Positions 1-64,000 of a stretch of 64,000 bases of DNA are shown in pieces. Made by a program: the position numbers and the translations under genes. Position 1 is the first letter of the stretch, and each line of letters starts with the position of its first letter. This stretch comes from Ginglymostoma cirratum (taxonomy: Eukaryota), in assembly GCA_024137785.1 (NCBI GenBank), contig JAHRHZ010000084.1:6907573-6971572 (forward strand), given 5' to 3'. The notes under the pieces were generated by a model, which saw only the letters and a program-made list of their open reading frames with translations, searched no databases and had not been told where the DNA came from.

Positions 1-289
1 AGAATTCTACAGCACTTTGCCCTGCCCCATCCTCCCCACCCTAACCCCCACTCTCCCACAATGCCGGAAAAGCTGGTTTAAGTGGTGAATAGTTAAGGTG
101 GCGAATTCGGTTCAAAGTAAGTGTGCTTCTTTGGCCCAGGTGAATAAAGCGTTTTGACAGTTGTTAAATATGTATCCTTACGGTAATTAGTGAGTATCCC
201 ATCAAATTCCTGCATTCTATCTTGTAGATACTAGATAGATTTTGAGGAATTAGGACCCTGCAGAATCCTAATCTCTGACTTGGACAAGT

Positions 290-1080
290 GTGTGGCTGGC
301 CCAGTCAGTTTCTTGGTTAATTTGATCCTCAGCATGTTGAATGTCGGCAGTCTAGCAATGAGATGCAAATGAATGTTAAAGGAGATAGTTAGATTTCCGT
401 CTTGTTGGAAATGGTCATTTCCTGGCACTTAAGTGGTGCGAATGTTATTTGTCACTTATCAGCCGCAAATTGAATTATACTTTAATATTCCTTTATTTGG
501 TCATGAACTATTTCATTTTCTGAGTAATTGCAAATGGTACTGAAAATTCTACAATCATCAGTGAACATGCACACTGTTGACTTTATGTTGGAGGCAAGGT
601 CACGAAGAAACAAGCAAGATGGTCAGAACAGACCTTTGCCCTGTTGTTACACTGTAACATCCAGTACTGAAATAATTGATATCCAAAACATCCTTTGTTC
701 TAGATATAACTCCAAACAGTGGCAAATTCTAATCACCTGCATCACCACCAACTCTTCAACAGCAAATCCCACCCTGTTCCCATCGATTAGATTTTCTCTA
801 GGGCTTCTTGATGCCATACTCGGTCAAATGCAACTTCAATGTTAAGGGTTGTTAGTTTGATGCTTGACCAAATGCTATCGTGCTGTCAGAAGTTCGCACG
901 CCGTCTGTGGGTCAAAATCCTGGATTTCTGTTCCTAACAGTATTGTGGGGCGACCTACATAACACGGGCTGCAGCAGTTCAAGAAGACAGCTCGCCACCA
1001 ACTTCTCAAGGGCAACTGGGGATGGGCAATTGGCACTGGACAGTCATCGATACCTACATCCCACATGTCAGCAGAAAAAG
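290..1080. mobile_element. Degenerate LINE (CR1/L2-group) fragments: RT-region piece on - strand (~290-870), 3' tail piece on + strand (~880-1080)
   Basis: Similar by eye to parts of the + strand LINE at 20450-22520 (gcagcagttcaag...cttctcaagggcaact...catcccacatg vs ~22418-22510); no intact ORF. Confidence 0.55.
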
Positions 1081-1889
1081 ACCAGTGGAACTCAAGTCAA
1101 ACCTCGGTGAGTAGGGTACTATTGTGCAAGTTTCACCTGATAGCACTGTCCGTGAAAACTGATCTTCCTGCAGAAACCAGAGTTCGCGTCGTGGGACGTT
1201 AACTGGTCATATTTCCTGTGAGTTGTTTTTGTGTAGACAGGGCTTACCTAGCTCCAGCCCCACACTGTGTTATCACTTTTCACATCACTGTGTAGACGCC
1301 AGTGTGGTAGCCTAACAGAAAAGGCTTGGCCTGCATCGTTCAGGAAACAAGTCTACAGCGTTGCTGCAAGAATATCGTCGGGGCAAAGCCCTTTCAGTAG
1401 CAATCATGGCTCACACCTGAAACAACTTACATACTCACAGCCTGTTGATATGAAGAGGTCTCTCTGCTCCAGTGATGAAAATCATAGGCTCGCTATACTT
1501 TTTGAAGAAAAAATCGTTGTGATAATAGCTGATTCATATATAATGGACAAAGCTAGCATACGACTGGGGTTCATTGAGAGCAAATATTTGACGGGAACAA
1601 TCTTGACTACTAAACTTCTGCAATGATGTCGCTCCTTCAGATCAAGTTGCAGCCAATTGGAATAGGATCTGACTGATTGCGCTATTACATATGCCATAAG
1701 AACCGTGAACTCACATTCGTGAACTTTACAAATGCACAGTTGGGAGTGCAGTTTCACTCAATAACATCCAGTGCTGTGCTGCGAGCTCATTCACACGTCA
1801 TGTTGTTTATATCTCCTTATGCGCCACAATGTTCACTCATTTCCTGAGGATAGAACTGCGAAGGCTAACTGAAAGTATTACTCACATTT

Positions 1890-4090
1890 TAATGGGATGT
1901 GGGGGTTGTTGGCTGGAGGACATGTTGGTTTGTTGAAGTAGCAGACAGTTGGAAGCTCAGGGGTCATATTTGCAGACAAAACTTAGGTGTTCTGTAAAAC
2001 AGTCACCCAGTCTGTGCCTCGTTTCCCCAATGTAGAGGCAACTACATTATAAGTAGAGAATACAGTACATTAGATTTAGTGAAGCGGAGGTAAATCGCTG
2101 CTCCACCTACAAAGTGTGTCGGGGACCTTGGATAGTGAGGACACACGAAGCAAATAAGCAGTGTTGCATCTTCTGCGATTGCATGGCAAGGGAATGTCGG
2201 AGTGTGAGGTGGGAGTTTTGAGAATCGAGGAGGAGCCAACAAGGGTTTCAAAATATTGACAAACGAAGGATAGAAGAACATGTACCTGGTTGTGGCATCA
2301 CACTGGAGGTGTGGGAAATGGTTGCCTTAACATTCGTTGGTGCAGGTGAGGTGGAAAATGAGGACAAGGTGACCCTATCAGTATTGTAGGAGGAAAGTGG
2401 ATGAGCAAAGGCAGAAGTGCAGGAGATGGGTCAGACATGGCTGAGGGCCCTCTTTACAATGGTAGCAGGGAATACTCAGTTGACTAAAAATTGTGGACAT
2501 TTCTGAGAACTCTGACAGAACATAGCACCATCAAAAGAGTCGTGTTGTAGATGGAGAAACTGAGAGAATGGAATGGATTTTTTTTAAAATAAAGGAATTG
2601 GGATGTGAAGATATATAGTCTACCTAACTGTGAATGTCAGTGGGCTTGTAGCGAGTATTGGTGGCCAGCCTATGCTCAGAAATAGAAACAGCAGTGCCGA
2701 GGAAGGGAAGGGAGGAGTCAGAGGTGCATTGGGGAAGATGAGAGCAGGTTGGAAATTGGAAGGCAAGTTGCTAATTTTTTTCCAATTTTCGAGGAGAAAG
2801 GGAAATAGCAGCAATGAAATCATTGACGAATCAGAGACAGAGTTGTTGGGAGGGACCTGATTAGGATTGGAACAAGGAATGTTTCACGTACCCTACAAAC
2901 TGACAGGCATAACGGTAGACTATGCAGGTATCCACGGCCATCCCTTTGACTGGAAGAAGGTGAGAGGTGTTAATTTGTTGAAAGTGATGATGAGCTTCGC
3001 TAAGCAGAAGATTTAGTGGTGCAGGGTAATAGTTCAATCCTTTTCTCCAGGAAAAATGAGTGGAACGTAAAAACTATCCCTGATGGGGATGGGCGCGTGA
3101 AGGAATTTCACATCCATGGTAAAGTGAGGGGTTTGCTGCCCATAAATTGGAAAATCTGAAGCTGATGTGAAGTGCCACGTGAATCATGGTTGTAAGTGGC
3201 AAGGGACCTGAGAAGGGGAGAAAACATTGATTTAAGGTCGGAAGAGATAAGATCTGCGTGGTAGGAGCCGGCAGAAACAGTAGGGCCGGCAATCCTGTTG
3301 GTGGATTTGGGGAAGAAGTAGAAGCAGCCTCTGCAGGATGGAGGACTCTGACTTTGAAGGCTATATAGGGGAGTTTGCCAGATCCTCAGCTCATTTGCTT
3401 CCTCCGTCCTCGTTATCCAAGCCTCCAGACACACATTTCGAGTGAAGCAGCGATTTGCCTGCACATCCCTCAATCTAGTCTGTGATATTCACTGCTCAAT
3501 ATGTGGCCTCCTAGACTCTGGAGTAAACGAATGCAGACCGGGCAGCTGCTTCGCAGAAAACCTTTATTCTGTCCTCAAAAATTACATCACGCATTCAGTT
3601 GACTGTCCCTTCAACACATCACCATGTTACCTGGCCAACTATCCAGAAAGCCTTAGTGCAAGCTTGAAGAAAAGAAAGTAATTTTCCGCTTGGGGAACTT
3701 GTAGCCTTCAGGTCTCAGTATTAAGCTCAATAATTTTAGGTCCTGTACATCTTCTTGCACATCCTTTACCCACCCTCACACCCCATGATCTGCCAATGAC
3801 ATGAGTTGCTTTCAACACAGGAAAACCATTTTCGTCTAGTTATTTCTTTGTTTAGTCTTTGACTGTTCAAATGTAATTCTCTGTCTTTTGGCTCCATCTG
3901 TGACTACACACTCACCTCTTTCCGCTTCCCCACTCTCCACAACTCCAATTTTTGTCTTCAGCAAATATACCACATTTTCACAGCTTCTATCAGTTCTGAA
4001 GAAGGGTTACTGGATTCGAAACGTTAACACAGTTTCTCTTGCGTTTCTGCCAGACTAGCTGGATTTCTCCAACAATTTCTGTTTCTGAAC
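1890..4090. mobile_element. Old Penelope-like element: - strand RT/GIY-YIG segment (~1890-3385) joined to an inverted + strand GIY-YIG/terminal segment (~3385-4090)
   Basis: ORF 3442-3681 (KQRFACTSLNLVCDIHCSICGLLDSG...FAENL) is a decayed version of the PLE motif KQMFTCTSANVVYCIRC..CGLLYIGET...FAEHL; terminal hammerhead-like motif at 3996-4025. Confidence 0.7.
3996..4025 (+). ncRNA. Minimal hammerhead-ribozyme-like motif in PLE terminus
   Basis: CTGAAGA-agggttactggattc-GAAACGTT; core boxes intact, stem II imperfect. Confidence 0.45.
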
Positions 4091-4789
4091 CATTTGTTCT
4101 AGTGTGCGTGATGTGGCTGGATTGTGTTTGATAATGGTCCTCGGTAATGCATTGGACGCTTTGTCATGTCAAAGGAGTTACATAAATGCAAGATGCATGT
4201 GTTAATTGCCAAAAGTTACAGCAAGTATTCTACCTTAAGTCTGATGAAGAGGAGAATTTGACAGTTTTGCAGCTGGTGCTGTTGTAACACGACACAATTA
4301 ATTACGTGTAAGTCTTTTTCCCCTGAATAAAGTAACCAAAGTGAAGATTCCCGAGTCTCTGTGGAACTGTTCCATCCATATATTGTATTAAAGGCTGGTA
4401 GCTGATTTGTCGTTTGATGTACGTTACAAACCTTGTAGACATACCAGCCAATTAAATAAAAGTGATCAGTCACTGTGGATATTTATTGGACTAGATCGTC
4501 CTGGGATACTCATTTGAAGCTCTACCTCTTGTGTCTGATCCAAAAATATCTGCCCAGTTTCTTTTTCAAATGTTATTCATCCTGTAGATAAAGATTTCAA
4601 TTATCTGCTGATCTCTAGATGGACAGTTGGCACGCTGGCAATTTTAATATCGATAATCATTTTGACAAAACTCGAGTTCAAGACATCAGCTGGTAAGAAC
4701 TTCTGTTATTTCGTTGAATATTTTTAGCTGCCCAGAGCCAATGATCCTTCTTCGAAGACATGCAGATCAGATGAATTATGACAGTTTTT

Positions 4790-5143
4790 TGTCATTCGTT
4801 AAGAGGATGGGGGCGTCCCATGCTAGGCAGTATTTATTGCCCATCCCTAATTGCCCAGAGCGCAGCTAAGAGTCAACCACATTGCTGTGGGTCTGGAGTC
4901 ACATGTAGGCCAGACCAGGTAAGGATGGTTTTTATTTCCTTGAAGGACATTAGTGAACCAGATGGGGTTTTCCGGCAATCGGCAATGGATTCATGGTCAT
5001 CATTAGACTTTTAATTCCAGACTTTTTTATTGAATTCAAATTCCACCATCTGTCGTGGCGGAATTCGAACCCGAGTCCACAGAATGTTATTCAGGTCTCT
5101 GGATTAGCAGTCCAACGATAATACCACTAGGTCATCGCTTCCC
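4790..5143 (-). mobile_element. tRNA-derived SINE (DeuSINE/SacSINE1-like)
   Basis: Reverse complement starts gggaagcgatgacctagtgg (box A-like) ... gggttcgaattcc (box B); similar fragment at ~31060-31180. Confidence 0.65.
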
Positions 5144-5559
5144 TAGGTTAACTGTAGAGGAATAGTAGGCATTTTTCTACATCTTTAAAGAATAAAGTTG
5201 ATATCACAAACAGTTACACGATTGGCAGTTCAACATGAAAATATGAAATGCATTTATTTCATCCCTTCATTCAAATTATTTACTCGATCTTTACACGACC
5301 TCCCAATTCTAAAAGTAGTAGTGCGAATGTATTCATTTTGCAGTGATATCAGAGTAGCCGACTTGTTTCACTTTACTCCCAGAATTTAACTCCAATGTAA
5401 TGCTAACCAGGCTGTCAACTCATAGTCCCACAAGAGGAAACATCTGCTCTGTTGTGAGTAGCGCAAGGAGGGTTTGCAAAGATATTATACAACATACTTA
5501 AATGTAACTCTTGGTAATGCAGGTCGCTGGTGTTTCTTGTCCACTCAGTAAATAATTCC

Positions 5560-6060
5560 TACAAGCATACACGAGTTAGAAGCAGAAGTAGACAATTCAA
5601 GCCCTCCATTCTCTCCATCAGTTGGTAAAGTTATTGTTGATAAGTTAGTGTTTTGAATTCTACATTCCCACCTATCCCGAGCAGCCTTACCTTCCCCTTG
5701 CCTAAAAAGAATCGAGGAATTTCTGCCTTTAACATATTCAATCATGTCACCATCACCATCTGCTGGAATACAGAGTTTCAAATTGCCGCAATCCCCTGAG
5801 ACAAAAAGAAGCCTCCTCATCTCTGTCCATGAAGGACACCCTCTTAATGGTAAATTGTATCTGGATGCACCCACAAGAGAAAACATTCATTCTATTTCCA
5901 GCTTGTCAGAATGGTTCAACATCTCATACGCTGCGATCAAGCCACACCTCACTTTTCCAAACTCCTGCGGAAAGAACCATACTCTACCAAAATTAACTTC
6001 ACAAGACAACCTATTCATTCCAGGTTCAATCAAATAAACCTCTTCTGAATCAGCTCCAAC
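5560..6060 (-). mobile_element. CR1 LINE 3' fragment, degenerate
   Basis: Decayed CR1 ORF2 C-terminus (MFSLVGASRYNLPLRGCPSWTEMRR; compare LFPLAGETGTREHSLKIKGSRCRTEVRR at 10331-10609). Confidence 0.6.
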
Positions 6061-6134
6061 ATGGTCATGTATTTATTGTTATATCTGTGTTTTTATAATT
6101 TACGATCAATATAGGCTTCCTTTCTTTTCTTTAG

Positions 6135-6178
6135 GTGTTAGGAGACGTCCTGTGAAAGTGGATGAAGCTCAACAGCCG
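6135..6178 (+). other. Isolated 44-nt exon, probably a cytoplasmic exon of a receptor gene (GVRRRPVKVDEAQQP)
   Basis: Polypyrimidine acceptor tttcttttctttag| and donor ccg|gtaagg; open in phase 1 to 0 with a basic RRR cluster. Confidence 0.5.
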
Positions 6179-6989
6179 GTAAGGTGACAACATTTCTTCA
6201 TATAAGACCAGTTGGGGGAATAGCGATAAGTATTGCAATCAATTGAGAAGATGAATTGAATCATAGACTGGAGGAAGCTATCACGGCTGTGTAGGTGTTT
6301 GAAAACAACTATTCAATCAGTCCAGTTCCTCATTTATTATATTTATCCCTGTGTTCCTGTGCGTTTTAGTGAAATCTCTCCTTCCTTATTTTTAATTTCT
6401 AGTGACTCCCCTTCTGCCAGATATTGAGGAAGAGCATTTTTACGTACAGCAGATGTTTCCACAAAATAAATCTTCATCTTCCCTTGATTATTCTGTCAGT
6501 GATTACAGATGTTTCCTCTAAATACTGACAGATGCGAAGTTAAAAACATAATTTACTTACTTAATTTATAGAAATCTCTCTTTATTGTGAACATAACTCA
6601 ACCCTTGTCTTTCTCTATCCTGTGCAAAACAATCATAAATTGTTGACTCTACCCAGGGTAACTGAAATTCGTTATTCCTAGTACCATTAAATCCAACTGC
6701 ATCTGCACTCTCATGGCTGTTACTTTCTTCCTGCTTATAGTGTTTGAATGAGGTAAACGCAGCATCTACTTCTTTGCACTGGTCATGGTTTAAAAAAATA
6801 TATAATTAAAGCACCGTGTTGTGCTTTGGTAATTAATTATGACCGGCCTTCAGGCAGACAAATTTAAAAGGAGAAGAGACTTCAGATTCTGAACCTTTAT
6901 GATTCAGCCTCGGTTTAAAAAAAAAGTAGGAGATTCCCAGGCTTCTAATTCCTAAATTGAAATACTCAAATAGTACAACCTGGGAAATT

Positions 6990-9900
6990 ATTATCATCTT
7001 TGACAGCTGACACTGGGAACTCGACATGTTGCTTTGTATGCCTAGTTCCAAGGTTAAGGCCATTTTCTCGTGACTGAGAAGGGATCTGGAGTGAGAAAGG
7101 AGAATCTAATTGTCATGGGAACCAATGACATAGGTTCAACAAGGAATGATTTTCCACTGATAGAGTTTTAGAAGTAAATGCCCAAATTAAAAGTGGAGAA
7201 AGTATCAGGTAATAACCTCTTCCTTGTTACCTGAGCGATGTGCCATAGGATACAGCAGATTAGAGACTTCAACACATGCCTCAAATTATGTTGTTGGAAG
7301 AAAAAGCATTGATTACTTGGGAAGCCGGAAACTATTTCAATAACATGGGCGCTATTTAAACTCAATGGGACATTTGTAAAATGGGAGCTGTAATCAGGTA
7401 TTAAAATAGTGGGGAGAGAATATAGTGAAGCAAGAATTAAGAATTCAAAGAGATAGAATGAGACATCAAAACAATAGAACAATACAGTGATGTAGGTTAA
7501 AAAAACAAAATAGGACTGTGGGTTGAACATTATTTATATAAAGTCAATAAAGTCAATGTAGTAACGAGAAGTAAAGCAATAAAATTAAAGATTCCTTTCT
7601 TCGAAATGCTAGAAGCATCTACTAGATAATAGCTGCGTTAATTAAACAAATATAGGCATTGTAAGTAGTTTTGATTTGACCACTACTAGTGAGACATCGC
7701 TAAAAGGTAATTAAGGTTGGGAATAAATGATCTAGTGTTCACACATTTGAAAAGTAATTAAGAACTGTAAAATAGGAGGGTGGTTCTGATAATAAGGAAT
7801 GGTGCAACAACATAAGTGAGAAAATTAGAAAACAGAATCATTCTCCTTGATAAATGGAAATATCAGGGGTTAGCAATTGAGAGCGGGAACAGTTTGTAGG
7901 ACCCATGAAAGTAATCTGCGAACCAAGCATTGAATTAAATCTTTGGAGCTTGTCATAAAGGAAATGTATTAATCACAGGTTAATTTAATCTTCACATAAG
8001 CTGTCTCAGTTAAATTGGTCAGGATTTTTACTTGTGATAGTTTCATGTAGCAATACATTCTACAACTATCTCTGACTGAAGTTATCGCGGATTTAATGAT
8101 GCATAATTATTAATTAGTAACATCATAGTGTAAATTCTGTTGGGAAATAGTGATCACAAAACCATTGAATTCCGTGATAACACGGTATCGATTTGGATGA
8201 ACCAAGCAGGCCAAGCAGCATCATAGGAGCAGGAAAGCTTGACGTTTCGGGCTTAGACCCTTAGGTTTCAAAGCAGCAATCATGAACAAGAATCATGAAC
8301 TGAAACAAAATCAATTAAATCAGGATGTGGTGAAAATAGGTAGATTATATAATAAAACTAAAATTATTCTGAAAAATAAAGGGACAGTGGGAGGGATTTA
8401 AAGACATTATTCCAAATGTCCAAAATAATTCAATTCGTTGAATAATTAAAAAGAAACTCAGCAAAAAAACATCACGCATAGGTCACTCAGGGAGTTAAAT
8501 ATGGCTTTAGACTTTGAAAATAGCGTTTATTTAGCAAAGAATGGAAGTGAGACTGGGAACTGGATGTGCCCCAAGAACTAACAAGGAGGCATCGAAAAGT
8601 TGATAAAATTTTAAAAAGTAAAAGGCTAAAAATATTACAGCAGCTTGTAACAGCGTTATTAAGTATGCAGAAATGAAGAAACTTGATAAGTAAATGTTGG
8701 TACTGCAGAAGCAGAGATGACAGACATTTTCACATGGAATGAAAAAATCTATGCTACCTACGATCTTGCAAGATTTCCTATTTGCTAAAACATTCACATC
8801 AGACTGGGAGCGACAAAATATAATCTCACTTTAAAGGAAAATGTAAGAGAAAACAGGGAACTGCAGGGCAGTCAGCCTCACATCATTCCTTATCGAAATT
8901 CTACAATATTAAAAGTATAAACATTGCTGTTAGAAATTTGTAGTACAATTAGAATAACAGCATAGTTTGACAAAAGAGAAATCATGTTTGACAAATATCT
9001 TAGAGTGTTTGGAGAATTTATCTTGCAAGGTAGATAAAAGGGAACCTACAAACATAATGTGTAGAGATTTCCAAAAAGGCACTCACAAGTCAAGGAAAGC
9101 AGAGGACTGATGGAATTCAGGGTAATATATTAACACCGAGAGTGGATTGTTTAACAGACATGAAGCAGAGAGAGTTTGCATAAGTATTTTCAAATTGGAG
9201 GCTGTCATTACTGCAAGCAAGGTTCTGGGAAAGTAACAATCTATTTAAATGATTTCGTTAAGAGTCAGAGAGTAATATATCTACATTTTCTGATGATATA
9301 ATACGAGATGAAAAGATACATTGTCAGATGAAGGGCTCTTCGGTTGAATGTAGCTCTCAAAAATAACAATCTTGTTGACTTGATCATATGAATACAAAGA
9401 AACAGCTATGATGCCATAGACATTGTACAGACATGTGTGCAAGGTAGCCACGATTGGATATTGAAAGTTACCGTGTGTGTGACATTATAATCGGATAACA
9501 TCAAATCAAATTGAGATGCGCTTGCTCTGTTAATAAATGAGTGATCAATACATTCATGAGAAATTCCCTTTTTTTCTGAAAATAAATATGCAAAAATTGT
9601 GTTCGTGGAGTTAAGAAACAGCAAGGAGAAGAAGTTAAGAGTGGAAGTGTTTATATGGCACACAATGACCAACTATTTTTAAAGAACTCAAAAAAAATCA
9701 GTGAATGGTAAACAAAAAAAAACTACTACTATAGTTGTATGTCACTTTATTCCTAATAGAGAACAGAAAGATCAAATTAGCAGTTGTAAATGCTGATGCT
9801 CAGAGTGACGTGAGTGCACTCATCCAAGCAACACAGAAAGCCAGCTGGCAGATATAGAATGTTGCTAGGAAGTTTAATGACGCATTAAATCGTATTCTGA

Positions 9901-10020
9901 GAAGGTTAGAGCAAAAAGAATAAAGAAATCTTGCTTCAGGTGTGCCAGGATTTGGGTGAGACAATTTCTGGAAATTGAGTGCTCTGAGTTTTCAGTTTTA
10001 AGGAAGGATAAAATAAAAAA
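6990..10020 (+). mobile_element. Old, highly degenerate CR1 LINE (ORF1 esterase remnant, ORF2 remnants)
   Basis: GTNDIG motif (ggaaccaatgacataggt, ~7118), endonuclease SDH remnant (~8149), RT remnants (gatttccaaaaaggc ~9066; ttttctgatgat ~9286). Confidence 0.6.
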
Positions 10021-10194
10021 AATTGCTGGAGAAGCATGTATGAAGAAGGGTCACTAGACATAAAATGCTAAATATGTTTTCTACCCACAGATGCTTCGAG
10101 ACCTGCTGGGATTCTCCAACAAATTCTGGGGTTTTTTTTCAGGTTTTCAGCATCCATATTTCCTTTTTTGTAGGACGTATTCATATTGGAGACT

Positions 10195-10589
10195 GGACAT
10201 AAGAACATAAGAACTAGGAGCAGGAGTAGGCCATCCAGCCCCTCGAGCTTGCCCCGCCATTCAATAACATCATGGCTGATCATTTTGAGACTCAACTCCA
10301 TTTACCCGCCCGCACACTTTAACCCTTAATTCATTTACTGTTCAAAAAATTATCTAGCCTTGCCTTAAACACATTCAGCAAGGTAGCTTCAACCGCTACA
10401 CTGGGCAGGGAATTCCACAGATTCACAACCCTTTGGGTGAAGAAGTTCCTCCTGACCTCAGTCCTACATCTGCTTCCCTTTATTTTGAGGCTATGCTCCC
10501 TAGTCCCAGTTTCACCTGCTAGTGGAAACAACCTCCCTGCCTCTACCCTATATATTCCCTTCATAATCTTATATGTTTTTATAAGATAT
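10195..10589 (-). mobile_element. Younger CR1 LINE 3' end
   Basis: ORF 10331-10609 LIKTYKIMKG...RRNFFTQRVVNLWNSLP is the typical CR1 ORF2 C-terminus; acataag repeat at the 3' tail. Confidence 0.85.
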
Positions 10590-11391
10590 CCCGTCTGCAC
10601 TGACTGCACTGTGAAACTTCAGTGGATTTGTCCCTGAGATACGGTGGATGTCCAAGGATGACAGGCTGATAAATTCAGCCTTTATTCTCTGACGTTCGTA
10701 AAGAATGCAGACTATCTGACTCGAGAAGGGGTTCAGAGTGTGTTTCTCAGTTTCTAAGAACAATACTTTGTGGAACAGAATAAATTAGTACGAGTTTTTG
10801 TTGAATGAGAAAAGTTGCTCGATAATGCTTCTATCAAAGAAAGGGGGGAGTGATCGTAACATAAAGAATATTCACATTCGGATTGTAAATTAAACTCTTG
10901 GGTATAAAACCTGTGTTTGAAATTTAAACAAAAGACAATTGCAAAGATGCAAACACAGAATTGGCTAAATTGAACTGGGAAGTTACTTCGAAAGGAAAGA
11001 CCATGTCAAGCAGTGCTACACATTTAAACTTTCAATACAGACGTCTTCCATTGAGAATAAAACTTTCTACAAGCAGTATGGACAAGCTGCAGCTAAGTAA
11101 AGGAATTAACAGGTCCATCTGAAATTCTTCTACCTGCTATCACATTTAACATTATCCTGTTACTTGTAATAGGTAACAACAACAGACAAATGCTTTCATG
11201 GTAGTATTCAACCAGAACACCAAAACAATATAAGGAGGGACAAGCTCTAAACACTGATAGAGCAAAATCAATAAAGTGTATCTGTCAGTGAAGTATATTT
11301 TAGATGTTGTACGTAAATGACAGGGAAATTGGGATACAGTATCAAATTTACAAATTTGCTGAGGAAGCCAAATTTGGAGTGGCAAAGAGAA

Positions 11392-12115
11392 TGAGATGTT
11401 ATTGGGATAACATCCCATTAATTTCTATATTCTCTATAAATTAATGCTCTTTATCTGCTTACACAGAGGTATGCAGGCACTGCCTTAAAACTTCCTGTCC
11501 GACTAGAATTAGGTGTAAAACTTTGTAAATCCTTATCTTCCTACACATGGGTAAAAAGACACTGCCTTAAGCTTCCGGCCTGAATAGAATTAGGTATAAA
11601 CTTTGTAAATCTTTATCTTCCTGCACAGGGGTATGTGGAAACTGTCCCAAATAAGATTAGGTGGGCAGCGTTTGTAAAGGTGTGAGACTTCTGAACTCCT
11701 GTGAAGAATGTAACTTCTGTTTCTGCTAAAGGGGCCAGACACTTAGGCAACTTGAAATCGCCTCCTGCCGTTAGCAGTCACTTCGCAAACGATCGATACT
11801 GTACCCTGCTCTCTTTATGTTTTCGATGTAGTAATTGTTTGTGTATCATATCATTGTCCGATGTAGTGATTGTTTCATGTAACATGCCATTGTGAGATGT
11901 AAAATTGCTTTATGTATTATGCACTCGATAAGGTATAAAAAGCGGGGACCGTCCGCTGCCCAGGGAGTATCGCTTACGAGACTCTGCATTCTGCGCCAGG
12001 TTGAGTGCAGTGATCCTCCACTTGCTTTGTTATAAAAGAGTTGTGTTTTTCTAAACAGGGTCAGTGTCTTTTTATTGCATCAAGTCCGTGAGGGTCTCCG
12101 AAAACGAATCTAACA
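11392..12115 (+). mobile_element. Solo LTR, ERV-like (724 bp)
   Basis: Starts TG and ends CA; 4-bp direct repeat AGAA at 11388-11391 and 12116-12119; ~80-bp tandem repeats at ~11450-11650; TATAAAA at ~11935. Confidence 0.75.
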
Positions 12116-13100
12116 AGAAGATGATGTTAATGGATTATATGTTAATAAGTGACGGGTGTAATTTAACAATGTGGAGATAAATTGTCGAGAATAGTTTAGA
12201 AGAAACAACACAGTCTTATAGGCACCATTCTGAAGAGTGTGAAAGAAGGCAGGGACATGGAAAGTGCTTGTGAAATAATCATTGAATGTAGCTGGAAATG
12301 ATAAGAGTTTGGTTGTCAAACCTTGCGTTCTCTTTAAATTCATAACTGCAGGCATCGAGTACTAAAGTAGGGAGTTACTGTTGAAATTTTGGAGATCTGA
12401 AATACTGGACAACGAGAATACTGGACATAGTTGTGGTCATCACCGTTGAGGACATGTGGGTCCTTGATGGAATGGATACAAACAAATGAATATCCTTTAT
12501 TATCACGTGCATTCAACAAAAAATACAGTGAAGAGTATGTATCGTGGCTCATACATAAGCCCCATTCACACCATAAAATAGAAAAAGATAACTTAAGGAG
12601 AGTCCAACATTTCATTCATCACTGCAACAGCACATCGCCGCCAGAATCCCGCTCCTGTCTTCCCAGCCCATACCATGCTGCAGAGAGTCTCACGCTCTGG
12701 ACTTTCAAGCCCATGCCAGGCCGCCATCATTGGCCTACTCCACGCGGAAGCAAGAATCTCACTCTAGGCTTCACAGGCGAACCGATCATCTCTGCAGCTA
12801 GGCTGACTCTGAAAATTGCCGTGTCCGTCCTAAAGCCCATTGAAGCAGGCTCCTGCCAAAGAGCTGTCTTTAACCCAAAAAACATTGAGGAAAAAATAAG
12901 GGATAAAAGTGAAAAAAAAAACACAGAAAAATGGAAATGAGCAGAACAAGCCCGGGCATAGGAGCCCAAATATTGCTTATTCTGTTGCCGTAATCGTGAA
13001 TTGAGACATATAAGGTTGTTTCTCGAGATCAAAGAGATTAGATACATGATTCAGTCCGAAAAGCTGTCGCTGTTTGCCTTGATGAAAAGACTGAGTATAT

Positions 13101-13678
13101 TGTGATGATACTGTCATTTTAAGAAATTATTTTATCCATTTTTTGAAGGGATGTTGTAAATGCAGAGGCACAGAACTGACTCCTAAAGATAGCTTAAGCA
13201 AATGGTTGAGAAGGCCTTAGGTCTTTTGTAACAGCCTGAATGTATGTGGCCAGTTGTCAAACATGACGATTTCTGGCTTTTTGTTCTTTTCAGCAGTCAA
13301 AAGCTGTTTCGGGTCCCAGCAGAACTGGGGGCTTCAGTGAATGATTCCTAGCTGTTACTTTCTCCAGAATTTCTCTTGATGTTTCTCACCACCTGTATTG
13401 TAGAACTGAATGTAATAATCTGTACCTGAATTTGCTTTTGCCAAGGGGTGTGTTTGTGGGATGTCAGTACATTGGAACAGTTAATTAAATGTTGTAACTA
13501 TTATTCAATTAATATTCCAATAGTGTTCAAATAAATTGTTTCACTTAATATTGAGTAGTTTGACCACTCGTATCACATCTGGGGCATGCCCCTCTCGTCT
13601 ACCTCTAAAATAAGAAAAGGTCACAGTCTGGTATACCTTCCTGAAATATTTTGAGGGGTTCTGGTCTGGTCCGTAACA
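13101..13678 (+). repeat. 5' LTR of the Gmr1-like element
   Basis: Direct repeat of 18562-19197; TG...CA ends. Confidence 0.85.
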
Positions 13679-15859
13679 AATTCATCCCGAATCAAAATCA
13701 AAAATTCCAAGTTGGGTTTAGGATTGTTGCATTGAAAGGTGGCAAGCGGTAGGCATTAGTGTATTTTGTTTCAAATGTTGAATTCATTTGGTTTAAACAG
13801 GGTGTGCTTTGTGTGGTAATGGCTTTTTCAGACATTAAGTGTTTACTGTGGGTCGAAGAAATGACTTAGGGAGTTTTACCAAACATGAACAAGACAAAGC
13901 TTGGCAAACAAACTGGAGTTGGGGTTGCCTTCGTCTGTGAGAAAATGAGAGGTAATTGCAGCAAAAGCTTAAAATTTAAACTTGCTGGGAATGCTATCAG
14001 AATCTTTGGAAAAGACTAGAGTTCAATTATAGAAACATGAAAAGGAATCAAACAAGTCTGAGTTATGATTAAAAGCAGAGGAAAAAGAAGAAGAGAGAAT
14101 TTGAACTTCGGAAATTAAAAACAAAAATCGACTTAAAAGGGCGGAGGTGAAGGCATGAGTTAGGCTAAGTGAGGAGGGTATTGTTGCTGAGCATAACCAA
14201 AGGCCTGGTAGGGATCCTTTTAAATATGTCCAAACTTGCCCGAATTCGACGAGAAGGATGTAGAATTTCATTTTAGAAAGTGATTAATTAAATGATTTGG
14301 CCTGTGACCATGTGAATTGTTATTCCAAGCAAATTTGGTAGGTAAAGCCAGTGAGGTAATTGCATCGCTATCAGAAGGGGTATTTGGGGATTATACTGAG
14401 GTGAAAAACGTCATCTTATGTGCATATGAACTAGTGTCAGAAGCCTACAGACAATGTTTTAGGAATCTAAGGAGGGGCCCTCACCAAAAATACATTCAGT
14501 TTGGAAGGATCAAACAAAGTAATTTTGATAGGTAGATGAGGGCATTGAAAATAGCTCAAACATATGACGCTCTTAGAGAGACGTTTGTTTTGGAGGCGTT
14601 CAAAAATTCATTTCCTGAAGTAATGAGAATTTATGTGGAGGGCAGAGCTTTAAAATTGCGAGATGAACAGTGGAAATCGCTGATGATCATGAGGTGATTC
14701 AGAAATCAAAGTTTGGCTTCCAATATAAATTTTAATCTGTGAGGGATAGAAATTGGGGGAAAAGAGAAACCATTGGGGAGGGGGATGGTTAAATATGTCT
14801 CATTGAAGATAATAAAGATAATTTACCACAGGGTAAAAAGGAGACCCATGAGGTGGAAAGAGAAGTAAGAAAGATTTGGTGCTTTCACTGTAAAAAGGTA
14901 GGCCACATGAAGTCAGTGTTGGTGGTTTAGCAAAAGCACTCGGAATAGAGATGTAGGAAAACAGGAAAAGCCAGTGATTTTTTTTTTAAAGTGGCGAATG
15001 AAAGCACAGTGGAAGCTAGGCGTTGCATCAGAATGTACAACCTGGTCAAGGGTTGGTGGAAAAGAAACTGCCAGGCCTTCTTAAAGTGTTTGCTTGCGAG
15101 GGTAAGGTTTACTCGTGTATGCCAGGAGGAGCAGGTAACGAAATTACAATTTTAAAAGATACATTGTGGAAGTTGAAAAATGAGGAGATGTGCAATTCAG
15201 AAGGACGATTTCTAGGAAATGTGGTAAGGTGTGGAATTCACGGTGAGATAAGAAGTGCTCCATTATATAAGGTGTGGTTGAAGTGTCTGGTGAACATTGA
15301 AGAAGTGTTGGAAGGAGTGTTGAAGGAACTCTTTGCTCCAGGAATACCATTTGTCCTTGGTAATGAGATAGCTGGATCACATGTATGGAGTGGTCCCTAT
15401 TGTGTCTGAAAAGCCAGTGGAAAATCAGGCACCTGAGATATTACAGGAAGTATATCCTGGATTTTTCTTGACTGTGCGGTGTCAAGGTCACGAAGCCACA
15501 GGTTGAAGCAGGAGTCAAAAGCAAAGAAACAAGATAAGGAAGTTGAAGTACAATTGTCAGAGACCATGTCTGATCGAACTGTTGAGGAAGAAAAGAACAG
15601 ATGGAGGACAAATTGGATATTTTTAGCTCAGAGAAATTAACGAGATTACAATAAAAAAATGTGGAAAGATGAAAAACTGAAGCATTTGTAACAAAACGCA
15701 TACACAGAGGGAGAATCTGAGTGTATCCCAGACTATTACAGTCTTCAAAATGACGTCTTGATGAGGAAATGGAGACCAACTCATCTTCAGGCAGATAGGA
15801 AATGGGCAGAAGTTCATCAAGTTGTATTGCCAGTGAGTTTTGAAAGGACACATTGCAGA

Positions 15860-16880
15860 TAACAAATGAATCACCAGGAGTAGGTCATTTAGGAGTAATG
15901 AAAACTCAAGCCAAACTGAAAAAACAAAACATTTTTACTGGTCTGGACTGCATAAAGATGTACGTGAATTTTGCTAGACATGTCATATGTTTGCGGTAAT
16001 TGAAAAACTTCAGGTAGTGATGAAACCAGCACCTTTAATACACATTCCTGCATTTGAATAAACTTTTACAAGTCAATTAATTGATTGCTTAGGACACGTA
16101 ACTAAAGCAAAAGAATGGAAATCAGTATTTGTTGACCATAATGGATGTGTCCACTAGGTTTCCAGAGGCCATTCCATTACGCAATATCACTGCCAAAAGG
16201 ATTATAGAGGAGTATTCATTTTTCTTTACGAGATATGGACTACTCACAGAGATACAATCGGATCAAAGGTCAAATTTTGCATCAAAATTATTCATACAGG
16301 TTATGGAAACTTCAGGAATAAAACAATTCAAATTCATTGTGTAACATCCAGAATTGTAGGGAGCTTTGGAACGGTGGCATCAAACTTTAAAGACGATGTT
16401 GAAGGCTTACTGTCAAGGCTATCCAGAGGACTGGGAGAAAGTAAATCCACTTGTACTTTTTGCAATTAGTGACGCATCAAATGAATGTAACAAATGCAGT
16501 CCATTTGAATTAGTTTTTCGGCACCAGGTGAACGGACCATGGAAATTAATTAAGGAGGAAATGATGAGTCAGAGTTCAGAGACCACTTATTTCGATTGTG
16601 TTTCAAATTTTAGGGAAAGATTAAGCAGAGTGGCTGAGTTAACTAGACAGCATTTAAAAATAGCACAGCATATGATGAACCAGGAAGCAGCAAGAAATTT
16701 TTTAAAAAATCACCGTATCGGTGGAGATAAGATGTAATTGTTATGTCCAGTGACAGGTGAACTTTTTAAAAGCAAGGTTTAGTGGATCTTATCAAATCGA
16801 ATGGAAGTTGAGTAAAGTGAGTTACTTGATAAGAACACCATACAGAAAGAAATCACACAGAATACGCTCAAAAGGTATTT
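15860..16880 (+). pseudogene. Retrotransposon integrase (HHCC + DDE remnants), disrupted
   Basis: GHLGVMKT..YWSGL zinc-finger remnant; ORFs 16129-16344 and 16366-16737. Confidence 0.85.
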
Positions 16881-16980
16881 TGATGGGAAGGGAAGCAAAA
16901 CTAGAATGTGTTACTGGTGACAATACAGAGTGAATAACTAAGTTCAGGAGAACTCTGAACTAGACAAGCCCCAAATTAAA

Positions 16981-18413
16981 TTGGCCAATGAGGGAGTTCT
17001 CAAAAAATGGGAGCAATTATCGAGATTCCTTCCAGAGGAAAATAGAAATCACCTTAAAGAGTTAGGACTCTCACATGAGGAGATGTATGGGAATAAGCTG
17101 GGAAGTACTAACCTAATTATACATGATGTAGATGCAGGAAATGCTGCTCCAATTAAGCAACATTTTTATAGACTTAAACGTCTAAAGCTCGCATGGTTTC
17201 AAAACGAGATTGAACGCATGTTCAAAGACAACATAATCCAAGCATGTTGCAGCGACTGGAGCTCACCCACTGGAATGATGCCAAAACCAGACGGTACCCA
17301 GTGATTATGCATAGACTATTACGAAGTCAAAGTGGTTAGCAAGTATGATTCATATCCTATTCCGCATTTGTAAGAGTGTATTGAGAAAGAGGGACAAGTA
17401 ACGTATACGTCTACGTTGAACTTACTCAGAGGATATAGGCAGGTACCTTATTCCGAAAGTCTGAAGACAATTTCCACTTTTGTCACACCAAATGGACTGC
17501 AGCAATTTAAAATCGTGCCATTCGGTACGAAAAAATGTGTCCACGACATTTCAAAGACTATCCAATAAATTCATTTTTGGATTAACCAGTTGTGTGGTGT
17601 ACATTGGCCAGCTGGTTGTTTTGGTCATACGTGGAAGGAACATTTCCAATATCGACTTTGGGAGACAGGCCTGGTGATCAACCCGGCCCAGAGCGAGTTC
17701 AAAAAAGCCCAAGGCACGTTCCTGGGCCATGTTATTGGGACATGGACAGTTGGCACCATATGATATGAGAACAAAAGTTATTTGGGGAGTTTCCAATTCC
17801 ATCAATGAAAGGGGTGGTTCTGCGATTCCTGGGATTGAATGGGTTTAATTAGAATTTCATACAAAAATTTAGCAGTGTGCTTGCTCCATTGACTGACTTA
17901 CTGAAGAAGTGCAGAAACTTTCAGTGGACAGCGAACTGCTTGAAGGCATTTTACAGCCTGAAGGCTGTGTCAACCACTGCCGGATTGTTAACCAAGCTTA
18001 ATTATGAAAAGCTATTCAAGGTAAATATCAATGCAAGTAATGTGGGTGTTGGTGCTGTATTCTAACAAGAAAATGATGAGAAGATAGAAAATCTTATTGG
18101 GTACTTTTCCACGAAATTGAATACTCATCAGCATAAGTATTCCATGATTGAGCAGGAAACCTTGAGCTTGGTGTTGGTGTTACAACAATTCAAAATTTAT
18201 AGTGCCAATAATGTGCCTGAGACAATCCTACATACCGATCAGAACCCATTAAAGTTTTCTGGAGAAATGAAAGGACAAAAATTCCAGACTGTTTACATGA
18301 GCTTATTACTGCAGTTTGAAGTTTATACTCATGGCAGGACGATAAAATATAACTTCCAAAGCATTGTCATGACTTTGATAAAGGATGATGGAGGTCGTCA
18401 GTGGCTGATGTAA
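16981..18413 (+). pseudogene. Retrotransposon reverse transcriptase + RNase H, disrupted
   Basis: ORFs 16981-17304, 17877-18065 and 18117-18413 carry gypsy RT/RH motifs. Confidence 0.85.
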
Positions 18414-18561
18414 ATGGACTGAAATAGAATGTGGTCGCGAATGTTTATACACTTAGAGACAATGCAGAGCAAATGTATTTCAGTGTACTAATTCTGTAAG
18501 ACTGAGGGTTTCAAAAATGAAACTATTGTTGTACATTGATTGTTCATTTTTTAAGGGGATG

Positions 18562-19197
18562 TGTGATGATGTTGTCACTTCAAGAGGTTATTTTGTCATT
18601 TTATTTTTTATTTTGGAAGTGATGCTGTAAAGGCAGAAGTGAGTAAGTGGCGACGAGAGACGTCTTTAGCAAATGGCTTAGAAGGTCTTGTATCTTTTAA
18701 CAGCCTGAATGGTTGTGGCTAGCTCTCACAGATCAGAATTTCTGAGTTTTGTTCTTTTCAGCAGTGAGTGCTGTCTTGGGCCTCATAAGGATTGGAGGTT
18801 CAGAGAAAATTTGCTGGCTGCTACTTTCTCTGGATTTCGCTTGATGTTTTATTTGCTCCTGGATTGAAGAACTGCATGCAATAATCTTGTCTGAATTCCC
18901 CTCATCGCCAAGGAGTGTATTTATAGGATGTGACAAAATTGAATGGTCAATTAGTATTATTGGGATAAGTTATTAGATATTATTAGTATTGTTGGGATAA
19001 GTTTTCCAATAGTTCCTTTCTTTTGTTTGCATTTTAACTATAGTTTTTTTTTTACATAAATTGTGTTTTGCTTAACGTCAAGTAGTTTGACCATTCATAT
19101 CACTTCAAGAAAATACACTTCACATCCACCTTTAAGAATTTAGGGCCTGGGCTTCAATCTTAAAATATTGTGAGTGGGTCTGGTCTTGTTATTTACA
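18562..19197 (+). repeat. 3' LTR of the Gmr1-like element
   Basis: Direct repeat of 13101-13678. Confidence 0.85.
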
Positions 19198-20449
19198 ATT
19201 TGACGTAATAAAGGTATACAAGACGATGATTTGTTTAGATAAGACAGGCAAGGAAAAACAATACCAAATAATCGACATCACAAGGTCGAGGGGACAGAGA
19301 TTTAAGGTTTTGGCACAGAGATGCAGAAGAACTGCAATGAATCACTGTCTGGTGGCAGTGATATCGGCTCGGAACATTCAGCCATTAGGGTGGTGGAAGC
19401 AAAGATCATCAATGACTTCAAAAGGGAAGTGGACATGCACTTGAAGAAAATGAATCTGCAATGTTACAGTTGTCAAATAAGGAAGTGAGACTGACTAAGT
19501 TGCCGCATGAAAAGCCTTTAGACTTGATAGGTCATAAGCTGTCCTCAGTATCTCCAAAGTGTTCTGATTTATTTAAAGTCATTTACATTTATTCAGTCAT
19601 GGCTTGTGGGGATCATCGACAAGGCCAATACTTCATGCTCATCCAAATTAATCTTGAGAATGCAATGGTGGCTTGCCTACTTCATTAACTTCAGTCCACA
19701 TGGTGTTGGGACGTCCACAATGTTATTAAGAAAGGGGTTTGATTAATTCGACCAGGAAAAACAAAGGGACAGTGGTATAATTCTAATTCTGTATGTACAT
19801 GATGATATCCCAAGGCATCTATTCATCTTGTCTTTCCGGTGGGACAATTCATAAGTTTAAGGATCACACTCAAATTGGGAACAATGTATTAGCAGCTGAT
19901 GTTAAACATTTCTTTCACTGACAGAACAAAATAGTGGATACAACAAGCTGGTTTATTGAATTTTGCTGATTCTGAAAGAACATCAAAATCTACATAGCAT
20001 GACAGATGTGAAGTATATTTAGATGTAAAGCTGACAAGGAAAGAGAAAAACTGAGAATCTAGAAAGAGCAGTCTGGTATTGTAAATTATTTTTGGATGGA
20101 AGCTTAGGATATCCAAACATTTATTTAAAATGGATATCCATCATCGTTTCATTTATTGTGCTAACTATGAAATACTAATCTGGTACATAACAAGAAACTC
20201 ATGTGCATGATGGAAAGTGAGAGTGGAATGTTAATTTCCACTTTGAAAGTTGAGTGTTATATCCGTACACAGTAGATTTTCAAATACAGCTATCCAATTT
20301 ACTGTGTGAGACTCTCTAGTTTTTTTTTTTTTGCATATTCTAGACTAGTGTCTTCTCTCTTACATGACTTACACGAATCTCATTCCAGCATATTTATCAC
20401 CAGTCAATGGGAGAAATATTAACATATCGAAAGCTTTAATGGGCAGGAG

Positions 20450-22520
20450 GGGTGCATTTTCAGGTGGAAATTTAAAATTTGTGCAACCTCTATATTCAAC
20501 AAAGGGGTAGACTAGAGCATCAGTGCCAAAAGAAAACAAGGCTGATGCAACAGTATCCGTTTTCAGCCAGAAGAGTGCAAGATACATTGTTAGCTCGTCC
20601 GTCATTCCCTAGGATCACAAATGACAATATTCAATAAACATTATTTCCGCTATGTAGTATCAACAAACACATAAAAACACTCGATGCTGCACAGGGCACG
20701 GGTCCAGACAACCACGACCAAACTGATGATTTCCAATACAGACTAGATTTGTCTCTGCCAACCTGTCCAAGTATAGGTACACCACTGGCATCTGACGACC
20801 AATGTGCAAAATTACCCGGATAGGTCCTGACCCCCCACCAAAAAAAAAGGACATATCCAATGCCAGTTGTCACCATATTAGTTTATTTTGCAACATTGAA
20901 AAGTTTATGGGAATGGATAATGTTATGAAAAGACACTTGTTTGGCAATAACCTGTTCACTCGTGCTCATGTTGGGTTTTTCCAGGGATATTCGAGTGCTA
21001 ATCTCATTCCAGATTTTGTTCCAAGCATGGACGAAAAGACCTGAAAACTGGAGGTGAGGTGAGACTGACAACCCCTTACATCAAATACACGTTTGACTAA
21101 ATATGTCTTCAAGAAGCATTGTCGAACTTGGAATCAATCATATTCAGAGGTAATAGACTCCAGGAATTGGAGTCATACACAGCACAGAGGACGATCATTT
21201 CAGCTGTTAGAAATCCATTATCACATTCCATGTAGTGTGCCATAAGGGTTCCTTAGGGTAGTGTCTTAGACAAAACATGTTCAATTGCTTCAATCGCCTT
21301 GCCACCAAATGGCCAGAAATTAGCATATTTGGTATTGATTGCACAATGTTCAACGGAGTTCAAAATTATGTAGTGCATGCCCATATGCAGCAAGACTTGA
21401 ATGGTACAAAGCTTATACTGGTGTCTGGTAAATAACATTCGTGCCGCACGAGGGCAGGTCAATGGCAATCTCAAACAATAGAAAATTAACAATTGCCCCT
21501 AAACATTTATTAACATTGTCATCATTGAAAGCCCCACTGTCAATATCCTCGGCATACAGTTGACCTGAAACTGAACTGGACCAATTAAATAAATATTGGC
21601 ATTGCATGAACAATTGAACGACAAACGTTTCTGTAATGATTTTCTCCCTGTCATGCCCATGGCTTTCCACCATCTACGAGGCATAAGTCAGGAGCGTCAT
21701 AGAAGCCTCTCTACTTGTCTGGATCGGTGCACATCCTGATGGGACTGGTTGCTAGATGTGGGAAGAATGTTACAGATAGCGGGCAAGCCCAGAACTAGGA
21801 GTCACAGTCTAAAAACAAGGGGAAAGCCATTCAGAACTTGGATAAGGAAGAATTTCTTCATAGAGATAGTAGTGAATCTCTGGAATTGTCTGCCACGGAA
21901 AGGTGTTGCAGTCATTTCGATAGATATATTCAAGAGAGAGATGGGCGTGTTCCTTGTGGCTAAACAGATCAAGGGGTATAGAGAGATGGCTGGAACGGGA
22001 TACTGAAAATGGATGATTAGTCATGATTACACTTATTAGTGATAAAAGCTCGAAGGGCCGAATGGCTTAATCCTGCACATATTTTCTATGTTTTGGACAG
22101 CAACAAATCAGTTCAACACCATCCAAAGTAAATCAGCCTATGTCACTGCATCCAATCTGGCACATTCTGCATTCACTATGCCCCCACTTGACATCCAGGA
22201 CAAAAGTTCACACTACCTGAAAGTTGGACATCTAACAGCAACTTCCAATCCAATCTGGAAGGATAAGGGCAGCAGATTCTAGGACCACCTGCAAATTCCT
22301 CTCCAAGCCACATACCATGCTGCATTACAGTTCTCATTGTTCCCTCCCTTGTTACTGGATCAAAATCCTTCAACATCCTCTGAACAATAACGTGGGAGTA
22401 CTTACACACAAAATACTGCAGCATTCAAGGGTAAGCTTACGACATACTTAAATGGTGAGTTGACATGGATAATAAATACAAACTTAGCCAGTGATGCCCA
22501 TACACCATGAATAAAGCCAA
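20450..22520 (+). mobile_element. Degenerate LINE (CR1/L2-group) with a CR1 3' fragment nested at ~21729-22092
   Basis: Decayed RT-region sequence; nested ORF 21749-22006 (RKNFFIEIVVNLWNCLP) ends in a ttttctatg tail. Confidence 0.6.
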
Positions 22521-23559
22521 AATACATCATTCTCACATCCCTTGCTAAGAAAGAATTCAACTCATTTCCTGCACTGCACAAAATAATTATCGAGTGAACC
22601 ATGTCCTACACCATTAGAAGACACGCATACACAAAAAAACCTGAAATTTTTTTGTGGTTCATTACCTTTCAGGACCATGATTTTCATATGGCAGTTCAAT
22701 TCAATCACGCAAGTCCAGATCAAATTGTATTTCTTCCTTTATAACTATAGTCATCTCAAAATACATTTTGATACTCTTTCATTAATGCATGTGCGCAATC
22801 TTATGTTGTCTGCGCGTGAAATAACGATTTATCTGTATTTCTATCAACTGGTATTCTGAATTGCTGCTCACAATGTGGCCTTTTATACATTTCGAAAAAC
22901 AATAATAGACTGTCTGCCCACCGTGTGGAATTCCTCCACTCTCCATTTTTGGAGTTTCCAAGGCAAAAAAGGTTAAAGCCCATCCATAACCCCTTTCAAT
23001 TTCCTCAAGGTTGCATCATAATGGTCTTATCGAGTCAGCATTGTAACTAGTCCAGTTTAGACCCTCGCGTGGCTGGGGAGAAACCCCAATGGTTGAAAGC
23101 TTTCGTAAATATAGATTCAGGCTCACGTGTCCGTTTCAGTGACAAACGTAATGTCTAAAAGTAATCATATGTCACATCCTGTAACGCTATAGTTGCACAA
23201 AGCTCTACCTCTTACAGTGAAAAATAGTTTCCAAGAAGAATTTTACCCTCTGTGAATGACTTTTCGCCTTGTCCATCTTGCGTAATGCTGGTATAACGAC
23301 ACATGACACCTTATCCTGCTGTGTAAACTATCAATGACGTCACATTGTTTAGTCTTGAGGGTGGGGTTATCAAGACGTTTTAGGAATAAGCACTAAGTTA
23401 ATATAACTAATGTCAGCTTGTTTAGGTTTGCTCTTTAGGTTGTGTCCGGGGCTCGATGCTTTAGGGTTAAAGATTAGGTTGATAGAATCAATGTATGTCT
23501 TTTTAGCCTTGCAGTTAGCATTGCATTTGGGGCACTTAGTTGAGCACTATTATGATAAC

Positions 23560-24630
23560 AGCTGATGGCAGTACTGGACAATTCAGATCCCAGAGTGACA
23601 CTTGGATTGATAGACCATATGTTTATTTTTTACTTGAAGTTTCATAATTGTGGTGATCAGCCACTGAACATGCCCAAAGACTTCTTAAATAAAAAATTAC
23701 TCAAGTTTATTACAGAAAACGATCAAATCTATTATTTGTAAGGTAACTTAGATAGATATTTACATAGAAAGCAAAAAGAAAGTTTAAAACCTGTTTCCAG
23801 CAATATTCATTACAGGCACTTAATGCCAGCAAAATATCATTCTAATTTTAATGTCTATATTTCTTACTTAACTGAGAAAGTCTAATGCATTTCTTTTTGG
23901 TGACTTTCAGCAGATATGATTCTCCTCATTACTGTCACTGAATTACGTGTCAAGATGCTGGCTGCATCTAACTAAACTTTAAGAAATGCCCTGTCTACTT
24001 TAAACCCAAAACAATTTAAGACTTATTTGCAATTTGGACTCGCACAAGCTGAACTAAATGACTGGTTTTGTTCTGCGAGGGGACTATCCTTCTTTAGAAC
24101 TCAAACTGCTAAAAGACCATCGGTTACTATGTTATAAAACTCTAAAAACCAAATACTTATGGTTCATATCAATTATAGTTTCTACAGTATGGTTGGGTCT
24201 GTCGATTTCAAAATGTGCTGGAGTGAAAAGCAGGTTCAGAGTCTCTTTCCCGCCATCAAGCATTTCTATTGACACATATTTAATATAAATGGAAAGTAAA
24301 ATGTCATTAACAGTGATGTCACTGGCATGAATAGCCAATTTGAACCGCTTAACATGATTAGGAGTAGCCAGAACTAGTGCAGTTATCAATATAGCTTTTA
24401 TTTTGTGGAATGTCCTTAGACGGTGTTGTCAACTTAAATTTATTGCGATTCATTCAGAACCTTGTTAAAGTAGCCAATAAGTCCTAAATTCAGAATAATA
24501 TTTTCATAACATCCTTTCATTCATTCTCCAGTGGTACTGGCATTTTCATGTTCCTCGCTACTTCTTTCATCACTCTAATGAAATGTATACTGATAACCAT
24601 TCCTGTCTCTTGTCATTGCTGTTATCATAT
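23560..24630 (-). mobile_element. Fragment of a second gypsy/Gmr1-like element (RT-RNase H remnant plus probable LTR remnant)
   Basis: ORF 24132-24389 ITALVLATPNHVKRFKLAIHASDITV aligns by eye with STTAGLLTKLNYEKLFKVNINASNVGV of the main element. Confidence 0.55.
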
Positions 24631-24670
24631 GTTAATTGCCCTGGATACCATGGACTCTTAGATTTTGAAT

Positions 24671-25285
24671 TAACAAGGTGTGGAGCTGGATGAACACAGC
24701 AGGCCAANNNNNNNNNNNNNNNNNNNNNNNNNNNNNNNNNNNNNNNNNNNNNNNNNNNNNNNNNNNNNNNNNNNNNNNNNNNNNNNNNNNNNNNNNNNNN
24801 NNNNNNNNNNNNNNNNNNNNNNNNNNNNNNNNNNNNNNNNNNNNNNNNNNNNNNNNNNNNNNNNNNNNNNNNNNNNNNNNNNNNNNNNNNNNNNNNNNNN
24901 NNNNNNNNNNNNNNNNNNNNNNNNNNNNNNNNNNNNNNNNNNNNNNNNNNNNNNNNNNNNNNNNNNNNNNNNNNNNNNNNNNNNNNNNNNNNNNNNNNNN
25001 NNNNNNNNNNNNNNNNNNNNNNNNNNNNNNNNNNNNNNNNNNNNNNNNNNNNNNNNNNNNNNNNNNNNNNNNNNNNNNNNNNNNNNNNNNNNNNNNNNNN
25101 NNNNNNNGGAAAGCTTGACGTTTTGGGCCTAGATCCTTCATCAGAAAATCATTTTCTGATGAAGGGTCTAGGCCCGAAATGTCAAGCTTTCCAACTCCTG
25201 TGATGCCAGTTGGCCTGCTGTGTTCATCCAGCTCCACACCTTGTTATCTCGGAATCTCCAGCATCTGCAGTACCGATTATCTCTA
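24671..25285. mobile_element. Short palindromic Penelope-terminus element with two opposed hammerhead motifs, spanning the gap
   Basis: 24671-24707 is the reverse complement of ~25210-25246; near-perfect hairpin 25108-25192; CTGATGA...GAAATGTC at 25156-25183 (+) and a mutated copy at 25117-25144 (-). Confidence 0.75.
24708..25107. other. Assembly gap (400 N)
   Basis: Run of N in the sequence. Confidence 1.
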
Positions 25286-26470
25286 GCTTTTGAATTAGTC
25301 TTCTGTGTGAGATCTTGTAAATACCTTGCAGAAGTGCATGTAAGCATGTCATCTGCACAATCCTCATTTACACACTCAGTCATATCCTCGAAAAATTCAA
25401 TCAAATTTGTTAGACATGGTCTGCACCAAACTGAGCCAGGCTGGTTATCATTAATTATTCCGTTCTTCTATAAGTCGCGAGTAAATATGTCATTCAGCAT
25501 TTTTTCCAATATTTACCCGATGACAGCCGTTAAATTCACCAATTTTTTGAATGTTCAAATGCTTTTTTCTCTCTTAAATGCAAGTTAAATTTAATTCCTA
25601 ACCACATAAGTATAGTATTCTATGTAGTTTCTTGATTTATCGCGTTCACCCTTCTTGAATAACGGTACCATATTAACCATCCTCCAGTCTACTGACAGAC
25701 TTGTTCTGGCAGAGAGCTTCCCTTGCCTCACACAGCAGATTTAGATACATTTGGCCCTGAGGATCAGTCTGCTTCCAAGCCCGCTAAAACGCCCAATTCC
25801 TCCTTCTGCTCAATGTTAATTAGTTCAAGTATATCTTAGTTGCGAAAATGATCTTTCCCCAAATTAAAAACCATTATTTCCATTCCATTTCAGTCCTTAT
25901 CCATAATTCGCTTAAATCTTACTGAATCATGGTCACTAACACGGAAACCCTGCCCACTGCCACATCTACCACTTGCCCAAATTCATGCAAGAAAATTAAG
26001 TCAAACACGTGACCAGTGCTTTTCCCCCCTCCACCCATTCTATAATACACCCCTACAAAGAGATACCCACACTTTGTCTTTCAGTCCTACTAAAATGGAC
26101 GGTTTTTGAGCAAATTCTAAGTCATCACCCTTACTGCGGTGATTGACTCTGATCAAAGCTGAAACATCACCTCCTCTCTTGCAGCCCCTCCTCGATCTAG
26201 CTTAAGGATTCTGTAGCTTGGAACATTGAGCAGCCGGTCCCATTCTTTTCTCAACTATGATGTGGAGGTGCCGATGCTTGTATTTTCAAATAAACCTGCT
26301 GGACTATACCCTGGTGTCACGTAATTTCTAACTCTACCAACTACGTTTTCATAATAGCAATGATATAACATCTTCATGCTTTAACCAACACCTTCAACTC
26401 AACTGCCTTACTCGTTCTCGACCTTTACTTTGTTCTGTTACCTTCCTAAACGTAAGAAATTCTCAATCCA
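25286..26470 (-). mobile_element. Degenerate CR1 LINE (EN and RT remnants)
   Basis: MIEFFEDMTECVNEDCADD matches LIEFTEDVTKHKDEGRAVD of the CR1 at 60746-61546. Confidence 0.65.
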
Positions 26471-27019
26471 AACAATGTCTAATCCTCCAATTTCCTTGTT
26501 GGTTTCCATATGATCAATTGCACACTAGTAACGACATTTATGTGATATCATTGGTGCCCACAAGAACTGCTGCTTCTCAGATAATTGATAGTTAATGCTC
26601 TACCAAATCAGTGTAAAGCTTTGGAAAATAATTTTGGAATTTTTGCATAATTATGATTTCCCTCATGGTCTCAGAATGTTTCTCTAACTTCAGCGATTGA
26701 AACCATTTTATCATTACAGATTCTACATATACCTGATTGGTTGTCTTTATTACCAGAATAAAATCTGTCTTGATGGTTTCAAGACTAAATTGCGTATATT
26801 TACTATTCCTTTTCATTTTGAAGTTGCATAATGTGCACATAGGCTTTTTTGCAAGCTGGCATATATGTTCATTGTTGTACATATCAAAACATCTTACGAA
26901 GTTCATGTCCAAACATCAGTCAGATTCTTTATTTTCCAGGATACGCCTACAAATCAGGCAAAATATCTTTTCATTCCAATTTCTATAATAATTTTTAATA
27001 TTTCAAGCTCAAAATATTT

Positions 27020-27470
27020 TCACTTCTGAAGGAAGATAACTGGGCCCGAAATGTTAACGTGCTTTTTCGCCACCGATGCTGCCAGACCTGTTAGTTTTTT
27101 CAACAACTTCTGTTTTTCCTTTCCGATTTCCAGCATCTGCAGTTCGTTGTGTTTTCTTTTGCAAAATAATGTCATTTTCCGCATATTTTGACCTGTTCAT
27201 CTGTGGATCAAAATTTATTGAGTAAATGTCCCGTCAACTTACTTCGCCATAAAAACCGAAAGACTTGCAGATACTGTAAATCAGGAGCAAAAAAAAAGTT
27301 GGAAAAGTTCAGCCGGTATGGCAGCATCTGTGAAGAATAAATAACGTTAACGTTTCGGGTCCGGTGACCCTTCGTCAGAACTGTCACCGGACCCAAAACG
27401 TTAACTCTAATCTTTTTCTTCACGGATGTTGCCAGACCTGCTCAGCTTTTCCAGCAACTTTGTTTTTGCA
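27020..27470. mobile_element. Two short PLE-terminus-derived elements; the second is an inverted repeat with an intact hammerhead core on - strand (27349-27378)
   Basis: Reverse complement reads CTGACGA-agggtcaccggaccc-GAAACGTT; arms ~27300-27368 and ~27384-27455 are inverted. Confidence 0.6.
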
Positions 27471-28273
27471 CCTACTTCGCCAGGTGTCCTGGGCAGAACA
27501 TCAAGGTTTTACCCTGGAGATCGCAATGTGTCTCACTGGCGGATGGACAACGCATACACTGGAACTGGGGTTCTATTAATCAGGGCGCGTTTGAGTCAAG
27601 TTGAAAGTCGAAACTGTTTTCGAGCGCTTATTATTCCGCAGCGGAGCGACACACAGCTGCGATTTATCACATGTTCCTCTTCAGATTTCAAGTCAACTTC
27701 ATTTATTGGCATTTAAAAACATTTTTAAACATGTTTATCTGTGAAAGGTTAGGCATAGATTATGACCACAATAATTCATTGTTTTCCAATAAACCAGCGA
27801 AGGTGCCTTAACAGACAAACCACAATGTACAACTTGAAAGCAATGACTTATGAAGTGATAAATGAGGCAAGAGAAACATACATTTCCGCCGGTCACATCT
27901 GCAGGTCAACAGTTGCTCGCAAGGGAATGGCAACCTCCTCTGGTCAGTGTGCTTTAGCATTCAGCGAAGATATTTAAATGATGTCCAAGTTTTGGGGAAA
28001 TAAAGAGGCCACACCTTATTTCACTAGAAATAATAGCCGAAGGAAATTTTCGAATATATTGATACTAACTTACCAACTGCCTAGATATCCGGCTAATGTT
28101 TCGTTACAGAAAAAAAAAATCATATTATCCTTTTCACATTCGCTGGACTTCCCAAAGCAGTTGCAGTCATCTTCTTAAGAGTAGTCACAGTTGTGATGTA
28201 GGAGACGCCACAGCCAATTCGCGCAGCAAAAGTTCCAAATTAGCAAGGTGATAACGGCCAGGCAAACTTTTGT

Positions 28274-28282
28274 TTGTGTGTA

Positions 28283-28324
<42 letters not shown>

Positions 28325-28352
28325 TGAGAGAGAGAGGGAGGTGGGGAGAGAG
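28274..28352. repeat. Compound microsatellite (TG)n(AG)n
   Basis: Seen directly. Confidence 0.95.
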
Positions 28353-31300
28353 ATGCTGAGTGAATAGTCGAGATTGAACACACTCAGGTTAAAGCCTTAG
28401 CTCTACGTTAAGTTCTTCCCGTTAACACAGGGGGTTGGATGGGGACTTCGTTTAACATAGCATCCGAAAAGCACGGCCTCAGATAGCAGCAGTTGCTCAG
28501 TCCCGCACTGAAATATCACTGTAGATTCCACTGATCTAGCCTTGAAATGGGGCTGTCACCATACTTGTTCTTAGACAAGGGTAAGGTTGCCACCATCTGA
28601 TCAGCGGCTGGCATTCAAGTCAATTCAAAGAAGAATTAAAACCTACGGAGGACCTGATCAACTAAATTGGTATTAGGAAAAGATCTGACTGGGTGGATCA
28701 TTCCAGAGAATTTGTTTCCACTTGTTAGAGAACGCAAAACTAGACGAGATAAACATAAATAGTTAGAGAATCCAGGTCGCTATCACAGAGAATGTAATTT
28801 CGCAATTTAGTTGGGCCACTGTGCTGGGATAGAAACCGGACTTACCACAGTATTGTAAAAGGACCTGGCACGAAATAAACGGAAGACTGATAGGAAAATA
28901 GCCACATTGCATAAGCGATGAACTAGAATGGCCATTCCCATTTTACATTTCAGCATAACTCCCTTTGTATGTACATGTATGTGAATGTGTGCATTGCTCT
29001 AAATCCACTGTGACAGTTGCGAGGTGGAGCAGCTGTGGCAGAATAAGGAGAAAGAATGCAGTCCATGGCTGTGAATTTTATTTCTATTTCCAAAATCATG
29101 CACCTATTGAGGAAAACCTAATGGATCCGGTAATGGGCTTCGAAGTAATCTGAGGTCATATCTGACCTGACCTTTGTCATCCTCGAATCCAAGCGACTGC
29201 CCACACCGATGATGCGCGTGTCTACGTATCTGTATGCAATGTCTCGTGGTGTACGTGTGCACATGAGTCTGCGTATGTCTGCGAGTTCTTGCAAAATAAC
29301 AGTGGCTTCACCTCCTTTGGTTTAAAGTATTTTGAGCATCCAGACTCCCATTATTTGTAAGTGCGTGTGAATTTGTGGGCGTGCCGGATTTGTGGCTGCA
29401 TTTTTAACTTTATGTGCCTTTTTTAGCAGTGCATGATGAAGTGAATGTATAAATCATCCCAAGGCCAATTCCTTCATTGCGTCATATGTTTTAATTTCGT
29501 TTGAAATCCACTGTAATACTTTAAATCGCCTCTGCCCCCTCCCCGGAATACCACCCACGCCCTTCCCCAGCCCAGCATATTGTACCTGCTCTAATTTTAA
29601 TCTCTTGTACAAGTTCAATTTTCTGTTTTCCAGATGTGGCAGTCATATCTTAAGCTACACGGGCCCTACATTCTGAAAGCTCATCCTGAAACAACTTTGG
29701 TTTTATCTCCTGTTTTAAAACCTTCTTATTTGATCAAGTTGTTTTCCTCAATAAGTTTGTTTGCTCAGTCCATGATGTAACCTGTCAATCGCTCTGATAT
29801 TTAATTAAGTTGCAGGCGCGATATACATTTGACTTGCCGTACGTGTGTGCCTGTGTGGTTCTGCTTATGTGTGGGAGTGCCTGCGTTTCTATTTGCTCCT
29901 TTTAAAAATGCTATTTCTATTTGTTACGCATTCTGCGTTGATGGAGCGATCTGACCACCCAAGCATCTATTTTCGATTCATGCTTCGGGTGCGTGATTAT
30001 AGCTGCTCAAGTTTGAATGCTTACAACATAATGATTTTTAAATAAAGGTTCTTTACAGTTGAAGAGAATGGAAACACTTTGATGTTGAGCCGTTCTCAAG
30101 GCGTGCAAGTTTAGTAATAGTGCCTATTCTCGTTTTACTTGAAAAAGTGTAATTTTAAAAATAAGCTTCAAGTCTCGCAATTGCCAAATAAACCTTTTCA
30201 ATTAGTTTCTGCAAGTTTTATGTTGGGCAATGTCCCAGCGCGCTAATTCTGAAAAAAAAAAATCAGAGGCAACAGGCTTCAGCAATTTTTGAAAGCTACA
30301 TATTCAAAACACGTGTCGCTCCGTGTCTGAGAATGTCCTTATTGGGCGGGGGAGGGGGGTGGGCGCGTGAGAGAGGTGGCAATCTTTATAAGTTACGGAG
30401 ATACATCCCTCTGAGCACCGATGTCTCCATTATTTTCGGCTGTATCTTCCAGCAAGTTCTCATTTTGCATAAAATAATCCAGCACATTAGCTTATATATC
30501 TGAAGTGAGAGATGTCCTTCCTGGCGACTGAAGCTAACACTGGTGAATCAGTGAATTCGAGCAAAAAAAAATGCAACTGTGTGAGAAAGTAGAGTTACGG
30601 TTTCGAGTCCAGTGATCCTTTTACAGAACAAAAATAAATAAATAACTCGTTTCGTGAGGTTTTGAGGTTCCAATAAGTTTTACAACCAATTAAACACTTA
30701 GCCGTGTTGCCATTATTCTCATGAAGGAAACACATTCATGGTATTCACAGCAAAATTCCACAACAGAAATAACACAATGATCAGATACAAGAAAAACAGA
30801 AAGAACTGCGGATGTTTGAGAAGTGGACTGTTTGTACCAAAGGATCTGTCATTATCACTTTAGTTTTACACAAGAAAACATTATAATTGGTATAAAACAA
30901 AATCTATGTAATTTCCATGTTTAATCATGTCCTTCAATTGGAGGCGTGACCTACAGTGAAAATGTAGCCTGATAGAAATCTTCAATGAAAACATTTCCCA
31001 GCACCAACCATTTAAACGCTGTCGATTGTCGTCAAAGGAAACAACCAATACTCTCAATTCCAAAGGGCAGTTCAGAGTCAACCATATTGGTTTGGTTCTG
31101 GAGTCACGTGTAGGCCAGATCAGACCAGGACAGTGGATATCCTTCCCTAAAGGACATTAGTGAACCAGGTGGCACTTTGGTGATGTGAATATTACTTGCC
31201 AACTATCAGTCCAAAACTGAATCCTGTTTTTGGTTGTGCTGCGCTTGGATATACCCTACTCACGTTTTTTTAAGATGCTGTAACTAGAAATCAAGATGAT

Positions 31301-33645
31301 GCCGTCATCTGTAAAAATGTACACTTTAACATTATGCTAGAGGGAAGGGCTCGAAGAAGCAGGTGAGATGGTTTGGGCAGAATGCCACCTTACTATCATC
31401 TTGCAAACATGTTCTAGGTTCTGGAATGATTGACAGCCAAAATAAAGAAACACAATGATCCTCCCTGTGGCAGATATAAATTCAATCAGTGGAGAGCTAT
31501 TTCTAATCTATCCTCACTCCACGGTGTCTGATACACAATTATTATATTTTCCACCTTTACTTCAGACCGTACATGGACAATGGCCACCTTTATATAAAGA
31601 GCAGTCACTCTCATCTCACCTCTGGATCTTTAATGATGCTAGGACCAACCAACTAATAGTACCAACCCCAGTTTCATTTTACTTTAACTTTTGTCGATTT
31701 CTCACCAGTACGACTTTCATTGTTTTAATGTCAGTTTCTCTATGGATTATGTGCCAGTGCCTTATCATTTAAACTATGTTTTCCTGCTCTCCCAGCTGCA
31801 AATAACGGGATTGTCAAGTAGATGGACATATCCGAGATATCTTCTTCAGTGCATTTTTGTCATGCATTCCCGTATGTTAGATACTTCTATCTAACATTAC
31901 TTCTAGAAGTAATGATCATGTTTGCATTAGCATCCCAAAATCATTCCACACATTCTTGAATTTCAGCGGATCTTTTTGAAAGACCAAAATTTGATGGAGG
32001 GTGCCTATGTCTGTGCTGTGGCCAAATCATCCATTTCAGTTCTCATTTTAAAAAAAACTTACTGGCAAGGCCTCACATATCTCCGAGAGAATTTATTTAA
32101 TTCTACGTAAGCTTTAATTTAATTGAATAAATTCCATTTAACTACAACTAAAGTGAGTCATTCCCATGTGCATGCGATTTTGGTCATTTTTCCCCTCATT
32201 TCGATCTTCTTTTATTCTAACTGCGGCCTCCATTTGTTAGCATTCTACCTGATTCAGGAATTCTTGACAGTGTTTTTCTTTACAGCAGGCTTTCATAAAA
32301 TGTTTTAAAAGAGCTGGCAACGTGTCCATTTCTTTTATCAATCCCAATTTCAGAAACAATATGTCCAGGCTTGGTGGTGATAAACTGTGCTTTTACATTG
32401 AAGATTGAAGTGATTTTAGTCAGCTTTCAAAGATTTTGTCTCCACAAGACTTCCAGCTCTATTGCTGTGACATTGAAACTTGTTTAAAAATAAAATAATC
32501 TTAAACTCCACTGTGGCTCTGAAACAAGCCTTTTAGTTTAACAATGTCTAAACTCAGAAACCACTCCTGTCCAAAATAATACACCTCATTGAACAGACAA
32601 ATTGTGAGAAATTTAAAGACTGTCAAAAGAAAGATTAAGTCTGCTGGTATGAGATGGGACTGGTCCAAGTCACCAGTTGACGTCATGTTGTACCTTCACA
32701 CACACTTCAAAAAGCTGCTTAAATCTTCTGATAATCTAAAAGTGACAGTTTAAATTTTCATTGCCTTAAATAAAATCTTCTCTCGTTCTATCACACAAAC
32801 CTTAGAAACCAACCAGTACCTGTGTCTAGACAAAAAAAAATCACTTTCAATAGTCGGACTTCAAATTGAATGTCTTCCAAAAAATGTTTCAATGTCAACA
32901 TTCAGTGTCCAGTCGCAACGGTGGGTCTATCTGCAGCTTTTTCGCGAATTATGCATAATGGGTAAATTGTTTTCCTATTGGAAATCATTTTCAACTGCAG
33001 CTCTATTCGTCGTTGTCACAGCTTTATATTTTGAGTCCAGCGGTAAATCACATGAATGAGCAGTGTAGGCTAGCTCATTCTGGACAGTGTTTAACTCAGT
33101 TGTTCCTTTCATGATCACTTCCAAATGCTGTCAAGGACTCTGTAATAATTACTGGTGCATATTTCCACAATTTCCTATACAACTCCTGCTGATAATGATC
33201 GTACCATTTTCATTGACCCATCTGCAAATTGCATTTTAGAATATCCCAGTTACATTGCAAGTTCAGTCAAAGATTTATGCTTTTCACAGCTTCTGAAATT
33301 TAAAGTAAATTAATGATTCCTGTTATGACCTTATTCTCGTCTCTAATTGCATTAAGAATATTAGAATTTCAACTGCTGATCTTCCCGATGCCTGGCCCAA
33401 AGCAACAACAGCGACTCCCCCCTCACCCCATTCCCCGGAGTGGTGCTAGTCCTCTAAGTTAACTCCTCATTCCAGCCGTGAAAGCCTCATGGTTGGATAC
33501 CTTTAATTTGTTCTTTACAAAATATTTCTTTCACTAGAGTGTCCCTCTTCTTGAACACTTTGCTCTGACGCCGCTCACAATGCCAAATGTAATGCAATGC
33601 TAAAGTGCCTAAAGCGGTTCAAAATGAAGACACGTGCACTGAAAG

Positions 33646-34760
33646 GCATAGAGACATACAGCATGAAAATAGACCCTTCTGTCCAACTAGTCCACGTTCT
33701 CAAACTAAGCTATTCCCAATTGCCTGTGTTTGGCCCATGTCCCTCCAAATATTTCCGATTCACGTACCTTTCCAATTTTTTTTTTTTAACAACCATTCCT
33801 GTACCTGCATCCACGATTTTCTATGGCACTTCATTCCACACATGGTCCACGCTCTGTGTAAAAGGTTGATCCGCATGTCCCTTTAAAATCTCTCTCCAAT
33901 CATCTTCAATATGTACATCTTAATTTCGAACTCTCTCACCCTAAGAAAAAAGACCTTTGCTATTCACTATGCCTCCAATCCTCATTTTTGATCAACCATT
34001 ATAATATCATCCCTTCACCTCCTAGGACTGAGTGAAAAAGTCCTAGCCTATATAGTCTATTTAGATAACTCAAGCCCTCCATTCCTGGCAACATCCTGAT
34101 AAATTGTTTTGGCCCCTCTCCAGTTTAATAATATCATTCCTATAACAGGGCGACCAACATTATAGACAGCACTCCAGAAAATGCCTCAACAACGTCCTGT
34201 ACAACCTCAGCATGACGTACCAAATGCTATGCTCCAAGGTATGAGCAACAATGGCAAATGCGCTAATGTCTTCTTAATCACCCTGTCTAACCATGACGCA
34301 AATTTCAAAAATTATGTACCTGAACTCCTTCGTGTTCTCTGTTCTACAACACTATCATGGCCCTTCCATTGATTGTCTAAGTTCTGCCCTTGCTTGTTTT
34401 ACAAAAAATGCAATACTTTGCATTTATCAACATTAAAATCCATGAGCCACTCCTCAGCCTATTGACCCAATTGATTAAGGACTCTTTGTCATCTTAAATA
34501 ACCATCTTCCCTGTCGACTGTACCATCAACTTTGAGACATCGACTATCTTACTAACTGTGCCTTCTATATTTTCATTCAAATCATTTATAAAAAGATTAA
34601 AAGTGGACCCAATGCCAATCTCTGTGGAGCATCGATAGTCACAGTTCTTCAGTCCAAAAAATGTCTCTGCCGTCTGTCTCCTAAATCAAGCCAATTTTGC
34701 ATCTAACTGGCAAGCTCACCCTGAATCCCATGGAGCCAACTGTATTAATTATTCTACCAT
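33646..34760 (-). mobile_element. CR1 LINE 3' part
   Basis: catagagacatacagcatg tail; RT remnants homologous to 60000-61050. Confidence 0.75.
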
Positions 34761-35440
34761 ACTTGATACTAATCAAATTTATTATGTTCAACGACTTTAG
34801 ACATATTGCAAACTAACCAATGAATCTATTAGCTTAAACTATTGCAAAAAATTCAACAAGTCAGTCTCACAGCTGTTTACTCATTGTGGATCCCCGCGAT
34901 GACTGGAACTTGGAAATCAATATCTACTTCCATGGTACTATTCATGAACCTGGATCGGGGGTGATAGCAAACGACCTGCAAAAAGGCCCCAGTACTAATT
35001 TTATAGTGCATTTGATGCTACAGCTGAATTGCCGTTTCTGAGTAGTTTGGTCTCTGCTCGACCAAAAACAATTTGAGGTGTGGCTGCAGCGCAGCCTCCT
35101 CCCATGCCATGGCCATCTTCTTAAAAAGCACATAGTTTTTCACCATCCATCGGTTGCTCTTTGCCGTGTCAAAGTAGCCCTTAACGATCTGGCTTGGAGA
35201 TACCATTTTTTGGCGCAATGCACTACAATACCTGGATACTTCTTTGTAATTTTACTTGCAGTCTCTGAGCATTTCTGCATTAGAAAATGCATTTCAAACA
35301 ACCCTGACTTTCGTTCAACAGTAAAGACTTAGTTTTCAACTTGAAGTCCTATCTGAGATCTCCATTCAGGTGTTAGAAAGGGAGGATGTCACTTACTCTG
35401 AAAGCTTACAATAATGTAAACGTGTTATAGTAGATCTTAC

Positions 35441-35553
35441 ATTCATTTTTCGTCTTCTAAATTCTGTCCCAATGAGGATCATTGGCACCAAACCTGCCAA
35501 TCCAGCCACCTTACATGCAGCTAACCGGAAGTAACATAAGTAAACACCATTCC
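35441..35553 (-). pseudogene. IgSF receptor gene B: transmembrane exon
   Basis: GNGVYLCYFRLAACKVAGLAGLVPMILIGTEFRRRKMN|gtaaga; 113 nt, phase 1 to 0; acceptor AG apparently mutated to TG. Confidence 0.65.
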
Positions 35554-36706
35554 CAGCAAAATTAAAACAAACTTCAGTAATGGTATATTGGAACAAAAAA
35601 ATGGTCTAATAGTAATTATAATAGTTTATTGCTTCCTGAAGAAATTTCAGTAACCCGTTGTTAATGAAACAATAGGGTCGCTCGAATATAAATGTCTTTG
35701 ATGTAGTATTTGAAGTAAGTTCTTCACAGATTTAAATATATGAATTCAACAATGAAGTTTATTTCAAGGCTGTCGGAATATTTTATCAGAATTGAAATTG
35801 GAAAACGATCAAATTCCCATAATCATAAGTGTATGTTCCTTTTAGGACCTTTCTTAACTTTTAACATAACCTTCTTGGAATTTGGTGCTCATCTTTTACT
35901 TGAATTTCTACATCGCCCATCCATCAGTTATGTTTATTAGGAAACAAAACTATACTCTTTAAATTAAATGTGTATATGGATGTAAAACTGTATTTAAATA
36001 GTAAATAATATCAACGGATTAAGGTTCAATTAGTTTCCTTTTTATCTGTCCTGTCGAAGCACCATTAATAATTTAACTTTTTGAACACGATTTACCGTAG
36101 TAATGCTGCCCGCGCAGCTTGAATGACATATGTGAGATAGAGGCTAATTCAAGTCCCTGTGCATGAAGGTGTGGTGAACGTCTGCAAGGGAATTTGATTA
36201 GGAATCGTTACAAATCGGTAAAAGTAGGGTGGGCGTGTACAGGCCTTTTGACCGTATTGTTCAACGCTCAGATGTAAACTGTCAAGATTATAAACGGCAG
36301 TTGAAGTAAAAACGTGACAACACGGGCAAACACTAGGACTGAGCAAAACTGCTTAAACATAGAAAACAAATAAATCGAACAGTCTTAATTATGAACCTAT
36401 GGATCCAAATGATGGATGAGAGAACACAAATTCTTGCCAATGATGATTACATATCAAATAAAAGAAATTGTAGACAATGTATGTTAACTGATTGTATTTG
36501 CTTCGTTACTGATATAAAATGAATATGAAACACACTACATTCTTCAATTTTATATATTTACATGAAAATATAATGTTTTCTTTGATACTTCACGTAACAT
36601 GTCCATGCACGAATGTCATGATTGTTGAAATGTACCAACGGTGAGTTACGTCACTTCTTAACTACATCAGTGAACTTTCCTCCGTTATATTCTGTCAACA
36701 GCGTAC

Positions 36707-37013
36707 CTTGGTTCGCTTCAGAAATAGTGCGGGTTGCAACGTCTGGAGTCCTGAGCCTGAGACGCCGAGCAGGTATAATTGGCTTCGTTTGAACAACTTG
36801 TCGCACAGATACAGAGCTGGAATCTTGGTAGAGTCTCTCGGCGTTCTGCACTTACAAGGTTGTCCATTCCTCCTCCAGTTTTGACGCCATTTTTAAAGCA
36901 AGTTGGCGTAATATTCTTCGGATAAAATCCGGCTGCCTCACATGCAAGCGTCAAAGACGCGGGTGAATTTCCTACAGGTGACCCAGAGAAGGCAATCAGC
37001 AGTGTTGGCTTCA
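36707..37013 (-). pseudogene. IgSF receptor gene B: C1-set domain exon (frameshifted)
   Basis: tttgcag| VKPTLLI...LTLACEAAGFYPKNITPTCFKNG (C1 motif CxAxGFYP, W to C) ... QNAERLYQDSSSV ... ANYTC ... |gtacgc; several frameshifts. Confidence 0.85.
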
Positions 37014-37158
37014 CTGCAAAATGGAAACTAAACTGAGTCGAGTCATCACGTGCAGTCATGAGACAATACGAGATTAGACATGATGGTGCAGTTTGTGACA
37101 ATCGTGTCACTCAAAGCAGTGATCATCTGTCCTTCTGGTTTGAGGCGGATGATGGAGT

Positions 37159-39700
37159 AATAGAGTCATACAGTACAGAAACATACCCTTCGGTCCAACC
37201 GGTCCATGCCAAATATAATCCCAAACTATACTGGGCCCACCTGCCTGCTCTTGGCCCATATCACTCCAAACCTTTCCTATTCATGTAATTTTCCTAATGT
37301 CTTTTAACCGATGTAATTGTGCCCACATCCACAACTTTGTCAAGAATTTCAATCCACATGCGAACCACCATCTGTTACTAAAACTGGCCCTCATATCTTT
37401 TCTTAAACATCTCGCCGCTCAACCTTAAAAATTGCCCCCTCCCCCGTCTTGAAATCCTCCATTTTACAGAAAAGACACCTAAAATTAATCCTATCTACAT
37501 CCGTTTCATAAACTTCTGTGAAGTCACTTCTCAACCTCCTATGCTCCAGTGAAAGAAAGTTCCAGCCTCTCTAGCCTTTCTGTATAATCCAAACCTTCCA
37601 TACCCAGCAACCTCCTGGTAAATCTCTTCTGAACTCTCTACAGCTTAATAATACTCTTCATATAACTGGGCAACAAGGACTGCAAATATTTCATTCAGGT
37701 GTTTCATGGAAACAAACACCTGTTCAATATTACCTGAGCTATCCAAGACCTTGGTTACTTGGCAGACAGAGTGAAAGAATTGTTTCAGTGCATAAAGAGG
37801 CCAGTCAGACTACCTTGTTTTAGTCGGCTCTCCGAATGAATACTTGCCTTACGTGTTCTGTTTATGGCTTACGCAATTAGCTTTGAAGTTCACAATGCTT
37901 CTGAACTTTGAATTATCCATTACGAAAAAAAAGACTTCTTCTGTAGAACAGGATCCCTGCCATAAACATATGTGAGGATGAGCAGTCGTCCCTGAAGAAT
38001 TCTGCTACTTACGTTCCTCCAACCCTAAAAACACCGTTGATCACTTTCCCACTTTCTATCACCTCCAGCTTTTTCCAGCAATCATATTCTTCCATCCATT
38101 TCACATGAAATTTAGAAACATTTTTGAATATTTCATGGTTTTATGTCTTCATTGATAAATCAAGGAAAATTGAATCCAGTACAGCTGCTAAGTCAGGAGT
38201 CTTATTTCACGACCACATGCCCTCGAACCTCCTAAGGTTCAGTCTGTTTATAGCTCTACCCTTTACCGCCGAACATAATTTTTTTTTTTAATTTACTCCA
38301 CTCGTTTCACCTCCTGAATCTTGCTTACTCCTGGAATGTTATTTGTGTCCTCTCCAGGGGAGTTTCTGAAAAAAATAAGTTTTGTCAGACTGGAAAATCG
38401 AAAATGTGACTCTTTTATTCAACAAAGGAAGCAAGGAAACAGAAAACACTAAACTCCAGGACAGTCGACTTCTGTAATCGATAAAAAAAACAGACTATTT
38501 TGTTCAAGAAGACATAGGGAATTTGTGAAAATCGAAATATTAACAAGAAAAGTCAGCTTGGTTTTGAGAAAGGAAATAATGTTTAATTGACTTTTCGGAG
38601 TGGTATGAGGAAATAAATAACGATGGAGTTTTAGAGTGCCTCAATCATAACTCATCTCACCCTTCTCTTCTCTGGAGAAAATAGTCTAACTTATCTAATC
38701 TACCTTCACAATTAACGTGAAACTATTTTCATGGCTTCCGCAGTCTTGTGCATCGTCTTCAATGCCATTACATGCCTTCCTAAAATGCGGCGTCCAGTAC
38801 TTAATGCAAGGCTCAGCATTTATGTTGGCTGTCCATTCTGTTCCTGCCAAAAAATGTATGGCAAAGTTATTGGACATTGAATTTCATGTTCCAATTGTCT
38901 GATAATTCCGTCTTCTTGTCTTTATTCTATTAATGGCTTACACTATCCGCTTTGAAGTTCACAATGTTTTCAAACATTGAATTATCCACTGCTGAAGATA
39001 GACCTGCCCTGTAGAACAGGATCCATGCCATTAATATATATTAGGGTGAGCAGTGATCCCTGAAGAATTCCGCTATGTAAATTCCTCCAAGCCGAACAAC
39101 GCCATTGATTACTTTTTTTCCACTTCTTATCACATCCAAAATTTGAATCCTTGTTGCTACGGACCATCTTATTCCCTTATCTGTAAATTGCTTCACTCTT
39201 TTGTCGTATATGATTATGTCAAATGCCTTTTGGAGGTCTATTATTACCACGTCAGCAGCACTTATTTCCTCAGCACTTCATGTTAACTGTCGCAAGATGC
39301 TCCAAAATATTCGTTTTGCATAACTTTGCTTCAGGAAATCCTTGATCACTTTCTTTAATGACACCATTGTTTCCAAATGACCATTGGTTTTATATTCAGT
39401 TGTTGCTTCGAGACTTCTCCACACGAGGGAAGTTTAACTAACTGTCCTCCAGTTCCTTACATTTTTCAACAATGATATAACACTTGGTATCTTTTAGACC
39501 TTCGATAATATCACTTAATCTAAGGGAGTTTGGTGTAATGACACTGCCTCCACATCGTCATTCTTACTTCCCTCCGCAATGTTGGATATCTCACCCATAA
39601 AGGAGCCACAGCCTATCCAGTACCCTGCTGTTTCTCATCTTTATACCGTCGTTGTATTGAGATGTCGTCTTCTTTCACTATGGCCTTGAAATCATCTTCA
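37159..39700 (-). mobile_element. CR1 LINE fragments in the V-C1 intron of gene B
   Basis: CR1 3' tail at ~37159; RT remnants IDLQKAFD (ORF 39041-39250) and SGILQGSLL (ORF 38982-39167). Confidence 0.7.
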
Positions 39701-40012
39701 AAGTTTTAGGCAACAGAGTCTCCACCGGGATTTACTCGTTGAGCTCCATGAGGTAATATCGTTGCATGCGTCAAATAAGCTGTGAAACCCCATGTCCTGA
39801 ATTGGCGAAATATAAGAAGAGGGTCCTGTACGTCACATGCTTGGAATCTAATTCAAACATTTGCCACCAGAGTTCAAATATATGCTTTAGAACGCAGGCC
39901 ACAATATTCTACATCTAATATTAAATGCCAAAATACCATTTCTGTCACTACAAGTTACTGTTGATTTTCAATATGTTTATGACAATTTGACTATTTTTTC
40001 TTTCCTACTTAC

Positions 40013-40326
40013 CATAAACAATTAACTGTGATCCGCTTCAATTTTCTCGAAATATCCCTTGACATATTACTGTGCTGTAATAGATTCCAGAATCTTGGAA
40101 AGTTGTGATCAGCAATTTAAATTTACTCATTCATTCGCTATTTCTCCTAAACTATTTCCCAGCCTTACCGCCGTCTGCTAGGCATTCAGAGTCTCCCTGT
40201 TTCCACCAGTGCACTCTTATGCAAGGAGGGTTCTGCAAGCTGGAGAATGTGCAAAAGAATCTTCTACTTTTACCACGACGTACAGTCATTTGCTTGGGCG
40301 TCTGAATTACTCCGAATGAAATGTGC
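40013..40326 (-). pseudogene. IgSF receptor gene B: germline-joined VJ domain exon
   Basis: One frame reads ..GVIQTPKQMTVRRGKSRRFFCTFSSLQNPPCIRVHWWKQGDSECL...FQDSGIYYSTV...EN*SGSQLIVY|gtaagt: first Cys, core Trp, DSGxYY(C to S) and a J-like G strand; three in-frame stops. Confidence 0.85.
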
Positions 40327-40707
40327 CTGCAGCTGTCAGAAATGTAAGGACATGGAAACTCATTGTATGAGATCAAAGTGGGGAAGCAAGAAAATCAAAG
40401 CCATTCCCTATAATGTAGTGTGTGGTATGGTGGGAGGGAAGGGTGCTGGTGGTGATATAGGAGGCTTCTGGCCAAATGTTAGGGCGAAGATTGTAGATCA
40501 CGAAGCTTAAAAGATCCATTATAGTCTTGGAACGTGTTTAGGCAGATAGGAAGAATGGGAGCCTCCCATGGTCAGCCACGTTTGATCTGGAGTGGAGCCC
40601 TTCAATTTACAAAACCCAGCAATTTGCTACAGTCTACCACAGGAGCCCTAGTTGTGGGCAGAGCGGACGAGAGAAATGCATTACTACAAAAGCATTTTAT
40701 ATATTTC

Positions 40708-40770
40708 CTGCGGCAATAATTAAAGACATACATGTGTAACCAGACAGAGTAGCCACAAGCGTGCTAACAT
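40708..40770 (-). pseudogene. IgSF receptor gene B: leader exon
   Basis: MLARLWLLCLVTHVCL*; start context cctcagaATG resembles cctcggaATG of the + strand paralog; 3' end uncertain (gtatgt at 40731 or mutated donor at 40707). Confidence 0.6.
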
Positions 40771-41029
40771 TCTGAGGAACTGGTTCAGTCGATCACTCTC
40801 CGCAGTTACTGCGTGTTTGCAACTGCTTAAAATGGTTGGCGGTCAGTTTTGCTCAAAGTGGTCGGCAACGACTTTTTGTGCCCGATAACAGCTGATCGAT
40901 AGAAAACATTTTGTTATGCATTGAAATTTCTCCATGGTGTAAAACGGTTGGATTTTAATGTTATCAGAGAGAGAAAGAGAGAGATAGCTGAATGCTTCGT
41001 ACCTAGCCACTGTAATAGAAAGACAAAGG

Positions 41030-42120
41030 TAGCAAAGTATGTTGTGAAGAGCTTTTAAGGAGTTTACAAACAAATGATTGCAGATATACTGTGTGAGTGA
41101 ACAAAGCCTGACAGGCAAACGATCGCTGATTGAAATTGGCAGGTGCAATGTTGAAAGCATGAAAGAGAAGGGATCAGCGCTGTGAACTTAACTTCCAAGG
41201 CTACGCATCCTATTGAAAGGACAGGCGGATGGGTAGCGTGATAACAAGACCATATATTGTGTCGGAACGCATAAGATCCGTGTGGATAGAGTTCAGGAAC
41301 AGCCAAGGCAAAAACAAAAAAAAAATCCTAACAGTCGGTATGTAGATGTCTCCTAGTAATAATTGTGGATGTGGGGCAAGGAATAAATCAGACGATAGAA
41401 AAGAATGCAAGAAAGGCATTATTACAATAATCACGGGAGACCTCCATCTGCTGGCAGACTGGGAATATTAGGTTGGCACCGGATCCCAGGAAAAGTGATT
41501 CATGAAATATCTATGAGATGGTATTTAGGAGCAGCTGGTGGTGGAACCTACCGCAGCGCTAGGGCATTGTTAGATTTCAGTGGGATTCGGAGACAGAGGT
41601 GCTCACTCATAATTCCACAGATGGTAGCTTCGCACAGCTGGTTCAGATGGTTCTGTGTTTGGTGACAAGTAACGACGTAGAATTGGTTAGGGTGCATAAG
41701 GTGGCGGAACCCTGAGGGGACAGTAACAACAATATTATAGAATTCACCCCGCAGTTTGACAGGGAGAAACTGAAATCAGATATAACAGTGTTACAATTGA
41801 GCAAAGTTAATTACAAAGCCATGAGGGAGGAGCTTACTGAGCTGATTGGAAGGGATCTTAGCAGAGAAGACGGTGGAGCAACAATAACAGGAGCCTTTGG
41901 GGTAATTTAGAAGACACAGCAGAAATTAATTCCAAAGAAGAAGAAACATAGTAATGAGAAGAAGAGGCAACCGTAGCCAATAAAGTAAATCAGTGACAGT
42001 GAAAAAGCAAAAGAATAAACAAACAAGGTGATGAAGTTGAACGGGAAGCCAAATGATTAGAAAGCCTTTTTTTAAAAAGAGGACAACTGTAAGTACAATA
42101 AAGGGAGAGAACATGAAACA
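41030..42120 (+). mobile_element. CR1 endonuclease-region fragment
   Basis: gatccgtgtggatagagttcaggaacagccaaggc and GD/SD remnants typical of the CR1 APE domain. Confidence 0.6.
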
Positions 42121-43111
42121 TGAGGGCAAGGGTGCTAAATGCCTTCTTAACCACACTATCTATATGTGATTCAAGTTTCGAAGAATTATGTACCTGAACA
42201 CCAATGTCGCTAAACTCAGTGCTTTTACCATTCTGAACATATATGATCCTGTGAAAGTTCAAGCCATGACTTGAATTTGAATTTGAATTTGAATTTGAAG
42301 TCAAAATCTGTTAGTTAATTCTCTTGGGACACCTGATCAAATTCCACCACGGCAGCTGGTGAATTGTAAATGTAATTAAAAATCTTCATTTGAAATTGGA
42401 GCCCCCAGTAATGGAAACAGGAAAATTATCGTCACTTACTGTAAAAAAAAGGGTATTTGGTTCAATAGTGTCCGATATTGAAAGAAATCAGCTCCAGAGC
42501 AACGGCAACACTAGAAACTAATGCCCTTTAAGGAAGTAAAACCTTCCTAAAAACAAAGCGATAAGAATGATTCTTAACTGTGTTTTAAAACGTCTGAATA
42601 ACCTCCGTTGGGGCGGCCCATGATCAGATGTGACACAATAAGTCTGCCTAATGGCATAAATATGCCAGATATTTTGAGCCACAAAAAACAGATTAATCTG
42701 TCTTGTGCGGAATTAGACTGAGACCATACACTGGCACAATGCTAGCTTTGAGAAAGAGATAAATTCCAGGTAACGGGGTCTATTTTTAGCAAGGAACTTT
42801 ACAATAATATACAAGGAGTTCTGTACAAACAACAGCTGCAGATGCCTGTCAGAGACTGCCCAATTAGAGATATCTGGGAATAGACAGGCCAAGATTGAAT
42901 GTTAACAACAAGTAGAAAAAGTGTACTATCCCACACGAATAAAGACTCTTTACATAATCGAGTATTGAGAAATTCAGAAATGCAATCTGCACCCAAAGTT
43001 AAGAAATTTGGCAAAATTCCTTTACACAAAGGACCGTAGATAGTGGAGAGGAGTCAATCTCCCGTTAATGAGGCAGATTGAGCGACAAATGGGGAAAACC
43101 GATAACATTGA

Positions 43112-44855
43112 GAGAGCAAGATGTAGAGCTGGATGAACACAGCAGGCCAAGCAGCATCATAGGAGCAGGAAAGCTGACTTTTCGGGCCGAGACCCTTCAT
43201 CAGAAATGGGGGAGGAGAAGGGGTTTCTGAAATAAATAGGGAGAGAGGGGGAGGCGGATGGAAGATGGATAGAGGAGAAGGTAGATGGAGAGGAGACAGA
43301 CCAGTCAAAGATGTGGGGATGGACACAGTAAAGGTGAGTGTAGATGGGGAGGTAGGGAGGAGATAGGTCAGTCCAGGGAGGACGGACAGGTCAAGGGGGT
43401 GGGATGAGGTTAGTAGGTAGGAGATGGGGGTGGGGCTTGAGCTGGGAGGAGGGCATAGGTGGGAGGAAGGACAGGTTAGGGAAGCGGGGACGAGCTGGGC
43501 TGGTTTTGGGATGCAGTAGGGGGAGGGGAGAATTTGAAGCTTGTGAAGTCCATATTGGTACCATTGGGCTGCAGGGTTTCCAAGCGGAATATGAGTTGCT
43601 GTTCCTGCAACCTTCGGGTAGCATCGTTGTGGCACTGCAGGAGGCCCAGGATGGACATGTGGTCTGTGGAATGGGAGGGGGAGTTGAAATGGTTCGCGAC
43701 TGGGAGGTGCAGTTGTTTAGTGCGAACCGAGCGTAGGTGTTCGGCATAGCGGTCCCCAAGCCTCCGCTTGGTTTCCACAATGTAGAGAAGGCCACAACGA
43801 GAACAGCGGATGCAGTATACCCCATTAGGAGATGTGCAGGTGAACATCTTCTTGATGTGGAAAGTCTTCTTGAGGTCTGGGATGGTGGTGAGGGGGAGGG
43901 GTAGGGGAAGGTGTAGCACTTCCTGCAGTTGCAGGAAAAAGTGCCGGGTGTGGTGGGGCTGGAGGGGAGTGTGGAGCGGACAAGGGAGTCACGGAGAGGG
44001 TGATCCCTCTGGAAGGCAGATAAGGGTGGGGAGGGACAAATGTCTTTGGTGGTGGCGTCGGATTGCAGATGGCGGAAGTGTCGGAGGATGATGCGTTGGA
44101 TCCAGGAGGTTGGTGGGGTGGTACGTGAGGACGAGGGGGATTCTGTTTTGGTTTTTGTTGAGGGGGTGTGAGGGATAAGTTGTGGGAAATGCGGGAGGCA
44201 CGGTCGAGGGTGCTAAACAACTGCACCTCCCAGTCGCGAACCATTTCAACTCTCCCTCCCATTCTACAGGACACATGTCCATCTTGGGCCTCCTGCAGTG
44301 CCGCAATGATGCCACCCGAAGGTTGCAGGAACAGCATCTCATATTCCGTTTGGAAACCCTGCAGCCCAATGGTATCAATGTGGACTTCACAAGCTTCAAA
44401 ATCTCCTCTCCCCGTACCGCATCCCAAAACCAGCCTAGCTCGTCCCCGCCTCCCAAACCTGTCCTTCCTCCCATCTATCCCCTCCTCCCACCTCAATCCC
44501 CACCCTCATCTCCTACCTACTAACCTCATCCCGCCCCCTTGACCTGTCCGTCCTCCCTAGACTGACCTATCTACTCCCTGCCTCCCCACCTAACTCACTT
44601 TTACTGTCTCCATCCCTGCCTCTTTGACCGGTCTGTCTCCTCTCCACCTATCTTCTCCTCTATCCATCCTCTATCCGCTTCGCCCCTCTCCCTATTTATT
44701 TCAGAACCATCTTCCCCTCCCTCATTTCTGAAGAAGGGTCTAGGCCCCAAACGTCAGCTTTCCTGCTCCTATAATGCAGCTTGGCCTGCTGTATTCATCC
44801 AGCTCTACACCTTGTTATCTCAAATTCTCCAGCACTTGCAGTTCCTACTATCTCT
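43112..44855. mobile_element. Penelope-like element with inverted structure: - strand copy (~43112-44211) fused to + strand copy (~44212-44855)
   Basis: ORF 43476-43919 GVYCIRCSRCGLLYIVETKRRLGDRYAEHL...LETLQPNGTN (GIY-YIG endonuclease); the + arm is the reverse complement of ~43112-43720; hammerhead-like motifs at 43176-43203 (-) and 44728-44755 (+). Confidence 0.9.
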
Positions 44856-45396
44856 GAAACAACCTTTAGAGAGGACCAGCTCTACTTCGACAAAATAAAG
44901 AATGGCAGCTTTTCAAACTAACTAAGCAAAACTAAATAACGATGATGGAGCCAGCTGAAATGAATTCATAAATCCAATGATCAAGGGAGGAGGGACAGAC
45001 AAATGATAAGGTAAAAGAGAAACGAGAATATATTAGCAAAACCGTAGTGGTTCAGACAATCTTATTGAGCGGTGAACACTATTGAGTTTCTGTCTTATTG
45101 ACTTAATTTGAATGAATGCCGTCTTATTAAGTGAAAAAGATACTGTTGAAACATTTAGTGTAGGGGCAGTAAATTTGAACTTAGAAATAATTTCCTGTTT
45201 AAAACACACTTACACATAGCACGTGAATAGAAGGAATCATAATTGCAGATGCAAGATAGAGGGGCAGCGTTCCGTTCCAAGATCGGGTGGGACGCAAGCT
45301 GCTCACAGCTCGTTAAGCAAAGAATTCTAACATTAGGTGTGACCATATTTCTTTATATATGATTAAACTTATATCAGAACAGATATTATGTATTTT

Positions 45397-45675
45397 TTAC
45401 GAATGAATAGGAATTAGCATCTTTTTTGTCTCCTGTGATGAAGACAATAGGAAATATAAAATGAGTAACATAATTTGAAGAGGATACCAATGAACCCAAA
45501 GAAACGGGGAAATTCTAATGAAGTCAATGTCATATGTTTCCGATGAGCCACTGATTGTTCCAAACAAAACTATATTTTTTAAACTGCGGGGTGAAATCAC
45601 TTTGGGCCAACAAAAAGCAGGCTCTGCAGTAGAAAACCAAAGTCTGTCCAAATGTCGTCCCACCTCTCTCCGCCT
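45397..45675 (-). pseudogene. Possible cytoplasmic exon of degenerate IgSF gene A
   Basis: Acceptor tttttcag| then phase-0 RRREVGR..., following the TM exon at 46255-46364; end undefined. Confidence 0.3.
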
Positions 45676-46254
45676 CTGAAAAAGCACCACCCACAAAAGC
45701 ACGCAGCCAGTACACTCGTGGCATAAACAGACAAAGAGCAGAAAACAACTGAGATCGACAGATACTTAATCAGGGGAGCGTGTGGTCTTGTGTTTACGTG
45801 AAAAGATAGTAAAATGGACCTGCTAAAGGGTCCCGATGTGAAACGTCAACTTTCCTGCTCCTCTGATGCTGCCTGGCCTGTTGTGTTCCTCCGGCTCTAC
45901 GCTGTGCTATATCTGACGAATTTGGATCAGTTATGATGCTGTCGAATGATGGAGCAGGCTCGAGGGTCGACCAGCCTATTCCTATTCATATTTCCTATGG
46001 TTGTACGATCCTAAAACAATGAGGCCACTTTCAGTGAAATGTGAGCAGGAAACGATACTATATTGTTGCACATATATTTGGGACGTAGAGGCTGAACCAT
46101 TTAAAAATGTTGCGAAATTTTATGTTTTTTTTCTAAATGCACTGTAGCAATTCCATTGTGACGTTAAAATACCATTTACAACAACAGCAGTAATTGCCGA
46201 TCTTCGTTTTCACATTAACATGCATTTTTCATTCCGTTTTCTGCGCTTAATCAC

Positions 46255-46364
46255 CAATTGTTCTGTTCAAAGTTTTAACAACAGTAAAACGAAGCAAAAC
46301 AGTAAATGAAGGCCAGTGAAACAGACACACGAGAAATACACTGAGGTGGTGCTGAGACGTGAAT
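46255..46364 (-). pseudogene. Degenerate IgSF gene A: transmembrane exon
   Basis: ttcttgacag| DSRLSTTSVYFSCVCFTGLHLLFCFVLLLLKL*TEQL |gtgatt; 110 nt, phase 1 to 0 like the gene B TM exon. Confidence 0.5.
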
Positions 46365-47004
46365 CTGTCAAGAAATTCCACGCAATTACATTTCATTAAT
46401 ATTCCGGGACAAATAAAAAACACTATTCGAACGGCAGTTTGCACTCATGCTTTCTTTCTCTGATTTTCTGGGCTTTTTTTTGATGCATTTCGGTTTCTGA
46501 TCAACTCTTTAAACAAAATATCCCCGTAAAAGTTATTAAACAATCACTACCATTACAAAACATGAACTTATGGAAGAAAGATGTCTGCATTTCTCAGGAT
46601 TGAAAACAGAGCCAAAGAAAATCCAAAATAATAGAAAAAAGTGAATGCGTTGCAGTATAGATATGACTATTGCTGCTGAGGCATCATCTGTATTTTGGAA
46701 ATAGAATAATGCACGTACTGTTATAATAAATACGTTCAATTAAGATATATGTTGCTAGATGTTAACAATCGAATGTGTATGCTATTTGTGTGTAAGATTG
46801 CAAATCTTAAGCCTTGATTCGAGTCAAAGCAGAAATGTCCCGACAAACTCAATAGGTCTGCTCCATCTTCGGTGAAAAAACGGTTTCGAATCCAATGACC
46901 CTTTTTTTTTGCTATACATTGATTTGAGTGTTGTGTTGGCTTATTCTGATAGCCGACAAGTGGTTTGATTTGGGCGCTATAATTTATAAGATCATCCTTA
47001 AATT

Positions 47005-47615
47005 TTGGCGTAGATTTGTAGCTCGGGTTGTGGGTGTTGAGGTTGGTTTGCTGGCCGAGCTCCGACTCGCTCCGACAACTCCTACAACTACTCACTCATC
47101 TCAATCCACACGGACACGAACCATCAATTCGACTGGGACAACACCAATATCCTGGGACACTTTAACCAGAGACAGGCAAGGGAATTCCTAGAAGCCTGGC
47201 ACTCCACGAAGCAAGCTATTAATAAACAGATAGATACTGACTCATCTCAATCCACATGGACAAAGAGAGCCACCCCTTCGTCTGGGACAAGAGAGCCACC
47301 CCTTCGACTGGGACAACACTAAAATCCTGGGACAAGCTAAGCAGAGACAGGCACGGGAATTCCTAGAAGCCTGGCACTCCACGAAGCATGCTATTAAGAA
47401 ACACATAGAACTCGACCCCATATACACTCCACTACTAAGGAAAACCGGAAGTGAGGCAACCAGCTCGACGGACTCCAGTGTTTAAAAACCAGGCGCGAAA
47501 ACACACCGACGCTTCATCGGAGGCTGCACTGCGGATGGTAACCAACATGGTAATGAAATGTTTGCAAAACAACAAACCAGTTCGGCTAGCCAACCAACCT
47601 CATCATCCTCAAATT
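47005..47615 (+). mobile_element. Penelope-like element of a second family (3' fragment with internal tandem duplication and inverted end)
   Basis: FDWDNTKILG...AREFLEAWHSTKHAIKKHIELDPIY (GIY-YIG C-terminus) present twice; ~47030-47061 inverted relative to ~47578-47608; decayed hammerhead-like motif ~47529-47562. Confidence 0.7.
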
Positions 47616-47989
47616 CTCTGAACATAACGTTCACTTGATAGAGAACTCGGAGTACTCCTCACAAATCTGTAAATTTTCATTCCAATGAAAGACCCAGGCC
47701 TCTAATGGATGATAGCGGAAGATGTAGGCGCAATAATTTTACCAGGACTTGTTTTTGAAACGAAAAAATAAATTCAAAATACGTTTGGAGCCAACAACCA
47801 AATGGAATATAGAGGAGAAGTGGAAATATCTCGAGTTGAATTTGCATGTGAGGTCGACATCAGCGTGGCTGCCTCATCAGCTGCGGTACATCCCACAATT
47901 ACTATCACTAAACGATGAGATTTTTCAGACGTATATTGCATGCAGCGCAGAGTTAGAATGTTAATTGAGTAGCTACAGTCAGGAAGATA

Positions 47990-48360
47990 TGCTAACTATT
48001 CCAATGAGAAAGCGTTGAGCAAATAATGTATAGATACTGTAACAGAATGTGTATAAAAGACCTCCTCTTTGACTTAAATGTTCTGGTGTCATTTCTGTAT
48101 GATCGTAGAACGACACAACATATATTAAGGATAAACGATTCCAAAATGTCTGCAGTCTGCTCTGGACATGTGAAACTACTTCTAATCGGTATTCATAGTC
48201 TACGACACATCTCTTTTTTAAGCGAGTTATCCATTCTAAACACAATTCTTCGGTAGTTCTGATCAAAGCCTTCTACTTTGGCACACATTGCTCTTACTTC
48301 CTGAGGCCTGTGTGTTGTGTGGTACCAGAACATATTTGTTTCGAACATCGCATAAAATTC
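47990..48360 (-). pseudogene. Possible very degenerate Ig C-type exon of gene A
   Basis: Pieces in different frames: MCAKVEGF / ELCLEW / YRLEVVSHV / LYTFC, in C1-like order. Confidence 0.25.
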
Positions 48361-49119
48361 ACCTGCTTCATTTAATTTATCTTATTTTTCTAAATGCAAT
48401 TTGAAAAATCTATGACAATTGGTTTAATTAATTTATTTTTCCACAAAAAGGTGTAATTTAGGGTGTATTGAGACAGGTCTGGTTGACGTAAGTAAATCCG
48501 GAAATCCTTATCGATTTGCGAGGTCAAAACTGGTCATCCATGAGGCAAAGCCAGTGACAGAATTGTTTTTAATTACAATCCAAAGCCCCGTGACGGCGAA
48601 AGTTGCTTTCTCTATGAACAATTTCTGAAAGAATCAAAAATGATCGAAATCAGTTTATCTCTTCTTCACTGAGTTTAGATCATGCCGATTTTGAACATCC
48701 CAGAATAATCTGGGGTTTTTTTTGCCGAGTATTGTGCTTTTCCTGCTGATCGCTATCCTTCATTGCTGTTTTCATTAGGCATTTCCCCTGCTAACAAGCA
48801 ACTCCTGGTAAACTAAAACGTTTTTAGATATTTTGAAATTGTATTTCAAAAAATTATGTTTGGTTTAGAAGGAATCTCTCAAGTTACATAACAGATCTTT
48901 GGCTTATTCTAATCACGATCCAGTCCAGTACATGTCAATTAGTGTCACAGAACTATTCTTAATACACAGTTGAAAAAAAAGCTTAGCCCAGATATTGGGA
49001 TCTGAATGCCAGTTGCTGCATCGAATCGCAGTGGCGTCAGATTCCAGATAACACGATGTCATTTGTGAAATGACAATATGCAGCAAGAAGAAACCGGGTA
49101 CACATTTAGGTTGTGTACT

Positions 49120-49439
49120 CAGACGTAGGCAGGAAAATGCATAAATTCAAGGAGGTTAACTGGTAATAAGATGGCTGATACTCTCTCAACGAACGTGTTT
49201 TCTGCGCAGGAGCTCACAGTCACTGAACGAGTCGAGAACTTCCTTTGCATATTGGAACTGCCTACTTGAGAAAGCAAAATCGGGGCTGCAGATTTGATGT
49301 AACGGTTTGTTTCGCGTGTTAGTGTCGGTGATGTAAGCATTCAATACACGTAGATTTGGCAACTTCACTTTTTGCCATATCAAGCGACCGACAGAACATA
49401 TTTTGAAAATTCTACGGTCAGAAATAGCGAACATAGAAG
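49120..49439 (-). pseudogene. Possible very degenerate Ig C-type exon of gene A
   Basis: Strong acceptor ttctcttttacag|; Ig-domain-sized; remnants RKFSTRSVTVSS..ENTF and frameshifted SHL. Confidence 0.3.
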
Positions 49440-49599
49440 CTGTAAAAGAGAACTTCATGCTTTGCGAGTGAATGGTGGCATCTCTAACTCAAGTTCATAA
49501 TCGGTGTCATAAACAGCTCTCAGCCAGCCAGGGATGGAACAATCGTTTAAAATAAATACAATTTTAAGTCGTTTACTGAATACTCTTTCACTGATGACC

Positions 49600-50990
49600 A
49601 TGTGATACACATAAAACGGATGCACTCACTGAATAGTAATGAATTTGGGAAGTTTAACAAAGCTTCAGAATTGGGAATAAATGGCAGGATATTTGGAGAG
49701 ATAGACGAAGTGAAAAACTTGGGAGTGCATGTCCACAGACGTTTGAAGATGGCACAACAATTAATAACGGTAGTAAAGAATGATTATAGGACGCTTTCCT
49801 TCCGAGGATAAGATCTGAAATATGACAGCAAGGATGTAATTCCGGGCTGTGTGAAACGCTGATTTGGCTACAGATACATATATTGTATACTTCTGGGCAC
49901 TGCATTGCAGGAAGTTTGTTATTGTTTTGAAGACGGTACAGAAGGAATTTGAAGGGTTCCAATGGATTGGAAACATTAGCTCTGGAAAAAGAGTGAAGTG
50001 AGTGTCATTTCTGCGAGTACTCTTGAGTTGCGCTTTGGCTAAATTGAAATTCATAAGATTAGAGGGACATTGACAGAACAGGATAAGCATATTTCCCCTA
50101 ATGGGGAAATAATCATCGATCTAAAGTAATTTCTTTTCGAAGGAATACATGGAAAATGAGAAAGAAAATTCGCCCAGAATTGATGGATGTTTGGAATGCG
50201 CTGTCTGGTTAGGCAACTGAGCAAGGGATATTTAAACTGTTTAACACTAAGGCCCTAAACTTTTTTTTTATTTAAAGGCAAGTGTAAGGAGCTGTGTGAC
50301 GGATGTGACTCGATTAGTCTACTTCTGGTCTTTGAGCAAACAAGAAAAAACTTTATTTTTACAACACGGTTAAAATACAAACAAACAAGAAGAATTGATA
50401 TAACGTTTGACGTATGGAAATACTTAACAAATTAATTTATTATACAGGAAATAAACATAAACTGTTCCAATGTAGCAATATCTCATAAACACACCCTTTG
50501 CCAAAGCAAATTAACCAAGACAGATTTTCCACATTTACTATCTCCTCCAGTCCAGGTAAAAGCAACACCTAAAGAACAATTTAGCAGTCGACACAGGATA
50601 CAAGCTCTTTTTGCCGCAGAAGAGAGAGATGTATCTATCAGCCTCAGTAGCCAGCTCCAAACCCCAAATGTAAGGAAAACTAAATCCCTGATTTTGTGAT
50701 TAAAACAAAATGCTCAGGGAAGTCAAGGTTGTTTACGTACTACTTCTGAAGCAGATAATCCGACACAAATGTGGTAACACTGCTCTGCAAGAGAAACAGC
50801 AAAGACCAAATCTCACTTTATGGCTAGTGCCGTCACAAAACGTTCATGGATCTGCACTGCAAGCGCTGTAATTTTTAAGGAAACAAGCAGGTGTTGGAAG
50901 ATAAACCTTGACTGGGCAATTAGGTTGAATTCTGGCGCGCACTGACACACTGAATGATTCCCTGGTACCATGGATTTTCTATGATTTTTA
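49600..50990 (+). mobile_element. Degenerate CR1 3' part interrupted by a solo LTR
   Basis: KNLGVHVHRRLKMAQQL matches RDLEVHFHRSLKIATQV (ORF 60424-60753); ttttctatgatt tail at ~50975. Confidence 0.7.
50238..50837 (-). mobile_element. Solo LTR related to the Gmr1-like LTRs at 13101 and 18562
   Basis: Reverse complement starts tgtgacggcact and contains aatttgctttggcaaagggtgtgtttatgagat...acattggaacagt, matching ~13429-13481. Confidence 0.75.
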
Positions 50991-51654
50991 TCGTGCGCAG
51001 CACGATAGAATACTTTAGGAATACTAACATGTTTCCAAATTGTTGGCGGGAAATAATTGGTACCGAATTGGGGTATTTCACAAAGTCTCTAAAGGGAGAA
51101 ATGTGCCGAGGCCAATGTGGTAACACCGCTCTGCAATTTCCGTGAAGGTTGTTAACTAAGGTGATACGCTGAAAACATATAGCATAATGTGATGCAAACA
51201 TATTCAATGGTACACTCGTATTTGTATCTGCTTAGAACACAATTTGTCAAGTTGCACTGACCATTTACGTTTTCGATCAATTTACATGCTTATCTGTTCT
51301 CTTACATGCAGAAAGAAATAACTTTTGGAGTTCTTCCTTTGAGCTAAATTAATTCAGAAAATACTAGACAAATTAAAATTTGAAGTTGTCAGCGTTGTTC
51401 AAATCTCATTATCGAATTAAAATGAATCTCAATTGCTCAATAGGTATTTTCTGTACCTTCATCACAACCTGAAAGCAGTTCGAATGGACACCTGTACCTC
51501 TTTCTGAATCCCCAATTTACAACGTCTTCCTGCACCGTTACTCTATCAGACGAAAGCACAATGAAGAAGACAGAGGTTAAAATCCCTCTCATTCAAATAT
51601 GTTGTGTAAATAATTGCAACCCTGCTCTTATTGCAGCTCGGTTTGATTTCTGGA

Positions 51655-53317
51655 TCAGCTCAGCCGAACTTGTCCTCACCCTCAACAACTCATTTAATTC
51701 CTCCCGCTTCCGACAGACAAACAGGGTGGCCATGGGTACCCGTATGGGCCCAAGCTATGCCTGCCTCTTTGTAGGTTACGTGGAACAATCCCGCCCGTAC
51801 CTACAACGGCCCGAAACCCCACCTCTTACTCCGTTACATTGATTACTGTATCGGCGCCGCTTCGTGCTCCCACAAGGAGCTCGAACAGTTCATCCACTTC
51901 ATCAACATCTTCCACCCCAACCTTAAGTTCACCTGGGACATCTCTAACACTTCTCTCTCCAACCCGGACCTCTCTGTCTCCATCTCGGGTAACCACCTAG
52001 AAATCGATGTGCATTTCAAGCCCAAAGACTCCCACAAGCTACCGAGAATACACCTCCTCCCACCCACCTTCCTGCAAAAATGCCATCCCCTATTCCCAAT
52101 TCCTTCGCCTCCGCCGCATCTGCTCCAAGGATGAGACATTCCACTCCTGTACATCTCAGATATCCTCATTCTTCAAGGACCGCAACTTCCCCCAGCAGTG
52201 GTCAAGAACGCCCTCCACCGCGTATCGTGCATTTCCCGCAACTCATCCCTCACACCACGTCCCCGCAATAAAAACCAAAAAAAGAATCCCCCTCGTCCTC
52301 ACGTACCACCCCACCAACCTCCGGATCCAACGCATCTTCCTCCGACACTTCCGCCATCTGCAATCCGACCCCACCACCAAAGACATTTTTCCCTCCCCAC
52401 CCTTGTCTGCTTTCCGGAGCGACCACTCTCTCCGTGACTCCCTTGTCCGCTCCATACTCCCCTCCAGCCCCACCACACCCGGCACTTTTCCCTGCAAGAG
52501 CAGGAAGTGCTACACCTGCTCCCACACCTCCTCTCTCACCCCAATCCCAGGCCCCAAGAAGACTTTCCACATCAAGCAGATGTTCACCTGCACATGTGCC
52601 AATGTGGTATACTGCATCCGCTGTTCCCGTTGTGACCTCCTCTACATCGGGAAACCAAGCGGAGGCTTGGGGACCGCTTTGCAGAACACCTGCGCTCAGT
52701 TCCCAACAAACAATTGCACCTCCCAGTCACGAACCATTTCAACTCCCCCTCCCATTCCTCAGACGACATGTCCATCCTGGGCCTCCTGCAGTGCCACGAT
52801 GATGCCACCCGAAGGCTGCAGTAACAGCAAATCATATTCAGCCTGGGAACCCTGCAGCCCAATGGTATCAATGTGGATTTCACAAGCTTCAAAATCTCCC
52901 CTCCCCCAACCGCATCCCAAAACCAGACCAGCTCATCTCCGCCTCCCTAACCTGTCCTTCCTCTCACCTATCCCCTCCTCCCACCTCAAGCCCCATCCCC
53001 ATCTCCTATCTACTAACCACATCCCACCCCCTTGACCTGTCCGTCCTCCCTGGACTGACCTATCTCCTCCCTACCTCCCCACATACACTCACCTTTACTG
53101 GCTCCATCCCCGCCTCTTTGACTTGTCTGTCTCCTCTCCACCTGTCCTCTCCTCTATCCATCTTCTATTCGCCTCCCCCTCTCTCCCTATTTATTTCGGA
53201 GCCTTCTTCCCCTCCCCCATTTCTGAAGACGTGTCGAGGCCCGAAACATCAAACTTTCCTGCTCCGATGATGCTGCTTGGCCTGCTGTGTTCATCCAGCT
53301 CCACACCTTGCTATCTC
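51655..53317 (+). mobile_element. Penelope-like element, 5'-truncated (RT C-half + GIY-YIG + terminus)
   Basis: VAMGTRMGPSYACLFVGYVEQ, RYIDY, CKNAIPYSQFLRLRRICS and NVVYCIRCSRCDLLYIG; frameshifted. Confidence 0.92.
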
Positions 53318-53500
53318 AGTCAACTCGAAATGGTGATTTGTGATTTCTGGCAGTTTGGATTTTCAAAATCTTGCTATTTTATGGTCGTACCAACAGTATC
53401 CTCTCCACGGTTTCGTGCTAACCATTTCTGAACATAGAACATCAATTTCCACCTTAGGACAATCACGTCCTGCTCTACTACGCCAGGCTTCTCTCTCAAA
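53318..53500 (-). pseudogene. Possible 5' half of a V-domain exon of gene A; possible 3' half at ~51500-51650 beyond the PLE
   Basis: GVVEQDV../KVEIDVLCSEMVSTKPWRGYCWY (V-like Cys-Trp spacing); other side RVAIIYTTYLNERDFNLCLLHCAF**SNGAGRR. Confidence 0.3.
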
Positions 53501-54507
53501 TCCTACATTGTCTTTAGGTGTCGAATTTGCTTCCTGAATTCAAGCAATGAGCATAAACGTGCTTTAATTCATAACTTGCAGACAGAAGTCATTGCCTTTG
53601 ACTTCTGCATCATGATTAACGCTATCATGATTAACGCTATAAAAAGTGTTTCGTACTCAAAATGTCGGCAAACTTTGTTTTTGAATTTTATCTGCACCAT
53701 TACCAAAACTCCACTTTAATCTATGCAGCATTGCCCTCTAACGTTATTGCTATGCTCCCACTCTGCAGTTTCCTCAGGTAACCTAACTGTTTGCTGCCAA
53801 ATTCCAAACTCTGAACAAGTCGCCTCACCCATCAATTCGGTGTTTGCCGACCACGTGTTCCCCATCAAATCAATGCCTCGATTTTAAATCCTCATTTTTG
53901 TTCCCTGATCTGTTCCCTGCTACCTTTATGAGCCCAGCTAATCACAAAACTATCAGAAAAAATCCAACACGTTTAATCCCGACCTTCTGAGTATCCGCAA
54001 ATTTGATGAGCCTCCATCACTCTTTGGCCCCCTTGCCTTTAGATGACAAGGTTCCAAACTCGACGCATTCCTCTGAAAACCTTTCTACTTCGCACCTTCA
54101 CGTTCTTCCTTTACGATACCCATTAGGAGCTATGTATTTGATGAAGTTTTCTTCTTTCATACTTTTCAGTGCCAAATATTGCATTATGATGTTTTAAAGA
54201 AGCTCCTTGCGAAGTTTTGCTTCATCGAATGCGCTGTATAAAGACAAACATACGTTGTTAATGGCACATTGGTAATTCAGGGAACATGTTTGACCTGCCG
54301 ATTTTTGTTGATGATGTTACACTTGACTTCGAGATCTGCTGGACAGCACAATAGACGCAATAAATCCATTTTTTTTGGCATGGAACGACAAACATAGAGT
54401 GCCAATCGACATTCCCACGTGTTTCCGTTGAAAGAAATAGTTGACGCTCTGACAGTGGCAAACCAAACGTGAGACCAATCAGCCATCAATTCGAGGTTTA
54501 CCTCGGA

Positions 54508-54568
54508 ATGTCTGTCGTTGCAATGGCGCTGTTAACGGTCTTGTTGCTGTCGTGTCCAATTTGCACAG
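54508..54568 (+). pseudogene. IgSF receptor gene C: leader exon
   Basis: ATG, MSVVAMALLTVLLLSCPICT, phase-1 donor ag|gtatct; CCAAT motifs at 54402 and 54475. Confidence 0.8.
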
Positions 54569-54777
54569 GTATCTTCTTATCCTTGTTCTCAGACATCTCA
54601 TTAAAAACTAGAGATCTTACCTCATTACTATATCATTTTAATTGAATGTAGTTCGTTCCTTTGTTATCTTATTGCTCTTCTTTATTTCCATGTACAATTG
54701 TGCCCTCAAGTATTTGTTTTTGCATAGAATACAATTAATTAATATGGAGTTTTAAACAAAAATACTAGTTTTGGCAG

Positions 54778-55083
54778 TTACTTCCACCAGCGTATCTCAA
54801 CCTCCCAAAGAGGCAAATATCTTAAGTGATACAGATATCATTCTCTTCTGTATCATCCCCCTTTCTCGTGACAACTTAGGAGTCGTTGGTGAAAATGGGG
54901 AGAGAATAAATATCTGTAAACAGGACCAGATAACAGGTAACGTTTTGGTCTCAAAAATAAGAGAGGTATTTCTTTTAGATGTGCGAAACGCAACGCTTCA
55001 TGACTCAAGGCGTTGTAATTGTGCAGTAAGCCTTCAGGACAAAGCTCGTCGGAATGAATCTGGAACCAATCTAACTGTCGACG
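54778..55083 (+). pseudogene. IgSF receptor gene C: germline-joined VJ domain exon
   Basis: ttggcag| VTSTSVSQPPKEANILSDTDIILFC...[other frame W*KWGENKYL*TGPDNR*RF]...DVRNATLHDSRRCNCAV...NESGTNLTVD; donor mutated (ggaagt). Confidence 0.85.
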
Positions 55084-55747
55084 GGAAGTGAAGGGGGAAC
55101 AGGAATATTCAGGACGTTTTGTTGTCAATGCTCTTTTATGCCATTTTTGAATGCAGACAACATATTGATGTTTACTGTATAATTCTGTAAACAACGCTTA
55201 AAAGCACCTGAAGTTTTCTTATCTGTGGTCTTTATAGCGGCGTCAATATCAACATGGGTATCGAATATATACCAAACTTATTATAATGTCAATAAATTTA
55301 GGCAACCAGGAATATAATAACGAACTGCAGGGAATCCTCAGCAAGGCACGTGGAGTCTGCACACAGTTATTATCTCAGGCCTACAACCTTGATAAATTGG
55401 ATGTCGATGTATTCTTTTCAAAATATAGCTTTAACTTTAGATATTCTTATACTAAGGTTCGCCACCGTCCCTCCATGTACTATATTCCTCAGCTCTTTGT
55501 GCCTGTCTCAGCAGCATATACAGTAGCTTCTAGATAACCAATGAGAAACTTCCCAATCTTCTAAATTTCTAAACTTTTCACTCACTTTTGTTTTTGCGAA
55601 CTGACCCATAGACATTGCAACTCACCTGGAAACACACCGATCCATTGTTATTTACAAGAACAGGTTAAATGAGCATACCGTTCCTCTCAAGTTTCTGATG
55701 CTGAACATCTGTCCAGTAACCTGATGTTCTTCATCTTCTGTTTGCAG

Positions 55748-56045
55748 TGTCTCCAGTTTCAATCACGATTTTTGCGAAACCACCTATGGACAATTCATAG
55801 AAGTTTCTAACTCTCCTATGTGAAATTAATGGATTTTACTCTCCTTTGGTATAAAAATGGCACGGTAATCACAACAAAGATAAACACGATTAATAAGCAG
55901 AACGGTAGTGGACTGTACGAAGACTCCAATTCTTTGTAAGAATCACAGTCTGAGGGGAATGACAACATTTGTGTCTGTTTGAAAACACATATCTCCCTCC
56001 AGATTTCCACCATTGCCATCCACAAAGTGATCAATCACCATTCAG
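55748..56045 (+). pseudogene. IgSF receptor gene C: C1-set domain exon
   Basis: tttgcag| VSPVSITIF...LTLLCEINGFYS /frameshift/ LWYKNG...QNGSGLYEDSNSL*...CVCLKTHISL; paralogous to 36707-37013; donor mutated (ttatgc). Confidence 0.85.
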
Positions 56046-56645
56046 TTATGCGACAAACAGGCCAAGAAATGAAGCCTGCAATTAGTAACACTACTTTGAA
56101 TTTATTCAAATGGTTAATCATGAAGGTAGTTACAAAGTAAATTCCTCAAAATAACACAGCCACACAAAACAAATTTAGAGAATCCTTCCACACAAAACAA
56201 GAATCATTGAAAGAAGATAACAAATAGGATAGGAATAGGCTATATGCCCCAGCAAACATGTTTGGCCAACAATAAGGCAGTTGACGTCAGTTCCATCACC
56301 ATATACCTGATGCCAGTATCTACAATTCTGGTAGAGGTATTTTTGGAGTCTCATTGCCAACTAGAGTAGAGAATATCAGATTCACAACATTTGAATACAG
56401 CTATTCCTCCTCATCTCAGCATTAAACGGCTTAACTCTTGAGTCATTATGATGCCTGCTCCTATATTGCCGAGACAGAGGATTATATCACTGCGATATCC
56501 TTTAGGTAACATGAAAGGATTCATTCGATATTGTGAAACTATTGAAAACACACTTGGTTTAACCAAGAAACAGTTCTTTCGACCTTTTTCCAAACAGCTA
56601 CCTTTAATGTACAGATTAATATCTATATTCACGTTATCCTTGCAG

Positions 56646-56760
56646 ATTGTGTTGGTATGCCCATTTATTATTTATGCTTCAGGTACACGATGGGGGATTG
56701 GTGTTGCTACTGCTCCTGACCATCATTAAGCTACACTGTTTTCAATTCCAAAAGGGAAAG
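56646..56760 (+). pseudogene. IgSF receptor gene C: transmembrane exon
   Basis: ccttgcag| ... /frameshift/ GGLVLLLLLTIIKLHCFQFQKGK |gtaagg. Confidence 0.75.
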
Positions 56761-57685
56761 GTAAGGCATAATGTAACAATTTTATTTTAATACAAAACTA
56801 CCTATTGCAGAAAGAGAAAATCTGAATGTCCACCACTCATACAGGGAAGAAGATTGGATTTAATGTTTTCTATTTCAAACAGGACAACCAGTATTGTTCC
56901 AAAAAGGAATAAATACTTTACTCAAAATATCGCAGCAGTCACAAAATCATATCAAAATTGTATTTGAGTTTACCCATCTGCATTGAAATGTTTGTGTTGC
57001 AGCAAGCACTAAATGTATGCGTCCTCACACGCTATCAGTTTACAAGTACCTTTTCGTAGAACATGTTTTTTCCTGTGACGCCTAGTGGGATTCAAGCCTA
57101 AGACAACTGCAGATCATTGCAGCTCAGGACAGGGACTGTGATACAAACACTGTCAAGGAAATCTGAAACGGATTAATCCGGTTCTACTTTATGTCTTCTT
57201 TGGAATGCAAGTAAACTATTGAAGGATTCGACATGAAAACATTGCCTGCTATTTATATGAATTTCTATGTTGAAACAGCAATATTAAAATGTGTCACAGC
57301 GGTATGAAGAGCAAAGCCCTTTTTCATACAGCTCTGCAATGTTTAAAATTTGTATGTGAAATGATTGCTACAATGAATAACGGTATCTATTTTTAGATAA
57401 GATTTGATTTAATTTATTATTATTGTCATATTTACCTAGGTACAATGAAAAGATTTGTTTTGCGTGCAGTACAGGCAGACCAGAACATACCAAGGTCAGA
57501 GGGTGATTCACAGAACGAGGAACACAAAAAATATTTGTCACGTGGAAAAATAGCTAACATCAGTAAAAAGGGAATGAAGTTCATAGAATCCCTACAGTAT
57601 GGGAACAGCCCCTTCGGCCCAACAACTCCACAATGGCCCTCAGAGCATCCCATCCAGACACATCCCTATAACCCAGCTAAGCTAC

Positions 57686-58640
57686 TCCTCCGACATTTCC
57701 GCCATCTGCAATCCGACCCCACCACCAAGGGTCATTTTTCCCTCCCCACACTTATCTGCTTTCCGGAGGGACCACTCCCTCCGTGACTCCCTTGTCCGCT
57801 CCACACTCCCCTCCAGCCCCACCACTCCCGGCACTTTTCCCTGCAACCGCAGGAAGTTCTGCATCTGCCCCCACACCTCCTCCCTCACCCCAATCCCAGG
57901 CCCCAAGAAGACTTCCACATCAGCCAGATGTTCACTTGCACATCTGCCAATGTGGTATACTGCATCCGCTGTACCGGTTGTGGCCTCCTCTACATCGGCG
58001 AAACCAAGCGGAGGCTTGGGGACCGCTTTGCAGAACACCTGCGCTCAGTTCGCAACAAACGACTGCACCTCCCATTCCTCAGACGACATGTCCATCCTGG
58101 GCCTCCAGCAATGCCACAGTGATGCCACCCGAAGGCTGCAGTAACAGCAAATCATATTCAGCCTGGGAACCCTGCAGCCCAATGGTATCAATGTGGATTT
58201 CACAAGCTTCAAAATGTCCCCTCCCCCAACCGCATTCCAAAACCAGACCAGCTCATCTCCGCCTCCCTAACCTGTCCTTCCTCTCACCTATCCCCTCCTC
58301 CCACCTCAAGCCCCACCCCCATCTCCTATCTGCTAGCCTCATCCCGCCCCCTTGACCTGTCCGTCCTCCCTGGACTGACCTATCTCCTCCCTACACCACC
58401 CCCCCCACCTACACTCACCTTTACTGGCTCCATCCCCGCCTCTTCGACTTGTCTGTCTCCTCTCCACCTATCCTCTCCTCTATCCATCTTCTATCCGCCT
58501 CCCCCTCTCTCCCTATTTATTTCAGAACCATCTTCCCCTCCCCCATTTCTGATGAAGGGTCTAGGCTCGAAACGTCAAGTTTTCCTGTTCCTATGATGCT
58601 GATTGGCCTGCTGTGTTCATCCAGCTCCACACCTTGTTAT
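57686..58640 (+). mobile_element. Penelope-like element, 5'-truncated, 9-bp TSD CTAAGCTAC
   Basis: VVYCIRCTGCGLLYIGETKRRLGDRFAEHL; TSD at 57677-57685 and 58641-58649. Confidence 0.92.
58549..58576 (+). ncRNA. Minimal hammerhead ribozyme motif (PLE type)
   Basis: CTGATGA-agggtctaggctc-GAAACGTC, all core positions intact. Confidence 0.65.
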
Positions 58641-59197
58641 CTAAGCTACACGACAGGCAATTTAGCATGGCCAATCCACCTCGTCTGAACATCGTTGGAC
58701 GATGGGAGGAAACTGGAACAACCGAAGAAACCCACGCGGAGACAGGGAGAACGTACAAACTCCACACAGACTGTTGCCCGAGGGTGATATCGAACCTGAG
58801 TCCCCGGTGCTGTGAGGCAGCAGTACTAACCACTGAGCCACCAAAGCTGATTCAGCAAAAACAAAATTAGTCACTTCCGTTGTAGGTCACGTTCAGCATC
58901 ACACCCAGTCTTCCCCGTTGTTAAAAGATGAATGGAGAAAAGAACAGCGCCAATTTGATTGAAATCTAAATGGCTAGCCATGCTGAACAGCTTTTTGTCT
59001 TTGAATTTCGGAACTAAGCATAAGTAATACATGTTCTAGGACGTTTGGAAATGTTAATACATTTCTAACTTTTTTTTTATTTTGTAACTGTGCTGTAACA
59101 TGTTAATTTATATGGTTAAATATTGATTACAGTGACCACTAGAATTGCCTGCTTTCATTTCACAAGTCCTTATAACTATTCAGTTTTGTGTTTTATC

Positions 59198-59330
59198 ACC
59201 AACTATTCTGCTCAAAGATTCAACAAATCTAAAACGATGATGGAAAATGAAATAAATATACAAGATCTATTTGCCAGACCCGGTTAGGAAATAAAGCATG
59301 AAATGGTTACTATGCTGCTGTAAACTGTAC
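59198..59330 (+). pseudogene. Probable terminal cytoplasmic exon of gene C with two decayed ITIM-like motifs
   Basis: TNYSAQRFNKSK...EIKHEMVT then, after a 1-nt shift, YAAVN; one in-frame stop; acceptor not identified. Confidence 0.4.
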
Positions 59331-61291
59331 CATAACCATGTAAACTTCTACACTTATACTTGATGAGGACAATTCAGTGCACACTTCGACAGTAATAAGA
59401 AAAGAAACAAACGTTCACAGATCACGACAACAGCGCTTCTAATCCGGTGATTAAGGGTGAGACAAAATTGACAGCCTGTAATCTTGTCCTTACATTCACT
59501 TTCTCAGTCTTGTTTCCAGACAACGCACCCCACCTACCCCCGCACCCCCCTCCCCCACACCACTACAAATGTATTTTTTTGGGCAAAAGCCGAGAAGAAA
59601 AATGATAAAGGCACCAATTAACAAACTGTCAAAACGTTAATTTGCAGGCCAGTTCAATTTTCCACATGAATCCGGATTTGTTAGGCTCCAAATTAAAACT
59701 GAGGACGTTGAAAGTGACATCTGATAAAAGAGTTACCTGTTGAACGAAGAAAACACTAATTTTCAATGTAATTGCTTGTTAATAAATATTGATAAATATT
59801 TGTCGAAACTCCAATTGTTTACTTGTAATAGCACGTAAGGTTCCTTATATTGTTTGAAGATTCTAAAATGTGTAGTAGATTGAGTAGGCATTTGTCATTT
59901 TAATATGTATTGTCAATAAAATGAACAATGTTGGAATATAGAACATAGAACATAGATCAGTACAGCGCAGTAGAGGGCTTTCGGCCCACCACGTTGTGAC
60001 GACCTATTATCCTACTATAAGATCAAACGAATCTGCATACGTAACATTATACTATCATCCATGTGCCTATCCAAGAGTTGCTGAAATGTCTCTAATGTAT
60101 CTGACTTCACTACCACTTGCCGGCAGCGCATTCCACGCGCCCACCATTCTCTGTGTAACGAACCTATCTTTGACATCTCCTCTACACCTTCCACCAATCA
60201 CCTTTAAATTATGTCCCCTTGTCATAGTCATTTCCACCATGGGGGACAAAATAGTTTCTTGCTATTCACTCTATCTATGCCTGTCATCATCTTGTACACT
60301 TTTATCAAGTCACCATTCATCCTTCTTCGCTCTAATAAAAAAACCCTAGCTCCCACAACCTTTCCTCATGAGACTTGCCCTCCAGTCCAAGCAGCATACT
60401 GGTAAATATCCTCTGCACCCTCTCTAAACCTTCCATATCCTTCCTTTAATGAGGCGACCAGTAGTGAACACAATAATCCAAATGTGGTCTAACCAGGATT
60501 TTATAGAACTGCAGGATAACTTCATACCAATGAAAGCCAACACACCATATGCCTTCTTTACAACCCTATCAACTTGGGTAGCAATTTTGAGGGATCTATG
60601 GAAGTGAACCTCAAGATCTCTCTGTTTCTCCATACTGCCAGGAATCCTGCCATTAGTCCTGTATTCTGCATTCAAATTCGACCTTCCAAAATGAATCACT
60701 TCACACTTTTCTAGGTTTAATTCTATCTGCCTCTTCTTTGCCCAGCTATGCATCTATGACAAAGCCCCATTGCAACCTACAACAGCCCTCCACGCTATCC
60801 ACAACTCCACCAAACTTCGTATTATCGGCAAACTTACAAACCCACCCTTCCACTTCCTCATCCACATCATTTATAAAGATTACAAAGAGCAGAGGTCCCA
60901 GGACAGATTCCTGCAGAACACCACTGGTCACCGAGCTCCAGGCTGAATACTTTCCATCTACTACCACCCTCTGTCTTCGACTGGACAGCTGGTTTTGTAT
61001 CCAGACAGCCAAATTTCCCTGAATTCCGTCCCTCCTTACTGTCTGAATGAGCCTACCATAGGGAACCTTACCAAATGCCATGCTAAAATCAATATACACC
61101 ACATCCACTGCCCTGCCTTCATCTTTGTGTTTTGTCACATCCTCAGTGAATTCAATAAGGCTTGTGAAGCATGACCTGCCCCTCAGAAAACTGTGCTGAC
61201 TATTTCTAATCAAACTATGTTTTCCCAAATGATCATAAATACCATCTCTCAGAATCCTCTCGAATAATTTGCCCACCACAGAAATAAAACT

Positions 61292-61455
61292 TGACGTTTC
61301 GGGCCTAAACCCTTCATCATAAATTTCTGATGAAGGGTTTAGGCCCGAAACGTCGAGTTTTCCTGCTCCTATGATGCTGCTTGACCTGCTGTGCTCATCC
61401 AGCCCCATGCTTGTTATCTCGGATTCTCCAGCATCTGCAGTACCTTTTATCTCTG
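61292..61455 (+). mobile_element. 164-bp Penelope-terminus mini-insertion inside the CR1, 14-bp TSD
   Basis: ACAGAAATAAAACT at 61278-61291 and 61456-61469; hairpin ~61288-61359. Confidence 0.9.
61327..61354 (+). ncRNA. Minimal hammerhead ribozyme motif, with an antisense partner at 61293-61320
   Basis: CTGATGA-agggtttaggccc-GAAACGTC intact; the - strand copy reads ATGATGA...GAAACGTC. Confidence 0.7.
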
Positions 61456-64000
61456 ACAGAAATAAAACTGACTGGTCTGTAATTCTCAGGGTTATTCCTG
61501 TTCCCTTTCTTGAACAATGGAATGATATTTGCCACCCTCCGATCATCTAGTGCTGCTCCAGTGAACAGTGAGGATGCAAAGATAATCCGCAAAGGGGCAG
61601 AAGTCTCTTCCTTCACTTCCAGTAGAAACTGTGGGTATATCACATCTGCCCCAGGGGACTTACCTAAATTTATGTTTGCAATATTTCTAGCACATCCTCC
61701 TTCCTAACATTAACTTTTACGAGCATATCTGCCTGTTCTCTGTTGCCCTCACAAACGCCAAGGTCCCTCTCACTGATGAATACCAAAGCAAAGCGTTCAT
61801 TAAGGACCCCCCCACCTCCTCTGCTTCCGTGCACAAGTTCCCTCCACTATGACTGATTGGCTCTACCCTGACTATGGCCATCCTCTTGTTCTTCACATAA
61901 GCATAGAACGCTTGGTGTTTTCTTTGATTCTACCCACCAAGGCTTTTTCATGCTCCCTTCTAGCTCTCCAAAGTCCATTCTTCAGTTCCTTCTGGGCTGC
62001 CTTGTAGCCCTGTCAAGCCTGTCCGATCCTGGCTTCCTCAACCTTAAGTAAGCTTCCTTCTTCCTCTCGACTAGGTGTTCAACATGTCTAGTCATCAATG
62101 GTTCCTTCACCTTATCATCCCTTCCTTGCCTCAGTGAGACAAACGTACCCAGTAGTCGTAGCAACTGCTCCCTAAACAATCTCCACATTTCCATCGTGCA
62201 TTTCGCTGAGAACATCTCTTCCCCATTTATGCTCCGTATTTCTTGCCTAACAGCATTGTAATTCTCCCTCCCTCAATTAAGTATTTTCCCATACCTTCTG
62301 CACCTATCCCTCTCCATGACTATAGTGAATGTCAGGGAGCTATGATCACGATAACTGAAATGCTCTCCACCGAGAGATCTGACACCTAGCCTGGTTCGTT
62401 GCCAAGCACCTAATTCAATATGGCCTCCCCTCTGGTCGACCTATCTACGTATTGAGTCAGAAGTCCTTCCTGGACACACCTGACAAAATTTGCTCCATCC
62501 CAACTATTTGCACTTAGTAGGTTCCAGTCGATATCAGGGAAGTTGAAATCACCCATGACAACAACACTGTTGCTTCTGTAACTTTCCACAATCTGCCTCC
62601 CAACCTGTTCCCCAGAGTCTCTGTTGCTATTGAGGGGTCTGTAGAAAACTACCAATAATGTGACTGCTCGTTTCCTGTTTCTGACTTGCACCCATACTCA
62701 CTCAGTAGGCAAACCCTCCTCGATGACCTCCCTTCTGCAGCTGTGGTACCACCCCTGATCAGCAATACCACTACCCCACCTCTTTTACCCCCATCCCTAT
62801 TTATTTTTACACGTCTAAACACTGGAATATACAACAACCATTTTTGTCCCTGTGTTATCCAAGTCTCAGTAATGGCCACCACATCATAGTTCCAAGTACT
62901 ATTCCATGCTTTAAGTTAGTCACCTTATTCCTGACACTTCTGGCATTAAAATAGACACACTTCAACCCGTTGTACTGACTGGAATTTTGGTCTATCAACT
63001 GTTTGTCCTCCCTCACAGTCTCTCTGCATACTCTATCTGCCTGTACACCAGCTATCCCATCCTCTGAACCGTAGCTCCTGTTCCCATCACCCTGCCAAAT
63101 TAGGTTAAACCCTCTCCGAGAGCTCTAGCAAACCTCCCGCCCAGGATATTGGTGCTCCTCCAATTCAGGAACAACCCATCCTTCCTGTACAGGTCCCACC
63201 TCCCCCAGAAGGTATCCCAATGATCCACATATCTGAAGCCTTCCCACCTACACCAGCTCTGTAGTCACGTGTTCATCTGAACTCGCATTCTATTTCTGGC
63301 CTCACTAGCCCGTGGCACCTCAAGGCAATCTATGCTTATGTGTCCGTGGCACCGGTGCCAATCCTGAGATTACTACTCTGCTCTTCCTGACTTTTAGCTT
63401 CCATCCTAACTCCCTATATTCGCTTTTCAGTGCCCCATTCCTTTTCCTGGCTATGTCACTCTTCTAACAATCAATCACGTGTCTTTTGTGAGTAATCTTA
63501 CAAAGCTTGGGATTGTTTTGCCTGTTGCATTATTGACTTCTGGAAAAGATTATGCTTTTAATTCGGATGCTACCATCTATGAGCTAGCCCTCAAATCCCC
63601 CGAGCACATCATTGACCTAATTTAGCTCGCAATGTATTTCTTCCTTTTCCTTACGACTATCTATGCTCATTCCAAATGTCCATACAATTAATAGGTTCGA
63701 GCGTCAGAAATGCCTGAAAATAAGTGTTTTGGATTTGTCATCAGAGGAAAGAAAATTTACGGGCTTCTAGCAACAACATGTGGACTATGTATTGTAGCAA
63801 ATTGGAAAAAAAAACCCTACAGAATTGAACACATTTATTTTAGCGATGATGCCCTGTTTTAACATTGGCTGCCTCATTGGCTGAAGGATATCCAAAGATT
63901 ATCATAATAAGTTATGAATTATATAAGATGTATGTAATATGAATTACAAGGTTGGAACTTTATGCAGCTACTTACTGATCGTTAGGCCATCAACCATTCC

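What the first reader, a model, noticed from the sequence alone, without database searches (positions are those of the whole stretch)
35441..59330. Hidden cluster of non-rearranging VJ-C1-TM immune receptor (pseudo)genes
Seen: two paralogous genes with the same exon plan, leader / V with germline-joined J-like strand (SGSQLIVY, SGTNLTVD) / single C1-set domain (CEAAGFYP, CEINGFY) / TM. Gene B is on - (40770-35441) and gene C on + (54508-56760). They share WWKxG, QNxxxLYxDS and the cctc(a/g)gaATG start context. Established: C1-set domains are largely confined to antigen receptors, MHC, tapasin and SIRP-like proteins, and non-rearranging VJ(-C1) receptors (NKp30-, NITR-, SIRP-like) are discussed as relatives of the pre-RAG antigen-receptor ancestor. 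Inference: this is part of a birth-and-death multigene family in a cartilaginous fish. The ORF track catches only scraps of it and an annotator would probably miss it.
Basis: partly seen in the sequence, partly recalled or inferred. Interest (0 to 1): 0.8.

Follow-up and report, generated by a model that had tools for sequence, protein, structure and literature searches.

The report
Two dead shark V-C1 receptor genes
The window holds two badly decayed pseudogenes of a shark family of antibody-like (one variable plus one constant domain) membrane receptors that databases already label "SIRP-alpha-like"; they are real relics of gene birth and death, not working or previously unknown kinds of genes.

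Summary
Both loci have the leader / V with J-like strand / single C1 / TM exon plan at the stated coordinates.

Profiles built from a chondrichthyan V-C1-TM-tyrosine-tail receptor family hit exactly these four Ig exons in the 64-kb window and nothing else. NCBI names the family's members SIRP-alpha-like, CD276 homolog, tapasin-related-like or class II beta-like.

Both genes are dead:
- **psiB** (minus strand, 40770-35441) has three in-frame stops and YYC>YYS in V, and three frame switches plus W>C in C1.
- **psiC** (plus strand, 54508-56760) looks open in V only because two frameshifts compensate. The ancestral frame carries three stops. The V donor reads GG. C1 has two stops and a 14-bp deletion.

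Contigs of a related species (about 93% identical) share psiC's V frameshifts, have lost the start codon, and still carry the 14 bp. So psiC died before the two species split and has kept decaying.

psiB and psiC belong to two old sublineages. No inhibitory-tail exons were found.

The scan has already found intact members of this family on other pieces of this genome. Verdict: ordinary pseudogene members of a known but poorly characterised family.

The parts
40732..40770 (-). psiB candidate leader exon (MLARLWLLCLVTH, donor GTATGT)
   Evidence: Read directly. The start context is CCTCAGAATG. The phase (0) does not fit the V exon, so either there is an indel or this is the wrong exon. It is not statistically supported (leader profile E > 1).
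40013..40332 (-). psiB V(J) exon. One frame, with three in-frame stops (TAG 40152-40154, TGA 40131-40133, TGA 40038-40040), second Cys lost (YYC>YYS), and a J-like strand SGSQLIVY.
   Evidence: tblastn E 4e-23, 46% to P0032. Family V profile scores 91.5 bits when read with X at the stops. Canonical donor G|GTAAGT in phase 1. The length of 320 nt is not a multiple of 3.
36707..37013 (-). psiB C1-set exon. The 307 nt need three frame switches (near 36852, 36789 and 36762), and the conserved Trp is replaced (TCFKNG).
   Evidence: Pfam C1-set E 4.4e-4, 21 bits, equal to the gathering score. Family C1 profile 75.7 bits. PDB best hits are UrIg2, IgNAR C and SIRP d2. Acceptor TTTGCAG and donor CAAG|GTACGC, both in phase 1.
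35441..35520 (-). psiB stalk/TM exon (AACKVAGLAGLVPMILIGTEFRRRKMN), open, acceptor TTAG, donor AAT|GTAAGA
   Evidence: Family TM profile E 0.005, the second-best hit in the whole window.
54508..54568 (+). psiC leader exon (MSVVAMALLTVLLLSCPICT), donor CAG|GTATCT in phase 1, which fits the V exon acceptor
   Evidence: In the related species the ATG reads ATT (54510 G>T).
54778..55083 (+). psiC V(J) exon. The ancestral frame is broken by two compensating frameshifts (near 54880 and 54972). The middle part, read in its ancestral frame, has stops at 54890 TGA, 54917 TAA and 54938 TAA. The expected donor GT reads GG (55084-55085). The J-like strand is SGTNLTVD.
   Evidence: 54875-54961 in frame +2 reads LRSRW*KWGENKYL*TGPDNR*RFGLKNK, 62% identical to P0032 residues 57-85. 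Family V profile 80.8 bits.
55748..56035 (+). psiC C1-set exon. Stop TAG at 55798-55800, 14-bp deletion after 55831 (frame +1 to +2), stop TAA at 55937-55939. The 3' end is uncertain.
   Evidence: tblastn about 1e-17, 54% to P0037/P0045. Family C1 profile 94.2 bits. The related species keeps the 14 nt, which restores CEINGFHPGDFTLLWYKNG.
56646..56760 (+). psiC candidate stalk/TM exon (..VHDGGLVLLLLLTIIKLHCFQFQKGK), donor AAG|GTAAGG
   Evidence: Family TM profile E 0.6 only. The incoming phase does not fit, so this is weak.
59302..59340 (+). Possible relic of psiC's first tyrosine-motif exon (NGYYAAVN, compare family xxYAALD / TYAAVD), with a stop two codons upstream
   Evidence: It is the best hit of the cyt1 profile in the window, but only at E about 1. 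It lies on the right strand, 2.5 kb downstream of the TM exon. By itself this is compatible with chance.

Best explanation
psiB and psiC are non-functional, long-dead copies of a chondrichthyan multigene family of germline-joined V(J)-C1-TM receptors. Intact members carry a four-tyrosine (ITIM/ITSM-like) tail and are auto-annotated as SIRP-alpha-like.

The two copies derive from two different old sublineages of the family that sit in the same cluster. Each was inactivated by stops, frameshifts and loss of canonical Ig residues, and now drifts neutrally among retroelement insertions. They make no receptor.

Shown:
- family membership of the four Ig exons;
- the lesions;
- that psiC's V frameshifts are shared with a related species.

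Inferred:
- the birth-and-death dynamics;
- that the intact relatives signal through SHP-type phosphatases, as SIRP-alpha does.
For: **Family membership**
- tblastn of 24 family proteins hits only the four exons: E 4e-23 (B V), 1.6e-13 (B C1), 5e-14 (C V), about 1e-17 (C C1).
- Exon peptides read with X at the breaks score 76-94 bits on the family V and C1 profiles. The best non-family domains score 41 bits or less (V) and 53 bits or less (C1); intact members score 137-175 bits.
- Trees place psiC as sister of Mustelus P0037 inside subgroup 2 (V clade 98/97; C1 92/81). psiB sits in subgroup 1.

**Pseudogene status**
- psiB has 3 stops, YYC>YYS, at least 3 frame switches and W>C.
- psiC has 5 stops, 3 frame breaks and a GG in place of the V donor GT.
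- End branches are 0.56-0.79 substitutions per site against a median of 0.13-0.18.

**Independent DNA**
- Contigs from four studies of a related species span psiC at about 93% identity.
- They have no indel inside the V exon, read ATT for the start codon, and still carry the 14 bp that is deleted here.
- Over the part of the difference list that was shown, exon divergence (about 8%) is no lower than intron divergence (about 6-7%).

**Nature of the family**
- Intact members are found in sharks, rays and a chimaera.
- The family profile's best solved relative is SIRP-alpha (E 1.2e-26), then UrIg2 (1.3e-24).
- An AlphaFold model of P0005 gives a confident V plus C1 that matches antibody light chains.
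Against: - No RNA run was available, so transcription is untested.
- No cytoplasmic exons were found for either copy, so the original tail type is unknown.
- The window's own reads were not available, so each single lesion rests on the assembly. Only psiC's V-exon frame structure and its 14-bp difference were cross-checked in another species.
- The list of substitutions from the related species was cut after 40 of 217. It is therefore unknown whether the stops are shared.
Confidence: 0.9

Rival explanations
1. The genes are functional, and the stops and frameshifts are assembly or consensus errors.
For: Splice sites are mostly canonical and in the conserved phases. psiC's V exon is formally open, 111 codons.
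Against: - There are at least 16 independent lesions across four exons, including base substitutions to stop codons, which indel-prone assemblies do not create.
- Canonical residues are lost: Cys and Trp in B, the V-domain Trp in C.
- The open V frame of C is the wrong frame in its middle third.
- A related species' short-read contigs show the same V-exon frame layout and a lost ATG.
- Terminal branches are very long.
Confidence: 0.03
2. They are decayed germline-joined IgL, TCR or IgNAR genes, or UrIg/UrIg2 copies, rather than members of a separate receptor family.
For: - The B C1 piece's best PDB hit by summed score is UrIg2 (4.6e-5), then IgNAR C (1e-4).
- Language-model neighbours are IgL constant regions.
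- The family model resembles light chains.
Against: - Against 1.84 billion proteins, the best single-domain matches of the B C1 piece are family members at 42-44% identity (E 5e-8). Where inspected, the other hits score through several C1 repeats.
- V exons are 42-52% identical to family V domains, but only E 0.04 or worse to any solved Ig/TCR V domain.
- One C1 is followed by a TM exon, unlike UrIg2, which has nine C domains in nurse shark and eleven in epaulette shark (PMC12227049).
- In the C1 tree the family separates from a UrIg2-like C1 and from turtle and lungfish SIRP C1 domains (93/88).
- No shark IgL/TCR/NCR3 sequences could be put in the trees, so this is a ranking rather than a full phylogeny.
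Confidence: 0.03
3. The relics are retained for a use other than coding: as gene-conversion donors for neighbouring intact family genes, or as transcribed regulatory RNAs.
For: - They lie in a cluster with intact members, according to unchecked earlier notes of this scan.
- psiC has survived as a recognisable locus in two species.
Against: - There is no DNA-level similarity between B and C, or to anything else in the window.
- Identity to the nearest intact relatives is only about 50% at protein level, too low for conversion.
- Exon divergence between species is not lower than intron divergence over the part listed.
- No RNA holder was found.
Confidence: 0.04

Closest known systems
Chondrichthyan V(J)-C1-TM-tyrosine-tail receptors, e.g. 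Mustelus asterias P0005 and P0037 ('tyrosine-protein phosphatase non-receptor type substrate 1-like'), with relatives in Heterodontus, Heptranchias, Scyliorhinus, Stegostoma, Mobula, Hemitrygon, Pristis and Callorhinchus
   Same: - Same exon plan.
- Same family signatures: WWKQGENEYL, RKRFG, FQDSGxYHC, GNGTGSxLxV, APTPL, CETAxFYPxxxTLxWYKNG, QNxEGLYEVSS, YTCxVSH.
- 47-54% identity.
- Tree placement inside the family.
   Different: psiB and psiC are broken by stops and frameshifts, and no tyrosine-motif exons were found. Intact members have open frames and mostly a four-tyrosine tail.
Mammalian SIRP-alpha/beta/gamma (PDB 2wng, 4i2x)
   Same: - V domain with a J-like strand followed by a C1-set domain, a TM and (in SIRP-alpha) four cytoplasmic tyrosines.
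- Best solved relative of the family profile, E 1.2e-26 over V plus C1.
- The B C1 piece hits SIRP d2 at about 1e-3.
   Different: - SIRPs have two C1 domains; this family has one.
- A turtle SIRP V domain is not recognised by the family V profile at 1e-3.
- Turtle and lungfish SIRP-type C1 domains fall outside the family.
- The margin over UrIg2 and Ig heavy chains is small.
- Orthology and CD47 binding are untested.
UrIg / UrIg2, non-rearranging shark antibody-like genes (PDB 9dmx; PMC12227049)
   Same: - Single-exon VJ domain, C1-type constant domains, germline-encoded.
- Second-best solved relative of the family profile (1.3e-24).
- Top PDB hit of the B C1 piece.
   Different: - UrIg2 has a VJ plus nine (nurse shark) or eleven (epaulette shark) C domains and forms disulfide-linked dimers with an Fc-like C2-C3 part.
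- The family here has one C1, then a TM and an inhibitory-type tail.
- A UrIg2-like C1 domain falls outside the family in the C1 tree.
Antibody light chains / TCR chains
   Same: Two-domain V plus C1 ectodomain. Foldseek's best matches of the P0005 model are light chains at E about 1e-15.
   Different: There are no separate V and J segments: V and the J-like strand are continuous in one exon. There is also a TM and a signalling tail, and sequence identity is only about 20%.
NKp30 (NCR3) and teleost NITRs
   Same: Non-rearranging V domains with a J-like strand (from my own knowledge and PMC12227049).
   Different: By my own knowledge, NKp30 has no C1 domain and the second domain of NITRs is not C1-set. 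Neither was compared by sequence here.

Membership tests
Chondrichthyan V(J)-C1-TM receptor family (P0005, P0028-P0046) | V domain matching the family V profile, with a J-like G strand in the same exon | tested here: met
   psiB 91.5 bits and psiC 80.8 bits, against 41 bits or less for non-family V domains. SGSQLIVY and SGTNLTVD are continuous with the V body.
Chondrichthyan V(J)-C1-TM receptor family (P0005, P0028-P0046) | A single C1-set domain matching the family C1 profile | tested here: met
   psiB 75.7 bits and psiC 94.2 bits, against 53 bits or less for non-family C1 domains. Pfam C1-set at the gathering score for the B piece. All atlas neighbours are C1-set.
Chondrichthyan V(J)-C1-TM receptor family (P0005, P0028-P0046) | Stalk/TM exon after the C1 exon | tested here: inconclusive
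   psiB E 0.005 (good). psiC E 0.6 with a phase mismatch.
Chondrichthyan V(J)-C1-TM receptor family (P0005, P0028-P0046) | Cytoplasmic tail with ITIM/ITSM-like tyrosine motifs (most members) | tested here: not met
   No cyt-profile hit below E about 1 on either strand. The only candidate is a weak YYAAV motif at 59302-59340. Short exons may escape detection, and psiC's downstream DNA ends 7 kb after its TM exon.
Chondrichthyan V(J)-C1-TM receptor family (P0005, P0028-P0046) | Open reading frame (a working member) | tested here: not met
   At least 8 stops and at least 6 frame breaks across the two loci.
SIRP family (SIRP-alpha/beta/gamma) | V-C1-C1 ectodomain | tested here: not met
   Family members and both relics have one C1, directly followed by the TM exon.
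SIRP family (SIRP-alpha/beta/gamma) | Sequence closer to SIRPs than to other V-C1 proteins | tested here: inconclusive
   SIRP-alpha is the best PDB hit of the family profile, but UrIg2 and Ig heavy chains follow closely. Turtle SIRP domains lie outside the family.
SIRP family (SIRP-alpha/beta/gamma) | CD47 binding, SHP-1/2 recruitment, conserved synteny | not testable with these tools
Rearranging antigen receptors (IgL, TCR, IgNAR), germline-joined copies | Nesting within Ig/TCR V and C clades | tested here: not met
   No Ig/TCR chain was identified among the 27 hits of the B C1 piece in 1.84 billion proteins; 20 of the 27 were inspected by sequence or by name. The V piece hits solved TCR/Ig V domains only at E 0.4 or worse. 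This is a ranking; no shark Ig/TCR sequences were in the trees.
UrIg / UrIg2 | VJ followed by several C1-type domains (nine in nurse shark UrIg2, eleven in epaulette shark) | tested here: not met
   A single C1 exon per locus. No further C1 exon in the window at E < 0.01. The domain numbers are from PMC12227049.

The most novel reading that the evidence does not exclude
The cluster that holds psiB and psiC may be part of an ancient family, distinct from SIRP, of non-rearranging VJ-C1 receptors lying in an MHC paralogous region. Its fast gene turnover (two old sublineages side by side, and pseudogenes shared between species) would then record pathogen-driven evolution of a relative of the pre-RAG antigen-receptor precursor. 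The relics themselves would add only the turnover record.
Probability: 0.12. Interest if true: 0.55.

Novelty: new member of a known kind. Interest (0 to 1): 0.27.

Why it matters
The two relics show that this shark V-C1 receptor family evolves by birth and death, and that members of two old sublineages lie interleaved in one cluster. They also show that a dead copy can stay recognisable across species. This gives a neutral yardstick for dating duplications and for measuring selection on the intact neighbours. For annotation, they warn that a long open V-exon frame (psiC) can arise from compensating frameshifts. The biological interest lies in the intact family, not in these copies. That family is annotated under at least five unrelated names and, as far as the held literature shows, has not been described.

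Tried and rejected
- **Pfam on single stop-free pieces.** Only the B C1 piece reached the C1-set threshold and the C pieces gave nothing. This was a sensitivity problem, solved with family profiles.
- **PDB search with the first half of B's V.** Nothing better than E 0.04.
- **Other family exons in the window.** I used regex for Ig motifs, tblastn and profiles. None were found, apart from a TM-like exon at 4590-4694.
- **Cytoplasmic ITIM exons.** I used profiles and a motif regex. The regex gave 8 matches, about what chance gives. Only one weak candidate turned up, at 59302-59340, and it came from the cyt1 profile (E about 1); its YYAAV motif lies outside the regex.
- **Pfam on ten large ORFs of the surrounding repeats.** No hit. 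I call them retroelement-like only from their repetition and, from my own knowledge, from a GIY-YIG-like motif.
- **Sequencing runs.** No run of the window's own organism and no RNA run, so expression and lesion-by-lesion confirmation were not possible.
- **Literature.** I found no paper on this family in the held library. The UrIg2 paper does not mention SIRP-like genes.
- **A search with a joined (spliced) model.** Exons were searched separately by reference. Pieces of one exon were joined only inside scripts, with X at every break, for profile scoring and trees.
Full report
**What is there**

The window is repeat-rich vertebrate DNA, about 40% GC, with one 400-N gap at 24708-25107 that I left untouched.

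On the minus strand, locus B has:
- a candidate leader (ATG at 40770);
- a V exon (40332-40013) ending ...SGSQLIVY G|GTAAGT;
- a C1 exon (37013-36707) opening at TTTGCAG|TG with VKPTLL...LACEAAGFYPKNIT;
- a TM exon (35520-35441).

On the plus strand, locus C has:
- a leader (54508-54568, donor CAG|GTATCT);
- a V exon (54778-55083) ending SGTNLTVD;
- a C1 exon starting at 55748 (..LLCEINGFY..WYKNG..QNGSGLYEDSN..ICVCLKTH);
- a candidate TM exon (56646-56760).

Splice sites are mostly canonical and in the phases usual for Ig-superfamily genes.

**Is it more than chance, and what family is it?**

Single stop-free pieces gave only borderline generic hits. The B C1 piece hit Pfam C1-set at E 4.4e-4, exactly at the gathering score. 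The C pieces hit nothing.

The B C1 piece matched only C1-type proteins among solved structures: UrIg2 at 4.6e-5, IgNAR C at 1e-4, and SIRP-gamma/alpha d2 at about 1e-3. In the protein atlas it matched only C1-set clusters.

A full HMMER pass over 1.84 billion representatives gave 27 hits. The best single-domain hits were 42-44% identical and about 5e-8. They turned out to be one family of 250-375-residue proteins built as leader, V with a GNGTGSxLxV J-like strand, one C1, a TM, and a tail with up to four tyrosine motifs.

A word search with P0005 (Mustelus asterias) found members in Heterodontus, Heptranchias, Scyliorhinus, Stegostoma, Mobula, Hemitrygon, Pristis and Callorhinchus. Their names are inconsistent: SIRP-alpha-like, SIRP-beta-1-like, CD276 homolog, tapasin-related-like, class II beta-like.

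Searched back against the window, 24 family proteins hit exactly four places and nothing else at E < 0.01:
- B V: 4e-23;
- B C1: 1.6e-13;
- C V: 5e-14;
- C C1: about 1e-17.

Profiles cut from the family alignment A1 gave the same four exons at E 1e-10 to 1e-12 among 4153 six-frame pieces.

**Both are pseudogenes**

psiB's V exon keeps one frame but has three in-frame stops (40152 TAG, 40131 TGA, 40038 TGA). It has also lost the second canonical cysteine (YYC to YYS). Its 307-nt C1 exon needs three frame switches to follow the family. The order is VKPT..GGGMDN in one frame, QNAERLYQDSSSVSV in the next, EANYTCSA back in the first, then LRLRTPDVATRTISEANQ in the second again. The conserved tryptophan reads Cys.

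psiC's V exon looks open for 111 codons, but that frame is not the ancestral one. The middle third matches the family only in frame +2, where it reads LRSRW*KWGENKYL*TGPDNR*RFGLKNK. This is 62% identical to P0032 residues 57-85 and carries three stops. Two compensating frameshifts therefore created a false open frame.

psiC has further damage. The expected V donor GT reads GG. The C1 exon has stops at 55798 and 55937, and a frame break after 55831.

Read with X at each break, exon by exon and inside scripts only, the four exons score 76-94 bits on the family profiles. Intact members score 137-175 bits. The best non-family domains score 41 bits or less (V) and 53 bits or less (C1).

**Independent DNA from a related species**

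No run of the window's own organism was served, and no RNA run was found. DNA contigs of a coded organism, from four studies, did span 54300-57300 in one piece each at about 93% identity: 217 substitutions and 58 gap letters.

- They show no indel inside the V exon, so both V frameshifts predate the split of the two species.
- The start codon reads ATT there.
- They carry 14 extra bases (GATTTCATCCGGGC) after 55831, which restore ...CEINGFHPGDFTLLWYKNG.... That matches P0037's CQTAGFYPGDLTLLWYKNG residue for residue in length.
- The window's frame break in C1 is therefore a later, lineage-specific 14-bp deletion between two GATTT repeats.

In the part of the difference list that was shown (54357-54899), the V exon differs at about 8% and the flanking non-coding DNA at 6-7%. 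There is no sign of constraint. The rest of the list was cut, so I cannot say whether the stops are shared.

**Relationships**

In maximum-likelihood trees of V and of C1 domains, psiC is sister to Mustelus P0037. It lies inside a subgroup that also holds Heterodontus and ray sequences (V clade 98/97; C1 92/81 and 94/85).

psiB lies in the other, unresolved subgroup, nearest to Heterodontus P0032/P0028 and Mustelus P0005.

The family as a whole is separated from turtle and lungfish SIRP-type C1 domains and from a UrIg2-like C1 (93/88).

The relics' end branches are four to six times the median. psiB and psiC are only 28-30% identical to each other, whereas intact members of the two subgroups are 50-56% identical. 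They share no DNA similarity.

So they are not recent duplicates of one another. They are dead representatives of two old sublineages lying 14 kb apart. Copies of a 1.1-kb repeat lie between and around them, at 43108-44823, 52211-53318 and 57686-58645.

**What the family is like**

The family profile's best solved relative is the SIRP-alpha ectodomain (E 1.2e-26 over V plus C1). UrIg2 (1.3e-24) and Ig heavy chains follow closely.

An AlphaFold model of P0005 built with alignment A1 has confident V and C1 domains and a TM helix. Its best Foldseek matches are antibody light chains at about 1e-15.

The tail motifs of intact members (xVHYAALD, LTYATL, TEYAELQ) resemble ITIM/ITSM. Inhibitory signalling through SH2 phosphatases is therefore the likely mode of action of the working members. 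That is inference from SIRP-alpha biology, not a result obtained here.

Filing the family as SIRP fails on domain number (one C1 rather than two), and the sequence evidence is inconclusive. I treat it as SIRP-like in design, with membership unproven.

I found no paper on the family in the held library. The UrIg2 paper (PMC12227049) covers a different, multi-C-domain gene.

**What was not found**

No tyrosine-motif exons were found for either relic. The only candidate is a weak YYAAV motif at 59302-59340. It is on psiC's strand, 2.5 kb past its TM exon, and is the top cyt1-profile hit, but only at E about 1.

The leader of psiB does not fit the phase of its V exon. psiC's TM exon is weak (E 0.6).

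**Context from the scan**

Earlier, unchecked notes report intact, transcribed family members on other pieces of this genome, and also just outside this window on both sides. My own results agree with their family assignment. I could not see those loci.

**Limits**

**Verdict**

These are ordinary pseudogene members of a known-but-uncharacterised family.

Noticed in passing
window 4590-4694 (+): An intact TM-type exon (DKDFNYLLISRWTVGTLAILISIIILTKLEFKTSAG) bounded by TGTAG| and |GTAAGA. It is the best hit of the family stalk/TM profile in the whole window (E 2.6e-5 to 2.2e-4) and resembles P0037's TM. There is no V or C1 exon upstream of it inside the window, so it is probably the tail of a third family member whose Ig exons lie before the window's start. 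An ISYAAIK motif at about 5921 (+) is unconvincing, as it has no donor site.
   Followed up: partly
window 43108-44823, 52211-53318, 57686-58645: Four copies of a repeat, full length about 1.1 kb (the inverted copy at 44213-44823 is about 0.6 kb), 85-90% identical to each other. Two of them form an inverted pair at 43.1-44.8 kb. Their long ORFs gave no Pfam hit at E < 0.01. From my own knowledge, a VYCIRCSRCGLLYIGETKRRLGDRF motif looks like the GIY-YIG nuclease of Penelope-like retroelements.
   Followed up: partly
window 54300-57300: DNA contigs of a coded related species, from four studies, cover the whole stretch at about 93% identity. Indels relative to the window are +14 nt after 55831, -15 at 56162 and +23 after 56286. 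This offers a way to date the decay of the cluster.
   Followed up: partly
window 37856-38067 and 38925-39138: Two 78%-identical repeat pieces lie inside psiB's V-C1 intron, next to reverse-transcriptase-like ORF fragments (..LQKAFDIIIYDKRV..). The intron has been inflated by retroelement insertions.
   Followed up: no
proteins P0028-P0046: One protein family carries at least five unrelated automatic names: SIRP-alpha-like, SIRP-beta-1-like, CD276 homolog, tapasin-related-like, and H-2 class II beta-like. P0031 (Scyliorhinus torazame) has two V domains in tandem before the C1.
   Followed up: no
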